Notes: generated by a model from the letters alone, not told the origin. A DNA stretch of 64,000 nucleotides from an uncultured Verrucomicrobiae bacterium (GCA_963708525.1 CAVPTH010000028.1:16873-80872), one strand, 5' to 3'; shown: positions 1-64,000, counted from the first letter of the stretch. Translations and numbers: made by a program.

Positions 1-84
1 TCCGTGGAACAGATTGAAGCCAATTTACAGCGGTTGGTGGAAATCCGTTCGCGGTTGCCGGAATATCTATTTACAAACGTATGA
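1..84 (+). CDS. 3' end of an upstream gene truncated by the window edge (…SVEQIEANLQRLVEIRSRLPEYLFTNV*)
   Basis: Frame 1 is open to TGA at 82-84, overlapping the lemA ATG (ATGA coupling). Confidence 0.6.
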   Translation, partial: SVEQIEANLQRLVEIRSRLPEYLFTNV

Positions 85-659
85 GTCCACAAACTCTCAC
101 GCTCATTATTTGCGCCGTCATCATTTTGGTGCCGTGCCTTTACGTGCTCGTGCAATACAACGCGCTCGTCGCTCTCCGGAATTATATCCGCGAATCGTGG
201 AGCGACGTGGATGTGGAGCTGAAACGTCGCTACGACCTCATCCCGAACCTGGTGAACGTGGTCAAAGGTTATGCCACCCACGAACGAGGAACCTTGGAGC
301 GGGTGACAGAACTCCGTAACCGCTGCGCCGCCAACAACGGCGCGGTGGCCGACCAGTCCCGTGACGAAGTACAGCTCGTGGACGCGCTAAAACAATTGCT
401 CGTGGTGGTGGAAAATTATCCGCAACTCAAAGCCGACCAGAATTTTCTCAAGCTGCAAACGGAACTCGTCAACACGGAGGACCGGATCCAGGCCGCGCGC
501 CGGTTTTACAACGGCAATGTGCGGGATTATCGTAACAAATGCGAAACCTTTCCCAGCAACCTCGTGGCGAAGACGTTCGGCTTCAAGTCTGAGGGAGATT
601 TCTTCAGCGTGCCGCCGTCGGTCCGGGACGTGCCGAACGTGGATTTCGCGACGTCGTAA
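81..659 (+). CDS. lemA: LemA family protein
   Basis: N-terminal TM helix; motifs WSDVDVELKRRYDLIPNLV, ENYPQLKADQNF, EDRIQAARRFYN, FPSNLVA. Confidence 0.95.
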   Translation: MSPQTLTLIICAVIILVPCLYVLVQYNALVALRNYIRESWSDVDVELKRRYDLIPNLVNVVKGYATHERGTLERVTELRNRCAANNGAVADQSRDEVQLVDALKQLLVVVENYPQLKADQNFLKLQTELVNTEDRIQAARRFYNGNVRDYRNKCETFPSNLVAKTFGFKSEGDFFSVPPSVRDVPNVDFATS

Positions 660-671
660 CGGGAGATTATT

Positions 672-748
672 GGTAGGGTCGCTCGCCGAGGCGACCGGCG
701 GAACTTTCTTCTCCCTTCGCGCGGACTGCTCGGCGAGCCGTCCCTACC
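672..748. repeat. REP-like palindromic doublet (GGTAG…CTACC)
   Basis: ggtagggtcgctcgccgaggcgacc … ggactgctcggcgagccgtccctacc inverted pair between convergent lemA and hisC. Confidence 0.8.
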
Positions 749-1847
749 GTTTTGCCAGCTTCAACGCGCTGAGGCAGCGTTCATTCTCTTGCGGCGTGCC
801 GATGGAAATGCGGATCCATTCCGGCAGTTGATAGCCGCCCATCGGACGTACAATCACACCCTGCTTTTGCATAGCATCAAAAATCCGCTGCCCGTCGCCG
901 ACACGGACCAGGATGAAATTGGCGAAGGACGGGACATATTCGAGTTTCAAATCCCGGAGCGCGCGTTTGAAGAATTCCAGCCCGGCAAAATTGTTTATGC
1001 GGGTTTTGCGGACGTGCCCGGTGTCATCCAGCGACGCCAGCGCGGCCACTTGCGCGAGCAGATTGAGGTTGAACGGCTGCCGGATTTTCTCCAGCGAGGT
1101 AATGAGCTCTGGATTTCCGATGCCATAGCCGATGCGCAGTCCGGCCAGCCCATAAATCTTCGAGAACGTCCGCATCAAAATCAGGTTCGGCCGCGCGCCC
1201 AGACGCACGAGCGATACCAGGTCCAGCGGGTCTTCCAAAAAATCAATGTAGGCCTCGTCCAACACCAGCAACACACCGTCGGGCACTTCGTTGACAAACT
1301 GGATGACCTCCTCGCGCGGCGCGAGTGTGCCGGTGGGATTGTTCGGGTTGGCCACGAACACGATGCGGGTACGCGGTGTGATCGCGCGGAGCATCGCCGG
1401 TAAATCATGTCCGTAATTTTTCGCCGGTACCGTAATGAGATTCGCTCCGAACAGTGCGGTGACAATGGGATAAACCGCGAAACAATATTGGGAAACGACG
1501 ACGTCGGGAGTGGCAGTGGCGTCATTGCCACCGAGCAATGCGTGTCCGGTGAATTCAATGATTTCATTCGAGCCATTGCCGAGTATCAAATTGGCCGGTT
1601 CGACGCCGAGTTTGGCGGCGAGCTTTTGCTTGAGGTAAAACGCGTTGCCATCGGGATAAAGATTCACACCCGCGAGCGCCTTTTGCATTGCCGCCAGCGC
1701 CAGCGGCGACGGGCCGAACGGATTTTCGTTCGACGCGACCTTGATGATGCCTTCGGCGGGCAGGCCGAGTTCGCGGGCCACCTCCTCGATCGGCCGGCCC
1801 GGCTGGTACGTTGGTAGCGTCTTGAGAAATGGTGAAAGCGGCAGCAT
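744..1847 (-). CDS. hisC: Histidinol-phosphate aminotransferase
   Basis: YQPG, ASNENPFGPS, NPNNPTG, DEAY, RTFSKIYGLAGLRIGY (PLP lysine). Confidence 0.95.
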   Translation of the reverse strand: MLPLSPFLKTLPTYQPGRPIEEVARELGLPAEGIIKVASNENPFGPSPLALAAMQKALAGVNLYPDGNAFYLKQKLAAKLGVEPANLILGNGSNEIIEFTGHALLGGNDATATPDVVVSQYCFAVYPIVTALFGANLITVPAKNYGHDLPAMLRAITPRTRIVFVANPNNPTGTLAPREEVIQFVNEVPDGVLLVLDEAYIDFLEDPLDLVSLVRLGARPNLILMRTFSKIYGLAGLRIGYGIGNPELITSLEKIRQPFNLNLLAQVAALASLDDTGHVRKTRINNFAGLEFFKRALRDLKLEYVPSFANFILVRVGDGQRIFDAMQKQGVIVRPMGGYQLPEWIRISIGTPQENERCLSALKLAKR

Positions 1848-1882
1848 TGAGTTATTAATTTTTAGTTTTAAATTTTGAGTTG
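1848..1882. repeat. Heptamer tandem repeat, left arm of inverted cassette
   Basis: tgagtta ttaattt ttagttt taaattt tgagttg; reverse complement matches the units at 2247-2281. Confidence 0.8.
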
Positions 1883-2232
1883 TCGGAAGTCGTTTGCGAT
1901 GTTTTGACTATCGCTGTCAAAATACGGATCAATTCCAAACTCTCATTATCCAATGGCGAAATCCTGGATTCGGGGATGATTTTTGAATCCCGCAACAAGC
2001 GCAGCCAGTAATGGGTCTCTCTTGCCTCCTTGGAGGCGATAGACATTTTGGCGATGAAATCCGCGCGGCTCACGCCGGCCAAAGCCTCTTCGACATTCGA
2101 ACCGATCGCAGTACCTGAACGCAAAATCTGTCCGGCTAGTTCAAATTCCTTTTGTTCCTTCAACCACCGGGCCAGTGTAATCGTCCGCAAGGCGAAAGCA
2201 TAACTTTTGTCTTTCACGATGCTGGTTTTCAT
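1855..2232 (-). CDS. Four helix bundle protein (TIGR02436 / 23S IVS protein / bAvd-like)
   Basis: QILRSGTAIGSNVEEA, SRADFIAKMSIASKEARETHYWLRLL. Confidence 0.92.
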   Translation of the reverse strand: MKTSIVKDKSYAFALRTITLARWLKEQKEFELAGQILRSGTAIGSNVEEALAGVSRADFIAKMSIASKEARETHYWLRLLRDSKIIPESRISPLDNESLELIRILTAIVKTSQTTSDNSKFKTKN

Positions 2233-2246
2233 TGATCCAAATGCTG

Positions 2247-2281
2247 TAACTAAAAATTAAAAACTCAAAACTAAAAATTCT
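2247..2281. repeat. Heptamer tandem repeat, right arm of inverted cassette
   Basis: taactaa aaattaa aaactca aaactaa aaattct. Confidence 0.8.
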
Positions 2282-3374
2282 AAAGCGCGTTGATAATTTT
2301 CTTCACGTTTACATTCGCCGCGACCAGGTTGCGGATAAGCGAAATTTTTTCCGCGTCGTTCGGCCGCGTTTTGACGGTGAGGTTGTGGACCCGGGAAGCG
2401 ACCTGATAACTGTCTGCTTTGGCCAGCAGGACCGGAATGGGGAGTGTTTGCAAGGCCTTCAGGATGGCTTCGTTGGGACGCAGGCCGCCGGTCAGAACAA
2501 TCCCGGCCATCTTGTCCTCGCTCTGCGGCATCGTCGCCGCGCCGGCTGCCAGGAGGATGTCCTCGCGGTCACCGGGCGTGATGAGCAGCACGCCGCGTTT
2601 GAAGAACTGCATCGCGTTGTGCGCACCCATGGCGCCGATAATGACGTCGTCCACCATGGTGTTCAACGTTACCGGCGTATTCAGCAGTTCGGCGTGCAAT
2701 TCCTCGCGGATCAAATCCATGGACGGACTGCCGAGAATGGGTTCAAAAGGCAGGACACCGAGCAGTTCCAGCCCTTTGCGTTTCAAACCGCGCCGGGCGA
2801 AATCCGTGACGTAATCCACCTTGTCCGGCAACACCTTGTTGAGCATGACCCCGATGATTTCGACGCCTTCCTTTTCGAACAAGGCCTGGTTGAGCGCAAC
2901 CTCGTCAATCGGTTTGCCGATGCCACCCTGGCTGACGATGATGACCTTGCAACCGAGGGTTTTGGCCACTTGCGCATTGGACAAATCAAACACGGAACCC
3001 ACCCCGGCGTGCCCGGAGCCTTCGCACAACACAAAATCCTTTTCCCAGGCGACGCGGTCGAAGGCTTTATGGATTCTTTTGACGAGGACTTCATTGTTCG
3101 ACGCCTGAAGATACTTACGCGTGAAATCCGGCTCGACGGCAATCGGACTCATGTCCACCAACGGGCAGTTCATCCGGAACACCGCGTCCATCAGCACGGT
3201 GTCCTCGTCGATTTTCTGTTCCTCGATTTCAACGAAACGCTGGCCGACGGGCTTGATGTAACCGATGCGCGGGAAATGTTCCTGCAATGCGCCGATCAGT
3301 CCGAGCGCCACGGTGGTTTTGCCGTCGTTCTGGCGGGTGGCGGCGATGAAAACGCGCGGAGTTTCGGTGTTCAT
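2280..3374 (-). CDS. BioD-like P-loop + DRTGG domain protein (stand-alone N-terminal part of long Pta)
   Basis: NDGKTT P-loop, YIKPVG, EGSGH, ITPGDREDI, LTGG. Start moved to MNTETP because the upstream extension is translated repeat DNA. Confidence 0.85.
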   Translation of the reverse strand: MNTETPRVFIAATRQNDGKTTVALGLIGALQEHFPRIGYIKPVGQRFVEIEEQKIDEDTVLMDAVFRMNCPLVDMSPIAVEPDFTRKYLQASNNEVLVKRIHKAFDRVAWEKDFVLCEGSGHAGVGSVFDLSNAQVAKTLGCKVIIVSQGGIGKPIDEVALNQALFEKEGVEIIGVMLNKVLPDKVDYVTDFARRGLKRKGLELLGVLPFEPILGSPSMDLIREELHAELLNTPVTLNTMVDDVIIGAMGAHNAMQFFKRGVLLITPGDREDILLAAGAATMPQSEDKMAGIVLTGGLRPNEAILKALQTLPIPVLLAKADSYQVASRVHNLTVKTRPNDAEKISLIRNLVAANVNVKKIINAL

Positions 3375-3478
3375 GAAAGGCAGAAGGCAGAAGGCAGAAT
3401 GCAGAATGAAAACCCGGACGCTGCCGGAAATAATTCGTGTTTCCGCCTTCTGCCTTCTGCCTTCTTCATTTTCTTTAT
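3375..3478. repeat. Empty heptamer inverted-repeat cassette (CAGAAGG/CAGAATG … TCTGCCT)
   Basis: cagaagg cagaagg cagaatg cagaatg … tccgcct tctgcct tctgcct tcttcat. Confidence 0.8.
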
Positions 3479-4527
3479 TCTCCCGGCAAATGCGCGTCGG
3501 CGCCCGGGTAAAGCTTTTGGTAATCAATCGCCTGGACACCAACAATCGCGGCGACGCCCAGGATATCGTGCGCGGTCGAACCGCGCGAAACGTCCGCGGC
3601 GGGCCGGTTCAAGCCGAGCAAAATCTGGCCATAGGCGTTGGCGTGGCCGACCAGCCGGACGAGTTTGCTGGCAATGTTGCCCGAATTGAGGTCGGGGAAA
3701 ATCAGCACGTTCGCTTTCCCGGCCACCTTGCTGTCATGCAGCTTGCGTTCGGCGATCTCCGGCACCAGCGCGGCGTCCACCTGCAATTCGCCGTCGAAGT
3801 CGGCTTCCAGGAACATCTGTTCGGCCTTGCGCCGGGCCGTGGCCGCCGCCGCCTGGACCTTGCCGACGGACGGATGCGCTGCACTGCCCCGGGTGGAAAA
3901 GGACAGGAACGCCACGCGCGGGCGCACGCCGAGCATGTGGCGCGCCAGTTGTGCGGTGGTCACGCCGATATCCGCCAGTTGATCCACTTTGGGATCGGGA
4001 ATGACGCCGCAGTCTGCCATAAACAACACACCTTCCTCGCCGATCCGTGTGTCTTCGACCTCCATCACCATGCAACTCGACGCCGTGGTGATGTTCGGCG
4101 CGGGCTTGATGATTTGAAACAGCGGCCGCAGCAGGCTGCTGGTGATGTGCGACGCGCCGGAAATCACCCCGTCGGCCTGGTGCATTGCCAGCATCATCGT
4201 GCCGAAATAATTCGGTTGCAACATGGCCTCGCGCGCTTCCTGTGCCTGCACACCCTTTTCCCGGCGTAAACGGTAAAAGCGATTGGCAAAGTTCTCCAGC
4301 TCCTCACTCTGCGACGGATTGATGACCCGAATGCCTTCGAGCGGAAGGTCCAGTCCGTCCGCCAAGGCCTTTATTTTGGCCGGGTCACCGAGCACGATGG
4401 GTGCGCCCAGCCGCAGGGCAAAAAACTGCCGGGCTGCCTGCAGAATGCGCGGTTCCTCGCCTTCGGGAAAGACCACCCGTTTCGGATGCCGCTGCAATTT
4501 TTCAATGACATTCCCAATAAAACGCAT
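3475..4527 (-). CDS. pta: Phosphate acetyltransferase (short form)
   Basis: VVFPEGEEPRIL, ADCGVIPDP, LSFSTRGS, DGELQVDAAL, FPDLNSGNI, DVSRG. Confidence 0.9.
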   Translation of the reverse strand: MRFIGNVIEKLQRHPKRVVFPEGEEPRILQAARQFFALRLGAPIVLGDPAKIKALADGLDLPLEGIRVINPSQSEELENFANRFYRLRREKGVQAQEAREAMLQPNYFGTMMLAMHQADGVISGASHITSSLLRPLFQIIKPAPNITTASSCMVMEVEDTRIGEEGVLFMADCGVIPDPKVDQLADIGVTTAQLARHMLGVRPRVAFLSFSTRGSAAHPSVGKVQAAAATARRKAEQMFLEADFDGELQVDAALVPEIAERKLHDSKVAGKANVLIFPDLNSGNIASKLVRLVGHANAYGQILLGLNRPAADVSRGSTAHDILGVAAIVGVQAIDYQKLYPGADAHLPGE

Positions 4528-4768
4528 GGCGACAGGTTAGCCGTGAAACCCGAAACTGCAAAATGAATTTCCCGTTTGGATGTGGAAGGCGTTGATTTCT
4601 GCTGCGACGAATCAAAAACCGGCGTGGACATCATCCGGATGTCGCCTGCCCCGGACTCGCCATCTGCAATTCCGAGGAACGCAAAGTTTGCCAATGACCT
4701 GACTGCTTCAGACGATTTCCATTTCCAGTCTGAATGAAATTTCAATTCAGACTTGCGGAAGACAATCG

Positions 4769-4939
4769 CTATCCAAGGTTGTCCGCCTGAACAAATCCGA
4801 CGATTTCATCCACGTTGAAGGCCGCGATCACGGTCTCTCCTTCCCAAAAGAAAATAATTTTGTTGCCATCGCCAACAGTAGCCGTCTCTGCTTTAATCGT
4901 CAGGGCGGAGTTTTTTGTAAGCACTCGGTAGGTTTTCAT
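4769..4939 (-). CDS. Small hypothetical protein, 56 aa (MKTYRVLTKNSALTIKAETATVGDGNKIIFFWEGETVIAAFNVDEIVGFVQADNLG)
   Basis: Hand-translated intact ATG…TAG ORF below the track cutoff; upstream TAAGG Shine-Dalgarno-like sequence. Confidence 0.55.
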   Translation of the reverse strand: MKTYRVLTKNSALTIKAETATVGDGNKIIFFWEGETVIAAFNVDEIVGFVQADNLG

Positions 4940-5046
4940 ATCAGCTTAACCTTAATTGATTCCGGCCAATACGCAATTCGGGAACCTCATCAACCTTAAA
5001 GTGCACCCGGCCTTTCAAAACGGACCAATACCCACCTTTGCCTGCA

Positions 5047-5075
5047 TTGACTTGACGGTCAGCGGTTGCTATGCT
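5047..5075 (+). promoter_or_regulatory. Sigma70-type promoter
   Basis: TTGACT-N17-TATGCT with extended -10 TG; supports the ATG at 5086 as the start. Confidence 0.6.
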
Positions 5076-5085
5076 TTACAGTTCA

Positions 5086-5814
5086 ATGCTTGAAGCAATT
5101 GAGAAACTTCTGATTCTACAGGATCGCGACCGGAAAATCCGCCGCGTCCAACAGGAGTTGGGCCACATCGGCCCGGAACGCGAAACCCTCCGTACCAGGG
5201 CGGTTACGGCGCAAACGCACCTGGACGCCGCCAAAAATCGCGTCAAACAAATCGAGTCCGAACGCAAACGGCTTGAACTCGACGTGGAAGGGCAGAAATC
5301 GCAGATCGAGAAATATGCCAACCAGCAGCTGCAGACGCGCAAGAATGAGGAATACCGCGCGCTCGCCCATGAAATCGAAATGTGCAAGGAAACCATTGTC
5401 AAAATCGAAGACCAGGAGATCGTTCTAATGGAACAGGGCGAAGCGGCGCAAAAGGAGGTTGCCCGCGCGACCCAGGAGGCCGGCGAAGCAAAGAAGCTGA
5501 TGGATAGCCAGGTGGCGGAACTGGACCAGCGTGAGGCGAATTTGAAGAAGGAGCTCACCGAATTGCAAACCGGACGCACGGAACTGGCGGCGGCGGTGGA
5601 GGAAACGGCGCGGGCACGTTACGAGCGGCTGTTCAAGAACCGGGGCGATAACGTCATCGTCGGCGTGAACAATGGCGTCTGCGGTGGTTGTCACATGAAA
5701 TTGCCTCCGCAGGTTCTCGTCACCTGCCGATCGCAACAGGAAATCGTGGCCTGCTCAAACTGCGGACGGATTTTGTATTACACCCGCGACATGGCGCTGG
5801 CCGCAACGGAGTGA
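5086..5814 (+). CDS. Coiled-coil protein with C-terminal C4 zinc ribbon (DUF164/CT398-like)
   Basis: Long coiled coil, NEEYRALAHEIE, CGGCH…CSNCGRILY. Confidence 0.9.
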   Translation: MLEAIEKLLILQDRDRKIRRVQQELGHIGPERETLRTRAVTAQTHLDAAKNRVKQIESERKRLELDVEGQKSQIEKYANQQLQTRKNEEYRALAHEIEMCKETIVKIEDQEIVLMEQGEAAQKEVARATQEAGEAKKLMDSQVAELDQREANLKKELTELQTGRTELAAAVEETARARYERLFKNRGDNVIVGVNNGVCGGCHMKLPPQVLVTCRSQQEIVACSNCGRILYYTRDMALAATE

Positions 5815-5981
5815 ACCTGTGACAAGTGACAGGTGGTAATGGCAGGAACTTTTCGCTTGTTCTCCCGCAAATTTTGTAGCCGTGGACGTGAGTCCGCGCA
5901 CTTTAAATCCAATAAAAGTCAGCGCCGACTGACGTCGGCGGCTACGGTTTCTTGTCACTTGTCACCCGTCACCGGTCACTT
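5811..5981. repeat. Heptamer inverted cassette (GTGACAA…TTGTCAC) enclosing a GTAG…CTAC REP doublet (5876-5945)
   Basis: gtgacaa gtgacag … cttgtca cttgtca cccgtca ccggtca; inner gtagccgtggacgtgagtccg…ccgactgacgtcggcggctac. Confidence 0.78.
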
Positions 5982-5987
5982 TATATT
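5959..5987 (+). promoter_or_regulatory. Putative rnpB promoter
   Basis: TTGTCA-N17-TATATT ending ~6 nt before the P1 helix. Confidence 0.55.
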
Positions 5988-5992
5988 GTGAG

Positions 5993-6421
5993 TGGTTTTG
6001 GAAGGGCGGAGAATCGCTTCCGTCCCGCATTGCGGGACGGGGGAGGAAAGTCCGAACACCAAAGGGCGCGATGCCGCGTAACCTTGTAGCGGCGGTCCCT
6101 GACCGTCGCCAAACAAGGATACACGCGGGCGGAAATGAAAGTTTCCGACGGACAGTGCCACAGAAAACAGACAGCCTTCGTCCCGCTCTGCGGGACGGCG
6201 GTGATGGTGAAAAGGTGCGGTAAGAGCGCACCGCGCGGAGCGTAAGCGACGCGGCACGGAAAACCCCATCGGGTGCAAGGCCAAATAGGGAATCCCGGAG
6301 CGGCCCGCTCCAGTCCCGCCAACGCGGGAGGATTCCGGGTACCGGCTGCTAAGACAAATGATTCTCTCCCCCGAAAGCTTTCGGGGCAGACAGAATTCGG
6401 CTTACAGCCCTTCCAAAACCA
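5993..6421 (+). ncRNA. rnpB: RNase P RNA (class A)
   Basis: GAGGAAAGTCC, CAGTGCCACAGAAA, GGTAAGAG, ACAGAATTCGGCTTAC; terminal P1 helix tggttttggaagggc/gcccttccaaaacca. Confidence 0.97.
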
Positions 6422-6495
6422 TTTTCAATTTCAGATGGACGATTTTCGATTTGCGAGGTCATCGCAAATCCAGCCGGCGCGCAAATCGAAAAGAG
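6421..6495. repeat. Degenerate heptamer inverted cassette (ATTTTCG…CGCAAAT)
   Basis: attttca atttcag atggacg attttcg atttgcg … cgcaaatc…cgcaaatcgaaaa. Confidence 0.55.
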
Positions 6496-6526
6496 GCAGA
6501 CCGTTTTCACGATCTTCTGTTTGAAA

Positions 6527-8086
6527 TCATCGGCCTGGATTCCTTTGCCAATTCAGGCCCGGCGGTTTGCCATTTTGTGGTATCGCCTGGGGGGGCGTAG
6601 TCTTTTGAAACATGGCAGCCGGGCCCTCATTCCCGGCCCGATCCACGGCGCTGACGGCAACGATGTCCGGCTTGGAATCGGAGAACGTCCGTGTCGTTTG
6701 ATTCGCCGGCAGGATTTCGGTGGTCCACACACCCTTGACCTGAAATTGCAGGATCCAGAGCCATGCCGGTTCGCCGTCGCCCCTGGCCCAATCGAACCGC
6801 AAGCTGCTCCAGCCCGCGCCACTGCTGAGTTTCGGCTTGTTCGGCGGAACGGAATCCAGCCACGGCGACGCGGGCACGAGTGCCGGCTGCAGGTAGGCGG
6901 TCCGAACGACCTCGGTTAACGCTCGATTATCAGACAGGCTGCTCAGGTGATAAAAGATTTCGCCGCTTACTCCGGGTTGCTGGCGCGCGATCTGGATCTG
7001 CCGCGCGATTTCATCCGGCCTCCATTTTGTGCCCACATTAACGGCATCCAGGCTGGGCCAGAGATGGCGGTGTTTGACGTTCTGATCCGACCACCATTGG
7101 AGGAGCACGGGAAAACTTTGTTCCCGCTGGTCCACCGGCCAGTACAACTGCGGTGAGAGATAATCAACCCACCCCTCGGCCAGCCACAAGTGCGAGTCGG
7201 CGTAGAGTTTCGCGTAGGTATCGAGTCCCTGGATTTGTTTCGGGTAGCCCGGCCGCCAGATGCCAAACGGGCTGATCCCGAATTTCACCCACGGTTTCAG
7301 CGCGTGGATGGACCGATCGACGTTCTGAATGAATTGATTGACGTTGGCCCGCCGCCATTCGTCACGGTTCACCCCGCCGGCCGCCCCATACTTCCGCCAG
7401 CTGGTACTGTCGGGAAAATCCAGGTTGCGTCCATCCCCATCCTTCTCCGGATACGGATAAAAATAATCGTCAAATACAATGCCATCCACATCGTATCGCC
7501 GGACGACGTCCTGAATGACGCTTTGAACATGTTCGCGCGCGGCGGGCTCGCCGGGATCAAGCCAAAGCAGACTCCCGTAGCGGCGGACGAGTTCGGGATG
7601 GGCACGGGACAGATGGTTGAGTGCCGCCGGAGATCTGGCTTGCGCCGGCGGCAGCGAGACACGGAACGGATTGAACCACGCATGCAGTTCCAGGCCGCGC
7701 CGGTGGGCTTCCTGAATGGCGAAGGCCAGCGGGTCGTAGAACGGTTGCGGCGCCCGGCCCATCCGGCCGGTGAGAAATTCCGACCACGGCTCAAGGGACG
7801 AGGCATAGATAGCGTCGGCCATCGGACGGACCTGTAAAATCACCGCATTCAACTTCAATTGCACGGCATGGTCGAGCAGCGAAGTTAATTCAGATTTTTG
7901 CTGCGCGACACTGAGGCCGGGTTGTGACGGCCAATCGAGATTCGCGACGGTGGCCACCCAGGCCCCGCGAAATTCACGGGGTGGGGCCGGCGGGGAGACA
8001 GTCGCCGGCACGTACGTTGTGTCGGCCGCGAACAGCATCGCGGGAAGCAACAGGATGAGCGCAGATAATAAGCCGGTTCGAACCAT
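6527..8086 (-). CDS. Glycoside hydrolase-like family 10 (GHL10; YddW/DigH-like), secreted
   Basis: REFRGAWVATVANLDWPS, ELHAWFNP, YDVDGIVFDDYFYPY, DYLSPQLYW; signal peptide from MVRTG. Confidence 0.88.
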   Translation of the reverse strand: MVRTGLLSALILLLPAMLFAADTTYVPATVSPPAPPREFRGAWVATVANLDWPSQPGLSVAQQKSELTSLLDHAVQLKLNAVILQVRPMADAIYASSLEPWSEFLTGRMGRAPQPFYDPLAFAIQEAHRRGLELHAWFNPFRVSLPPAQARSPAALNHLSRAHPELVRRYGSLLWLDPGEPAAREHVQSVIQDVVRRYDVDGIVFDDYFYPYPEKDGDGRNLDFPDSTSWRKYGAAGGVNRDEWRRANVNQFIQNVDRSIHALKPWVKFGISPFGIWRPGYPKQIQGLDTYAKLYADSHLWLAEGWVDYLSPQLYWPVDQREQSFPVLLQWWSDQNVKHRHLWPSLDAVNVGTKWRPDEIARQIQIARQQPGVSGEIFYHLSSLSDNRALTEVVRTAYLQPALVPASPWLDSVPPNKPKLSSGAGWSSLRFDWARGDGEPAWLWILQFQVKGVWTTEILPANQTTRTFSDSKPDIVAVSAVDRAGNEGPAAMFQKTTPPQAIPQNGKPPGLNWQRNPGR

Positions 8087-8194
8087 AAGGCGCAAATCAA
8101 TAAGACGCTTTGGCACGCCGATTGGCAAAGGTTTTTTGAATAAAAACGGCCTTTTATGAGGGGAACTTGACAAACTCCGCCGGCTGTGATTTAC

Positions 8195-8361
8195 TTCGCC
8201 CGTTGCAGCCGAAATCCGGCTTCCTTCCTGAGGCCGGATGCGGGAGACCCAAACTCCTCAGCGTAATTGAGGACGGGGCGAACGAAGCCGGGCAACCGGT
8301 TTCAAGGCCACTTTCAAGGCCAAGCCCGACAGCTAATCTCGCAGGCATTTGGAAGGGCGAG
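8195..8361 (+). promoter_or_regulatory. c-di-AMP riboswitch (ydaO-yuaA class)
   Basis: gccgaaatcc…ggatgcgggagaccc…ggggcgaa…ctttca…gcccgacagctaatctcgcaggc; closing stem ttcgccc/gggcga; TTGACA at 8167; lies upstream of K+ transporters. Confidence 0.88.
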
Positions 8362-8460
8362 CCTCTGAACCGCGAAGTCCGCGGCCATCAAGTTCACCCA
8401 ACTGAAAATTAATTGCGGTGTGCGTTGTGTTCGTAACATGGCGTCGCCGTTGATGAAATC

Positions 8461-8544
8461 ATGTTGGACGTAATCTATATCGGATTGGTTTGTGGAGTTT
8501 TCATGGCCTTTTTGCTGTATGCCGTCGGCTGTCAAAAACTCTGA
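8461..8544 (+). CDS. 27-aa membrane micro-peptide upstream of kdpF (MLDVIYIGLVCGVFMAFLLYAVGCQKL)
   Basis: Hand-translated hydrophobic ORF directly before kdpF. Confidence 0.7.
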   Translation: MLDVIYIGLVCGVFMAFLLYAVGCQKL

Positions 8545-8552
8545 CTGAATTT

Positions 8553-8636
8553 ATGGAAAACCTCATTCTCGGAATCATTTGCGTGGCGCTTTGCGTTTAT
8601 CTGATTGTCGCCATGCTTAAGCCGGAAAAATTTTAA
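8553..8636 (+). CDS. kdpF: K+-transporting ATPase subunit F
   Basis: MENLILGIICVALCVYLIVAMLKPEKF with the YL..A…PEKF signature. Confidence 0.9.
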   Translation: MENLILGIICVALCVYLIVAMLKPEKF

Positions 8637-8645
8637 CCAACGGCC

Positions 8646-10445
8646 ATGAACGCTCATCCATGGTTGGAACTCGCGGTTTACATCGCGGCGCTCGTGCTCG
8701 TCACCAAGCCACTCGGCTTGTATATCAACCGCGTGCTGAATCCCGGCGGCCGCACCTGGCTCGACCCGGTGCTGCGCCCGCTGGAAAAGTTCACCTACCG
8801 CGTCCTGCGCGTGGATCCGTCGAAGGAACACGACTGGAAGCAATATGCGTTCGCAATGTTGCTGTTCAGTCTGGTCAGCTGCCTGTTCACCTACGCGATT
8901 TTGCGGTTGCAGCAATTTCTGCCGTTCAACCCGCAAAAGCTCGGCGCATTGTCACAGCATCTGGCTTTCAACACCGCCGTCAGCTTCACCACCAACACCA
9001 ACTGGCAGAGTTATGGCGGTGAATCCACGATGTCGTATTTCTCGCAGATGGTGGCGCTGGCCAGCCAAAACTTTTTTTCCGCCGCAGTCGGCATCGCCAT
9101 CGCGGCGGCTTTGGTGCGCGGCATCGCTCGGCACACGGCCCAGACCATCGGCAACTTCTGGGTGGACCTGACACGCATCATTTATTATCTGCTCTTGCCC
9201 ATTTGCCTCGTGCTGGCGCTGTTCTTCGTGTCGCAGGGCATGATTCAAAATTTCAAACCCTACACCGTCGCCAAACTCATTGAGCCGCAGACCGTTTCCG
9301 TCCCGAAAACCGACGCGAACGGCAAACCGGTCGTGGATGCCAAGGGCAACCCGGTGATGGAGAACCAAACGCTCGATACGCAGACGATCGTGCAAGGCCC
9401 GATGGCGTCGCAAATCGCCATCAAGATGCTCGGTACCAATGGCGGCGGTTACGTGAACGCCAATGCCGCGCATCCATTTGAAAATCCCACGCCGTTCTCA
9501 AACTTTTTCCAGATGCTCGCGCTTTTGTGCATCGGCAGCGCGATGACTTACCACTTGGGCCGCGAAACCAAAAATCAAAAGCATGGCTGGACGGTCTGGT
9601 CAGCGATGTTTGTCATGTTCCTGGCAGGTGTTCTGTTTTGTTGGTGGGCGGAAGCCAAAGGTAATCCGATTCACCAGCAACTTGGCGTCGCCGTCGTTGA
9701 TGGCAACATGGAAGGCAAGGAAGTCCGCTTTGGCATTCTGGATTCCGCGTTGTTCGCCACGGTGACGACCGATGCTTCGTGCGGCGCAGTCAATTCCATG
9801 CACGATTCCTTCACGCCGTTGGGCGGACTGGTGCCGATGTTCAACATCCAGACCGGCGAAGTGATTTTTGGCGGCGTCGGTGCCGGGCTTTACGGCATGC
9901 TTATTTTCGTCATTTTAGCCGTGTTTATTGCCGGACTGATGGTCGGGCGCACGCCGGAATATCTCGGCAAAAAGATCGAGGCTTACGATGTAAAAATGAC
10001 ATTGCTGGCATTCGTTATTCTCGCCTTCATCATCCTGGGCTTTACCGCTTGGGCCTCGGTCAGCAGTTGGGGCACATCCAGCCTGGCGAATGGAGGTCCG
10101 CACGGTTTGAGCGAAATGCTCTACGCCTATACTTCGGGCGCGGGCAACAACGGCAGCGCCTTTGCCGGCCTTAATGCCAACACACCGTGGTATGACACAA
10201 CGCTGGGCATTGACATGCTGCTCGGGCGCTTTGGCATGATTGTGCCGTTGCTCGCGCTGGCCGGTTCGCTCGCGAAGAAGAAAATCATCCCTGCCGGTGC
10301 CGGCACATTTCCGGTGACCGGCTTCACCTTTGCCACGCTGCTGGTGGGTACGGTGCTGCTGGTCGGCGCGCTGACCTTTTTGCCTGCGCTCACGCTCGGG
10401 CCGATCGTTGAACATTTTCTGATGCTGAAAGGAAACCTGTTTTAA
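8646..10445 (+). CDS. kdpA: K+-transporting ATPase subunit A
   Basis: NTAVSFTTNTNWQSY, LGTNGGG, SCGAVN, NNGSAF. Confidence 0.97.
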   Translation: MNAHPWLELAVYIAALVLVTKPLGLYINRVLNPGGRTWLDPVLRPLEKFTYRVLRVDPSKEHDWKQYAFAMLLFSLVSCLFTYAILRLQQFLPFNPQKLGALSQHLAFNTAVSFTTNTNWQSYGGESTMSYFSQMVALASQNFFSAAVGIAIAAALVRGIARHTAQTIGNFWVDLTRIIYYLLLPICLVLALFFVSQGMIQNFKPYTVAKLIEPQTVSVPKTDANGKPVVDAKGNPVMENQTLDTQTIVQGPMASQIAIKMLGTNGGGYVNANAAHPFENPTPFSNFFQMLALLCIGSAMTYHLGRETKNQKHGWTVWSAMFVMFLAGVLFCWWAEAKGNPIHQQLGVAVVDGNMEGKEVRFGILDSALFATVTTDASCGAVNSMHDSFTPLGGLVPMFNIQTGEVIFGGVGAGLYGMLIFVILAVFIAGLMVGRTPEYLGKKIEAYDVKMTLLAFVILAFIILGFTAWASVSSWGTSSLANGGPHGLSEMLYAYTSGAGNNGSAFAGLNANTPWYDTTLGIDMLLGRFGMIVPLLALAGSLAKKKIIPAGAGTFPVTGFTFATLLVGTVLLVGALTFLPALTLGPIVEHFLMLKGNLF

Positions 10446-10448
10446 ACT

Positions 10449-12461
10449 ATGCAAACGAAAACCGTTTCCGTTTTTGACGCCAGGATTCTTTGGCCCGCCA
10501 TCGGCGACGCGTTCATCAAACTGAACCCGCGCCTGATGATTAAAAATCCGGTTATGTTCGTGACCATGGTCGGGGCGGCCATCAGCACCGTGGATGTTTT
10601 CCGTTCACCCGGCCAGACTGGTTTTGTTCTGCAAATCGCGATTTGGCTTTGGTTCACCGTATTGTTTGCCAATTTTGCCGAAGCCGTCGCCGAAGGCCGT
10701 GGCAAGGCGCAGGCCCGGGCGCTCCGCGCGACCCGTACACGGACCAGTGCCAATAAAATCTCCGGCGAGCGGATTCAAGTGGTGGATGCGGACTCATTGC
10801 GCAAAGGCGATGTGGTGGTGGTTCGCGCCACGGAAATCATCCCCGCTGATGGCGAGATTATTCTCGGGGCGGCCACCGTGGATGAATCGGCTATAACCGG
10901 CGAATCCGCACCCGTTATCCGCGAAGCGGGCGGTGACCGCAGTGCTGTCACCGGTGGTACACGCGTGCTCTCGGACGAAATCAAAGTTCGTGTCACTGCC
11001 AATCCCGGCGAAGGTTTTCTGGACCGGATGATTCAACTGGTCGAAGGCGCCAGTCGCCAGAAAACCCCTAACGAAATCGCGCTGACGATTCTGCTTTCCG
11101 CGCTTACGGTTGTTTTCTTGCTTGCCGTCGTGACCTTGAAACCGTTCGGCATTTACTCCGGGACCATTTTCTCCAACGCCGTGCTCATTGCGTTGTTGGT
11201 TTGCCTGATTCCGACAACCATTGGCGGCCTGTTGAGTGCCATCGGTATTGCCGGCATGGACCGGTTGCTCCAGCGCAACGTGCTCGCCATGAGCGGGCGG
11301 GCCGTTGAAGCGGCGGGCGACGTGGATGTTCTATTGCTCGATAAGACCGGAACCATCACCCTGGGCAACCGGCAGGCGGTTGCTTTCCTGCCCGCACCTG
11401 GAGTGACCGAGCAAGAACTGGCCGACGCCGCACAACTTGCATCGCTGGCCGATGAGACACCCGAAGGCCGCAGCATCGTCGTGCTCGCGAAAAACTACGG
11501 CATCCGCGCGCGGACGATTCACGAATTGCCACACGCGCGATTTGTTCCCTTCACGGCCCAACTGCGCATGAGCGGCGTGGATATTGATGGCAAACAAATC
11601 CGCAAAGGTTCGGCGAATGCCGTCCGCCAGTTCACCGGCGGCATGTTTTCCACCGAAGTTGAAAAAATCGTCGAGGGCATTTCACTTTCGGGCGGCACAC
11701 CGCTCGTGGTTGCGACCAAGGAGCGCGTGCTCGGCGTCGTTCAATTAAAGGACATCGTGAAAGGCGGCCTCGCCGATCGTTTCAAACGTTTTCGCGCAAT
11801 GGGCATCCGCACCGTAATGATTACCGGCGATAACAAACTGACTGCCGCCGCCATCGCGCAGGAAGCCGGCGTGGACGATTTTCTGGCCGAGGCGAAACCG
11901 GAAGACAAACTAGCGCTCATTCGCCAGGAACAACAGGGCGGCCGGATGATTGCGATGATTGGCGACGGCACGAACGACGCGCCCGCGCTCGCACAGGCCG
12001 ACGTCGGTGTGGCCATGAACACCGGCACCCAGGCTGCCAAGGAAGCCGGTAACATGGTGGACTTGGATTCCAATCCCACCAAGTTACTGGAAATCATCGA
12101 AATCGGCAAACAACTGCTCATCACCCGCGGTGCGCTGACGACCTTCAGCATCGCCAACGACGTGGCGAAATACTTCGCCATCATTCCGGCGATGCTGATG
12201 GTGACGTTTCCGGTCATTGCACCCCTGAATGTTATGCATCTGCACAGCCCAGACAGCGCGATTTTGAGCGCAGTGATTTTCAATGCGCTCATCATCATTG
12301 CGCTGATTCCGCTGGCACTGCGCGGCGTGAAGTTCCGTGCGCTCGGCGCGGTGCAAATTCTACGCATCAACCTGCTGATTTACGGCCTCTGGGGTGTCAT
12401 CCTGCCGTTTATCGGCATCAAACTCATTGACCTGATCGTCGCCGGTTTACATCTGGCCTAA
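10449..12461 (+). CDS. kdpB: K+-transporting ATPase subunit B (P-type ATPase)
   Basis: [29 protein letters not shown]. Confidence 0.97.
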
Positions 12462-12474
12462 ATCCGAAGGAATT

Positions 12475-13068
12475 ATGAAAACCATTTTCGCTGAATTCGG
12501 CCGCTCGTTGTTGGCGACGCTTTTCTTCGCCGTCATTTTGTGCGGATTGTATCCACTCGTCGTTTACGGCGCGGCGCGATTGTTGTTCCCGTATCAGGCC
12601 AACGGTAGCCTGCTGGTGGACAAAGCCGGCGCGGTGCGGGGCTCGGCGCTGCTCGCCCAGAATTTTACTGGCGCACAATACTTTCATCCACGCCCGTCGG
12701 CGGCGGGAGCGAACGGTTATGACGCCACGAGTTCCAGTGGCAGCAATCTTGGTCCCACTTCATCCAATCTGGTCGCCAATATCACGCGAAACATCGCCAA
12801 TTACCGTGGGGAGAACGGTCTCACGACAAACACGCCTGTCCCGGCCGACGCCGTGACCGCTTCGGGCAGCGGCTTGGATCCGGACATCAGTCCGGAAAAC
12901 GCCGGATTGCAAATCCCGCGCGTGGCCAAGGCGCGCGGGATGTCCGAGGCACAGATGCGCGAACTCGTCCAGGAAAACACGGACGGTCGCGACTTCGGTA
13001 TCTGGGGACAACCGCGTGTAGATGTGATGACGTTGAACTTCGCACTCGACCGGCTGGCGCAAAAATAG
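12475..13068 (+). CDS. kdpC: K+-transporting ATPase subunit C
   Basis: QANGSL, YFHPRPS, SGSNLGP, DAVTASGSGLDPDIS. Confidence 0.96.
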   Translation: MKTIFAEFGRSLLATLFFAVILCGLYPLVVYGAARLLFPYQANGSLLVDKAGAVRGSALLAQNFTGAQYFHPRPSAAGANGYDATSSSGSNLGPTSSNLVANITRNIANYRGENGLTTNTPVPADAVTASGSGLDPDISPENAGLQIPRVAKARGMSEAQMRELVQENTDGRDFGIWGQPRVDVMTLNFALDRLAQK

Positions 13069-13080
13069 TTTCTTGGCGGT

Positions 13081-14211
13081 GTGGAACCGCCTCTCATTGC
13101 ACGGCTGAAGCCGGAGGATTTCCTGCGGCTCATCGAGAAAAGCCGGCTGGGGAAGTTGAAGGTTTATCTCGGCCACGCCGCCGGGGTCGGCAAGACCTAC
13201 GCGATGCTGGAAGAGGCACATCGACTGAAAAAAGCGGGCGTGGACGTCGTCATCGGCTGGATAGAGACGCACGGACGCAAAGAAACCGAGGCGCTGCTGG
13301 AAGGCCTGGAAATCATCCCGCGCAAGAAAGTCGAGCACAACAGCCGGACTATCGAAGTGCTTGATGTGGATGCCATTTTCAAGCGGTATCCGACCGTTTG
13401 TGTCATTGACGAACTGCCATTCTCCAACGTCGACGGCTCGCCGCATCCCAAGCGTTATCTCGAAGTGCATGACCTGTTATTGGCCGGCATCAATGTCATT
13501 ACGGCCATGAACATCCAGCACCTCGAAAGCCTGCACGACACGGTATTGCGCGCAACAGGTGTGGACGTGCGCGAGCGGGTGCCGGATCGCTTCGTACTGG
13601 AGGCGGACCAGATTGTGAACATTGATTTGACCGCCGAGGAATTGCGCGAGCGGTTGAAGCTGGGGAAAATTTATCCGGCGGACCGCGCCATCGCCGCCCT
13701 GGAGAATTTCTTCACCGAAAACAACTTGAACACATTGCGCGAACTTGCATTGCGCGAAACGGCCGCCGCCCTCGACCGCCGGCCGCGTGCGGGCACGGCT
13801 TCGCTGGCCGAGGTCAGCGAAATCATCGCTGTTTTTGTCAGCACGAATCCGGTCACGACAGCCAAACTCCTGCGAACAGCCTCGCGGCTGGCCGGACGGC
13901 TGAATCGCGAGTGGATTGCAGTTTATGTGCGTCGCAAAAAGGAGGACCCGATGCATATCCCGTCTGATTTACAGCGGCAATTCATGCAGAACGTCCAGCT
14001 GGCAACGGAGCTCGGTGGCAGCGTCCGGGTGTTGGAAAGCGAAAATGTCTGTGAGGCGTTGCTGAAATTCTGTCGGGAAAACGATGTGCAACTGGTCGTA
14101 TTGGGTACGACGGAACGACGCTGGTGGCAATTCAACCGCCCGAATGTACTGCAATTTTTTCTGCACCACGCTCCCGGCATCGACCTGCACATCGTGGACC
14201 CAAATGGCTGA
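13081..14211 (+). CDS. Soluble KdpD N-terminal domain + USP domain protein (no TM, no kinase)
   Basis: GKLKVYLGHAAGVGKTYAML, ETHGR, NIQHLESL, LRELALR, then a USP-like domain; 376 aa. Confidence 0.88.
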   Translation: MEPPLIARLKPEDFLRLIEKSRLGKLKVYLGHAAGVGKTYAMLEEAHRLKKAGVDVVIGWIETHGRKETEALLEGLEIIPRKKVEHNSRTIEVLDVDAIFKRYPTVCVIDELPFSNVDGSPHPKRYLEVHDLLLAGINVITAMNIQHLESLHDTVLRATGVDVRERVPDRFVLEADQIVNIDLTAEELRERLKLGKIYPADRAIAALENFFTENNLNTLRELALRETAAALDRRPRAGTASLAEVSEIIAVFVSTNPVTTAKLLRTASRLAGRLNREWIAVYVRRKKEDPMHIPSDLQRQFMQNVQLATELGGSVRVLESENVCEALLKFCRENDVQLVVLGTTERRWWQFNRPNVLQFFLHHAPGIDLHIVDPNG

Positions 14212-14232
14212 GACCAACACCCGACCAGAAAC

Positions 14233-16213
14233 ATGAACATAGGAGAATGGTTCGTTACGGTGAAGAATGTCGTGATTGGCCGGGCGCGGAATCTTTCCGA
14301 TAAAAGCCTGTTCCATAAGACGTCGCTGATTGCTCTGTTCGCCTGGGTGGGATTGGGCGCGGATGGATTGTCGTCGTCCTGTTACGGTCCGGAATCGGCG
14401 TTTCTGGCATTGGGTCAACATACCTTTTTGAGTCTGTTTGTGGCGGCCGCCACGATCCTGACCATCGTTGTCATTTGTGCCAGCTACTCGCAGATCATCG
14501 AACAATTTCCATCCGGTGGTGGCGGTTATCTGGTCGCCAGCAAGTTGCTGTCACCGACCCTGGGTGTGGTTTCCGGTTGCGCGTTGATCGGTGACTACGT
14601 TCTGACCATAGCCATCAGCATCGCCAGCGGTGCCGACGCGCTTTTCAGCCTGTTGCCGGTGACGTGGCAGCCGTGGAAAATGACGTTTGCGGCGGGCATC
14701 GTCATTTTTCTCACCTTATTAAATCTTCGCGGTGTCAGAGAATCCGTATTGTTGTGGGTTCCGATATTTTTCGTGTTCGTCGTGCACTTATTTATTTGCC
14801 ATCGTGTACGCGATGGTCGCGCATGTCGGTGATATGCCGGGTATCGTGCAGGGTTTGACCGGTGACGTGCGAGCGGACTACGCGGACGTCGGCCTGTGGG
14901 GGTTGATGGTGGTGGTGCTGCGCGCCTATAGTCTGGGTGCCGGCACTTACACCGGCATTGAAGCCGTTAGCAATGGCTTGTCCGCTTTGCGGGAGCCGCG
15001 GGTACAGACCGGCAAACGTACGATGGTTTACATGGCCAGCTCCCTGGCCTTCGTCGTTGGCGGGTTGTTGTTGGCGTATCTGCTCTATCACGTTTCACCC
15101 GAGACCGGCAAAACCCTGAATGCAGTCCTGTTTGAGCGGATCACCTCGGCCTGGTCGCCGTTGGTAGCCAAGACTTTTGTAATTGCGGCCCTCGTGTCAT
15201 CGGCGGCACTGCTGTTCATTGCGGCGCAGACCGGGTTTTTCGGCGGTCCGCGGGTACTGGCCAACATGGCGGTGGACCGTTGGATGCCCACGCGTTTTGC
15301 CACGCTGAGCGACCGGCTGGTCACGCAGAACGGCATCCTGCTGATGGGTGCGCTGGCGCTGTCCGTGGTGTTGGTGACAGACGCTTTGGTGAACGTGCTG
15401 GTCGTGCTCTACAGCATCAACGTCTTCATTACGTTCAGCCTGTCGCAACTGGGCATGGTGCGGCATTGGTGGCTGGATCGCACCCGCGAGCCGGCCTGGA
15501 AACGGAAACTGTTGATCAACGGTTTCGGTCTGCTGCTGACTGGTGGCATTTTGATTTCCCTCTGCGCGGTGAAATTTTTTGAAGGCGGCTGGGCCACCCT
15601 GCTCGTGACCGGACTGCTGATTGCGGCGGCTTTTTGGATCAAGCGCCACTACAAACAGACCCAGCGCCAGCTGCAACGACTCGACGAACTGGTGCTCGCG
15701 GCCAACCTGGATCAGACCGGCACCGCCGCCGCCGTTCCTGAAGTCCAATGTAATCCCAATGGGCGCACGGCCGTTTTTCTGGTCAACGGTTTCAACGGAC
15801 TCGGCCTGCATACACTGCTGGCGGTGATCCGGATGTTCCCGAAAGTTTATCAGAACTTTGTTTTTTTGCAGGTCGGCGTGCTGGATGCCGGGAATTTCAA
15901 AGGGGTTGGCGAAGTGGAAAATCTCCGCGAACATTCACGCCGCGAGGTGGAGCGTTATGCGACTTACATGCGGGCCCAGGGTTTTTATGCCGAAGCGCAC
16001 TTTGCTTTGGGCACGGACGTGGCGGACGAAGCCGCCACACTTTGCGAAGAAGTCGCCAAACGGTTTCCTCAGACACAGTTCTTCGCCGGGCAACTGGTAT
16101 TCCAGGACGAGAGCATTTTAACACGCTGGTTGCACAACCACACCGTCTTTGAGCTGCAACGCCGGCTTTACCATAACGGCTGGCCCATGCTTATTCTGCC
16201 GATTCAGGTATGA
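14233..16213 (+). CDS. APC-family KimA/YdaO-like K+ transporter (one frameshift near 14785)
   Basis: GADGLSSSCYG, FPSGGGGY, DYVLTIAIS, TGIEAVSNG, LYSINVF; two overlapping ORFs join into one permease. Confidence 0.8.
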
Positions 16214-16894
16214 TCAGAAATCGTACGTTTCGCCCGGACGTAGCAGATGCAGCGTCTTGCCGGCGGCGCGGAATTTTTCGACAGCAAGCTTGTGTTCAAT
16301 TTTAATCTCCGGGAAGGTGTCGTAATGGACGCCCAGGATTTCGTTGCAACGAACGAAATCGGCAGCCTTGACGGCGTCGTCCGGGCCCATGGTGAAATTA
16401 TCGCCGATGCAGAGCACCGCAAATTTCAACGGCGCGGATTCGCCGATGAGTTTCATGTCCAGCGTCAGCGCGGTGTCACCCGAGAAATAAAAATTTCCAT
16501 CCGCGCTTTCGACCACAAACCCACCTGGATTCCCGCCGCTGGAGCCGTCCGGCAGGGTACTGGAGTGGATGGCGTTGACGTATTTAACCCGGCCGAAATC
16601 AAAATTAAACCCGCCGCCGTGATTGAGTGTATGCACCCGCAGAGCGCCTTGCTTGAGGAACCATTCACCCACCTCAAACCCGGCAATCACCAGCGCGTTG
16701 GTGCGTTGGGCAATAGCCAGCGTATCACCGGTGTGATCGTCGTGTCCGTGGGAGACCAGGATGAAATCCGCCGGCACCGAGTTCACGTCGACGGCTTTGG
16801 CCAACGGATTCTCGGAAATGAAAGGATCGAACAGTAAGGTTTTGCCCCTTACGACGACCGAAAAACAAGCATGACCGTAGTAAGTAACCTTCAT
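16214..16894 (-). CDS. Metallo-beta-lactamase-fold hydrolase (UPF0173)
   Basis: GHACF, SHGHDDH, AIHSS, SGDT, IGDNFTMG, HYDTFP. Confidence 0.92.
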   Translation of the reverse strand: MKVTYYGHACFSVVVRGKTLLFDPFISENPLAKAVDVNSVPADFILVSHGHDDHTGDTLAIAQRTNALVIAGFEVGEWFLKQGALRVHTLNHGGGFNFDFGRVKYVNAIHSSTLPDGSSGGNPGGFVVESADGNFYFSGDTALTLDMKLIGESAPLKFAVLCIGDNFTMGPDDAVKAADFVRCNEILGVHYDTFPEIKIEHKLAVEKFRAAGKTLHLLRPGETYDF

Positions 16895-16979
16895 TTATGA
16901 TTTACGATTCTCGATTTATGATTTTCTTACGCGCCGATCGCCAAGCCAAATCATCAATCCTAGATCATAAATCACAAAT
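16894..16979. repeat. Empty heptamer inverted cassette (ATTTATG…AAATCAT)
   Basis: atttatg atttacg attctcg atttatg … aaatcat caatcct agatcat aaatcac aaat. Confidence 0.78.
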
Positions 16980-16985
16980 GGGGCT

Positions 16986-18881
16986 TCAAGCCGCCGTGCT
17001 CATTTCCGGCTCCGACGAGTCAAGGAAACCCTGCAAATGCCGTACGCGCGTCGGGTGCCGCAATTTGCGCAACGCCTTGGCTTCAATCTGGCGGATGCGC
17101 TCACGGGTGACGTTGTACATCTTGCCGATTTCCTCGAGCGTCCGTTCGTAACCGTCGAGCAGGCCGAAGCGCATTTCGAGAATCTTGCGCTCGCGTTCGG
17201 TCAAGGTCGTCAGCACGTCGCTCAACTTTTCACGGAGCAGGCTGTAGCTGGTGACTTCAGACGGATTTTCCGCCGTCTTGTCCTCGATGAAATCCCCGAC
17301 ACTCACGTCACCGTCATCACCGACGGGGGCGTGGAGTGACACCGGCTGCTGCGCCATTTTGAGCAGTGCATGGATGCGCGCCACCGGCATATGCATTTCA
17401 TCGGCCAATTCCTCCGGCGTCGGCTCACGGCCCAGTTCCTGGGTAAGCTGTTTTTGCGCGCGCCAGAGCTTGTTCATGATTTCGATCATGTGCACCGGAA
17501 TACGAATGGTGCGCGCCTGATCGGCAATCGAACGGGTGATGGCCTGTCGAATCCACCAGATCGCGTAGGTGGAAAACTTGTAGCCGCGCCGGTACTCGAA
17601 TTTCTCCACACCCTTCATCAGCCCGATGTTGCCTTCCTGGATCAGATCCAGGAACGACTGGCCGCGGTTGGTATATTTTTTGGCAACGGAAACCACGAGG
17701 CGCAAATTGGCCTCGGCCATGTGGGTTTTGGCCTTGAGCCCCGCGTCCGCCGCCTTTTTCAAGTCGCTGAACGCTTTGCCGAATTCCTCGCGCGGCATGC
17801 GCACAAATTGCTCGAGCGTCTGGATTTTGGCGCGCTCGGCCTCGATGGCGGTGCGGCGCTCGGCGGTGGTCCGCAAGCCTTCCAGCTCCTGGAGGTGCCG
17901 CAGGCTCGACTGGAATTTTTCATGGACATTGCCTGCCACGACAATCATCTCCTCCACGACTTTTTGCTTGTAGAAGAATCTCTGGAATGTCTCCTGCAGT
18001 TTCGCGCCGAGTTTTTTCAACTCGCGCTGCAACCGTTCCTTCCGGCCCTTTTGCAGGGCCTTCTGCCAGGTGAAATATTTCGCGTCCACCTTTTGGTCGA
18101 GCGTGCGGACCTTTTTAATGAGCCGGCGCAAGTCCCGCAAATGGCCTTCGCGATTGGCGATTTTCTTGTCCACAATCACGCGGTCGAAGCGTTCCTTGGG
18201 CGGTTCGGACAGAAGCTTTTCGGCGATGGCGATATGTTCCTTGGCGGTGAATCCGAGGCTGTAAACGATGCGCTTCATTTCGATTTCGGCTTCCTCGATG
18301 CGCTTGCAGATTTCAACCTCCTGTTCGCGGGTCAGCAGGGGCACCTTGCCCATCTGGTTCATGTACATGCGAACGGGATCGTCGAGAATTTCCAGGCGCG
18401 CGTCCTCGTCTTCTTCCTGTGGCTGCGAAGGCTCGGGCTGTTTGGCGCGTTCGGCTTCCGCCTGGTCCATGACAATTTCCACATCCAGGCTCCGCAACTT
18501 GCTGAGCAACGCGTCCAGATCTTCCGGGCTCAGATTGTCCGGCAGCACATCATTGATGTCGTCGTAGGTGACGTAGCCGTGTTCCTGGGCCAGATGCAGC
18601 AGGGTTTTGACCGTCTCCGTCAGGTCCACCGTGGACTGGGCGGCCACCTGGGGGTTCACGTCACCGTTTTGGAGGCGCTTCTCCGCTTCCGCAATCGAGG
18701 CAGCAGTCTGCGTCCGGCCTTTTCCGCTGCTTTCAGGCGACCGGGAAATCTCCCGTCGCGAGTGGCTGGAAATGACAAAACGGCGGCGTTCCGGAGACGA
18801 TTTGGTTCCGGCAGCCCGTCGTACGTCACGGCGGCGATTACGTCCCGCCCCGTCCGGCGGCGTTGTTTTTCTGTTCAGCAT
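16986..18881 (-). CDS. rpoD: Primary sigma factor sigma-70
   Basis: [55 protein letters not shown]. Confidence 0.95.
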
Positions 18882-19157
18882 AAGTTATCAGACCGATGTT
18901 AACCCGTTTTGGTTCAGGAAAATTTACAGAGTTCCCGCCCCACGAGTTCGCGTCGTCTTTATACAACTCTCACTCGCCCAATGAACTTCGGGAGACCTCT
19001 CGAACACCAGAAGACCGACGCGCCGCCACTTTAACCCCTTTCTATAGGATTTCAAGCAGAATCGTATCCTTTAAGAAAAATTCCCCATGCAGCGGATTTC
19101 TGCAGGTAATCACAGGGCAATGCGATTGTAACACGCTTTATAAAGAACTTGTTATGA

Positions 19158-20084
19158 CTATTTAAGCCTGGAGATTACCGCCGAAATATCAGCGGCAATT
19201 TGCCTTTGTAGGTCAGTTTTGGACGAAAATTTTCTTTCTTCCCGCAGTCTTTCCGCAATTTGTATCTCCAATTCCTGGCCGTATAAGTTATCGCTAAAGT
19301 CCAATAAATGCGCTTCAACATGAATGATTTTGGATTTTAAGGCTACGGTTGGCCGAAAACCGATATTCAGCGCGGCGCGATAGGTTCGTCCTTTTACGTA
19401 AGCGAGAGCGGCATAGACGCCGTTGGGCGGTAATGCCAGCCCGGTGGAATCCAGGTTAGCCGTGGGAAAACCCAGTTTTTGTCCCAAATGTTCTCCCTGA
19501 ATCACCCGGCTGGAAATGGCATAGGGCCGCCCCAGCATCTGGCTGACCGTGTCCAGATCCCCCGTGCGGATGAGTTCGCGGATGCGGGTGCTGCTAACGA
19601 TCTGATTGTCCAGGGAAACGGCGGCAAGTCCATGAACCTGAAAACCGATTTCGCCGCCGAGTTTTTTGAGCAGCGCCACATTGCCGCTTCGTTGGTGGCC
19701 AAAGACAAAATCGGCCCCGACACACAGGCTTTGGATTTGTCCGACATCCTGCGCGAGGCTGCGGATAAATGCCTCACCCGTCTGCCGGCTGAAGGGTTCA
19801 TCGAAGTGAATCAGCAAAAGGGTGTCGGCGCCGAGTGACTCGATGGCGCGCAACTTTTGCGGCAGCGAATAGATCAGCGGCGGCACCTGACCGGGAGCGA
19901 CGACTGAGTTCGGATGCCGGTCAAAGGTAAGGACGAGGGCCAGGGCGTCGTGTTGCCGCGCGTCGGCCAGGGTTTTCCGGATAATTTGCTGATGTCCCAG
20001 GTGCACGCCATCAAAGAACCCGATGGCCAGGCAAACCTTGCGGCCGGCGGGTTTCAATTCATTGGCGGCGTGAATGATATTCAT
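19158..20084 (-). CDS. ribF: Riboflavin kinase / FMN adenylyltransferase
   Basis: GFFDGVHLGH, VSSTRIR, LGFPTAN, NIGFRPT, EAHLLDF; start moved to MNIIH. Confidence 0.95.
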   Translation of the reverse strand: MNIIHAANELKPAGRKVCLAIGFFDGVHLGHQQIIRKTLADARQHDALALVLTFDRHPNSVVAPGQVPPLIYSLPQKLRAIESLGADTLLLIHFDEPFSRQTGEAFIRSLAQDVGQIQSLCVGADFVFGHQRSGNVALLKKLGGEIGFQVHGLAAVSLDNQIVSSTRIRELIRTGDLDTVSQMLGRPYAISSRVIQGEHLGQKLGFPTANLDSTGLALPPNGVYAALAYVKGRTYRAALNIGFRPTVALKSKIIHVEAHLLDFSDNLYGQELEIQIAERLREERKFSSKTDLQRQIAADISAVISRLK

Positions 20085-20099
20085 GTAACATGAAAAAAA

Positions 20100-20186
20100 G
20101 ATTACGATTAAGATGAAGAGCAGGAGTAAGACTGCGGTGAAGGGAATTACGAACACCTCGTCTTAATCTTAATCATAATCTTAATT
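20100..20186. repeat. Empty hexamer inverted cassette (GATTAA…TTAATC)
   Basis: gattac gattaa gatgaa gagcag gagtaa … ctcgtc ttaatc ttaatc ataatc ttaatt. Confidence 0.72.
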
Positions 20187-20912
20187 CGGTCCGGCTACGG
20201 CGGCCAGCTTCAAAAACGGAATCACTTTTTTCTCCAATTCCACCGGCGTCAATTTCAAAACTTCGGCCAGCGGTGTTGCCCCGGCCACATCGAATTTGCC
20301 CGAGGCAGTCCGGCGAAGCGCAGCCAGATGCGCTCCGCAACCCAGTTTCTGGCCAAGTTCATGCGCAATACTTCGTACATAAGTACCCTTGGTGCAAGCA
20401 ATTGTAAAACTCCCCAACGGCTCGCGGTAATCCGAGAAGCGGAAGTTGTAAATGTGAACCAGCCGCGGTTTGCGTTCAACTTCAATTCCCTTGCGCGCCA
20501 GTTTGTAGAGCGGCACGCCGTCCTTTTTTATGGCGGAAACCATTGGTGGCGTTTGCATCAGGTCGCCAACGTACCCCGCCACCGCTTCATTCAGTTGGCC
20601 GGAGTTCAGCGGTGGGACCGGCCAGGTCCCGGTGATTTCACCGTCGGCATCATAGCTGTCCGTCGCCTCCCCCAATTTGATGGTGCCCTCATAGACCTTG
20701 TCCTCGCCCATCAATTTTTCCGAGAGCTTGGTGCCGCGGCCGAGCACGATGATGAGCAGGCCGGTGGCATTCGGGTCGAGTGTGCCGCAATGGCCGACTT
20801 TTTTGATGCCGAACCGGCGGCGGATGGCATCCACCACATCGTGCGACGTGGGACCGGCCGGCTTGTCAATCAGAATGGCGCCGTCGAGCGGGGAGAATTC
20901 TTGCATGAGCAA
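20181..20912 (-). CDS. truB: tRNA pseudouridine(55) synthase
   Basis: DKPAGPTSHD, GHCGTLDP, GTYVRS. Confidence 0.95.
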   Translation of the reverse strand: MLMQEFSPLDGAILIDKPAGPTSHDVVDAIRRRFGIKKVGHCGTLDPNATGLLIIVLGRGTKLSEKLMGEDKVYEGTIKLGEATDSYDADGEITGTWPVPPLNSGQLNEAVAGYVGDLMQTPPMVSAIKKDGVPLYKLARKGIEVERKPRLVHIYNFRFSDYREPLGSFTIACTKGTYVRSIAHELGQKLGCGAHLAALRRTASGKFDVAGATPLAEVLKLTPVELEKKVIPFLKLAAVAGPN

Positions 20913-21896
20913 TCACTTGACGGAATTCAAGGCGCGCTTGACGGCGGCGATAACCTGGCGTTGGACGGAGAGCGGTTTGCCGGGAATGCGCGCGCCGGCG
21001 GCCGCCGGGTGGCCGCCGCCGCCAAATTGCTCGGCAATATCACTCACGTTGACCTTGTCACTTTTGGACCGGAGGCTGATGCGCGTCAGTTCCGGCTCAA
21101 TTTCCTCGAAGACGCAGGCCACCACCACCGGTGCGATGTCGCGGATGTGGTCAATCAAGCCTTCGGTTTGGTCGCCTTCGGACCCGGCGCGGGAAAAATC
21201 CGCTTTCCGGAGCCAGAAATAAGCAATCTGGTTCCGGTGAGTCAGGTGGAAATGATTGTAAACGTGTTTCAGCAACCGGACCCGGGAGAGGGGATAGGAT
21301 TGGTAAACCTCGTCGCAAATTCTGGCCAGATCCGCGCCGCGCGTGACGAGTTCCGCGCCAACATGGAACGTGCCGGGCCGGGTGGTGGGGTATTGAAATG
21401 ACCCGGTATCGGTGGAAACGGCGGTGAAGAGGCAATCGGCAATCGGCTTGGTGATGGGCCAGCGTGCGACTTTGAGCAGGCGATAAATCAATTCGCCGGT
21501 CGAAGCCTCACGAGCCGAGACCCAATTGATATCACCGTAACGGGTGTTGCTTTCGTGATGGTCAATATTGATGAGGATTTTCCGGTGCACGACACACTTG
21601 CCGGCTTTGCCCAGGCGCTCAAAACTGGCGCAGTCCGCGGCGATGACGCAGTCGAATTTCTTTCCTCGCTTCGGTTTTTGGAACAGGCCGTCGCGATTGA
21701 GAAAGCGGTATTTATCGGGAACCACGTCCTCGTTCCAGCAAACCACCCGTTTGCCTTCATTTTGCAGGGCCAGGGCCAGGCCAAGCTGGGAACCAACACA
21801 ATCGCCGTCGGGCCGGATATGTCCGACGATGCAGAACGTCCTGTTTTGACGGACTGCCTCCAGGATGCGGTCAATGATTCGGGGATAACTTTTCAC
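20913..21896 (-). CDS. nrnA: DHH-family oligoribonuclease / PAP phosphatase
   Basis: HIRPDGD, IDHH, TDTGSF, GGGGHPAAAGA. Confidence 0.9.
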   Translation of the reverse strand: MKSYPRIIDRILEAVRQNRTFCIVGHIRPDGDCVGSQLGLALALQNEGKRVVCWNEDVVPDKYRFLNRDGLFQKPKRGKKFDCVIAADCASFERLGKAGKCVVHRKILINIDHHESNTRYGDINWVSAREASTGELIYRLLKVARWPITKPIADCLFTAVSTDTGSFQYPTTRPGTFHVGAELVTRGADLARICDEVYQSYPLSRVRLLKHVYNHFHLTHRNQIAYFWLRKADFSRAGSEGDQTEGLIDHIRDIAPVVVACVFEEIEPELTRISLRSKSDKVNVSDIAEQFGGGGHPAAAGARIPGKPLSVQRQVIAAVKRALNSVK

Positions 21897-22264
21897 GTTT
21901 GCTCGTTGTCGTCACCCGCGGTGTTTTTCTCCAATTCCTCAATGATTTGCAGGACGCGATTGCCGCGCACGATGGAATCGTCAAAGGCAAATTTCAGTTT
22001 GGGCGTAAACTTCAGGACAATGGCGCGAGCCACCAATCCCTGGATGCGGATACGATGCTCGTTAAGCATCTGGAAGCCGCGTTTCTGCTGGTCGGGATTG
22101 CCCAGGATGCTGATGAACACCGTGGCCGATTTGAGATCGCCGGCCACGTCCACGTCGTTCACCGAGATCAACCCGCATTCGCGCACGTGAAATTCGCGGC
22201 GGATCGCTTCGCCAATTTCGCGCTTCAACAGCTCGCGCACACGCTGGAGTCGGAGAGAAGGCAT
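21893..22264 (-). CDS. rbfA: Ribosome-binding factor A
   Basis: DLKSATVF, PKLKFAFDDSI; downstream of infB. Confidence 0.92.
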   Translation of the reverse strand: MPSLRLQRVRELLKREIGEAIRREFHVRECGLISVNDVDVAGDLKSATVFISILGNPDQQKRGFQMLNEHRIRIQGLVARAIVLKFTPKLKFAFDDSIVRGNRVLQIIEELEKNTAGDDNEQT

Positions 22265-22272
22265 GGATCAGA

Positions 22273-22383
22273 AATGGATTGGTGGATTGATGGATCGATG
22301 GATTGGTGTGGTCGAGACGCCAGGGCAGCGAAAACCTTCGCTGCCGAACAATCCCGTAATCCAATGATCCATTACCCCGTCAT
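22273..22383. repeat. Empty octamer inverted cassette (GATGGATT…AATCCAAT)
   Basis: aatggatt ggtggatt gatggatc gatggatt … aatcccgt aatccaat gatccatt. Confidence 0.75.
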
Positions 22384-24747
22384 TCATAGCTTGGCCGCTG
22401 TTTTCTCAAGGGAATAACTTTCAATCACGTCGCCGACCTGAAAATCGCTGTAGCCTTCAATGCGGATGCCGCATTCCATGCCTGCCCGAACCTCGTTCAC
22501 CTCATCCTGGAACCGGCGCAGGGATTGAGCGATGCCTTCGAATACTACGTCCTTGCGTCGCCGTACTCGAACCTTGCCTTTGACGATCCGACCCGTAGAA
22601 ACCATGCAACCGGCGACCGGAGCGCCCTTGGATAATTCGAAAATCTGCCGCACTTCGGCCGAGCCGACCACACTTTCCTTGACGACCGGTTCGAGCAAGC
22701 CGGCCATCGCCTCCTTCACCTGATCGATCAATTCGTAAATGATCGCGTACAGTTTGATCTGGACGCTTTCGTGCTTGGCTTTTTCCGCGGCGGTACTGTC
22801 CACGCGCGTGTGAAACCCCAGGATCACGGCGTTGGAGGCAGAAGCCAGCGCCACATCGTTTTCGGTGACAGTGCCCACGTCGCTGTGGATGATTTCGAGC
22901 GAGACCTTTTCCGCCTCGATTTTTTTGAGGGCGTCCACAATCGCCTCGACCGATCCTTGCGCGTCGGCCTTGACCACCACTTTGAGGACTTTGCTTTGTT
23001 CCGCGGCGAGCGTGGCGAAAAGATTTTCCAACGTGACCTTTTTGTCCTCCTGGCCGGCGGCCTTCGCTATCAGAAAACGTTGCTCCGCCAGTTCGCGAGC
23101 GGCCTTTTCATCCTCGACCACGCTGAACTCCAGGCCGGCGTCTGGCACGCCGTTCAAACCGAGGACTCTTACCGCGACGGATGGGCCGGCTTCCTTGAGC
23201 CGACTGCCTTCCTCGCTGATCAGGGCGCGTACCCGGCCGTAAAACTCGCCGCACAGGATGATATCACCGACGCGTAACGTGCCCTTGCGTACCAGGACTG
23301 TCGCCGTCGGGCCACCCGGCTCGACCCCGGATTCTATCACATTGCCTTTGGCACGGCGGTTGGGGTTGGCCTTCAACTCCAGCAATTCCGACTGGAGCAA
23401 AATCATTTCCAGCAACTTGTCGATGCCCTGCTTGGTCAGGCCCGAAACATCCACGAAAATGGTGTCGCCCCCCCAGTCGTCCGGTACCAGCTCTTTATCC
23501 TGCAATTGCTGACGGACTTTAAGGGGATTTGCGTTCGGATGATCGATTTTATTGACGGCGACCAGAATCGGAACCTTGGCCGCTTTGGCATGATTCAGGG
23601 CCTCGAGGGTTTGTGGCATCACGCCGTCGTTGGCGGCGACGACCAGCACGACGAGGTCCGTCACGTTGGCGCCACGTGCGCGCATGGAGCTGAACGCCGC
23701 GTGCCCGGGTGTGTCCAGGAACGTAATCTGGGCCAGTTCGTTTTTACGTTCCGGATGCGGCACGGCAATCGTGTACGCGCCGATGTGCTGGGTGATCCCC
23801 CCCGCCTCGCCCGCCGCGACGTTGGCTTTGCGGATGACGTCCAACAACGTGGTTTTGCCGTGGTCAACGTGTCCCATAATGGTCACGACCGGGGCGCGCG
23901 GCCTGAGGTCTTCCGGCTTGTCTTCCACGTCGAGTTCAACCTTCTTGATGGGGGCATGGACCGCGCCACCACCGCGTTCACGTTTTTCCACCTCGAACCG
24001 GAAACCGTATTTGGCGCAAAGTTGCTGCGCAATCTTTTCATCAATCGCCTGGTTGACATTGGCAAAAACACCCAGCTCCATCAAATCGGCAATGATTTTG
24101 AACGGCTTTTGCTTGAGCTGAACGGCCAGTTCGCGCACGACAATCGGCGGTTTGATGATGATGACTTCGCCGGTTTCCGGCGCGACAAATTTGGGCGCGG
24201 CCGTTGGCCCGGCCGGTTTGGGGGCAGGCTTCGGCGCGGCGGCAGGAGCCGCACCCGGTCTGCCGTGTCTTGTGAAATGCGTTGTACCCGTACCGGCCGG
24301 TTTAGGCGCGGGCCGGACGTGACCTGGCACCCGGGGCGCGGGCCTTTGTGGCAATTGAATAAATCCGACCTTTTCACCGAGTTTCGGTCCCGCCGGTTTG
24401 GGCGGGGGTGGCGGCGGGGCTTCAATGACCGGCGGCGGCGCCACGGCGGCTTTTACCGGTTCGACTTTGATTTCCGGTTTGGGCTCCGGTGGTGGCGCGG
24501 TGATGAGGACGATTTTTTCCTCGACCGGCGGGGGTTTGGGTTTTTCGACGACAGGTGCCGGCGCAAATTTGGCGGCAACTTCAGGATGTTCCTTGAACAG
24601 TTCCTCTTCGAGGAACTCGGCACTGATCTTGTCAAGCGAGCTGGATGGGACCTTCGCGGCGGCAATGCCCAGCGCTTTGGCCTTGGCGAGAATCACCTTG
24701 TTCTCCAGGCCGAGCTTTTTCGAGATGTCGTATATCCGAACGGGCAT
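22384..24747 (-). CDS. infB: Translation initiation factor IF-2
   Basis: [26 protein letters not shown]. Confidence 0.97.
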
Positions 24748-24836
24748 AATTTTTCACTTTCACCGACCGAAATGTGCGAAACGCCTTCATGGCTAAGGCA
24801 CGGAAACAAACGTGGTTTCGGTCCGCGTCATAAATC

Positions 24837-26141
24837 TCAACTGTTGACCCCGACGCCGGCGTCGGGATTCACGGGCGCTTCGCCCACTTTCAAAGTGCGG
24901 CGTTCCGCCTCTGCGCGTGCCGCCTTCAAAATTTCCGCCGCGTGCTCACCCACCTGGGGCACGCTGCCTAAATCCGCTTCATCCGCCTGCAACAAATCTT
25001 CGAGCCGGGTCAGACCGGCATGCACCAGCGCGTCCGCCTGTTCGCGCGAGATGCCCGGGATGGCCGCCAGTGATTCAACGGCCTCGGCAACCTTTTCCTC
25101 AAATCCTTTTGTGACAACGACTTCTGCATCGATATCCACCTCCCAGCCGGTGAGCTTGGCGGTCAAACGCGCATTCTGTCCGCGTTTGCCGATGGCGAGC
25201 GAAAGCTGATCTTCACTGACCATGATCTTCACGCGCTTGTTGGTTTCATCAATTTCAAAATTCTTCAGTTTGGCGGGCGCGAGTGCGTTGGTAATGAAGG
25301 TGCGGACGTCCGGCGACCACGGGATGACGTCTACTTTCTCGTTGTTGAGTTCGCGGACGATGTTCTTGACGCGCTGGCCGCGCATGCCGACGCAGGCGCC
25401 CACGGGGTCCACTTTGCTGTCGCGCGAATAAACGGCCATCTTGGTGCGGAAACCCGGTTCGCGCGCGATACCCTTGATTTCAATTGTGCCGTCGTTGATT
25501 TCGGATACTTCGAGCTGGAACAACTTGATGACGAACCGGGGGTCGGCGCGGGACAAAATGATTTCCGGCCCATGCGGGCCCTGCTCGACGGCTTTGACGT
25601 AACAGCGGATGCGTTCTCCGACCTGATATTCCTCGGTGGGCACCCGCTCGCGGTTGGGCAGCAACGCTTCGTATTTGCCGAGATCCAGAATGACGTCCGA
25701 ACGTTCAAATCGCCGCACCGTGCCGCTGATAATGTCGCCGACGCGGTCTTTGAATTCGGTGAAAATCAGCGCTTTCTCGGCCTGGCGGATTTTCTGCATG
25801 AGCGCCTGTTTGGCGTACTGCGAGGCGATGCGGCCGAACCCGGTCGGGGTCACTTCCTTTTCAACCTCATCGCCGATTTGCGCATCCGGTTTGATCCGGC
25901 GGGCGTCAAAGACAGAAATCTGGTCGTGCTGGGAGATGACGCGGTCGGAAACGATGAGTTTGGCGAAGGCCTTGATATCGCCGTTTTTCTGGTCAATCTC
26001 AACGCGCAATTCGCGGGCCGGGCCGACCGCCTTTTTGGCGGCGGACAGCAAGGCATCCTGAACAGCGCCGACCAGGACATCACGGTTGATGCCCTTTTCG
26101 CGCTCCCAGAACTCCAAAACAGCCAGAAAATCAGCGTTCAT
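24837..26141 (-). CDS. nusA: Transcription factor NusA
   Basis: FGRIA, AREPGFRTK, DPVGACVGMRG, LAIGKRGQNARL; start at MNADF. Confidence 0.96.
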   Translation of the reverse strand: MNADFLAVLEFWEREKGINRDVLVGAVQDALLSAAKKAVGPARELRVEIDQKNGDIKAFAKLIVSDRVISQHDQISVFDARRIKPDAQIGDEVEKEVTPTGFGRIASQYAKQALMQKIRQAEKALIFTEFKDRVGDIISGTVRRFERSDVILDLGKYEALLPNRERVPTEEYQVGERIRCYVKAVEQGPHGPEIILSRADPRFVIKLFQLEVSEINDGTIEIKGIAREPGFRTKMAVYSRDSKVDPVGACVGMRGQRVKNIVRELNNEKVDVIPWSPDVRTFITNALAPAKLKNFEIDETNKRVKIMVSEDQLSLAIGKRGQNARLTAKLTGWEVDIDAEVVVTKGFEEKVAEAVESLAAIPGISREQADALVHAGLTRLEDLLQADEADLGSVPQVGEHAAEILKAARAEAERRTLKVGEAPVNPDAGVGVNS

Positions 26142-26171
26142 ACACTCGACGCGGTATTCCCATACAGGGAA

Positions 26172-26205
26172 CAAAAAAGTCGGAGATATGTATCTTCCGA
26201 CTTTC
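26172..26205 (-). terminator. Intrinsic terminator / attenuator in the nusA leader
   Basis: aaagtcggaag-loop-ctccgacttttt followed by a U-tract, ~30 nt before the nusA ATG. Confidence 0.65.
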
Positions 26206-26511
26206 GCACGCTGGTCGAACCAGCAAACTTTACCGCTCTTGAACTATAAGCTTAGTTTTTTTTCCGGAAACCGTCAAGTGCAAAGGAACCCGCATAAAAA
26301 CAGGGGAAAGTGGAGATCGCATTCGAAAAACGCACCAACCGTGCCACATTGCGAATGGGCCGGGAGGAACGACGCGAACGGGAGAGGCAAGAGCTACCCT
26401 GACGATCGATTTCCAGATTGACAGCCATCACTTCGAGCAGATGCTTTTGCACAGTCACGATGAGTACGAAAAAACCTGCCATGTCGGACGCTTCCCTCAT
26501 CCCTGTCATGG

Positions 26512-27024
26512 TTGTCCGTGATTCTCAAAACCAATGACGTACTTATGAGAATGTTCTCCTCATCGCACCTTCTCTTAGTTGGACCCCTCGCACTCGGGCT
26601 GCTTTTGACCGGTTGCAAAGGCTGGTCGGTTTCCCAATGCGTCTCCCCCCGGGTCACGGGGCGCGTTCTCGACGGCGAAACCCGCCAGCCTCTGGAACGC
26701 GTCGAGGTCCAGCGGGCCGGGGCCCGGCCGCATCGTCCCAACGATGAGCCTGTCAAAGGCGGCACGTTGCTGCAAAAGGCTCCGCGTATTGTACTCACGA
26801 GCGCGGATGGCTCATTTACATTGGACGCCGTCTACAGTGTCGCCGCCTTTCAGGTTCTGAGTTGGAGTTCCGTGAATGTGCAGTTTCGTCACGCCGGTTA
26901 TCTTGCCCTTACGACCAATCTTACAAGCTCCCTGGTATCCTCCAATTCCGGAGAAGTACCTTGCCTTAACGCTGGCGATGTCTTGCTGCAACGCAAGAAA
27001 TCCACCGCGGTTATCGGCGATTAG
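26512..27024 (+). CDS. Hypothetical lipoprotein with carboxypeptidase-regulatory-like beta domain
   Basis: LLLTGC lipobox; VTGRVLDGET…TSADGSF…AGY; true start probably downstream of the GTG. Confidence 0.6.
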   Translation: MSVILKTNDVLMRMFSSSHLLLVGPLALGLLLTGCKGWSVSQCVSPRVTGRVLDGETRQPLERVEVQRAGARPHRPNDEPVKGGTLLQKAPRIVLTSADGSFTLDAVYSVAAFQVLSWSSVNVQFRHAGYLALTTNLTSSLVSSNSGEVPCLNAGDVLLQRKKSTAVIGD

Positions 27025-29529
27025 TGGTCGGATTCGCCTGCGAACGAGGGAGGCGCGCTGGCAGGGTCACTGCCCCAGTTGGTGTTTGGCGTGGCGGCCA
27101 GCTTGTAGGCAAGCGTACCACCGTGCGCAATATCGGGGAAACGCAGCCACGGCTTGGTCCAGGTCTGACCGTTCACGGTCAGGCTTTGAACGTAAGGCGC
27201 GTTGGCGGCGGCGCCCTGACCAAGGATGGTAACGTCGCCTTCCGGCAGGTGCAGCACGGCTTTGGGAAACAACGGGCTGTCTAGAACGAGGATATCCGAG
27301 CCGGGCAGTTCGGGATACATGCCGAGGGCAGCGAAGACATACCATGACGACATTTGGCCGAGGTCATCGTTGCCGGGGTAGCCGTGCGGGGCGGCGGAAA
27401 AAAATTGTGTTATCGCCTGGCGCACGACGTTTTGGGTTTTATAAGGCTGACCCAGAAAACAATATTCCCAGGGAGTTTCGAGACAAGGTTCGTTGCCGAG
27501 ATATGCGTAGGCGGTATTGACGCCGGCATTCAATTCAGTGAAGAATTGATCCAGGCGAATGCCGGCGGTTTGCGCGCCGCCCATCAGGGAAAAAAGCTTC
27601 TCCAGGTTGAACGGCACCATCCAGACATATTGCCCGGCAGTCCCTTCCACGTAAGCCTGATTGCCGTTATAACCTTCAACGTCATTCATAAAACCGGGCG
27701 CCCAGGAACCATCCCGTTGACGCATTTGGAGAAAGCCGGATTCCGGATTAAACAGATTGGTCCAGTTCTGTGCCTGGCGCAGGAGCAGGACACTGTTCGT
27801 TTGATCGCCCAGCGCCCGGGCGAATTGCGACAACGCAAAATCCGCGGAGACATATTCGAGGGTCATGGAAACATTGCCGTAACCGCCGAGTTGAAATTCC
27901 GGCACGTAACCCAGCTTAAGATAATCGGCCAGCGCGTCCCGTTCGTAGGTGCCGGTGCGCGCGGCGTAGACTGAAGGGTCGGTTGCGGCCCGGACCAGTC
28001 CGGCCAGCGTCGCGCGGGTGTCAAAATTCGTCGCGCCGAAAGCGTAAAAGTCGGCAATGATCGGTGCGGCGGGGTCGCCCATCATGACACCGCTGTCTTC
28101 ATTGGGCACGCCCCAACGCGGGAACGTGCCGCCTTGCTGATAGTCCAGCAACAAGGATTGCGCCATGTCACCGGCGCGTTGCGGATCCAACATGGCCAGT
28201 AACTGGCTTTCGCTGCGATAAATATCCCAGCCCGAAAAATTGGCATATTGCACGCGGTGATCTTCCGTGCGATGCACCTGGCCGTCGTAGCCCATGTATT
28301 CGCCGTTCGCGTCCGAACAGATAGTCGGGCCGAGAAAGACGCGGTAGAGCATCGAATAAAACGTTTCCATCTCCGCAGTTGTACCGCCGCCGACTTGAAT
28401 CCGGTTCAGATACAGGTTCCAGGCCTGACCCGCAGTGGTCGCGGCCTGGTCAAAATCCTTCGATGAAAACGCAGATAACGGATTCTCCGCTTCCAGGTTG
28501 GCGCGCGCATTGGCGACGCTGACATAGGAAATCGCCACCTTGACCAGCACGGTCTGATCCGTCGGCGGATTGAAACTCACGAACGCGCCGGCAGCGCGGC
28601 CCATGGCATTCGTACCGCCGTTATCCAGGGAGGCATTGCCCCAGGTGCCATAACCGGCAAAGGGCTGGTTGAACATGGCGCAAAAATATGTCCGGCCTTC
28701 ATCCGGGCCGCCGCAGAAATGGCCTCCGACCGCCCAACCGGTGATTTCGTGTTGGTCAGGATGGATTTGAATGGCCGCTTGTCTGACGCCAGTCGCTGCA
28801 CTGGCCGCGTTAATGACCAGGGTGGCTTGGCCGCCGGTGGGATAGGTGAACCGGCCGAACCCGCTCCGTTCCGTTGCCGTCAATTCCACCTTGATACCGT
28901 TGCCGAGAGTGACGGCGTAATAACCGGGTTTGGCGGTCTCCTGGGCATGAGAAAATCCAGCGCTGAAAGCAGTACGGTTGCCGCCGGGTGAATCGCCCGG
29001 AGCGCTCAGAGCCGGCATGAAGGCGAAATTGCCGCCGTAATTGCAACCGGCTCCGCTGAGATGATCCAGACTGAACCCGCAGATGGTTGAATATTCGTAC
29101 GCATAGCCGCCGGAGTGCTGGCCCGACCCGGTATCCGGACTCCATTGAATCATCCCGAAGGGTGCGCTGACCCCGGGGTAGAGGTCGCCATCGGCGGCGG
29201 TGCCACACAGGGGTTTGGCGTACTGAAGCAAATCCTGGACGACATACGCTGGTGCAGTCGCAGATGCGGAATTGTCCGATCGGGTGCCCGGATGTTTGGC
29301 GCATGAAATGGTACCAATCGCGAGCAAGGCAATCAGGCAGAGCGTCAAGGGCAGGGGATTTAAGAGATTTGCCGGCCGCCGCTGAAGGAGACCTTCGAAA
29401 AGTTTCCCATTGACCGTAGCGGCGTCTCGGCAGAACGCCGCAAACTCCGAAAAGTTGAAAATGGCGGCTTTCTGCCGAAAGCCGCTACGCCTGTTTGGCG
29501 CCGAATTGGAAATAATTTCGAGATTCATA
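27021..29529 (-). CDS. GH92 alpha-mannosidase, probably a lipoprotein (start uncertain)
   Basis: PFGMIQWSPDT, FSGWDIYR, STLEY-like SMTLEY, EGTAGQY, GNEP, GNDDLGQMSSWYVF. Confidence 0.9.
29416..29488. repeat. REP-like doublet GTAG…CTAC
   Basis: gtagcggcgtctcggcagaacgccgc … gcggctttctgccgaaagccgctac. Confidence 0.8.
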
Positions 29530-29649
29530 GCGAATATCCGCACGATGTCGGAATTTGCATCATTGTCACGCCTGATTTTTCCACGAACCAACAATCCGTC
29601 AACTGTCCGAACGCAAACAGGAATCTCGGCACCAGCCGGTGGCCGGCCT

Positions 29650-29719
29650 GTAGCGGCGGTCTATGACCGCCGGATTCCTCGCGTTTTAAGATGTCTCGGC
29701 GCTCATAGTGCGCCGCTAC
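29650..29719. repeat. REP-like doublet GTAG…CTAC
   Basis: gtagcggcggtctatgaccgccg … cggcgctcatagtgcgccgctac. Confidence 0.8.
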
Positions 29720-29729
29720 ACGAGTCAAA

Positions 29730-31599
29730 TCAGGCACCGGCCGGGCCCGGCGGAGTCCGAAAGCTTCTCCACAGGGTCGGTGGCAACATTCCGAGAATGA
29801 TCAACAAAATCTGGCTCAGGACGAAGAAAAGCAAGTACCAGAACGCGGCGGCCATGAAACCATAGCTGTGCAAACCGATACCGAGCATGTTCACGCCGAA
29901 CCAGGACCAGCTCGTCACGATATTGCCGAAGATGACCATGTTCATCAGCCCGCGCTCGCGGATCAGGCCTCCCCAGCGCGCGTGCAGGATGGCGGCATTC
30001 CACAACACGATAAGCAGCGCGCCGTTTTCCTTGGGGTCCCAGCCCCAGAACCGGCCCCAGGATTGGTCGGCCCAGATGCCGCCGAGCACGGTGCCGGTGA
30101 AGCTGAACAGCGCGGCAAAACAAACGATGCCATAAGCCATCTTTGCCAGCACTTTGCCCAATTCCAAATTACCCGATTTATATTTCAACAAAGGCGTGAA
30201 CAGGCCGAGCAACACATACGTAACGCCGAGCAGCCCGGCCATGAAGGTTGAGGCATAACCGAGCGTGACGACGACAACGTGCGTGGCGAGCCAGAAATTG
30301 GTGTCCAACACCGCACGGAGCATTTCCATCGTGTCACCGTCCATCGACAGGTTATGGGCGATGATCAGCGTGATGAAACCTGCGAACGAGGCCACGGCGC
30401 TGCCGAGGCCAACGGCGAAGACGCGTTCCAGGATAATCCCCAGAACCACGCAACCCCAGCCGATAAAAATTGCCGACGAATACAGGTTCGTGACCGGTGG
30501 CCGGCCTTCGAGCCACATGCGAAACACCAGGCCGAACGTGTGGATGATGCCTCCCAGCACCACCAGCCAGAACGCGGAACGCCGGAAAATTTCGGAAAGG
30601 TTTCGGTGCCAGAGCAAACGTCAGCAGCGCAATGACCGCCAGCAAAAACGCCGTCACATAAATCACAATGGCCTTGTAGAACGGCTCGAATTCATTGAAG
30701 AAATACTCCTGCGCGCCGTGCCGGGCTTCCGGTGCGAACCATTGGCCGAGCCAATTGCGATAATTGTCCAGGGCCTGGTTGAAGGCGGCGGGCTGGTTTT
30801 GATTGTAGGCCGTGGCCATGGCCGCGTAATCCTTCACCGCCGGGCTGAGGTCGTTGCCCCGAACAACGCTCATCAGGTTCTGCCCGATGTTTTGCCAGTC
30901 GGCGCGGGATTTCGCATCCGAGGCCGGCGGAACCATGAGGGGATAGGCGTATTTTGACAGGTCGTTGTAGCTGGAGAGAAAGTCGAGCAGCCGGCTGAAG
31001 GCCGCCTGATCATACTTTTTGCCCGCTTCACGCGCCTGCGCCGCGGCCACGCCGTCGGGTATGGCCTGCTCATACGCCGCCAGTTGGCCCGCAAAATCGG
31101 TCGTGCCCGGCGGGCAAAGGCTCAATTTCAATCGCTGATCAATTTCCAGCGCGTTGTCGAGTTTCAGCAGCTGTTGTTCAAACACGGTGCGGTTGGCGTC
31201 TTCAACGTTGTTGATGCGCGCCGCCTGTTTGGAAATGTCGTCCAGGTGCGGCTGGATCTGGTCGAAGGAATAATATTTTTGCGCTTCCGGCAAATGCAGC
31301 AGGTTGAGCAGCTCCAGATTATCAATGCGGAAAATGTTCTGCCGGTTGGCGGCGTCCGGATTCATCATGGTTTCCATCAGCCACGCGGTGGCGCTCAGTT
31401 CGCCGACGCTTTGGCGCTGGCGGATTTGCAGGAGTGTGTTGCGCGCCACCGAATCGAGCGGCTGGATCCGTCCGTTCAACAAAACCGGCAACTGGCCAAA
31501 TTCGCGCGTGTGGAAACCGGTTTCCGGCGGGGGACGCAGCGCGGACAAAACCCACCCGGCAAAGACCGCGACCAGGATCCAGGGAATAATTTTTTTCAT
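29730..31599 (-). CDS. ccsA: System II cytochrome c synthase CcsA with large N-terminal periplasmic domain (frameshift near 30605)
   Basis: WLATHV, GGIWADQSWGRFWGWDPKE (WWD domain), GLHSY; N-terminal GRIQPLDS. Confidence 0.9.
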
Positions 31600-32741
31600 G
31601 ACAGTCTCCTTCTCAGAAAGGGAACCAGGTGCGACAGGAATTGCACCACCATGCCTGTCGCAATCAGAATGCAGGCCAGATACGGCGTGAGCCAGCCGGG
31701 GTTTTTCACGACTTGCAGGACGCTGCCGGCGTTGTCCGGATCAAAGCTGGCCTGGTAAAAGGTCCGGCCGTCGTAACGCAGGGGATTATTCATGTAAATC
31801 AACACTTCACGGCGTTCGCCGGTGTCCGGGCGGTTGAGCAACAGTTGGCTGGAAAAATTTTTCGGAATGTCCGTGCCTTGATAAATATCGTGATGGAATT
31901 TGAGCAGGCGCAGGCTGAAGGGCAGATAAAAACGCACCGGCCGCAGTTGCAGTTGATAAGTGTGGCCGCCGGCGTTGAAGGTCTGCGGTTGTTCCAGCCA
32001 TTCTGAAACCAGCCAGGTGCCGACCGAATCCTGCGGGGTCACGATTTCCACCAGGGCCGACGGCATGTCCCGGCGGTCCATGGCGGTTTCGCGCGGCTTC
32101 GGTTTCCACCATAAACCGGCGCCGAAACCGGAATCTGCGTTGACCCGCGCCAGGCCGGATGCGGCATTGGTGGACAGCTCGGAGTTGGGGTAAAATTCTT
32201 TTACGCGAACGACGAACGGCAATTGATCGTTGTGGACGTCACCTTTTTTGGCCAGCAACCATTCGGGAATGGCCACCACGATTTCAAGCTTTTTGTCCGT
32301 GATATCAGTGACGGCCAGTTCATCCACGCGCTCGGCCTCGGAATAATTTTTCATCTGGCCCTCGCGCAGGTGCATCTGGCTTTCGACGGCGAACAGGTCG
32401 GTGGCAAGCTGGCCGAGAATCAGCAGAATCAACCCGGCGTGAATGATCCAGAGGCCGATTTTATCGCGGGTCAGTTTGAACCGGCTCAGGTGGGCCGCGA
32501 TGAGGTTGATGAGCAGCGTCGCACCGATCAAATAACCGCCCGGGAACACCGGGATTTTCCAGGTCGCATTGGCCGGATGCCAATAGATGAAAAAGCTGCG
32601 GAAAAATTCCGCCTGCGCCTTGTAAAGTCCCAGATGCACCTCGGCGAGCGTGCCGATAAAAATAAGCACCAGGGACAACACCAGCAGGACAACGGTCAGC
32701 CGCAGCGACGTGAAAAATTTAATGAGGCCATCAAGGAGCAT
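31596..32741 (-). CDS. ccsB: System II cytochrome c biogenesis protein ResB/CcsB
   Basis: SLRLTV, IHAGL, PKNFSS, MNNPLRY, FYQASF. Confidence 0.85.
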   Translation of the reverse strand: MLLDGLIKFFTSLRLTVVLLVLSLVLIFIGTLAEVHLGLYKAQAEFFRSFFIYWHPANATWKIPVFPGGYLIGATLLINLIAAHLSRFKLTRDKIGLWIIHAGLILLILGQLATDLFAVESQMHLREGQMKNYSEAERVDELAVTDITDKKLEIVVAIPEWLLAKKGDVHNDQLPFVVRVKEFYPNSELSTNAASGLARVNADSGFGAGLWWKPKPRETAMDRRDMPSALVEIVTPQDSVGTWLVSEWLEQPQTFNAGGHTYQLQLRPVRFYLPFSLRLLKFHHDIYQGTDIPKNFSSQLLLNRPDTGERREVLIYMNNPLRYDGRTFYQASFDPDNAGSVLQVVKNPGWLTPYLACILIATGMVVQFLSHLVPFLRRRLS

Positions 32742-33858
32742 TGGAATACCTCGCCGTCTGCACAAATTTGGTGAAAGCGTCCTTCTGGTCGGCAACGACT
32801 TTTTCGTCACCCTTCAGTTTATAAAACCAGGTCTGGTCGCCCATCGGGACCATGGCGGCGATGAGCCGCGTGTCCTGTCCGGACATGTCTTTGCCGGTCA
32901 GGTCCACAAAAGTCGCCTGTCCGCCGGCCACAGCCACCATCGTGGTCAGTTTGGCCAGACCGATTTCGTCCACCGGATCCAGGCCAATTTGTCCGCGCCA
33001 GCGGTTCACATTGGGCAGCACGCCGCCGCCATTGCCGCTCAACTGGGCGACATTCACTTCGGCCTTCGCGCCGTTGGCACCGGCAATGGAATATTCAGCC
33101 AGGAGGAATTGTGCCGCCGGTACTTCCTGCCAGCCGGCGGGGGCGGTCCAGGCCGGTTTGCCCACACCCGCCGGTTCCGCCGACAGCACCGATGCATTCT
33201 GGTCCCCGCCGCCAATGGGCGGATGTCCGGGCGGCAATGCCCCGGTCGGCGTTGCCGTGGAGAAGGTCAGCGATTTGAGAAAAGCGGCAAACTGCGGTTT
33301 CTGTTGTTCAACCAGTCCGGCTTCACCGGTCATTTTAAAAAACCACGTCGTCCCGCTGCGATCCTGCATGGCGCCCAGAATACGCTTGGCATTGTCGCTG
33401 CCGACGATGTCATAGAGTGTTCCCGGTTGGTCGCCGACCTGGACCGCTTCGCCCATTTTCTGCAGTTCATCCGCTGTGGCCGCCGACAAGCCTGCCTGGC
33501 CTCGCCAGCGGTTGACATTCGCGGTGTCACCGCCGGCTGAACCGGGGAGAGGCACCACAGTCACCTCGGCTTCTGCTCCGTTTTGGCCGATTACTTTAAA
33601 TGAGGCGATGCTCATCGCGCCGGGCGCGGTTTCGGTCCAGCCCTCCGGCAGTGTCCAGTGCAACTGTGGTCGCGCGGCGCTGTTATCGTTTGGCGCGGTC
33701 GCATTAGGAGGTGGAGCAGAGGAGGAGGAATCATCATTGGAGAGGCGATAGACCTGGACGTTGTCGCGGCCACAACCGGTGAGCATGGCAGCCAACAGCA
33801 CCAGCCCCAGCCGGGTTTGGAGAGGAGAACGGCTGGAAGCCAAAGACATAGAATTCAT
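32731..33858 (-). CDS. Lipoprotein with internally duplicated domain, upstream of ccsBA
   Basis: LTGC lipobox; two copies of WTxPxGW…NVNRWRGQ…TWFxKxxG; linker LPPGHPP. Confidence 0.75.
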   Translation of the reverse strand: MNSMSLASSRSPLQTRLGLVLLAAMLTGCGRDNVQVYRLSNDDSSSSAPPPNATAPNDNSAARPQLHWTLPEGWTETAPGAMSIASFKVIGQNGAEAEVTVVPLPGSAGGDTANVNRWRGQAGLSAATADELQKMGEAVQVGDQPGTLYDIVGSDNAKRILGAMQDRSGTTWFFKMTGEAGLVEQQKPQFAAFLKSLTFSTATPTGALPPGHPPIGGGDQNASVLSAEPAGVGKPAWTAPAGWQEVPAAQFLLAEYSIAGANGAKAEVNVAQLSGNGGGVLPNVNRWRGQIGLDPVDEIGLAKLTTMVAVAGGQATFVDLTGKDMSGQDTRLIAAMVPMGDQTWFYKLKGDEKVVADQKDAFTKFVQTARYSNAP

Positions 33859-34203
33859 TCTAAAAACTTACTAATTGTAAGCGTAAACGGCAAGCGGATG
33901 TTTGACGACCGCCGGCGACAAATTTATTACGCTGCCATAACCCCTGCCATATGGCCTATGGCCCGGGGCCGATCCCTATGGACCGGGTTAAGTCGTAGAA
34001 GTCATCGCCGGTCGCGTTGAGTGGCTCCAGCTGTTGGCCGCGCTTTGAACCAAAATGATGTGACACAAGTTGTCAGTGGCGGAAATTATCGGTTTGCCAT
34101 CATCGGTTATTGCATCGGGTCGTGGCAGTTGTCTTCATTGCCAAAAGCGTTTCCCTGGTAAATGTGCCAGGTGTCACGACCCGCCGTGTCGGGAGCGCAC
34201 CGG

Positions 34204-35676
34204 CTACAACGTGCCGTCGTGACAATCGTTGCAGCTGTTGTCGATATCGCCGGCCGGATGTTTAAACGGCTGGCCCTCGGGCGTTAATTGCTGCAGCTCC
34301 GGGCCGCTGCCCTGTGCCAGGATAACATGGCAGGCATTGCAACTGGCCGTGATGACCTTGCCGTCGGCGGATTTGTGACTGCCGTCATGGCAGCGGAAAC
34401 AGCCGGACCACAACAAGTGTCCGATATTGTCCGGATAAGCTCTCCAATCGGATTTCATTTTCGGGAAGAAATTGTCCCCATAAATCCGTTGCACGACTGA
34501 AATCACCTGGGGAATGCGCGGGTCATCGGGGTAATGTTCGGCCAGCACGGTGGCGATGCCTTCCCGGGCTTCCGAGTCGGTATCATATTTGCGCGTGAGG
34601 ACGTAGACGGCATTGGTTTTGATCCAAGGCAGGGTGCGCGGTATCTGGCCGAGGTTGATGGCGAGATCCACCGCGTCGTCCGGCGACATTAACCGGTGGG
34701 AAGGACGATTGTGGCAATCGATGCAATCCATTGTGCGAATCTGGTGTTGGCTGACGTCGTTGGTGAAGTTGGGCAGGTGATAGACGGTCACTACGCCCTG
34801 TGCATCCGTCATCCGCACCCAGGGGATGTTCTGCCGCATCGGGTCCTTCGCGACATACTCCACCCGGTTACTGGTTGACGTGTGCCAGTGAATGCCGCCC
34901 ACCGGACCAGACAGAGGATCACTGCCGCCAACCTTGACCGTCATGCGAATCGAATAAGGCGTATTCGAAACATCGCTCAGAAAGTAATAAAAAGTTTGAT
35001 CCAGGTTCCCGACGAATTGCCTGGGCCAATGGCATTGCTCGCAGGTTTCGCGCGCAGGACGCAGGTTTTTGATCGGGGTGGGAATGGGACGCGGATATTT
35101 GTCGAAGAGGGTCGCGTATATCTGGTAGGAACCGGAAAGTTTGGACCGGACAAACCAGCTTGCGCCCGGCCCGATATGACATTCTGCGCAGGCCACCCGC
35201 GCGTGCGGCCCCAGCGCGTGAGCGGTCAATTCCGGCTTCATCACCGTGTGGCAGGTCTCGCCGCAAAATTCCACCGACTCGGTGAATTGATAGGAGTTGT
35301 AGCTGCCCACCGCCGAAAGCAGGAGGAAAAACACGGCCCCGGCAAGGAAGATCGCCATGTTCCGCCGGTCCCGCGGACGGGAGAGATCAACCTGGACCAT
35401 GGATATCAAGGAGGCGCCTCCCTTCCGCCGGCGCCGCTCGCGCAACTCCCCAAGCACCGTTAGAAACAATCCAAAAACCAGAAAGGCGGGCACCACCATC
35501 CAGGTCAGTATGCTGATATAGGGATTCGAGAAGTGCGCTACCGTGTCCAGAATGAACAACTGGATGAATGAGAAGAGGGCGCCGATGACGGTAACCAATC
35601 CTGTCAGACTCAGCCAGTTGCGCAACAAGGACGGCCGCGAGGTCCGGGGCTCCGGGTTTTCTTTGTTCATATTCAA
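34204..35676 (-). CDS. NapC/NirT-family 7-heme inner-membrane cytochrome (ImcH-like)
   Basis: 3 N-terminal TM segments; CGETCH, CAECH, CEQCH, CIDCH, CFRCH, CNACH, CNDCH. Confidence 0.85.
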   Translation of the reverse strand: MNMNKENPEPRTSRPSLLRNWLSLTGLVTVIGALFSFIQLFILDTVAHFSNPYISILTWMVVPAFLVFGLFLTVLGELRERRRRKGGASLISMVQVDLSRPRDRRNMAIFLAGAVFFLLLSAVGSYNSYQFTESVEFCGETCHTVMKPELTAHALGPHARVACAECHIGPGASWFVRSKLSGSYQIYATLFDKYPRPIPTPIKNLRPARETCEQCHWPRQFVGNLDQTFYYFLSDVSNTPYSIRMTVKVGGSDPLSGPVGGIHWHTSTSNRVEYVAKDPMRQNIPWVRMTDAQGVVTVYHLPNFTNDVSQHQIRTMDCIDCHNRPSHRLMSPDDAVDLAINLGQIPRTLPWIKTNAVYVLTRKYDTDSEAREGIATVLAEHYPDDPRIPQVISVVQRIYGDNFFPKMKSDWRAYPDNIGHLLWSGCFRCHDGSHKSADGKVITASCNACHVILAQGSGPELQQLTPEGQPFKHPAGDIDNSCNDCHDGTL

Positions 35677-35950
35677 TGCATTATCAAAGTCGGGTTCCGT
35701 CTTTCAGGCTGCAGTTTTCCTGCATTCAGACTTTCCGTCTGACCACCGTATATTTCCATGCCGGCCATCACCATCATCGCTTCTGTGAGCGGTCGAAGGG
35801 ACGAAAATTCCCATCCTTCACACCAGGAAATTGACAGGTCTTATTGGAACCGGCGTGGCTAATCTTGCCAAAAGCCCAACCTCTTTGGCAAACGCGAACG
35901 CCCGGAGAGTTCCCTGAATATCTTTGGGAGGGCGATCCACTTCTGACAGG

Positions 35951-37190
35951 TTATGCCGCGCCGCGATCGTGCGCGGCAGGTGCGCTGACGGGCAGACGTT
36001 CGGACAGAAACAGTTTCACCAGCACCGTGAGAATGATGAACGGCAGGCACATGATGACGGCACTGATGAGCCAGCCTTCCTGTCCGGCAAACTCCATCTT
36101 GTAACTCATCACGCCGCGCAGGCTCTTGGAGAAAAACTGGCCGCCCATGACCACGTTCCAACGCATGGCCAGCACGCCGATCAGGATCATCGCGGCGCTG
36201 CCGAAAATCATGCGCCGCCGGACCAGCTCCGGCACGCGCCGGCGCAGAAGCTGAAGTAACCCCAGCAGCAACAGCGGTACCAACGTGCCGATGATCACCT
36301 GGCCGATGTTCAGCGTGTAAAAAAGTTTCTCACGGATCATGGTCTGCAAAACCGCGAACCCTTCCTCTGCCGCGAAACCGCGATGCAGCACGTCCAAAGT
36401 TTCCACGACCGCGTCCACCACCAGCGCGTAGAAGAGAAACATCGCCATCGTGTCCAGGCAGCGCATGTCCACGGTCTTGCGGCGAATCCAGGTCAGGACC
36501 AGGTAATTGAATACGCACAGCGCGATGCCGGAAACGATGGCGGACAGAATAAACATGATCGGCATCAGCACATTGCCCCACCAGGGATTGGCCTTGATGG
36601 ACCCGAAAATGAAACCGACATAGCCGTGCAACAAAAAGGCTGAAGGAATTCCGACAATCGAAAGGATCCATTCCATCTTCATGTCCAGCCGGACACTTTG
36701 CTCCGACACATCGGTCACCCCCAGGGTCAGCGCCCGATAGAGGACGCCCTCGAAAGCCAGGGCGTGACTTCCGACCATTTCACCAGGTCCTGCCGGAAAT
36801 CAAACCACAGTTCCAACAGCAGGACCGCCATCAGATACCAGGCATAAACAAAGCCGAAAATCGCCATGGGCGAAGTCAGGTGCGGGGTCATCATGATTTC
36901 GTAGTAGCGTTCCGGATGTCCCAGGTGGAACAGAAGTGGCAACGTCGCGCAGAGCAGGAAGGCAAAGCGCGGTCAACATCGAAAGCCGATACACCGGCTC
37001 CAGCGCCTTGACATTGAACACGCGCACCAGCGAGGCCATGATGAAGGCGCCCGCCACCAGTCCGGTGATGTAGGGATAAATGACAATCAGCGTGCTCCAG
37101 AGCGGATGAAGGGTGGCTTCATTGGGATACACATAACCTTGAAAGGTGGGGATCGCTTCCACCACACTATTGGTCAATCCAGTTGGTCAT
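35951..37190 (-). CDS. NrfD/PsrC-family quinol-interacting membrane subunit (CbcU-like; several frameshifts)
   Basis: YPYITGLVAGAF, HLGHPER, TSPMA.FG, LHGYVGFIFG, SAIVSG, RWNVVMGGQ across three ORF pieces. Confidence 0.82.
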
Positions 37191-37999
37191 CTATACCTCC
37201 TTGTCCAGCCCGGCGTACAGGACGCGCGGACTCGGTTCCCAGATGCGGCTTGAGCACCTGCGTGCGGTTGCCTTCATAAAATTTCCGGAGCGGATCGTCC
37301 GGCTGGAGATTCTTCAAGTCGCCGAAAATGCGCGCCTCCGCCGGACAAATTTCCACACACGCCGGTTTCAAGCCGCGGGTAATGCGATGATAACACAGCG
37401 TGCATTTCTCGGCCGTGTTGGTGGCCGGACTTAAAAACCGGGCAGCCATACGGGCAGGCTTGAACGCAAAAGGCACAGCCAATGCAGTAATTCGTGTCAA
37501 TCAAAACCGCCCCGTCCGGCGCCTGGAACGTGGCGCCCACCGGGCACACCTGGACGCAGGGCGGGTTTTCGCACAGATTGCACAGCTTGGGCACAAAGAA
37601 CGATTGCTCGATCTGGTCTTCCGCCACCGGACACTCCGGAAAGCCGTGCATTCCGCCGTCGGGCGAATCCACCAACGTTTCACCGCGGGTTTCCGCCGAG
37701 CCGGGTTTCGGCTTGGTGATGACGTAACGCTCGACCCAGGTGCGGTAATAAGGTCCTTGGGGGACGTCGTTTTCCTTCTTGCACGCCTCGGCACACAAAC
37801 CGCAACCGATGCATTTGGTGGCGTCAAGGCAGATCAGCCATTTGTGCGCAGTCGGGTCGTAACCCTTGGGCGCGCCGGAAGAGGTGAAGAAATTTTGCAC
37901 TGCCGCTTTGGCGGTGCGCGCCACGGGGAGCGCCAGCACGCCCGCAAGGATGGCGCCCATGCGGGCGAGCGCGCCGCGCCGGTTGAATTGGGTTTTCAT
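37191..37999 (-). CDS. 4Fe-4S (NrfC/DmsB-type) subunit with Tat signal (CbcT-like; frameshifted)
   Basis: FNRRGAL twin-Arg; CIGCGLCAEAC, CNLCENPPCVQVCP, CIGCAFCVQACP, CTLC…CVEICP. Confidence 0.87.
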
Positions 38000-38448
38000 G
38001 GGCTTTGGCTGGGTTGATGCGGCAGGTGGCAGTCGGTGCACTTGTCGCCATAGTGATTTTTCACCACGATTTGCTTGAACCAGGCGGGCCGCGACGGATT
38101 GGCCTCGTGACAGCGCAAGCAGAGACTTCCCGGCACCTTGGTCGGAACCACGTCGTGATTGAGCGCGTGCTCGCGATTCGGGCCATGACAGGCTTCGCAG
38201 GAAAGGGTCTTGTGTTCGAATTTGTCGAGCTTGTGCTGGGTGTCGGCGTGACATTCATCGCACGACTTTTTTCCGGCAAAGACCGGTGTGCGCGAGGCGA
38301 TTTCCTCCAGCGCCGCCCCGCGATACCATCCGTATTCCCCAAACGACTCCGGCACGAGCAGCGCGCGTCCGACCAGATAGGTTCCCACGATGGCCAGGGT
38401 CAGTAACACCAGCCGAAGAATCTGCGGTGGTAATCTGAAGCGGCGCAT
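37996..38448 (-). CDS. Membrane-anchored tetraheme cytochrome c (CbcS-like)
   Basis: N-terminal TM; CDECH, CEACH, CLRCH, CTDCH. Confidence 0.85.
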   Translation of the reverse strand: MRRFRLPPQILRLVLLTLAIVGTYLVGRALLVPESFGEYGWYRGAALEEIASRTPVFAGKKSCDECHADTQHKLDKFEHKTLSCEACHGPNREHALNHDVVPTKVPGSLCLRCHEANPSRPAWFKQIVVKNHYGDKCTDCHLPHQPSQSP

Positions 38449-38471
38449 GGTTTGGGAGGTTTAGGCGCGCG

Positions 38472-38811
38472 TTACGATTTGATACTGCGCACGTGGGTAA
38501 TCAGCGCCTTGATTTCGTCGTCATTCAGTTTGTCGCCGAAGGCCTTCATCTTGAGCTGGCCGTCCTGGGTAATGCCTTCCTTGATGGCCTTGGCCGCTTG
38601 GTCGTCGGTGAAGGACGCCTGGGCTTTGGGATCAGTAAAGTCCTTGATCTGCAGCTTGCGGCCGATCGTGGTCAGTCCTTTGCCGTCCTTGCCATGGCAC
38701 ATGGCGCAATCTTTATCCCAGTTTTGCTGAGCGTCACCCGCCGCCGCTGTCCCAACAACGCGCACCTGCCAGCACTGACGCGACCACTATCATTTTTATT
38801 GGAGTTTTCAT
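38472..38811 (-). CDS. Class I monoheme cytochrome c (frameshift in signal region)
   Basis: CAMCHGKDGKG, distal Met in KMKAF. Confidence 0.82.
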
Positions 38812-39336
38812 AACAAGAATGGTTCTAACCAGATTTTCGCACGGTCTCGGTTTACCTGAAAACCGGGCCTCTCAGGCTCGTTCTTATCAACGGGAGAACA
38901 TATCCCCGTTTAACGACCATCCCGGAATCGGACGCGGTTTTCACTCTGTAAGAACACTCCAGCAAAACCTAAGGTAATGCTTACCTTCCCTTGTTATTTA
39001 CTATGCTAAAATTGATTAACGCATAACAATAAAAAGTTATTATATTGTATCAATAAATCAGTTAAATTGATTATTAAAGACAAGATGATTAAAACGCTGG
39101 AATTTCTTCCGTTGGCGGGTCACAAAACCGGACCGGGTCATGTATTCACCGGTCGATAACTGCCGATGGCGGAGCAAAGAAGCCAACCCCGTGCGCCGGC
39201 GATGAATGCGCCGGCATTTCCCGGTTATTTACCTGCTTGAGTCGCGACAACACTTCACCGCCAGACTGACCCGCACCGGGTTTACTTTGGCGTGTCGGTC
39301 CGCGTCCGATCTGGTGACCGGGGCTGAAAGGGTGTT

Positions 39337-39694
39337 TTATTGCCCTGCTTTGAGGGTCCGGACGTGCGCCACCAGGGACTTGACCTCGTCATCGCTGAGC
39401 TTGTCGGCGAATGGCTTCATTTTGGTCTGGCCGTTTTCGATGACCCCTTCCTTGATGTCTTTGGTCGCCTTGATCATCGGTCAGGGCGGCCTGGACTTTG
39501 GCGTCGCTCAAATCCTTCATGCCCAGCTTGTGCCCCATCGTGGTCTGAGCTTTGCCGTCCTTGCCATGACAGGAGGCGCAAGCCTTGTTCCAGAGTTCGG
39601 TGACATCGCCGGCCCGGGCAGACCAGCATAACGCGCCTCCGATGACGCTGACCAAGGCCATGGTTTTCGCAACAGTTCTAATGTTCATCTTCAT
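39337..39694 (-). CDS. Class I monoheme cytochrome c, paralog (frameshift near 39470)
   Basis: Signal peptide; CASCHGKDGKA; shifted frame gives KMKPF…VAHVRTLK. Confidence 0.8.
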
Positions 39695-39807
39695 AATTGC
39701 TCCACTAAAGGATGTTACCGGGTTCTTGTCAAATCAAACCTCCGTTGCCGGTCCGCTGCCAACGGGCGCATCTTGGCACTATCCTTGGACGGGAAGTCCG
39801 TGCCGAG

Positions 39808-39913
39808 AATCATCGGGCGACTGGAAAGTCGCCCGAACCCGCGGACAGGAATGTCCGCGCTACGTAGCGCAGGCTTTCCAGCCTGCGGGTTCCGGGGACT
39901 TTCCAGTCCCCGG
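39808..39913. repeat. REP-like palindrome cluster centred on GCTACGTAGC
   Basis: cgggcgactggaaagtcgcccg, gcggacaggaatgtccgc, gcaggctttccagcctgc, ggggactttccagtcccc. Confidence 0.75.
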
Positions 39914-40150
39914 TTATGAACAGTGCCAAGATGCACCCCGCCAATATTTCGCCGGACTTTGATTTGCCATCCGGCTGCCGGTGTTCTATACCCATTCGAT
40001 ATGCTCACAATCTAAAGATGAACCCAAAACCCGCCACCCTTCGGTTGCACTTAATTGAAACAAAATTGATTCGCAATAAGTGATAAACGTTTATTATTCA
40101 TTAGAATGATATCAAATATATTAACCGTTTAAGCGGGTGGGTTTCGAGGT

Positions 40151-40802
40151 ATGAAAGAACCACTCGACCAGACCACGACCGCAGACCGTCCCGAGCGCGG
40201 CCAGAACCATTGTACGGGAAGCCGTGCTCGTGACGGTGGTGGGCGGGATTTTGGCCCTGGCCGCCAATCATTACTCACCCCGGGGCCTGGCGCTCACCCG
40301 GAATTATTTTCCGGAAGGGATCGGCAGTCCGATGCGGGGTGCCCCGGATGCCGGCACGAATGTCACGGCGCTTTCCTCCGCGTCGTCGCCGGCCGGACCG
40401 GAGAAATCGAAGGAATGGCAGTGGATCGATCGACCTCAGGCGGTACAACTTTTCCATGACTCCCATTTGAAGCAGGGCGCCATCGTGTTCATCGACGCGC
40501 GTGACGAGGAACATTATCTGGGCGGCCATATTCCGGGGGCCTATGAATTCGATCCGTATCATCCCGAGAAATATTTCCCGGCCGTGATGCCGGCCTGCCG
40601 GGCGGCGGCGCAAATTGTGGTTTACTGTTACGGCGGCGATTGCGACGACAGCAAGTCAGCAGCTCACCTGCTCCGGGAAGTGGGAATTCCCAATGGGAAG
40701 TTGTTCATCTATGGAGGGGGGATCACGGACTGGAGCACCAACCGCCAGCCGGTTGAGATCGGCACGCGAAACAGCGGTAACCTGAGTACCACCTTCCAAT
40801 GA
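40151..40802 (+). CDS. Membrane-anchored rhodanese-like protein (frameshift near 5' end)
   Basis: FIDAR…YLGGHIPGA, VVYCYGGDC, YGGGITDW. Confidence 0.82.
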
Positions 40803-41296
40803 CCAACGATCAGCCCATCCGACCGGTTGCGGTCGTCAATTTGTTCACCTTCCTGAGCCGGTGGTTGCTGGGGGCGTTTTTTGTGTACATGGGTCTGACG
40901 AAGGCATTACATCCGGTCGAGTTCCTGAAGCTCCTGCGGCAATACGACCTGACCCAGTTCGCCTTGTTATTAAATTTGCTGGCCGGGTTGTTGCCCTGGT
41001 TTGAAATCTTTTGCGGGCTGCTGTTGCTGCTCGGGGTGGCGGTACGCGGGACGGCCCTGACGCTGATCGTAATGCTGGTGGCGTTCACCCTGGTCGTGTG
41101 GCATCGCGCGCTGCAGTTGCAGGTGGCGTTGCATATTCCCTTCTGTGCGGTGAAGTTCGATTGCGGCTGCGGCACTGGCGAGGAATACATTTGCCACAAA
41201 CTGGTGGAAAATATTTTGCTTACCCTCTTGTCCGCCTGGTTGTTGACGGGACGGGGAAAACAATTTTGCGCGCGCTACAGCCTTTTCGGTCGTTGA
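40799..41296 (+). CDS. MauE/DoxX-family redox-associated membrane protein
   Basis: R..LG..F…G..K, LPWFEI..GLLLL.G, DCGCG. Confidence 0.85.
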   Translation: MTNDQPIRPVAVVNLFTFLSRWLLGAFFVYMGLTKALHPVEFLKLLRQYDLTQFALLLNLLAGLLPWFEIFCGLLLLLGVAVRGTALTLIVMLVAFTLVVWHRALQLQVALHIPFCAVKFDCGCGTGEEYICHKLVENILLTLLSAWLLTGRGKQFCARYSLFGR

Positions 41297-41702
41297 AGCG
41301 TTAAAGCGTTTCAAAAAACATGTAGCCGCCGACGCTAAGCTGAGCAAATCGAGGCAAGGCCACGTGGCGAGAGAAAGGAAAATAAGGATATGCGGGACAG
41401 AGCGTATATGACGTTGAAATGGATTGCGAAACGGCTCCAGATGGAAGTTGGAGAAATGTATCGAATTGCCGAGCGACGACGATGAATGAGGACAAAATTG
41501 TCAATACAGTGGACTGACCTGTTACGTTTCCAAGGTTATAATAGCATTAAAATCACTAATGGAGCCATTTTGTTAGAAAGGCATAAATAGAGAATTAATT
41601 ACACCGGATATTTTGGATTCTGGGGATAAAAGCTCAAAATCGAACCAACCCCCACCGACACGCCGACGCTTGGAATTTAACAAAACCCTAAAATCCTGAA
41701 TT

Positions 41703-42584
41703 ATGTACTTCTTTTGGACATTGACTGAATCGGGCACTAAAGACCCTCAAGTGAGTCGTACGCTAAAGAAGATGGAACTATCGTAAAGAAAGAGCATCTC
41801 TATGTTCTCACGGCTGTTTCCCTTTTTGAATACAAGTGGCGTGATTTTGAACGTAACATCTCCAATAAAGCTGGTAAATATCCAGGTGTCATTTATTTAG
41901 GAACGGAAGCTATGAATCTAAGTGGGAGGAAAAGTATTGGGTGCGACTTCCTGAACAACGTGTGAGGGAAAGTCCATTCTTGAACGCTTTGGTTGATAAG
42001 GATAGAACCCGAATCGCAGAAGAATTTTATGCGCAACTTGCCCCGATGCGAATGCATTTGTTTAGTGTTGTAGTGGATAAGCGAAAACTCTTTGGCCATG
42101 TAGACCATGATATTTTATTCAAGAAGGCATATGAACTTGTTGGAGCGTATTGAGCATTACCTTTGGGAGTTCCATCCAAAGCACGAGAAGGCGTAATCGT
42201 GATTGACGATACGGGGCGAATGACAAATCGCTCACTGGCAATGAAGCACGCCTATATTCAGCGTGAAGGCAATCAAGTAATGAGATTCCATCACATTGTC
42301 GAGAATACCCCATGTTTACAGACAGCGCGCTTTCCAATGGCATCCAACTTGCGGATTTATGTGGGTACAACATTTATCGAGCATTTAGAAATAAAGACTT
42401 CACATATCCGTATTTTGCTAAGATGTTAGATAGGTTCTACTGCTCGCATAAAACCCCTGAGAATAAACTTGATGGCCTAAAAGTGTGGCCGGACGATTCA
42501 GAACTAGTAGAGTTTGCGCGGGAAGGATGGATAACCTACAAAACAAAACAACCCACCTTATGGGGTGGGCAAACCACAAAATAA
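41703..42584 (+). pseudogene. DUF3800-domain protein, multiply frameshifted (pseudogene or sequencing error)
   Basis: N-terminal MYFF..(I)DESG-like motif, IVIDD, C-terminal DSALSNGIQLADLCGY (QxxD). Confidence 0.7.
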
Positions 42585-42591
42585 AATATGG

Positions 42592-42638
42592 AGTCAGGCT
42601 GGGATTACCCATATCAAGCTGACAAGCAGCACCCGACT
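42592..42638 (+). ncRNA. Candidate structured RNA downstream of DUF3800 gene
   Basis: agtcaggctg…cagcacccgact outer stem with inner gggattaccc hairpin. Confidence 0.35.
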
Positions 42639-43287
42639 AAGCCAAAGTAGGCCATTTATGCGGATTTTGTCCCGGTAATTTTGCGCCCAATTTAACCCAA
42701 TGTAACCATTTTAGCCCAATTTACCCCCACTTGCGTTTTTCCAAATTCGCAGTTTATGCGCATTTCGCAGATTTTGTGCATTCTAGTACGCTCCACTAAA
42801 TGGAGCCAACGGATATGGAAAGTTACTTTCCAAAGTACTTGAGGGTTTAATTCAAGTTCAGGCTACTGCGTAGACAAAACGCATTTGAGGATTCACGCCG
42901 GATGACTGCTTTTCCTACCAGTGGGAAAGCCATTAACCCTGAAGCGCACCATGACCCAAAAAACGAATTACCAAAACTATGATGCTTCCGTCCTCCTTTG
43001 TGTTTTGATTGGGTCTGTGCCAGTGGCCTTCGGCGCAGCCACTTTGGCCTATCGGCCGGACCAAATTATCATCCGAGAAAAACCCAAGTGTAAGCGTCAG
43101 CCGCACGATAATTGCGGCTTTCCAAGCCACACGCGGGGTCAAGATCACCAGGGCGTTCCAGCAGTTGGCGGAATATAGTTCGTCTCCTTGACGGCAGGGG
43201 AAACAGTTGTTCGCTCATGTCCAATTATCAACAAAGTAAACGGGTCAGTCCACACTATTGACAGTAAGGGGCATTGTCAGCGAGCGG

Positions 43288-45465
43288 TTAAAACCGGTAT
43301 TGCAGGGTGGCAAAAATCAGGTTGGCTTTAAAACTGTTGAAACCGGCGGAAGCCGTATCCACGTAGTCATAGAAACCGTACCTTAAACTCGCCCGCAGGT
43401 TTTGGGTGATCCGGCGGGTGAGCGTGGCGTTGACGCCATTTTCATACGCCCCGGCGCCCAAGGCCACGCCGTTGGGGGAGTTGTTCTGATAATCGTCCGC
43501 CTGGTAGTAGAAATAGGTCACATTCAGGTCGGTCTTGTCGTCCACGACAAAGTCCGAGGACAAGTTCACCGTCCAATAGTTATTCTGCGAGTTCAGGACG
43601 GCGTTCGTAATTTGCGTGACGGGTGTTTTAGTCTCGCTCAAGACGTAGTCCAGGCCCGCCTGCAGGCTTAACCGCGACCACGGCGTCCAGGTGGCGTTTC
43701 CCCCGATAATCTGGCTGGGTATCTTGCGGACTGGACCTCACTTAATCCCGAGGCCGGGTCCGGCTGGGTATTCACGGTGGAATACTGGTACTCATAACGT
43801 CCGACAAAAGTAACGTTCTGAACGGGATGCACCGTCACCCGGACGTTACCGTCATAGGTCTGGAAATTCTGCATGGAAAAGTCGTTGACCGCATTGTTTG
43901 TCGGATTGGTGTAGTTCCACTGGTTGTTCTGGTAATAGCCGCCGATGTCGATCGTGAGCCGGCGGAGCGGATACCAACGCGCCCCGATGGAATATTTCTG
44001 GAAGAAACGATTATCGTCAGTTTCACCTGCCGCGAGGTTGGTTGAGACACCAATGCCGTTTACCTGCGTGAGACCGCCAGATTGATTTAAGTTACCCTGG
44101 CCCTGGTCCCATTCTCCACGAGCATAAAGGACCCAATTGGTTATGCCCGTGTACCGCGCATCCAGGCTTTCGGCTACGTCAATGACGTCCCGCGAGCTTT
44201 GGCTGCTGAACGGGTCCGTCGGAAAGGTGTTCAAGGTCCCGGTGCCGCTCGAAGTCCCGTCCCAATTTTCCTGCTGCACCCGAATGGCTGGAATAATGGT
44301 GACGGTTTTTAGGGGAATGGTCATCAGATTCATGTCCAGCACGTACCTCTTCATATGCGTATCGCCGACCAGATTGGTGTAACCGAGGCCGCTGGAGGCG
44401 TCGGGCACGTAGGGTACATTGAAGCCGCTGCCATAAATCCGGTCGCCGGAAAGATCGTTGTCCAGGTTGGCAAACAGGAAGCCGGTTGAAAAGAGCAGGT
44501 TCGGATTCATCCAGGTCTCGCTGGAGGCATTGAGGTCGAACAAGTCGTAGGTGGTTTTCTGCCGGTCGGTGACATAAGCGGCGTTTGGAGGTGCCGGGTC
44601 GGTCAGGTAACGCGTCGTATAGAGCGCGTCGTTCAGGTCGGCTGTTTGATAACGCAGACCCAGGGCTAGGTCGGTTTCCTTGACGTGTTGCGCCGCGTTC
44701 AGTTGGAACGTGTCAATCTTCTCGTTTATGTCGTAAAAGCTCGGCCCCAGTCCTTGAGTCAGGGTTGGATCGACAAACAGATCAGGATGCACCGGGCTCC
44801 AGATGGTTGAACTTTTCTGGCCGTCACGGTAGCTGTGCGTGTACTTGAAGGTGAGGGCGGGAAGTTTTTGCAGGGTCAAGCCGCCTTCAAAAGAGTATTC
44901 GCCGCGATCCAACGCCAGGGCTTCGGGCGAACCTGAGTATTCGGTTCCCGTGGGCGGATAATAGCCGCCGGCGTCATTATACCAGGTACGGAAGTTCTCG
45001 AAATTGAACTTGAGGAACCAGAGGTCGGGATGTACCAGCCCCAGTTTCAACTGGTAATCGTGGTCGTCAATAATTGAACGGCCGTCCAGGGTGAACAGCG
45101 TGTTGCTGAAGGCGTTGGCCTGGTAATGCAGGTCTTCGATCCCGCCAAAAGCGCCTGTACCCATATGCAGGCTTTGCTCGTGCCTGTGCCTTGTTGCCGC
45201 TGGTCATCAGGCCGCCGCCTGTAAGCGCAATCCAGTTGTTGTAGGTGCTGGGACCGCCTTCAAAGTAATCCTGCGGCGATAACGCGGGACTGTTGGTGTC
45301 GTCGGCCAGTACGCGGACGCCAAAGGTCAGCAGCAAAATTCCCGTCAGCCAAAATGAGCCCCGACGCGCCGGGCCGGAGGCTGGCGTTCCTGCCGCGCAC
45401 GGGAAGACCGTCTGCGCTCGGGTGGAATCCGAAGGTCGCGGCTGGTTTGGTTGAAAGGGTTTCAT
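43288..45465 (-). CDS. MtrB/PioB-like outer-membrane beta-barrel porin (two frameshifts, near 45170 and 43700)
   Basis: ~725 codons, signal peptide, GGIEDL, amphipathic beta strands, terminal ATLQYRF; directly follows an MtrA-like cytochrome. Confidence 0.82.
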
Positions 45466-45477
45466 CTTCGGCGCCAA

Positions 45478-46359
45478 TCAAAATTGGAGTTGCGGGTTAA
45501 CGCGCGAGCCGTGCACGGCCTCGTGGCAACCGGCAGTCCAACAGGTGCCCTGGGACAGGCGCCCCGTATGGTTCGAACCGCCGATGAGAAGCTGGCCGCC
45601 GGTTTGCTGGACGAAATGGCATTTCAAACACAAATTCGAATTCCGCTGGGCTAACAGCTTGGCATTGACCGAGCCGTGCGGGTTGTGACAGCTGGTACAG
45701 CCTTCACGCAGGGCTTCGTGCTCGAATACGAACGGGCCTTGCTGGGCCGGATGACAACGCAAGCACATGTCATTTTCGGAAAGCAGTGAAGTCCCGCCAC
45801 CGGCGGAAATGGAACCCTTGTGCGGGTCATGGCAATCAGAACACTTCATCCGGCCTTCGGGCACGGGATGATGGTTGGGAAGATTGAACTGTCCGCGCAC
45901 GTCCAAATGGCACGTGTAACAGACCGTTTCCTCCGAGCGCGCCGATTCCACCGCCACGTGCGCGCCGTAACTGCTCGCCTCGCCACGACCGGCGGTGAAA
46001 ATGTACGGAGGTTTCGTGTCGCCACCCGATTCCGAATGGTTGCTGCACGGTCCGTGACAGGACTCGCACCCGGCATCCAGCGCGTTGGTTCCCTGGGCCA
46101 TCAGACGCGCATGATCGGCGGTGGCAAAATCCTTGTAGATATTGTCATGGCAGGTGTCGCATTGTTCGGAGCCGATGTAGGTGGCACCCGGCACATTGGG
46201 CAATACCACCACACTGCGGTTGAGGGTGCCGCAGGAAATGACCACCAACAGTGTGGCCATCACAATCCCTGTCAACGCCAGCCATCGCTTCCAGCCGTCA
46301 GGCTGCGTTGCTGTTTTTCCCCAAATGAGCTTCAGCATATTTTTGTCGGGCAGCTTCAT
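45478..46359 (-). CDS. MtrA/DmsE/PioA-like periplasmic multiheme cytochrome, 8 hemes, lipobox
   Basis: CDTCH, CESCH, CYTCH, CSDCH, CLRCH, CTSCH, CLKCH, CWTAGCH; GPFVFEH, CHNPHGS; VVISC. Confidence 0.88.
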   Translation of the reverse strand: MKLPDKNMLKLIWGKTATQPDGWKRWLALTGIVMATLLVVISCGTLNRSVVVLPNVPGATYIGSEQCDTCHDNIYKDFATADHARLMAQGTNALDAGCESCHGPCSNHSESGGDTKPPYIFTAGRGEASSYGAHVAVESARSEETVCYTCHLDVRGQFNLPNHHPVPEGRMKCSDCHDPHKGSISAGGGTSLLSENDMCLRCHPAQQGPFVFEHEALREGCTSCHNPHGSVNAKLLAQRNSNLCLKCHFVQQTGGQLLIGGSNHTGRLSQGTCWTAGCHEAVHGSRVNPQLQF

Positions 46360-48209
46360 TGGAATAATTGGCCGTCCACAAAGGTCTGGGCATCCTGCAA
46401 AAGTTTACTGTCGTAAGGCCGGTTATGGACACCGAAACTGCCGTCGTAAAAGACGAGGTACAAGTCAAACCGGGCCTTGCGAATATCCACCGGAATGTTG
46501 TTGGTTTGCTGCATCGAATTCGGGCCGGGACTGCCCGAAGACAGATCGCCCGGCGTCGTATATTCCCACGCGAGCGTTCCGTAGTTGGTCCGCAATACGT
46601 CGGGCGCCTTGTTGGTGGCCCACATGTCCAGCAAGGCTTTGGTTTGCAGGACCTGGTTCGAGATAATATTGGCTGTGAACTGCACCAGTCCCCCGGGATT
46701 GGGGTGACAGTTATAACAAGCGGTGTAGGCGGCCACTTCGAACGTGTGACCGCTCATATTATCCGGGCCCGACTGCAGATGGCACGCGGTACACTGCATT
46801 TCGAGTTTGGAGTGAGTGGAGGGGAAGTTCGGGTTAGTCCCCTCCACCACCACACCGACCGTGCCCAACAACATGTTGTATTGCGGCGAGTGATGGGGCG
46901 AACGACTCGTATCCGTCCAGGCCGCGCCGCGGTCGTTGTGGCACTGGGCGCAGACATTGATGGCGGGATTATATTTGTTCGAGAACACGTCCGAGGTGGT
47001 CAGGTAAAAATCGTTGGTTGAGGCAAACGCATTACGGAGCTGGTTGGTGTAGAGCAGTCCCAGTTCGTTGTTGGTGATGGTGGCGGTGATGCCGGTCAGT
47101 TGGTTGCTAAAGGCGATGACTCCGTTCAGCACGTTTGTCCAGACGTTTTCGCCGTGCGGTTCGTGGCAGACGGCGCAGGTGATGGCCACATTGAAATCAT
47201 TGGTCAGCGTCACCGGGTTTTGACCCTCCAACAAGGCCTCGCGGGCGGAACCCGAATGGCAGCGGCCGCAATTGTTGATGTTATTTGCGGAACTGGCCAT
47301 GGATTGAAGCACGTCTGGCACCACGGCTCCATGCGGCGACACGCTCCAGTCCTCAAAACCAAAACCCAGCGGATGTCGGGTAACAACGGACGCGGGGGTG
47401 AGTTGAGCGCTGTGGCAACCCCCGCAGACCTGGGCGGCCAGTTCCACGCGCGGTATGACCGTTTGATCGCCCGGATTGGCCGCATGATTGCCACCCGGTC
47501 CATGGCAATTCTCGCACTGCACGCCTTCCAGTTGCGGGGTGAGCACCGCACTGGTAAATCCCGTCGACAAACCGTACCCCACCGTGTGGCAGGGCAGACA
47601 ACTGGGATTGGTGTCCTGATGAATGCGTTGAAGTCCTGCAAAGGCTTGCGCATGCGCCGTGGTCATTACGGTGCTGTGAACGTTCCCGTGGCACTGGGCG
47701 CAGGTTTGCTCACCCGCGTAACGCGGCCCCGGGCCGGAGACCCGGAAAAACGCGTTGCTAGACAGGTTAGTAATGGTGGTCGTGCGGTTCAGGTTGAAAT
47801 TGCCTAACGGTTGCCAGGTTCCGCCCGGCAACTGCGATTTCTGGTATAGATGGTAGTAGCCGGACGGACCATCCCACGTCAGCGTGACGCCATTGGTGTT
47901 CTTCTGAATGCCCGTCATGACCGGGAGGCCAGGCATTCCGCCGGGTTGTGTGACGGTGAGATGTGGAACGCCTTGCGCGAAACCGGACAAATCGCTCAGG
48001 CAGAAACCGGCCACCGCAAATAACAAAACTACCGCCTGTGTGGCCACCCGGATTGGGGTAGGGTTGATAAACCATGAAGGCCGTTGGGCAGGCAAATTAC
48101 GTCTGGCAACGGTTGAAACCATCTCTGGGCAAGTGATGCTTATAAGGCGACAGCATACTGTAAAGTCTGCTGAATACGAGTAACTTATGAGTTGAAATTG
48201 AGCCTTCAT
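46356..48209 (-). CDS. 9-heme secreted cytochrome c (true start probably near 48050-48120)
   Basis: CAQCH, CLPCH, CENCH, CGGCH, CGRCH, CAVCH, CAQCH, CTACH, CYNCH; PHHSPQ, DGSFGVHN. Confidence 0.9.
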   Translation of the reverse strand: MKAQFQLISYSYSADFTVCCRLISITCPEMVSTVARRNLPAQRPSWFINPTPIRVATQAVVLLFAVAGFCLSDLSGFAQGVPHLTVTQPGGMPGLPVMTGIQKNTNGVTLTWDGPSGYYHLYQKSQLPGGTWQPLGNFNLNRTTTITNLSSNAFFRVSGPGPRYAGEQTCAQCHGNVHSTVMTTAHAQAFAGLQRIHQDTNPSCLPCHTVGYGLSTGFTSAVLTPQLEGVQCENCHGPGGNHAANPGDQTVIPRVELAAQVCGGCHSAQLTPASVVTRHPLGFGFEDWSVSPHGAVVPDVLQSMASSANNINNCGRCHSGSAREALLEGQNPVTLTNDFNVAITCAVCHEPHGENVWTNVLNGVIAFSNQLTGITATITNNELGLLYTNQLRNAFASTNDFYLTTSDVFSNKYNPAINVCAQCHNDRGAAWTDTSRSPHHSPQYNMLLGTVGVVVEGTNPNFPSTHSKLEMQCTACHLQSGPDNMSGHTFEVAAYTACYNCHPNPGGLVQFTANIISNQVLQTKALLDMWATNKAPDVLRTNYGTLAWEYTTPGDLSSGSPGPNSMQQTNNIPVDIRKARFDLYLVFYDGSFGVHNRPYDSKLLQDAQTFVDGQLFQ

Positions 48210-48377
48210 TTGCTCCTTCGCAGCCTCGCATGGAGGCCAGTTGGAGGCTATTCCGATATTGCCGTTTACTCACCCCGAATTGCCGGGTCTTTGCCAAAAA
48301 CCGGTGGCAGGCGTGTCGGACAAACAAATTTGCCTCGCCCGACCCATCTGATTCTGTCAGGCTGAATTGCCTCGGCA

Positions 48378-48974
48378 ATGGGCGCAAGTATAAAAATAAA
48401 AATGACCTCGGCGAATAAGATCGGCTCTGTAAGAAAAGCAGCCATGGGCGAACGGGCCCAGGTTCGAACCGCGGTGCTTGTGTTGGTCTCCTTTCTCCTG
48501 GGCGTGGCAGCCACGGCCGTTTGGTTTCACGTTGCACCCGTTCGTAACGCGGAAAATCCGAATCCTCCCCCAACTGACCAGCAGAGCACTCAGTCATCCG
48601 CTGTGTCATCGCCCGGTGCGAGTTCACCGGCACAGGCGTACGTGGAGCAACCGGTGCCCGTAGACCAGGCTGCCGTCGAAGACGTCAAACGCGCGTTGCC
48701 CAATTACGCTTCACTGTCTGTTGACGAAGGGACGGAAATTCTGCGGGAAGCCGCGCTGAAAGCATACGCCGCCGCTGCGCAGGAACTGCAAAGCCAGGTC
48801 GGTCAGGCGCAGGCGGAATTAAGCCTGGCTCAAGGCAAGTCGCCCGCCGACCAGCAGGCGGCCATGAAGCATTTACAGCAGGTACAGGCGGAGCAGAGCC
48901 AGAAGCTCCAGCAGATCGGCGGACAATTGCAGACGCAAATTGCCGCATTGAAACAACTGAAAGCGGCAAAATAA
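48378..48974 (+). CDS. Hypothetical single-pass membrane coiled-coil protein
   Basis: TM AVLVLVSFLLGVAATAVWF; Q/A-rich helical C-terminus; host-like codon use. Confidence 0.65.
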   Translation: MGASIKIKMTSANKIGSVRKAAMGERAQVRTAVLVLVSFLLGVAATAVWFHVAPVRNAENPNPPPTDQQSTQSSAVSSPGASSPAQAYVEQPVPVDQAAVEDVKRALPNYASLSVDEGTEILREAALKAYAAAAQELQSQVGQAQAELSLAQGKSPADQQAAMKHLQQVQAEQSQKLQQIGGQLQTQIAALKQLKAAK

Positions 48975-49176
48975 GGGTTTCTGGCAGCGGTACGTTTTGC
49001 ACCTTTCGGTGGGGCGAGCGTACTCGCGAGCCGACTTGTAAGTAACCTCAATCCACCAAACTATACCGCTACCGGGCTTCTCGATTTTTGGAGAAAAGGC
49101 AGGTTCGTGTCGGCAGGCCAAACCTCCGGGGGAGAGCCGGTGGATAACGTTTTATTAAAGCGGTTCAAGTAATGGC

Positions 49177-49251
49177 GTAGCCGCCGAAGTGACGAGACGG
49201 ATTCATTATTTGGCCGGTAAATCGGGTCCACCTCCTGACGTCGGCGGCTAC
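49177..49251. repeat. REP-like doublet GTAG…CTAC
   Basis: gtagccgccgaagtgacgag … cctgacgtcggcggctac; related to 5876-5945. Confidence 0.75.
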
Positions 49252-49312
49252 AACATTATAGAAGCCAGTCTGGTGTCACAGAAATGGGTTAACACCAGAG
49301 GCATCGAAAGCA

Positions 49313-49376
49313 ACCCCTCACTCGGTCTTCGGCCACCCTCTCCCCGCAAAGCGGGGAGAGGGCAGGGCGAGGGGGC
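49313..49376. repeat. CCCTCTCCCC…GGGGAGAGGG palindromic element
   Basis: ccctctccccgcaaagcggggagaggg hairpin with flanking ccctca…gagggg. Confidence 0.65.
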
Positions 49377-49485
49377 GTTCGTCAGATGCTTCCTGGGTTG
49401 AGTTGTAAAGTAGCGTTGGTTAAATGACACTAGACGTTGGAGGTTGGATCTTCATTGTCGAATCCTGCCGCGGTAATTTGCCAAC

Positions 49486-49517
49486 AAAAAACCCCTCCCG
49501 GTTTAATGGGAGGGGTT
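49486..49517 (-). terminator. Rho-independent terminator after the 49535-51813 cytochrome gene
   Basis: aacccctccc-loop-gggaggggtt followed by a U-tract on the minus strand. Confidence 0.85.
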
Positions 49518-49534
49518 GAAGGTCGGTTCTGCGG

Positions 49535-51813
49535 TTACGGGTTAATCACGACCCGGAAGAACATTTGGGCGTTGGTCCGCGTCGCGGTCAGGTAACTGAT
49601 TGAGTTGCCTGTGCCCGGGAGGGGACTGCCGATGTTTTTCCAGCCGCCGCTCAAGTTGGAAATGCCCTGAATTTGATACAGACTGCCTTGAGTCGTGTTG
49701 AACGCAATCTCAGCGGCCGTGTAAATGGCAATGGTGTTGGTCACTCCTGAATTGATCAGGGTCTTGCCGTTGGCCCAGACCACGCCGCCAGGAACGGTGA
49801 TGCCGGAGGAAGTCGGATCCAGACCCAGCGCATACATCATCCAGTTGGGAACATTATTGGTGTTATTGATGGCATTGGGCGCCGCTTGAGGATTGTTGAT
49901 GGTGCCGAAGTATTGAGTCTGCCACGAATCAGGCAGGCCGTCATCATTGGCGTCGCCGGTCAGATTCGCGATGGATGCCTTGAGCAATCCCACTGCATAG
50001 GCGGTGTTGTGGATTCCCAGGCTGCCGTCGTTGTGCAACGAACATCCAGTTGAAGGCCGCTTCCAGTTGGGTTGCGTCCAGGTGGAACTGACCGACAGCG
50101 ACGATTTCACCGACTGTCCGCCACACCGGACGGGAGATAAGCTGACAACTGGTTCAGCAGACCCTGCACTTCAGTTTGAACACCCTGGATGACGCCGTCG
50201 CCATTATAATCCTGCAACGGGAAGTCAAATGAGGTGACCGAGGCGCCGTGGCATTGCTGGCAGGCCGGCCACGATGTCTTCGCCATTGTGCGAGTTTACA
50301 AAGGTATGGCTGCCGGCATGCAGATAGGCCGGATCCGTTGAGGCAAGCGTCTGCATATGGCAAGTGACGCAGGTATTGGAAACCGCATGGGCGTGGGCCG
50401 AGCTGGGGATGATTTGGCCGTAGGTAAAGGCATTGACTCCTTCGATCATGTCCGCTTGCGGCCCGTGGTGCGGGCCCAAAGTTGGCTGTCGGTAAGAAGT
50501 GGAACGTGAAGTCGCCGCATTATTGGGACCGGCTATGATGGCACTGCATACACAGAATGCCTTCGCCCGCGTTGGTGACTACGGTACCGTCCATAAGCGT
50601 TACTGCGGCCATAGTGCGAATGATGTACGGATTGGGCGCATTCGTGCCGGGAAGAGTGGCCCCGTGCGGTTCGTGGCACGTCTGGCAATTGATCGCCATG
50701 TAAGTCGTATTGGTCGTCGCCGATCTGGCAATCCGGCCGACGAAACCATAAGCCGTATGGCACCCCACACAACCTTCGCGGCCCGGACCGGAGGGATCCG
50801 CGTCGTGATGGCATGATCGGAATTTTGCCATTCCGCTACATGAACGTGAGTTGGCGGGGCGTCATGGCACTGAGCGCAGTCGCCGGAGCCAAGGCTGATG
50901 GCGATCAGATTGGTTTTACCGAAGGTGCTCATGTGCTGGCTGCCGGGTCCATGACAATTTTCGCATTGGATATTGCCCACGTTGGCGACAACCGGATAAT
51001 TGGTCTCCATGCTCGCCCAGTTGCCGTGCCACCAGGTTGGTTGGGAAAATCCAGCCGTACTGCGTCGCCATGTCGTCAAAGCCGCCGTTGACGGCCAGCG
51101 CATTGGTGTCATAACCGACCGTGTGGCACGGGAGGCAGCTCTTGCTGTAATGGCTGCTGACCAGCCCGTCGATGCCGCGGGCAAACATCGAGGAATGGGC
51201 CGTGGTTTCCCAAGGGCACAACCATGTTGGTCGCGATTTGTCCTCCACTATGGCACAGGGCGCAGCCGGAAGTGTTCGGCAACAAACCAACGCCCATATA
51301 TGTGCCTGCCGTGATCGTGATGGTCAGGTTGGTGGTTCCCGCATTGGACGTATAAACCGTGGCCGTCACTTTATATAGGTCGTTGGTGGTATAACCCGCC
51401 ACGTCCGGACGCAACAACATCCGGCCTGCCACCCGGTACATCAGACGGTCGGAGGGCTCATACACCGGTACGTTCGTGCCCAGCGGGCTGGCCTGCAGCG
51501 CGACCCCCGAGCCGACGGGCTTTTGGGCCAGCGTCCAGACAATGTTGGTCACGTTCGGCACGGAGGAGTTGGTGGCGACGTCAATTTCAAGATAAACCGG
51601 CTGGCCCACACCCACGTTTAACAGGCCGCCCGAAGCCTCCAGAGTTGCGGGCAGCGCATAGTTGGTATTGGCGATTTCGCCCGGGGTGAGCGGGCGCGCC
51701 ACCAATTGGGCTGAAAGATTGGTTTGGGCCTGTGCGGTGAAAGTGGCGTTCAGAGCCATCGTTGCCGCCCCTAAACAGGCCAGCCAGGTTTTAATGGAAG
51801 GTTTCATAGTCAT
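49535..51813 (-). CDS. 9-heme secreted cytochrome c with C-terminal DGLPD repeat and FFR domain (several frameshifts)
   Basis: Signal peptide AQA-Q; CALCH, CLPCH, CENCH, CAQCH, CVGCH, CQTCH, CMQCH, CVTCH, CQQCH across pieces; PHHGPQ, DGSLGIHN. Confidence 0.83.
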
Positions 51814-51843
51814 CTCACACTGTTGGGTTATGGGGATTCTTGA

Positions 51844-52947
51844 TCATGCGAATCGGGCTTGTGGTTGAAAACCAGTCGGGTTCAGCACGGCTTCGACGTG
51901 GTAAAGGGAGCGAATGCCGGCTTTTAAAATCTTTTCTGAAGCGGGTCTTATCTTGAGCATCACGGCCGCGGTCCGGTCGGTGATGATGGCCCGGCAGCGC
52001 GCCAGTTCCTGTTCGCGGCACTTCGTGTTCTCGCGCACAATGCTTTCCAGATCGTCAATATCGTAGAGGAACACATTGTTTAATTCCTGTACCGCCGGAT
52101 CAATGTCTCGCGGTACGGCGATGTCCACGAGGAACAACGGGCGGTTGCGGCGGGCGGAAAGGATCGAAGCCACATCTTCACGGTGCAAAATGGTGTGGGG
52201 TGAGCCGGTCGAACTGACCACGATGTCCGCCATCGCCAACGCCTGCCGACACTCCTCAAACTGCACCGCGCGACCGCCGAATTCCGCCGCCAGGTTTTGG
52301 GCGCGGTCGAAGGAGCGATTGGAAACCAGTACCGTGTGCGCGCCGCGCTTGGCGAGGTGGCGGACGCAGGCTTCGCCCATTTTGCCGGCGCCGATGATCA
52401 TCACGACTTTTTCGCTCAAGTCCCGGTCAAAAATCCGTTCCGCCAGCTCCACGGCCACGCTGCCCACCGAAGTGGCTCCGCGACCGATGGCGGTCTTGCT
52501 GCGGATTTCTTTGGCCACTTGCAGGGCCGTTTGGAAGACGCGGTTCAAGGTTTTACCGGTGAGCCTGGCTTCCTGGGCGGAAAGATAAGCGTGCTTGACC
52601 TGCCCGGTGATTTCCGTTTCACCGAGCACCATCGAATCCAATCCACTGGTAACCGAAAACAAATGCTGGATCGCTTCTTCCTCTTCCTTGAAGTAGAGGT
52701 ACGGAGAAAAATCAAAGTCACTGCCGCTCAATTGCCGGAAAAGCCCGTTGATGTCCCCCTTTAGCCCCGACGTCACACCATAAATTTCCACCCGATTACA
52801 GGTGGAGAGCAACACGACTTCGGAGAGATTGCCGTGCAGTTTCAACCGGCAGCCACTACAGAGCAATCGCGACCGGTGCACCGCGAGTTGTTCGCGGACT
52901 TCGACCGGCGTGGTCTTGTAACTTAAACCGGCGACAAACATTTTCAT
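51844..52947 (-). CDS. hemA: Glutamyl-tRNA reductase
   Basis: LSTCNRVE, SGLDSMVLGETEITGQ, GAGKMG, DIAVPRD. Confidence 0.95.
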   Translation of the reverse strand: MKMFVAGLSYKTTPVEVREQLAVHRSRLLCSGCRLKLHGNLSEVVLLSTCNRVEIYGVTSGLKGDINGLFRQLSGSDFDFSPYLYFKEEEEAIQHLFSVTSGLDSMVLGETEITGQVKHAYLSAQEARLTGKTLNRVFQTALQVAKEIRSKTAIGRGATSVGSVAVELAERIFDRDLSEKVVMIIGAGKMGEACVRHLAKRGAHTVLVSNRSFDRAQNLAAEFGGRAVQFEECRQALAMADIVVSSTGSPHTILHREDVASILSARRNRPLFLVDIAVPRDIDPAVQELNNVFLYDIDDLESIVRENTKCREQELARCRAIITDRTAAVMLKIRPASEKILKAGIRSLYHVEAVLNPTGFQPQARFA

Positions 52948-53154
52948 GGTCCTGGCCTCCGGGTAGCGGGAATCCTGACCGGCACCGGCACGGGTCGAAC
53001 CAGGGACAAATCATCCAGAAAGCGGCGAGCCAGCCTCCGGGTTTTGGCAACCAAGGCGCCCCGTCTCATCATTTTCAGCCGGCGGCTTTCTTTCATCGTC
53101 ATTACCCTAGACCATGCCCCGATAACCGCTCGCCGCCCCTTGCCAAACACTTTA

Positions 53155-53275
53155 CCTATTTTGTCTTTATGATATGAAGATATGTTAATGTAAATACTGT
53201 ATGAATATAAGATTTTATTAGCTAAATATTGCAGGAAAGCGGGAATTGTCCTTTAAAAATCAAAAGAAATGAAGA
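53155..53275 (-). promoter_or_regulatory. AT-rich regulatory region upstream of the hemA-cytochrome operon
   Basis: Strongly AT-rich stretch in a GC-rich genome, at the head of the minus-strand operon. Confidence 0.5.
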
Positions 53276-53483
53276 ATCTGCCCAATCGGAGGCGGGAGAG
53301 GTAACATTCCACCGTGTCCTATTGGCAGGGTAATGTCCGGTCGCCCGTTGCGGAAAATGGTCTAATGCAGAAACTAAAATATATTAGCCGCCTATATATG
53401 GTAGGTATGGTATGCGAGGCAGGATCCCTGAGGTTGGGCCTGTGCTTAGACCCGGCAGAAACGCCGGCACCGGCCTGCCGCGA

Positions 53484-54971
53484 TTAACTCACCGCCATGC
53501 TCAACAGGAACTCGATATTGCTTTTGGTCTTCTTGAGCTTGCCCAACAGCAGTTCCATGGCTTCGACCGGCGGTACACCGGTGAGCGCTCGGCGCAACAG
53601 GACGATGCGGCTGAGCTCGTCCGGATGGTACAGCAATTCCTCTTTGCGCGTGCCGGACCGTTCGACGTTGATGGAGGGGAAAATCCGGCGGTCCACCAGG
53701 GCGCGGTCCAGATGTACCTCCATGTTGCCGGTGCCTTTAAACTCTTCAAAAATCACTTCGTCCATGCGGCTGCCGGTGTCTACCAGCGCGGTGGCCATGA
53801 TGGTGAGCGAGCCGCCTTCTTCGATGTTGCGTGCTGCACCAAAGAAGCGCTTCGGCTTGTGCAGCGCGTTGGCGTCCACACCGCCGGACAGGATCTTGCC
53901 TGAATGCGGCTGGATGGTGTTGTAGGCGCGGGCGAGCCGCGTGATGGAGTCGAGCAGAATCACCACATCACGCTTGTGCTCAATCATGCGCCGCGCTTTT
54001 TCGATAACCATTTCGGCCACCTGGACGTGGCGTTCCGGTGGCTCGTCGAACGTGGAGCTGATGACTTCCGCGCCTTTGCAGGTGCGTTCCATGTCCGTGA
54101 CTTCCTCGGGCCGCTCGTCAATGAGCAGGATGAACAAATACGTTTCCGGATTGTTCTTCAAAATCGCGTTGGCGATTTTCTGCATGAGGACCGTTTTACC
54201 CGTGCGGGGTGGCGCAACGATCAGGCCGCGCGTGCCTTTGCCAATCGGACAGACCAGGTCCAGCACCCGCGTGTTGACTTCGTCCGGCACCGTTTCGAGC
54301 AGGAACCGCCTGTCTGGAAACAACGGCGTGAGATTGTCGAAATGTGTTTTTTCCTTCGCCTTGTCCGGGTCTTCGGCGTCCACGGCTTCGACTTTGAGCA
54401 GCGCGAAAAATTTTTCCTTTTCCTTGGGCGGCCGGATCTGGCCGGCAATCAAGTTACCGGTCTGCAGGTCAAACCGGCGGATCTGCGACGGGGAAACATA
54501 GATGTCCTCCGGGCACGGCAGGTAATTGAAACTCTGCGAGCGGAGAAAGCCAAAGCCTTCCGGCAGGATTTCCAGCACGCCTTCGGAAAACAGCACGCCG
54601 GCGCGCTCGGCGTTTTTCTGGAGGATATGGAAAATGACCTCGTGCTTGCGCATCGTGCCGAAGTTTTCCACACCGAGGTCCTTGGCCATGTGGTTCAACT
54701 CGCTCATCTGCATCGCCTGCAACTTGGCGATGTTCAGCGACGCGGCGATCTTGTCGCGCTGCGGGCCGCGCCGTTCATCCGCCCGGGGTTCGTCGGTGGT
54801 GGGTTCGTCGGTGGTGGGTTCGACCGGCGTGGAAGGCGGCTGTAAATCGGGGGCCGGGGGCGGTTCGATGACGGCCGTTTCCGGTGTCGGGCCGCCGTTC
54901 AATTGCGGCGATTCCACGGCGGGAGTTTCCTCCGCCTTCACTTTGGTCTTTTTGGTTGAGACTCTTGGCAT
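53484..54971 (-). CDS. rho: Transcription termination factor Rho
   Basis: [41 protein letters not shown]. Confidence 0.97.
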
Positions 54972-55192
54972 AAATCAAATTGGCAGTTGTTCGCGGTTTC
55001 GGTTGCCGACGGTCCTTGGCGCGTCATGAAAGGCAGTCACGCATTTGACGGCCCGCGACCGGAAAAGTTCAAAATGGATTTGTCAATCAGGCATTCAAGG
55101 CCACCAGGCCTTCATTACGGCAAGGGAAACTTTACAGTCAACTCATGCCCAGTGTGGCGCACTTTGGTCCCCGTGTCAAATCCGTTTTTTTA

Positions 55193-55256
55193 GACACGAA
55201 TTTCACAAATGAACACGAATTAGTGTTTGGTTTGAATGGGCGCAAATCCGTGTCTC
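55193..55256. repeat. Degenerate ~9-bp (CACGAAT-type) inverted cassette
   Basis: gacacgaat ttcacaaat gaacacgaat … gcgcaaatccgtgtct. Confidence 0.5.
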
Positions 55257-55302
55257 TTTTTTCCTGTGCGATTTCCGTCCCGGCGGGTGCTATAAGTTGA
55301 AC

Positions 55303-56748
55303 ATGACACCGGATTCAGAGTTGCTGAGTCGTTATGCCAGAACCCGTTCCGAAGACGTCTTTGCCGAGCTGGTGCGGCGGCACGTCAATCTCGTCTATTC
55401 GGCCGCCTTACGGCAGGTCAACGGCGACGCCCATCTGGCTCAGGACGTGGCGCAGACAGTGTTTGCCGACCTGGCGCGAAAGGCCGGCTCGCTGGCCCGA
55501 CGTGAATCGCTGACCGGCTGGCTTTACACCAGCGCCCATTTTGCTGCTGCAAAAATCACCCGGACGGAAAATCGCCGCCGTCTTCGCGAGGACAAATTTA
55601 TGCGCGAGCCAACCAATGAAAGTTGCGCAGGCGTCTCGCCGGCAAATGTCTGGGAAAAAATCCGGCCCGCGCTCGATGACGCCATGCACGAACTCAAGGA
55701 GAGTGACCGCGAAGCGGTTCTGTTGCGATACTTTGAAAACCGGTCCTTTATCGAAGTCGGCGCCAAATTCGGCCTCAACGAAAACGCCGCGCGGATGCGC
55801 GTGGACCGTGCGCTGGAAAAACTCCGCGCCATTTTTACCAAACGCGGTATTGTCGCAACGACTGCGCTGGCCTCGGTGATTTCGGCCAATGCGGTCCAAA
55901 TGGCGCCCGCCGGTCTGGCGACAACGCTGGCGACCACTTCGATTGCCGCGGCCGGAACCGGAACCGCTTTCATCCTCTTGAAACTTATGACTGCAAGCCA
56001 GCTGAAACTTGGTATAGGCGCCCTCGCGGCGATTGGTGCTGCGACAACGTTGGTGATGCAACACCAGGCCCAAGTCAAACTACGTCAGGAGAGTCGATTA
56101 CAGGGACAACAAATCGCGCAACTCGCAACGGACAATCAAAGCCTTTCCAATCGCCTAGCGGCGACCGCCGATGCAAAATCACTGACGGATGAGCAAATGA
56201 GTGAATTGTTGCGACTGCGAAGTATGGTTGGCCAGATGCGCGAGCAAACAAACCAGTTGGCCCTGTTACAAGCAGAAAACCGGTGGCTTCAATTACAAAT
56301 GGAAAATTTTGGCAACCAGGCACTAAGGAATTACCCGGCCTTGACGAATGTTTTTTTATTCGAAGTACATCGAGCGGCCATGATTAATGCAGGAAAACAA
56401 ATTGGAATCGCACTTCGGATGCATGCCGACGATTATGGTGGAGAATATCCCACGAATCTTAGTCAGCTCATATACACCACCAACCAGGGAGGCGGATATA
56501 TCAGGACCAACTTTTCTGGCGACGTTCAGCTAGCCGATTTTGAGGCCGCCAACCCCGGTCTGGCGAATGAGCGTATCCCGCAAATACCCGCCGCTAGGGA
56601 GCGACAACCACGCTGGTGGGACGGCAAGTGGGAGCGCGTCTATGTCTTGTCCGACGGCAGTGTTCAGGTGATAACTTCCTCTGATGGAAATTTCAGTGTT
56701 TGGGAAAAAGCGCAACTTGATTCGGCTCTAGGGACAACCAATCAATAA
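55303..56748 (+). CDS. ECF sigma factor with membrane-spanning C-terminal extension
   Basis: FAELVRRHVNLVYSAALR, AQDVAQTVF, GWLY, DREAVLLRYFE, RALEKLR; hydrophobic segment, coiled coil and a DUF1559-like tail. Confidence 0.9.
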   Translation: MTPDSELLSRYARTRSEDVFAELVRRHVNLVYSAALRQVNGDAHLAQDVAQTVFADLARKAGSLARRESLTGWLYTSAHFAAAKITRTENRRRLREDKFMREPTNESCAGVSPANVWEKIRPALDDAMHELKESDREAVLLRYFENRSFIEVGAKFGLNENAARMRVDRALEKLRAIFTKRGIVATTALASVISANAVQMAPAGLATTLATTSIAAAGTGTAFILLKLMTASQLKLGIGALAAIGAATTLVMQHQAQVKLRQESRLQGQQIAQLATDNQSLSNRLAATADAKSLTDEQMSELLRLRSMVGQMREQTNQLALLQAENRWLQLQMENFGNQALRNYPALTNVFLFEVHRAAMINAGKQIGIALRMHADDYGGEYPTNLSQLIYTTNQGGGYIRTNFSGDVQLADFEAANPGLANERIPQIPAARERQPRWWDGKWERVYVLSDGSVQVITSSDGNFSVWEKAQLDSALGTTNQ

Positions 56749-56784
56749 GGCAGCGGGAGGTTCGCCGCTAACTCGCGCACACGT

Positions 56785-57135
56785 TCATTCCAATGCTAAC
56801 GTGTGTTTCAAGGCTGCATCTACGGCGTTCATTTGCGGCAGCCGACCGAGGGTGGAATCCATTTCCGATTCCAAGATCGTTGCCAGGTTGTCGGTCATGA
56901 TCACGGAATCGAGCCGCAAACCGGCGGCTTTGCCTTCCACCGAGTCGCGGCTCACGAAAACCCGGCTGCCATGGCCGCGTCGGGCGAGGTTGCTGGAAAT
57001 CATAGCGACAATGGTTTGAGCCAGGCCGTTGTTCAATTCGTCGCGTTGCAGGACCAACGCGGGGCGGCGCTTGGCTGTGCGCAAATCGGAATTCGGAAAC
57101 AACACCAGGACCACGTCACCGCGCCGGGTCTTCAT
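56785..57135 (-). CDS. Type II TA toxin, PemK/MazF family
   Basis: RRGDVVLVLFP, KRRPALV, GLRLDSVI. Confidence 0.88.
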   Translation of the reverse strand: MKTRRGDVVLVLFPNSDLRTAKRRPALVLQRDELNNGLAQTIVAMISSNLARRGHGSRVFVSRDSVEGKAAGLRLDSVIMTDNLATILESEMDSTLGRLPQMNAVDAALKHTLALE

Positions 57136-57343
57136 CGTAGATGGTAGCTTCGGGACGTTCCCAATCCTCGGCGAAAGTTTTCAGGCGGGAACGCAAATCA
57201 GCGGCTTGAGCTTCGTCAATGCCGCGATCGTGCAGCGCAATAACGGATTTTTCTGCGGCGATTTCGGCCAGCTTTTTCTGCACGACCAATCGCTCGGCGG
57301 AGCTTAATTTCAGCAATTCCGCAATGATTTCACTGGCGCTCAT
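57116..57343 (-). CDS. Putative antitoxin
   Basis: 75-aa ORF overlapping the toxin start; acidic C-terminus FAEDW…IYD. Confidence 0.7.
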   Translation of the reverse strand: MSASEIIAELLKLSSAERLVVQKKLAEIAAEKSVIALHDRGIDEAQAADLRSRLKTFAEDWERPEATIYDEDPAR

Positions 57344-57389
57344 GGTTAGAATTTAACGCGCCAAGGCCGAATTGCAAAGTGCAATTCCG

Positions 57390-59565
57390 TCAATATGCCA
57401 GCGGGAATTTCGCCGTCAACTCGCGCACGCGCTGCCGGACCTTGGATGCCGCGTCGGCGTTTTTGACGTCCATCAGCACTTCGGAAATCATGTCCGCAAT
57501 GGCCGCCATTTCCGCTTCTTTCATGCCGCGGGTGGTCACCGCCGGCGTGCCCAGCCGGATGCCGCTGGCCTGGAACGGCGAGCGGGTCTCAAACGGAATC
57601 GTGTTTTTGTTCACCGTGATGCCGGCTTCGTCGAGTACAATCTGGCACTCCTTGCCGGTCAGATTTTTCACCCCCACGTCCACGAGCATCAAATGATTGT
57701 CCGTGCCGTCACTGACCAGCCGGTAGCCGTTGCGTTTCATGCCTTCGGCCAGGGCTACGGCATTCTTCACAATCTGCACCTGATACGCTTTGAACGACGG
57801 TTGCAAGGCTTCCTGAAAACACACCGCCTTGCCGGCAATGACGTGTTCCAGTGGCCCGCCCTGGATGCCGGGGAAGACGGTGGAATCAATCTCCTTCGCA
57901 AATTTCTCCCGGCACATCACCAGCCCGCCGCGCGGCCCGCGCAAAGTTTTGTGCGTCGTGGTGGTTACAAAATCCGCATGCTCCATCGGGCTGGGATGAA
58001 TGCCTGCTGCCACCATGCCGGCGATGTGGGCAATGTCTGCGAGCAGATACGCGCCGACCTCACGTGCGATTTCGCCCATGCGCTGAAAATCAATGATTCG
58101 TGGATACGCGCTGGCCCCGACCGTAATCATCTTCGGTTTGTGCTCGCGCGCCATGGCGGCGAGTTGGTCGTAATCAATCCGTTCGTCGTCTTTGCGGACG
58201 CCGTAATGGACGATCTCAAAAAATTTGCCCGAGAAATTGGCCTTGTTGCCGTGGGTCAAATGCCCGCCGTGGCTCAAATCCATGGTGAGCATTTTGTCAC
58301 CGGGCTTGAGCACGGCAAAATAGACGGCCATGTTCGCCTGGCTGCCGGAGTGCGGCTGGACGTTGACGTGTTCGGCGCCGAACAGTTTTTTTGCACGATC
58401 AATCGCCAGTTGCTCGATCGTGTCGATGTTTTCGCAACCGCCGTACCAGCGTTTCTTCGGCAGGCCCTCGGCATATTTGTTGGTCAGCACCGAGCCCTGC
58501 GCCTCGAGCACCGCCGGGCTGACAAAATTCTCGCTGGCGATCAATTCGATGTTTTCCTGCTGGCGCAGGCGCTCGTGCTCGATGGCCTCGGCCACAATGG
58601 AATCCACCACCCGCAGGCGTAATTGCGGTGGGACGGAGCGCGCTTCGATTTTTTGAACCCGGCGTTCGTGGCGGCCGCCTTCCGGTTTTGCATTTAAGAA
58701 CGCCTCGAGAATCTTCCGGCCCGATTCCGGCGTGATCGCCTTGCCGCCCAGGCAAAGAACATTCGCGCCATTGTGTTGCCGTGCCAGGGCGGCGGCCGAT
58801 TCGTCAGTGACCAGTGCGGCGCGGACGCCGGGAACCTTGTTCGCGGTGATGCACATGCCGACGCCGCTGGTGCATACCAACAGGCCGAAGTTCCGCCTGG
58901 CCCGCCGCCACGGCTTCCGCGACCGGCTGGGCAAAATCAGGATAATCGTCGCCCGGGTCCTTCGATTTGGCCCCGAAATCCGCGACGCTCAGGCCGCGTT
59001 GCTGCAAATGCTGCTTCAAGGCCTCTTTTAATTCATAACCGCCGTGGTCTGCGCCCAGGGCGAATTTAACCGTGGCCACCGGTTTCGGGTTGTGCGCCGA
59101 CAAAATTTTGTGTTGTTCCATAAATTTCAGCAATGAGGCGATGCCCTGCTCGATTTGTTGCCGGCAGTTCTGGTATACTTCGTAGGAACCGCCGATCGGG
59201 TCGCTGATGTCTTTTTCGAATTCTTCGAGCGAGTCGTCAAATTCACACAGCAGAAAGGTCTTGTCCGCCGCCTGCGGGTACAGGAGCACAATCGTGTCCA
59301 CGTGACTGTGCGTCATCCCGAAAATATAATCCGCCTGCTGCACCAGCTCGGCGGTCAGGGCCCGGCTGCGGTGGGTGGAAATGTCCGTGCCCAGTTCGCG
59401 CATGGCCTGGACCGAATGCGGCGTGGGCGGCTGATCGTTCATCGCGCCCAGTCCGGCCGACAGCGCCCGGAATTCCCCGCTCCCGCCCGTGGCCCGGCGC
59501 AGGAGTGCTTCCGCCATCGGGCTGCGACAGACGTTTCCGGTGCAGACAAAAAGGACGGTTTTCAT
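57390..59565 (-). CDS. glyA: Fusion: LMW protein phosphatase + RpiB + serine hydroxymethyltransferase (frameshift near 58890)
   Basis: CTGNVCRS…DPIGG; ADHGG…DYPD…CTSGVG…GGRHERR; [28 protein letters not shown]. Confidence 0.88.
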
Positions 59566-59617
59566 TCAGCGCGGTCGTTCAAAGTGAGTGGTGAACGGTA
59601 AATCGTCAACGCCGAAA

Positions 59618-60664
59618 TCACAGCCGGGATTCATGCACAATCGCCAGTCCCTTGATTAAATCCACGGCGCGCGCCAGGACCGGGTCCCCGATCACGGACA
59701 CCGGCTTGGACACGGTTTTGGCGGGCACGGACGGCGTCGGACCCCCATCGCCGTCCTTCAATTTCTGCCGTACCAAATCCGCCTCACTGGTGTGGTCTAC
59801 AAAGGGCAGAAAGTCGTTGGTGGCCGCCGTTGGAGGTGCGTCGTTCCGGGCCAGCGTCACATAGGGATTTTTCATATACGCGCGTTCGTCATCCGGATTC
59901 ACCGTCACCGCAATGTCCGGGGACACGTGTGCAATCACCCTGCCGTTGCCCAGTCGGACCGGACTGGTGGCGATGCGCAGTTGTTCGCCATTGCTGAGCG
60001 GAAAATCCATGGTGGTCATGGCCAGACCCGCCGTGGGATTGCCGATGATCAATCCCGCGTCCGCTTCCCGCAACGCCGCCGCCAACGCCTCCGCCGCGCC
60101 CGTGGTTTTGCCGTTGACCAGCACCATCAACGGACCGGAAATGGGCTCCCTGGCCGGCCGGGATTCTTCCATTTGCTTGCCCCATTTCAGCAACGGCATT
60201 TTTTTGGCCACAAACAAGTCCGCCGCCGCGACTGCCGCCGCGTAATCGTTGCCGTCGGCGAAACGCAAATCGAGCGCCATCCCGACGATTTTGTTGGTGG
60301 CCGTCATGGCGTGATAGGTCTTTTTCAATTGACCCGCCAGGTCGTCTCCGACCTGCCCTACGTGCAGGTACGCCACGTTGCTTTCGAGGACGGCCGATTG
60401 GATTAATTGCGCCCCGCTGTGGGAGACCGTCTTTTCCTCCGATGCGCCAACGATTGTCGCCCGGCCATGCAACTGCTCCAGCAAACCGTTGACCGCAGCG
60501 GAGTTCAACTCGGCTTCAGTCAGACCCGGGGAATTGGCCCGGAGCAATTCATAAACCTGGTTGAACTCCGGCGCCGTACCGGTCGTTTCCGCCTGCGCCA
60601 GCCCAACCGCCATCAGCAGGCCCGCGGATGTCAGCAAAAATAGCTTTAAAAACCGTCGTGTCAT
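59618..60664 (-). CDS. S41 peptidase-like secreted protein, no PDZ domain, catalytic residues apparently lost
   Basis: LDLR, VLVNGKTTGAAE (cf. SASASE), GNPTAGL (cf. GxxTxGK), PDI. Confidence 0.7.
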   Translation of the reverse strand: MTRRFLKLFLLTSAGLLMAVGLAQAETTGTAPEFNQVYELLRANSPGLTEAELNSAAVNGLLEQLHGRATIVGASEEKTVSHSGAQLIQSAVLESNVAYLHVGQVGDDLAGQLKKTYHAMTATNKIVGMALDLRFADGNDYAAAVAAADLFVAKKMPLLKWGKQMEESRPAREPISGPLMVLVNGKTTGAAEALAAALREADAGLIIGNPTAGLAMTTMDFPLSNGEQLRIATSPVRLGNGRVIAHVSPDIAVTVNPDDERAYMKNPYVTLARNDAPPTAATNDFLPFVDHTSEADLVRQKLKDGDGGPTPSVPAKTVSKPVSVIGDPVLARAVDLIKGLAIVHESRL

Positions 60665-60828
60665 GACCGCCCAAAATGGTTCACAAATGGCCCGAAGTAA
60701 AGCGGCAACCAACTTGATTTCTGTAGCAGCCGAGGTGACGAGCCTCTCGACGAATTCGTGGATGGCCAACAAAACCTCCCGGTTTTTTGTCGGATTCCAG
60801 CCGCCGGCGACGATATACTTTTAAAAGC

Positions 60829-62246
60829 ATGACAAGCGATTTGGATTTGCTTGAAAAGTTCGTGCGCGAAAATTCGCAGGATGCCTTTGGCGAAATTGTC
60901 CAGCGCCATCTGAATCTGGTGTATTCCGCGGCATTACGCCAGGTCCGGTCGCCGCAACTGGCCGAGGAAATCGCTCAATCCGTTTTCGCCGACCTCGCAC
61001 AGCAATGCCGGCAAAATATGAGGCGCCGGCGTCTCGCCTGAAAATTTTGACGCCTTGGCTTTACACGGTGACGCGCCGGACCGCGATTGATGTCATTCGC
61101 AAAGAATCGCGCCGTCAACTGCGCGAACAAATCGCCGTGGAGATGACCAATATGAACGCGACCGGTAGCCGACTGGATGCAAATCGAGCCGCTGCTCGAC
61201 GATGCCATGGACTGCGCTCGACGAAACCGACCGCAGCGCGGTTCTCTTGCGTTATTTTGAAAACAAAAGCCTGCGCGAAGTCGGCGAAGCCCTGGGCGTG
61301 TCCGAAGACGCCGCCCAAAAACGTATCAGTCGGGCTGTCGACCGATTGCGCGAATTCTTTCTCGAAACGGAAAGTTACAGTCGGCGCAAGCGGATTGGCG
61401 GTTTTGATTTCCGCCAATGCCGTTCAATCCGCGCCGATCGGTTTGGCCGTCACCATTTCCGCCGCCGCCGTTCTGGCCGGAACCACTGTTTCAACTTCAA
61501 CCGTTATTACCGCAACCAAAACCATTGCCATGACTACCCTGCAAAAAACTCTCATCAACTGCCACCGTTGCTGTGTTACGGGAGCGGGAATTTACGAAGC
61601 CCGACAAGCCACGAATGCCCGCACGAAATCAGACGCTCCAGCAACAGCAAGCGCAGCTGACCGAGCAAATCCGGCAATTGCAGAAAGAACGTGATGACGC
61701 GACAAACCAATTAGGCGGCGTTGTTCGCAGAAAACGAACAACTCAATCGCAACAAAGATGAAATGCTCAAGTTGCGCGGAGAAGTTGGCTCGCTTCGCGA
61801 ACAATTAGACCGAATCGAAAGCCGAGGCGATGCAGGCCGCGCCTCAAATCAAATTCGATCTCCCGTATTCCCGCAGGGATGAATGGTCCGAGAAGGGAAC
61901 AGCTAAACCATTGGACACGCTTTTTACCATGCTCTGGGCCATAAAGCAGAAAGACGAAAATCAGGCTCAATCAGATTGTTTTCGAAAGAACCCGATCTTA
62001 CACACTCGATCAGCTGACCCTTCCCAAAGACCAGTTGGGATACCGCTTCAGCCATTCAAATTGTAAGTTGGGGTTGGTCAGAACCAATAGTTGAAACGGC
62101 CATCCCCAGGATATGGCAACGATAGAGGCCATCCTTGAAGAAAAGCATACGGACACAATTTCCGGACAAACGGTTACCGACCAAACGGTGGAACGCTGGT
62201 CTTCATAAAGACAAATAATCAGTGGCTTCTTACCGGATTACGCTGA
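60829..62246 (+). CDS. Second ECF sigma factor with C-terminal extension (multiple frameshifts)
   Basis: AFGEIVQRHLNLVYSAALRQV, PWLY, DRSAVLLRYFENKSLREVG, ISANAVQ. Confidence 0.8.
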
Positions 62247-62295
62247 CCCTAAGTACCGTACGTTGTGGCGTTAAAACCTGCCGTGTGTTCTCGGT

Positions 62296-62402
62296 TCATA
62301 ACGCCTTCACCGCGATATCACGGCAGAAATGAGGGCCGTTGTCGTGAATTTTCTCCACAGCGGCGTAAGCTGCAGCTTCGCGGCTTTCAAATCCCTGCCC
62401 AG
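62296..62402 (-). pseudogene. Diverged duplicate of the purD 3' end
   Basis: Reads LGRDLKAA..AAYAAVEKIHDNGPHFCRDIAVKAL* vs purD LGKDLKAAQKAAYAVVEKICFEGVQFRRDIAAKAL*. Confidence 0.75.
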
Positions 62403-62416
62403 CCTCGTCGGCCCAA

Positions 62417-62522
62417 CCAAAGCGCCAGAGGGCTGGCGCACTCCACGAAGCTCCGCGCATTTCGAGCGTCGCCGCCGAACGCGCCAGCGTTTTGGACTGC
62501 GGCGGCCCTCCGCCGCTTTCCC
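62417..62522. repeat. Palindromic repeat (AAAGCG…CACTCCA / TGGACTGC…CGCTTT)
   Basis: aaagcgccagagggctggcgcactcca … ttggactgcggcggccctccgccgcttt. Confidence 0.7.
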
Positions 62523-62542
62523 ACGCAATGCTCCAAAACAGT

Positions 62543-62635
62543 GTAGGAGACGACGTGAGGAGTCTCTAACTGAATGGAACCTCGTTCGCGTCGTTCGCGT
62601 TCGGTAAGTCTGAGTCTCGTCACCTCGACTCCTAC
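62543..62635. repeat. REP-like doublet GTAG…CTAC
   Basis: gtaggagacgacgtgaggagtctc … gagtctcgtcacctcgactcctac. Confidence 0.78.
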
Positions 62636-63925
62636 AAAGCTTTAGCTGCGATATCGCGGCGGAATTGCACGCCTTCGAAACAAATTTTTTCGACAACAGC
62701 GTATGCAGCCTTTTGTGCGGCCTTCAGATCCTTGCCCAACGCCGTAACGCCGAGAACTCGACCGCCGTTCGTGACCACCTGGCCATCTTTTGATGCCGTG
62801 CCGGCATGAAAAACTTTCGTGTTCGGCAGCTTGGCAACTTCGGCCAGGCCGAGGATCGGTTTGCCTTTTGGATAACTGCCCGGATAACCGCCGCTCGCCA
62901 TTACCACGCACACACTCGCTTCCGGTTTCCACCTCAATTCCATTTTGCCCAGCGTCCCGCTCACACTGGCATCGAGCAGTTCGACCAGATCATTTTCCAA
63001 TCGCGTGAGATAAACCTGCGTTTCCGGATCGCCGAAGCGAGCATTGAATTCCAGAACCTTCGGGTCCGGACTTCGTCAGCATGATGCCGGGATAGAGGAT
63101 GCCACGGAAATCAATCCCCTCCGCCGCGCATCCGCGCATGAAAGGCTCCAGGATCTTGCGGCCGGTTTCCGCCAATTCCTTTTCGCTCAGGAATGGCGTC
63201 GGCGAATAGGTGCCCATGCCGCCAGTGTTCAGGCCCTGGTCGCCATCCAGCGCGCGCTTGTGGTCCTGCGACGTCGGGAACAGTTTGGCGGTCTTGCCGT
63301 CGCACAACGCGTGCAACGAAATTTCCATCCCTTCCAGAAACTCCTGAATGACAATCGTTCGCACCGGCCACTCCAAAAGCCTTGCTGACCAGGATTTCGT
63401 CGATGGCCTTGTTCGCTTCGGTGGTGCTCATGCAGATAAGAACGCCTTTGCCTAATGCCAATCCATCAGCTTTCACGGCACATTTACCACTAAGCGATGC
63501 CGCGAAGGCCTTTGCAGGCCCTGCCTCCGAAAATGTTCCGGCCCGGGCGGTGGGTATGCCGTATTTCTCCATGAAGGTTTGGGAGAACACCTTGGACGAT
63601 TCAAACTGCGCCGCTTTTTGGTTCGGGCCCCAAATTCGCAGGCCATTTTTCTGAAACAAATCCACGATGCCGCAGCGCGAGCGGGTTATCCGGGCCGACC
63701 ACTGTAAGCTCGATTTTCTTTTCCTGCGCAAACGCCAGGAGTCCGGGCAAATCTTCGGCGCTGATATTCACGCACTCAACGAGCTTCCCTGTTTTCTCCG
63801 TTCGTTCCTGTTGAATTCCGGCGTTGCCCGGCGCGCACCACAGTTGCGTGACGTGCGGTGATTGCGCGAGTTTCCACACCAATGCGTGTTCACGTCCACC
63901 CGAACCGATGACCAGGAGTCTTCAT
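62632..63925 (-). CDS. purD: Phosphoribosylamine-glycine ligase (several frameshifts)
   Basis: GSGGREHAL, APGNAG, KADGLALGKGV, QDHKR…NTGGMG, RFGDPE, FHAGT, GGRVL. Confidence 0.92.
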
Positions 63926-64000
63926 TTCAACCGCAGATTACGCGGCCTGCCGCGGCGAAGCAATGCGAAGCCGGGATGACGCGGATTGAAAAATAAAAAA

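Follow-up and report, generated by a model that had tools for sequence, protein, structure and literature searches.

A verrucomicrobial gene cluster that probably encodes an Mtr-like extracellular electron transfer route beside inner-membrane entry points and maturation genes

We consider it likely that the interval 29730-52947 of the window (the whole 64-kb stretch of DNA analysed here) holds the genes of an Mtr-like extracellular electron transfer route, lying beside inner-membrane entry points and maturation genes and probably functional. The reading is built on gene identities, folds, homologies, synteny and co-occurrence, from which we infer the direction of flow, the acceptor, and the roles of the monoheme cytochromes and of the hemA paralogue in the cluster (hemA2).

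Menaquinol would be oxidised at the inner membrane by two modules: an ImcH-type heptaheme cytochrome, and a Cbc4-like complex in which an NrfD subunit is joined by an FeS protein exported through Tat and by a tetraheme with a membrane anchor. Electrons would cross the periplasm, probably via two monoheme cytochromes c, then enter an MtrA-family octaheme inside an MtrB-like barrel of ~715 aa, and exit via an OcwA-like and an MtrC-like nonaheme to Fe(III), humic quinones or particulate organic matter. The hemes would be attached by resB/ccsA, and hemA2 would probably increase the flux of heme synthesis while the 39-heme set is produced. Limisphaera isolates, which belong to the same order, are reported to respire ferrihydrite and ferric citrate.

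Gene content and the probable outer-membrane conduit

Every gene that the original prediction had listed for the interval was found in place by ORF reading and by Pfam and NCBIfam searches (Table 1), and in the ORF map all cytochrome genes do lie on one strand, the (-) strand. The predicted total of 39 heme-binding motifs was also reproduced by a motif count over the seven cytochromes (7+4+1+1+8+9+9). Outside the cluster, in the other 41 kb of the window, only four stop-to-stop segments contain a CXXCH, one each, so that the CXXCH density of the cluster is far above chance.

Table 1. Features of the cluster, with positions in the window, strand, and the basis or state of each gene.
Feature	Position	Strand	Basis and state
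ccsA	29730..31599	-	PF01578 83 bits; broken
resB/ccsB	31596..32810	-	PF05140 56 bits; intact
Conserved lipoprotein, tandem PsbP/Mog1-like domains	32731..33858	-	lipobox, Foldseek, synteny
ImcH-type heptaheme, NapC/NirT	34204..35676	-	CX3CH + 6 CXXCH; intact
NrfD-family membrane subunit (CbcU-like)	35951..37177	-	PF03916; broken
Periplasmic 4Fe-4S protein (CbcT-like)	~37174..37999	-	Fer4_11; broken
Membrane-anchored tetraheme (CbcS/NrfH/CymA-like)	37996..38448	-	four CXXCH; intact
Monoheme class I cytochrome c	38472..38811	-	PF13442, PF00034; broken
Second monoheme class I cytochrome c	39340..39694	-	Pfam, frame reading; broken
Rhodanese	40224..40802	+	PF00581
MauE/DoxX membrane protein	40799..41296	+	PF07291/PF07681
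Low-GC insert, 1987 bp	41300..43286		
MtrB-like outer-membrane porin	43288..45477	-	homologues, fold; broken
MtrA-family octaheme	45478..46359	-	7 CXXCH + CX4CH; intact
OcwA-like nonaheme surface cytochrome	46356..48209	-	nine CXXCH; intact
Conserved single-pass membrane protein, coiled-coil tail	48378..48974	+	tblastn conservation
Second nonaheme surface cytochrome, MtrC-like	49535..51813	-	PF22113; heavily broken
hemA2, accessory glutamyl-tRNA reductase paralogue	51844..52947	-	PF05201, PF01488; intact

Absent from the earlier list were the lipoprotein gene, the (+) strand coiled-coil gene, the low-GC insert and eight frameshifted genes.

Neither the porin pieces in the window nor an intact orthologue matched any Pfam or NCBIfam family. 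The porin has 912 homologues, of ~715 aa if intact, and the window porin would come to ~715-720 aa when whole. In its AF2 model the homologue P0002, which is 90% identical to the middle piece of the window porin, is all-beta, with 29 strand elements (pLDDT 79.5, pTM 0.74). The top PDB match of this model is MtrB (6r2q_B; E 1.7e-16, TM 0.62/0.68, 11% identity), and the next matches are TonB-dependent barrels with TM ~0.4. The expectation that the gene encodes a large MtrB-like beta-barrel held when modelled on this homologue: judged from the model, the porin resembles MtrB in fold, with no curated-family membership by sequence.

For the octaheme the predicted likeness to MtrA is one of sequence homology. 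A sequence search matches it to MtrA itself (6r2q_A, E 3.3e-27), and it scores 165.6 bits against the DmsE/MtrA family TIGR03508 (E 1.4e-48; below the curated cut-off of 192.2) and 185 bits against NF041028 (curated cut-off 325). Its seven CXXCH and one CX4CH are kept in all 11 aligned sequences, and the alignment also contains a conserved lipobox-like V-I-S-C43. Modelling porin and octaheme together, as had been proposed, gave a predicted complex with the cytochrome threaded through the barrel and a score of 0.87, against 0.00 for the best of three controls. Of 80 solved complexes 58 reach the mark for this score, as do 2 of 110 mismatched pairs; these counts apply only approximately here, because the alignments were our own. 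Separate runs share at least 67% of their contacts, the partner pLDDT is at least 72, and the octaheme makes 410-425 contacts along the strands from inside the modelled barrel. Because MtrAB is a solved complex (6R2Q), the pass may merely reflect likeness to it, or memory of it.

The first nonaheme matches PF22113 at 31.5 bits, and OcwA (6i5b_A) over residues 203-290 with E 9.5e-17. In the second, the window sequence has its nine motifs spread over six frame fragments; three relatives have intact orthologues, each with nine CXXCH, and the whole protein would have ~750 aa, with PF22113 at 54 bits and MtrC/MtrF domains. The gene between both nonaheme genes is always on the opposite strand and gives tblastn matches in 9 of 20 locus pieces and in 9 of 10 relatives; its product matches no family in Pfam or NCBIfam.

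Inner-membrane modules, direction of flow and heme supply

The heptaheme protein has transmembrane (TM) segments at residues 20-50, 52-80 and 105-128, with the CX3CH immediately past the third and the six CXXCH thereafter. Its residues E133, K179, Q185 and Y194 lie at offsets of -10, +36, +42 and +51 from the heme-1 ligand His143, which are the offsets of the conserved quinol-site residues in Geobacter ImcH (E127/K173/Q179/Y188 relative to H137). It matches NapC/NirT in Pfam and NrfH in the PDB. With three TM segments, seven hemes and quinol-site residues at the published spacing, the ImcH-like inner-membrane module that had been predicted is real. Compared via published features, it is like ImcH of Geobacter sulfurreducens (GSU3259) in its three N-terminal TM helices, CX3CH at the membrane, six CXXCH, length of ~490-520 aa and E/K/Q/Y around heme 1. 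Unlike GSU3259, it has a Cbc4-like trio as its neighbour and a porin-cytochrome conduit nearby; a 2018 survey reports no mtrAB/mtoAB adjoining imcH.

The trio itself is assigned on similar grounds. PF03916 matches both pieces of the NrfD gene, and an intact 412-aa orthologue reaches 131.6 bits. The 4Fe-4S protein has Fer4_11 and related Pfam matches and a twin-arginine leader (RR read from the sequence), and its orthologue matches TtrB, DsrO and NrfC. The tetraheme has one N-terminal TM segment and a weak NapC/NirT match to go with its four CXXCH. The layout of the three is that published for CbcS, CbcT and CbcU, and the CbcSTU-like module too is real. The likeness to Cbc4 (CbcSTU, GSU0068-0070), whose operon combines an anchored NapC/NirT-type tetraheme with an FeS protein and an integral membrane subunit that lacks cofactors, is at the level of layout and family only; a Geobacter cbcS mutant grows as wild type, and the role of Cbc4 itself is unproven.

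The second monoheme cytochrome has a signal peptide, and that of the first is encoded in a different frame from its body. Both bear on the direction of flow. Monohemes of class I occur more typically in Mto systems, which oxidise Fe(II), so that the outward direction is no more than probable, and the two of them together with the CymA/NrfH-like tetraheme resemble the Sideroxydans set mtoA-mtoB-mtoD-cymA. In an inward or two-way conduit, as in MtoAB/PioAB, electrons would come from extracellular Fe(II), from reduced humics or from a cathode; the monohemes would pass them to a terminal oxidase, and reverse flow through the NapC/NirT-type proteins would supply the quinone pool. Mtr-type conduits are described as reversible. 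We nevertheless give the inward or two-way reading only a modest outside chance, because ImcH homologues have so far been reported only in Fe(III) reducers, reducers typically carry two large surface multihemes like the OcwA-like and MtrC-like pair here, and the Limisphaera isolates are described as reducing Fe(III). The outward route is the reading that we prefer.

hemA2 (156 bits each for PF05201 and PF01488) carries the motifs STCNR and GAGKMG, which we take to serve catalysis and NADPH binding. The second hemA of the genome lies on another contig (C6) within a hemX-hemA-hemC operon, and the two are 46% identical over 340 aa, or 53% over residues 83-322. Across the order, an accessory hemA occurs in 25 of 72 ImcH-bearing genomes and in 0 of 79 without ImcH. 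The cluster hemA is an accessory paralogue confined to ImcH-bearing genomes, an association reported in no paper that we found.

The ccsA product is a long version (an intact orthologue has 641 aa, and the gene is single-frame in the relative G015), and resB/ccsB, with four hydrophobic segments, is 87% identical to that of G015. These adjacent genes carry the system II domains and, as no further copies turned up in the genome (72.7% complete, 35 contigs), probably act as the system II genes of the organism in general. The original claim that the locus has its own heme supply and maturation genes goes too far: hemA, resB and ccsA are present, but only the first step of the heme pathway is duplicated, and resB/ccsA are the sole copies found. 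The usual position of the lipoprotein gene is directly upstream of resB. Its product has a lipobox (LTGC) and no Pfam or NCBIfam match; it has at least 4573 homologues, none bearing a functional name, and its AF2 model (pLDDT 75) gives per-domain Foldseek matches to PsbP, Tsi3 and LpqN.

Frameshifts and genomic setting

The 23 kb contain at least 16 frameshifts, which hit eight genes; eight of the shifts lie outside the second nonaheme. There is one extra base in ccsA near 30600, two shifts in NrfD near 36968 and 36800 (with a stop at 36800-36802), one in the 4Fe-4S gene between 37445 and 37482, one in each monoheme gene near 38780 and 39470, an extra base near 45181 and a missing base near 43724 in the porin, and many breaks between ~51216 and 50038 in the second nonaheme. 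If these were genuine, they would mark an array of pseudogenes that lost function recently in this strain, the second nonaheme gene being the most decayed. The flanks have only ~3 candidate frameshifts in 41 kb. The second nonaheme differs from its counterpart in relative G028 by eight indels that are not multiples of 3, and 24-30 gaps per 2.4 kb separate it from short-read contigs. The indels are not in long homopolymers, so that no particular type of sequencing error is recognisable.

Similar breaks, however, occur throughout the genome: 29 of 192 orthologous ORFs of at least 200 aa sampled elsewhere are frame-changed (15%, or 0.17 per kb), with a per-locus rate of 0 to 0.57 per kb, and frame-breaking gaps elsewhere in the genome crowd locally to as many as 16-19 per kb. 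Counted like the frame-changed ORFs, the cluster has ~7 changes in ~17 kb, or 0.41 per kb, and in the flank rpiB, a housekeeping gene, is split as well. Short-read contigs of close soil relatives, 93-99% alike, show 0 gaps over unbroken stretches such as 34598-35732, 43900-44951 and 46041-47843, and 3-30 gaps over broken ones such as 36862-37390, 38977-39859 and 49356-51852. Third codon positions account for 60-68% of the mismatches in broken genes, as in intact ones (55-68%), amino-acid identity away from the breaks is still 82-98%, and ImcH, octaheme, first nonaheme, resB and hemA2 are whole, as is the tetraheme. Genuine decay therefore keeps just a small chance. From these comparisons the most probable source of the frameshifts is error in an assembly rich in indels, in which case the cluster would probably be functional in the organism.

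The locus had been described as a self-contained island, a description that does not fit its setting. It is flanked by nusA/infB, GH92, rho and glyA, and its GC equals that of the genome except in the foreign ~2-kb insert; gene order differs between relatives in the synteny comparison, and in some of them the inner-membrane genes are distant from the porin. It is a chromosomal cluster amid housekeeping genes and not a mobile island. Strong porin matches (E <= 1e-85) were found in 31 of 61 relatives, the window's own genome counted. The order hemA2-nonaheme-nonaheme-octaheme-porin is conserved in the loci of six of ten relatives (G003, G021, G029, G032, G033, G040). ImcH lies on the same contig within 30 kb of the porin in 12 of the 31 genomes having both (G000, G001, G003, G015, G021, G030, G031, G032, G033, G047, G049, G060), and the inner-membrane genes are unlinked from it on long contigs in five (G017, G019, G029, G036, G040); in G010, ImcH and NrfD are present and a porin match was not found. 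The rhodanese and MauE/DoxX pair accompanies the cluster in 5 of 11 genomes (the window and ten relatives), and adjoins porin or hemA in G015, G032, G021 and G033. Homologues carry Verrucomicrobia labels, with two bin-labelled otherwise (Acidoferrales, Limnocylindrales), and the verrucomicrobial labels of the relatives and their occurrence in soil and rhizosphere runs agree with the verrucomicrobial soil or sediment organism originally suggested.

Relation to known systems

The core of the cluster (porin, 8-heme protein, surface cytochromes) is already published for Verrucomicrobia: a porin-multiheme cytochrome cluster was described by He et al. 2017 (PMC5615132), and EET3/EET4 of Palsa-1439 and Limisphaerales in a preprint by Fiorito et al. 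2026. By description, not by sequence, the present cluster is like these in that a porin with 20 or more strands is grouped with extracellular multiheme cytochromes and adjoins a cytochrome that has eight heme sites, and in MtrA-, MtrC- and OcwA-like folds with 8-13 hemes from soil, peat and humic habitats; the corresponding features here are the 29 strand elements, the 7 CXXCH + CX4CH, two surface nonahemes and the Verrucomicrobia-labelled homologues. The main texts of both sources contain no mention of ImcH, NrfD, ccsA or the inner membrane step, the scope described in Fiorito et al. being just five genes on each side. Coupling to Geobacter-type inner-membrane modules and biogenesis genes, which had been put forward as the new part, is only partly new, since ImcH in Verrucomicrobia is already reported, as are, in 2026, porin-cytochrome clusters that also encode ImcH/NapC-like proteins. 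The name 'PCC4' was not confirmed: neither it nor 'PCC3' occurs in He et al. 2019, and in He et al. 2017 a search for the stem 'PCC' gave two occurrences.

MtrCAB of Shewanella (6R2Q) shares with the cluster the octaheme's homology to MtrA, the best match of the barrel to MtrB, a surface cytochrome with MtrC/MtrF domains and, in the model, a cytochrome within a barrel. The cluster protein has eight hemes, unlike the ten of MtrCAB and MtoAB/PioAB (ten according to the family name). Further differences from MtrCAB are a barrel outside the curated families and 11% identical to MtrB, the lipobox-like Cys of the octaheme, and a pair of nonahemes as surface partners, of which one is OcwA-like. The DmsE and GSU2203 families are the octaheme's top NCBIfam matches, but that porin and octaheme should serve a soluble or enzyme-bound acceptor in the manner of DmsEF (DMSO reductase), and not mineral or humic respiration, is very improbable, as ORF and Pfam reading finds no molybdopterin or other terminal reductase gene within the cluster and the neighbours are two surface multiheme cytochromes. 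OcwA of Thermincola potens (6I5B), which the first nonaheme matches in part, sits on a Gram-positive wall without a porin complex, and is likewise a nine-heme terminal reductase of the cell surface.

Composition of the gene cluster

All of the genes named in the original prediction were found at 29730-52947 from open reading frames, Pfam and NCBIfam, and its count of 39 heme motifs is correct. The nine motifs of the broken nonaheme are spread across six frame fragments in the window, and three intact orthologues each carry nine CXXCH; in the rest of the window (41 kb, all six frames) there are just four single CXXCH motifs.

Features of the cluster and its surroundings, in minus-strand order from 52947 (flanking rpiB first); frame breaks were mapped by comparison with intact orthologues
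Feature	Strand	Coordinates	Frame breaks
rpiB (flank)	-	57393-59565	split by frameshift
hemA (hemA2)			
Second nonaheme cytochrome	-		at least 8, between 51216 and 50038
Intergenic repeats		~49155-49263 (also 48983-49060, 49264-49383)	
198-aa membrane/coiled-coil protein	+	48378-48974	
First nonaheme cytochrome	-		
Octaheme cytochrome	-		
Porin	-		2: extra base near 45181, missing base near 43724
1987-bp insert		41300-43286	
DUF3800 remnant in insert		42267-42584	
MauE/DoxX	+		
Rhodanese	+		
Intergenic repeat		~39761-39939	
Two monoheme cytochromes c	-	38472-39694	monoheme 1: 1, near 38780, splits off signal peptide; monoheme 2: 1, near 39470
Anchored tetraheme cytochrome	-		
4Fe-4S protein	-		1, at 37445-37482
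NrfD	-		2, near 36968 and near 36800 (stop at 36800-36802)
Heptaheme NapC/NirT protein (ImcH-type)	-		
Lipoprotein, function unnamed	-	32731-33858	
resB	-		
ccsA	-	29730-31599 (8497-10419 in L032, a locus piece from a relative)	1, extra base near 30600

The porin pieces have no family match in Pfam or NCBIfam. Among 8000 candidates scored there are 912 homologues, about 715 aa long when whole and mostly unnamed or "hypothetical"; those that are labelled belong to Verrucomicrobiae, Verrucomicrobiota or Limisphaerales bins, apart from one labelled Acidoferrales. An AF2 model was computed from a 60-sequence alignment headed by P0002, a close homologue that is 90% identical to the window's middle porin piece. 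The model is all-beta (pLDDT 79.5, pTM 0.74, 29 strand elements) and its best solved match is MtrB (6r2q_B, E 1.7e-16, TM 0.62/0.68, 11% identity), the remaining structure matches all being TonB-dependent transporters with TM of about 0.4. The possibility raised with the original prediction, that the product is something other than a large beta-barrel, therefore finds no support in the model of this homologue.

The octaheme cytochrome is, at the level of sequence, a true homologue of MtrA. It matches 6r2q_A (MtrA) with E 3.3e-27, and scores 165.6 bits against TIGR03508 (cut-off 192.2) and 185 bits against the GSU2203 family (cut-off 325). Its motifs, seven CXXCH and one CX4CH, are invariant across 11/11 aligned orthologues, and a V-I-S-C lipobox-like motif is conserved among the orthologues. 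Modelled as a complex, barrel residues 60-711 and octaheme residues 44-293 gave a score of 0.87, compared with 0.00 for the best control; this score is attained by 58/80 solved complexes and 2/110 mismatched pairs, counts that are only roughly valid because custom alignments were used. The runs had at least 67% contact agreement, a partner pLDDT of at least 72 and 410-425 contacts along strands. Since MtrAB is already solved, the complex model shows likeness to MtrAB and is not independent proof of binding. Of the two putative surface cytochromes, the first nonaheme has a match with E 9.5e-17 to 6i5b, a surface reductase with nine hemes listed as OcwA, and an orthologue of the second matches MtrC/MtrF domains II/IV with 54 bits (cut-off 30). 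Judged from their 24-28% identity, the two are distant paralogues.

For entry of electrons at the inner membrane, the 490-aa heptaheme has three transmembrane helices followed by CX3CH and six CXXCH, which is how ImcH is defined in the literature. Its E, K, Q and Y at -10, +36, +42 and +51 relative to the heme-1 His have exactly the spacing of E127, K173, Q179 and Y188 around H137, the residues described as conserved in Geobacter ImcH. Beside it, three genes encode a tetraheme anchored by a single N-terminal segment, an FeS protein that has a Tat leader and is of the TtrB/DsrO/NrfC type, and an NrfD-family protein; compared by description, this trio has the same layout as CbcS-CbcT-CbcU of Geobacter Cbc4. 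Within the cluster, the sole candidate periplasmic carriers are the two class I monoheme cytochromes, both of which have signal peptides. They are tandem paralogues, with a single gene in the corresponding place of a related genome (G015), and one soil contig connects 38594 to 39473 as though the pair had merged (short side 21 letters).

Two further genes carry no functional name. The 198-aa protein has one transmembrane helix, a low-complexity linker and a coiled-coil tail, without a match among protein families; its gene lies between the two nonaheme genes on the opposite strand and is kept in 9/10 relatives; the protein may regulate the cluster or help in its assembly. The lipoprotein, when folded and structure-searched, gave a generic double PsbP/Mog1-like domain. 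It has at least 4573 homologues, none functionally named, and usually lies directly upstream of resB; it may be an accessory factor of cytochrome maturation or of the conduit.

Origin of the frame breaks

If the frameshifts were real, the cluster would have decayed in this strain. The cluster is more broken than its flanks, where there are about three candidates in 41 kb, and the indels lie outside long homopolymers, although as a check of error type the latter is uninformative, the indel contexts being short runs only. Four lines of evidence nevertheless argue that the breaks are not gene decay, and we regard decay as quite unlikely.

The assembly as a whole (3.43 Mb) is likewise broken. In G028, the closest relative, we took 252 open reading frames (200 aa or longer) on 20 contigs and kept the 192 whose best hit in the window's own genome, G000, was at least 75% identical; the 60/252 below 75% were dropped, three of the 20 loci gave no qualifying frame, and rates are over the other 17. 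A frame change was present in 29/192 (15%), and the 41 changes are spread over 247 kb (0.17 per kb). The rate varied from 0 to 0.57 per kb between loci, and by the same measure the cluster has approximately 0.41 per kb. This HSP-based measure was adopted because DNA-level gap density relative to G028 (1.48 per kb over the genome, 2.62 in the cluster) is noisy. At the DNA level 280 of 523 1-kb windows have no frame-breaking gap, and there is a tail of up to 16-19 per kb in sequence that is otherwise 93-96% identical. On contigs C2 (~15.4-17.4 kb, in a region otherwise 93-96% identical to G028), C9 (~380.7-382.7 kb) and C5 (~64.4-65.9 kb) of G000, frame-breaking gaps relative to G028 locally reach 12-19 per kb, which indicates stretches of poor consensus. 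Split rpiB is further evidence for indel errors in housekeeping genes: positions 2-58 of PF02502 are at the end of a reading frame that also bears a low-molecular-weight phosphatase domain, while positions 56-138 are at the start of the one that bears glyA.

The broken genes also differ from their orthologues in the same manner as intact ones. The share of mismatches at third codon positions is 60% for the second nonaheme, 64% for the porin and 68% for ccsA, compared with 55% and 68% for the intact first nonaheme and octaheme, which shows that the broken genes have been under purifying selection. Logan contigs from four soil/rhizosphere runs, 93-99% alike, have 0 gaps over unbroken stretches and 3-30 gaps over the broken ones. 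The comparison is by stretch and not by single frameshift site, individual indels being given for the first 12 rows (70 in all) and 32 of ~945 contig pieces; among the 24 runs found, none is listed as RNA. Indel errors of the assembly are thus the preferred reading, and the 72.7% completeness in 35 contigs fits widely broken marker genes. The caution from this window is that an indel-rich assembly hides encoded genes; gene calls and completeness estimates therefore understate what G000 encodes.

Genomic setting and published systems

The original prediction was right about function, but not about autonomy or novelty. It had described a self-contained island, yet the GC content is that of the genome (0.55-0.59 in both), the flanks are housekeeping genes (ribF, infB, nusA and GH92 on one side; rho, a sigma-70-like gene, rpiB and glyA on the other), and the gene order varies among relatives. 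A mobile or horizontally acquired island was rejected on the GC content and the flanks. The exception in GC, 0.49-0.51 at 40-44 kb, is the 1987-bp insert (GC ~0.49) between the convergent MauE and porin genes, which is probably a decayed foreign insertion. It has no second copy in G000 and no open reading frame above 105 aa, and its sole family match is the borderline DUF3800 remnant (21.3 bits, cut-off 21); Rfam over window positions 27000-56000 gave 0 matches at the gathering score. The insert is missing from G015, where the spacer between porin and MauE is 64 bp, and its absence rests on that genome because the short-read joints that skip it have sides of only 25-28 letters. The dispersed intergenic repeats, one palindromic and ~175 nt long and one of ~108 nt, each have approximately ten or more copies on other G000 contigs and fall where the listed soil metagenome contigs show 4-6 fold depth peaks and numerous joints.

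Among 61 relatives including G000, strong matches were found for the porin in 31, ImcH in 39 and the NrfD type in 16. The core of hemA, two nonahemes, octaheme and porin is retained in 6/10 relatives' loci examined. ImcH lies within 30 kb of the porin on the same contig in 12 genomes; in the long-contig assemblies G017, G019, G029, G036 and G040 it is on a separate contig or 200 kb off, and this porin is missing from G010, which does have ImcH and NrfD. Several layouts thus exist, the full contiguous one among them.

The core of the cluster is already published for Verrucomicrobia. He et al. 2017 (PMC5615132) describe in bog Verrucomicrobia a porin of at least 20 strands with an adjacent cytochrome of eight heme sites and an extracellular multiheme cytochrome, which as described is exactly the present core, and report homologues in Opitutus and 'Ca. 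Udaeobacter'. Fiorito et al. 2026 report EET3 (Palsa-1439) and EET4 (Limisphaerales), with MtrA-, MtrC- and OcwA-like cytochromes, modelled multimers and transcription in peat; their main text contains no ImcH, NrfD, ccsA or "inner membrane", and the figures or supplements of these studies may show wider neighbourhoods. ImcH homologues in Verrucomicrobia are on record, and a cave metagenome paper of 2026 reports eight porin-decaheme clusters, six of which also encode ImcH- or NapC/NirT-like proteins. The name 'PCC4', used in the original prediction, does not occur in He et al. 2019, nor does 'PCC3'.

Soils, peat and humic waters are rich in Verrucomicrobia, for which a working electron route from quinol to the surface would make respiration of Fe(III), humics or particulate organic matter possible; such respiration would divert carbon from methanogenesis. 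The idea of verrucomicrobial extracellular respiration is in print and now has culture support from Limisphaera isolates, which respire ferrihydrite and ferric citrate for growth in what is reported to be the phylum's first such case. To this the window adds a complete parts list on one contig, with two quinol-oxidase modules, carriers, conduit, two surface reductases and maturation genes.

Heme supply and maturation

The cluster had also been credited with its own heme supply and maturation genes. For maturation this is not supported, as resB and ccsA are the sole copies found in G000 and so are probably general system II genes, in line with the observation of Fiorito et al. 2026 that these lineages lack most ccm genes. 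The ccsA product is ~640 aa, and its N-terminal extension of ~350 aa has no family match; the neighbouring resB, at 404 aa, is short, and its match to the ResB profile is confined to the middle part. The two may represent an unusual split of the ResB/CcsA pair.

The accessory hemA is the one lead worth following. A second, housekeeping hemA of G000 on contig C6, in an operon hemX-like/hemA/DUF4279/hemC, is 46% identical to the cluster's copy over 340 aa (53% over residues 83-322 in another search), and a hemA of the housekeeping type is present in 58/61 relatives. The cluster's type, hemA2, taken as at least 64% identical to the window's copy, is present in 27/61, all of them ImcH-positive (27/39 with ImcH, compared with 0/22 without). 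Across the order, 151 genomes of at least 85% completeness were sampled, 72 with ImcH and 79 without, and here the corresponding numbers are 25/72 and 0/79. These counts would overstate any statistical test because related genomes are not independent. Order-wide, hemA2 covers at least 17 families, with contrasts within two of them (f16 and f31).

In many ImcH genomes, porin-less ones included, hemA2 is within 12 kb of ImcH or beside surface cytochromes. The former is the case in G047, G081, G085, G113, G121, G155, G172 and G182, and hemA2 adjoins ImcH both in G011 and G031, which have the porin, and in two genomes that lack a strong match to this porin (G023 and G024). A literature search found no paper that describes such a hemA paralogue. 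We tentatively propose that hemA2 may have been recruited across the order as a dedicated valve on the heme supply of ImcH-based extracellular respiration, a reading we hold to be possible but somewhat short of probable. The link between a second hemA and ImcH-based respiration is a testable lead: if hemA2 and the cytochromes share their regulation, this would be a naturally occurring case of heme biosynthesis scaled to the demand of multiheme cytochromes.
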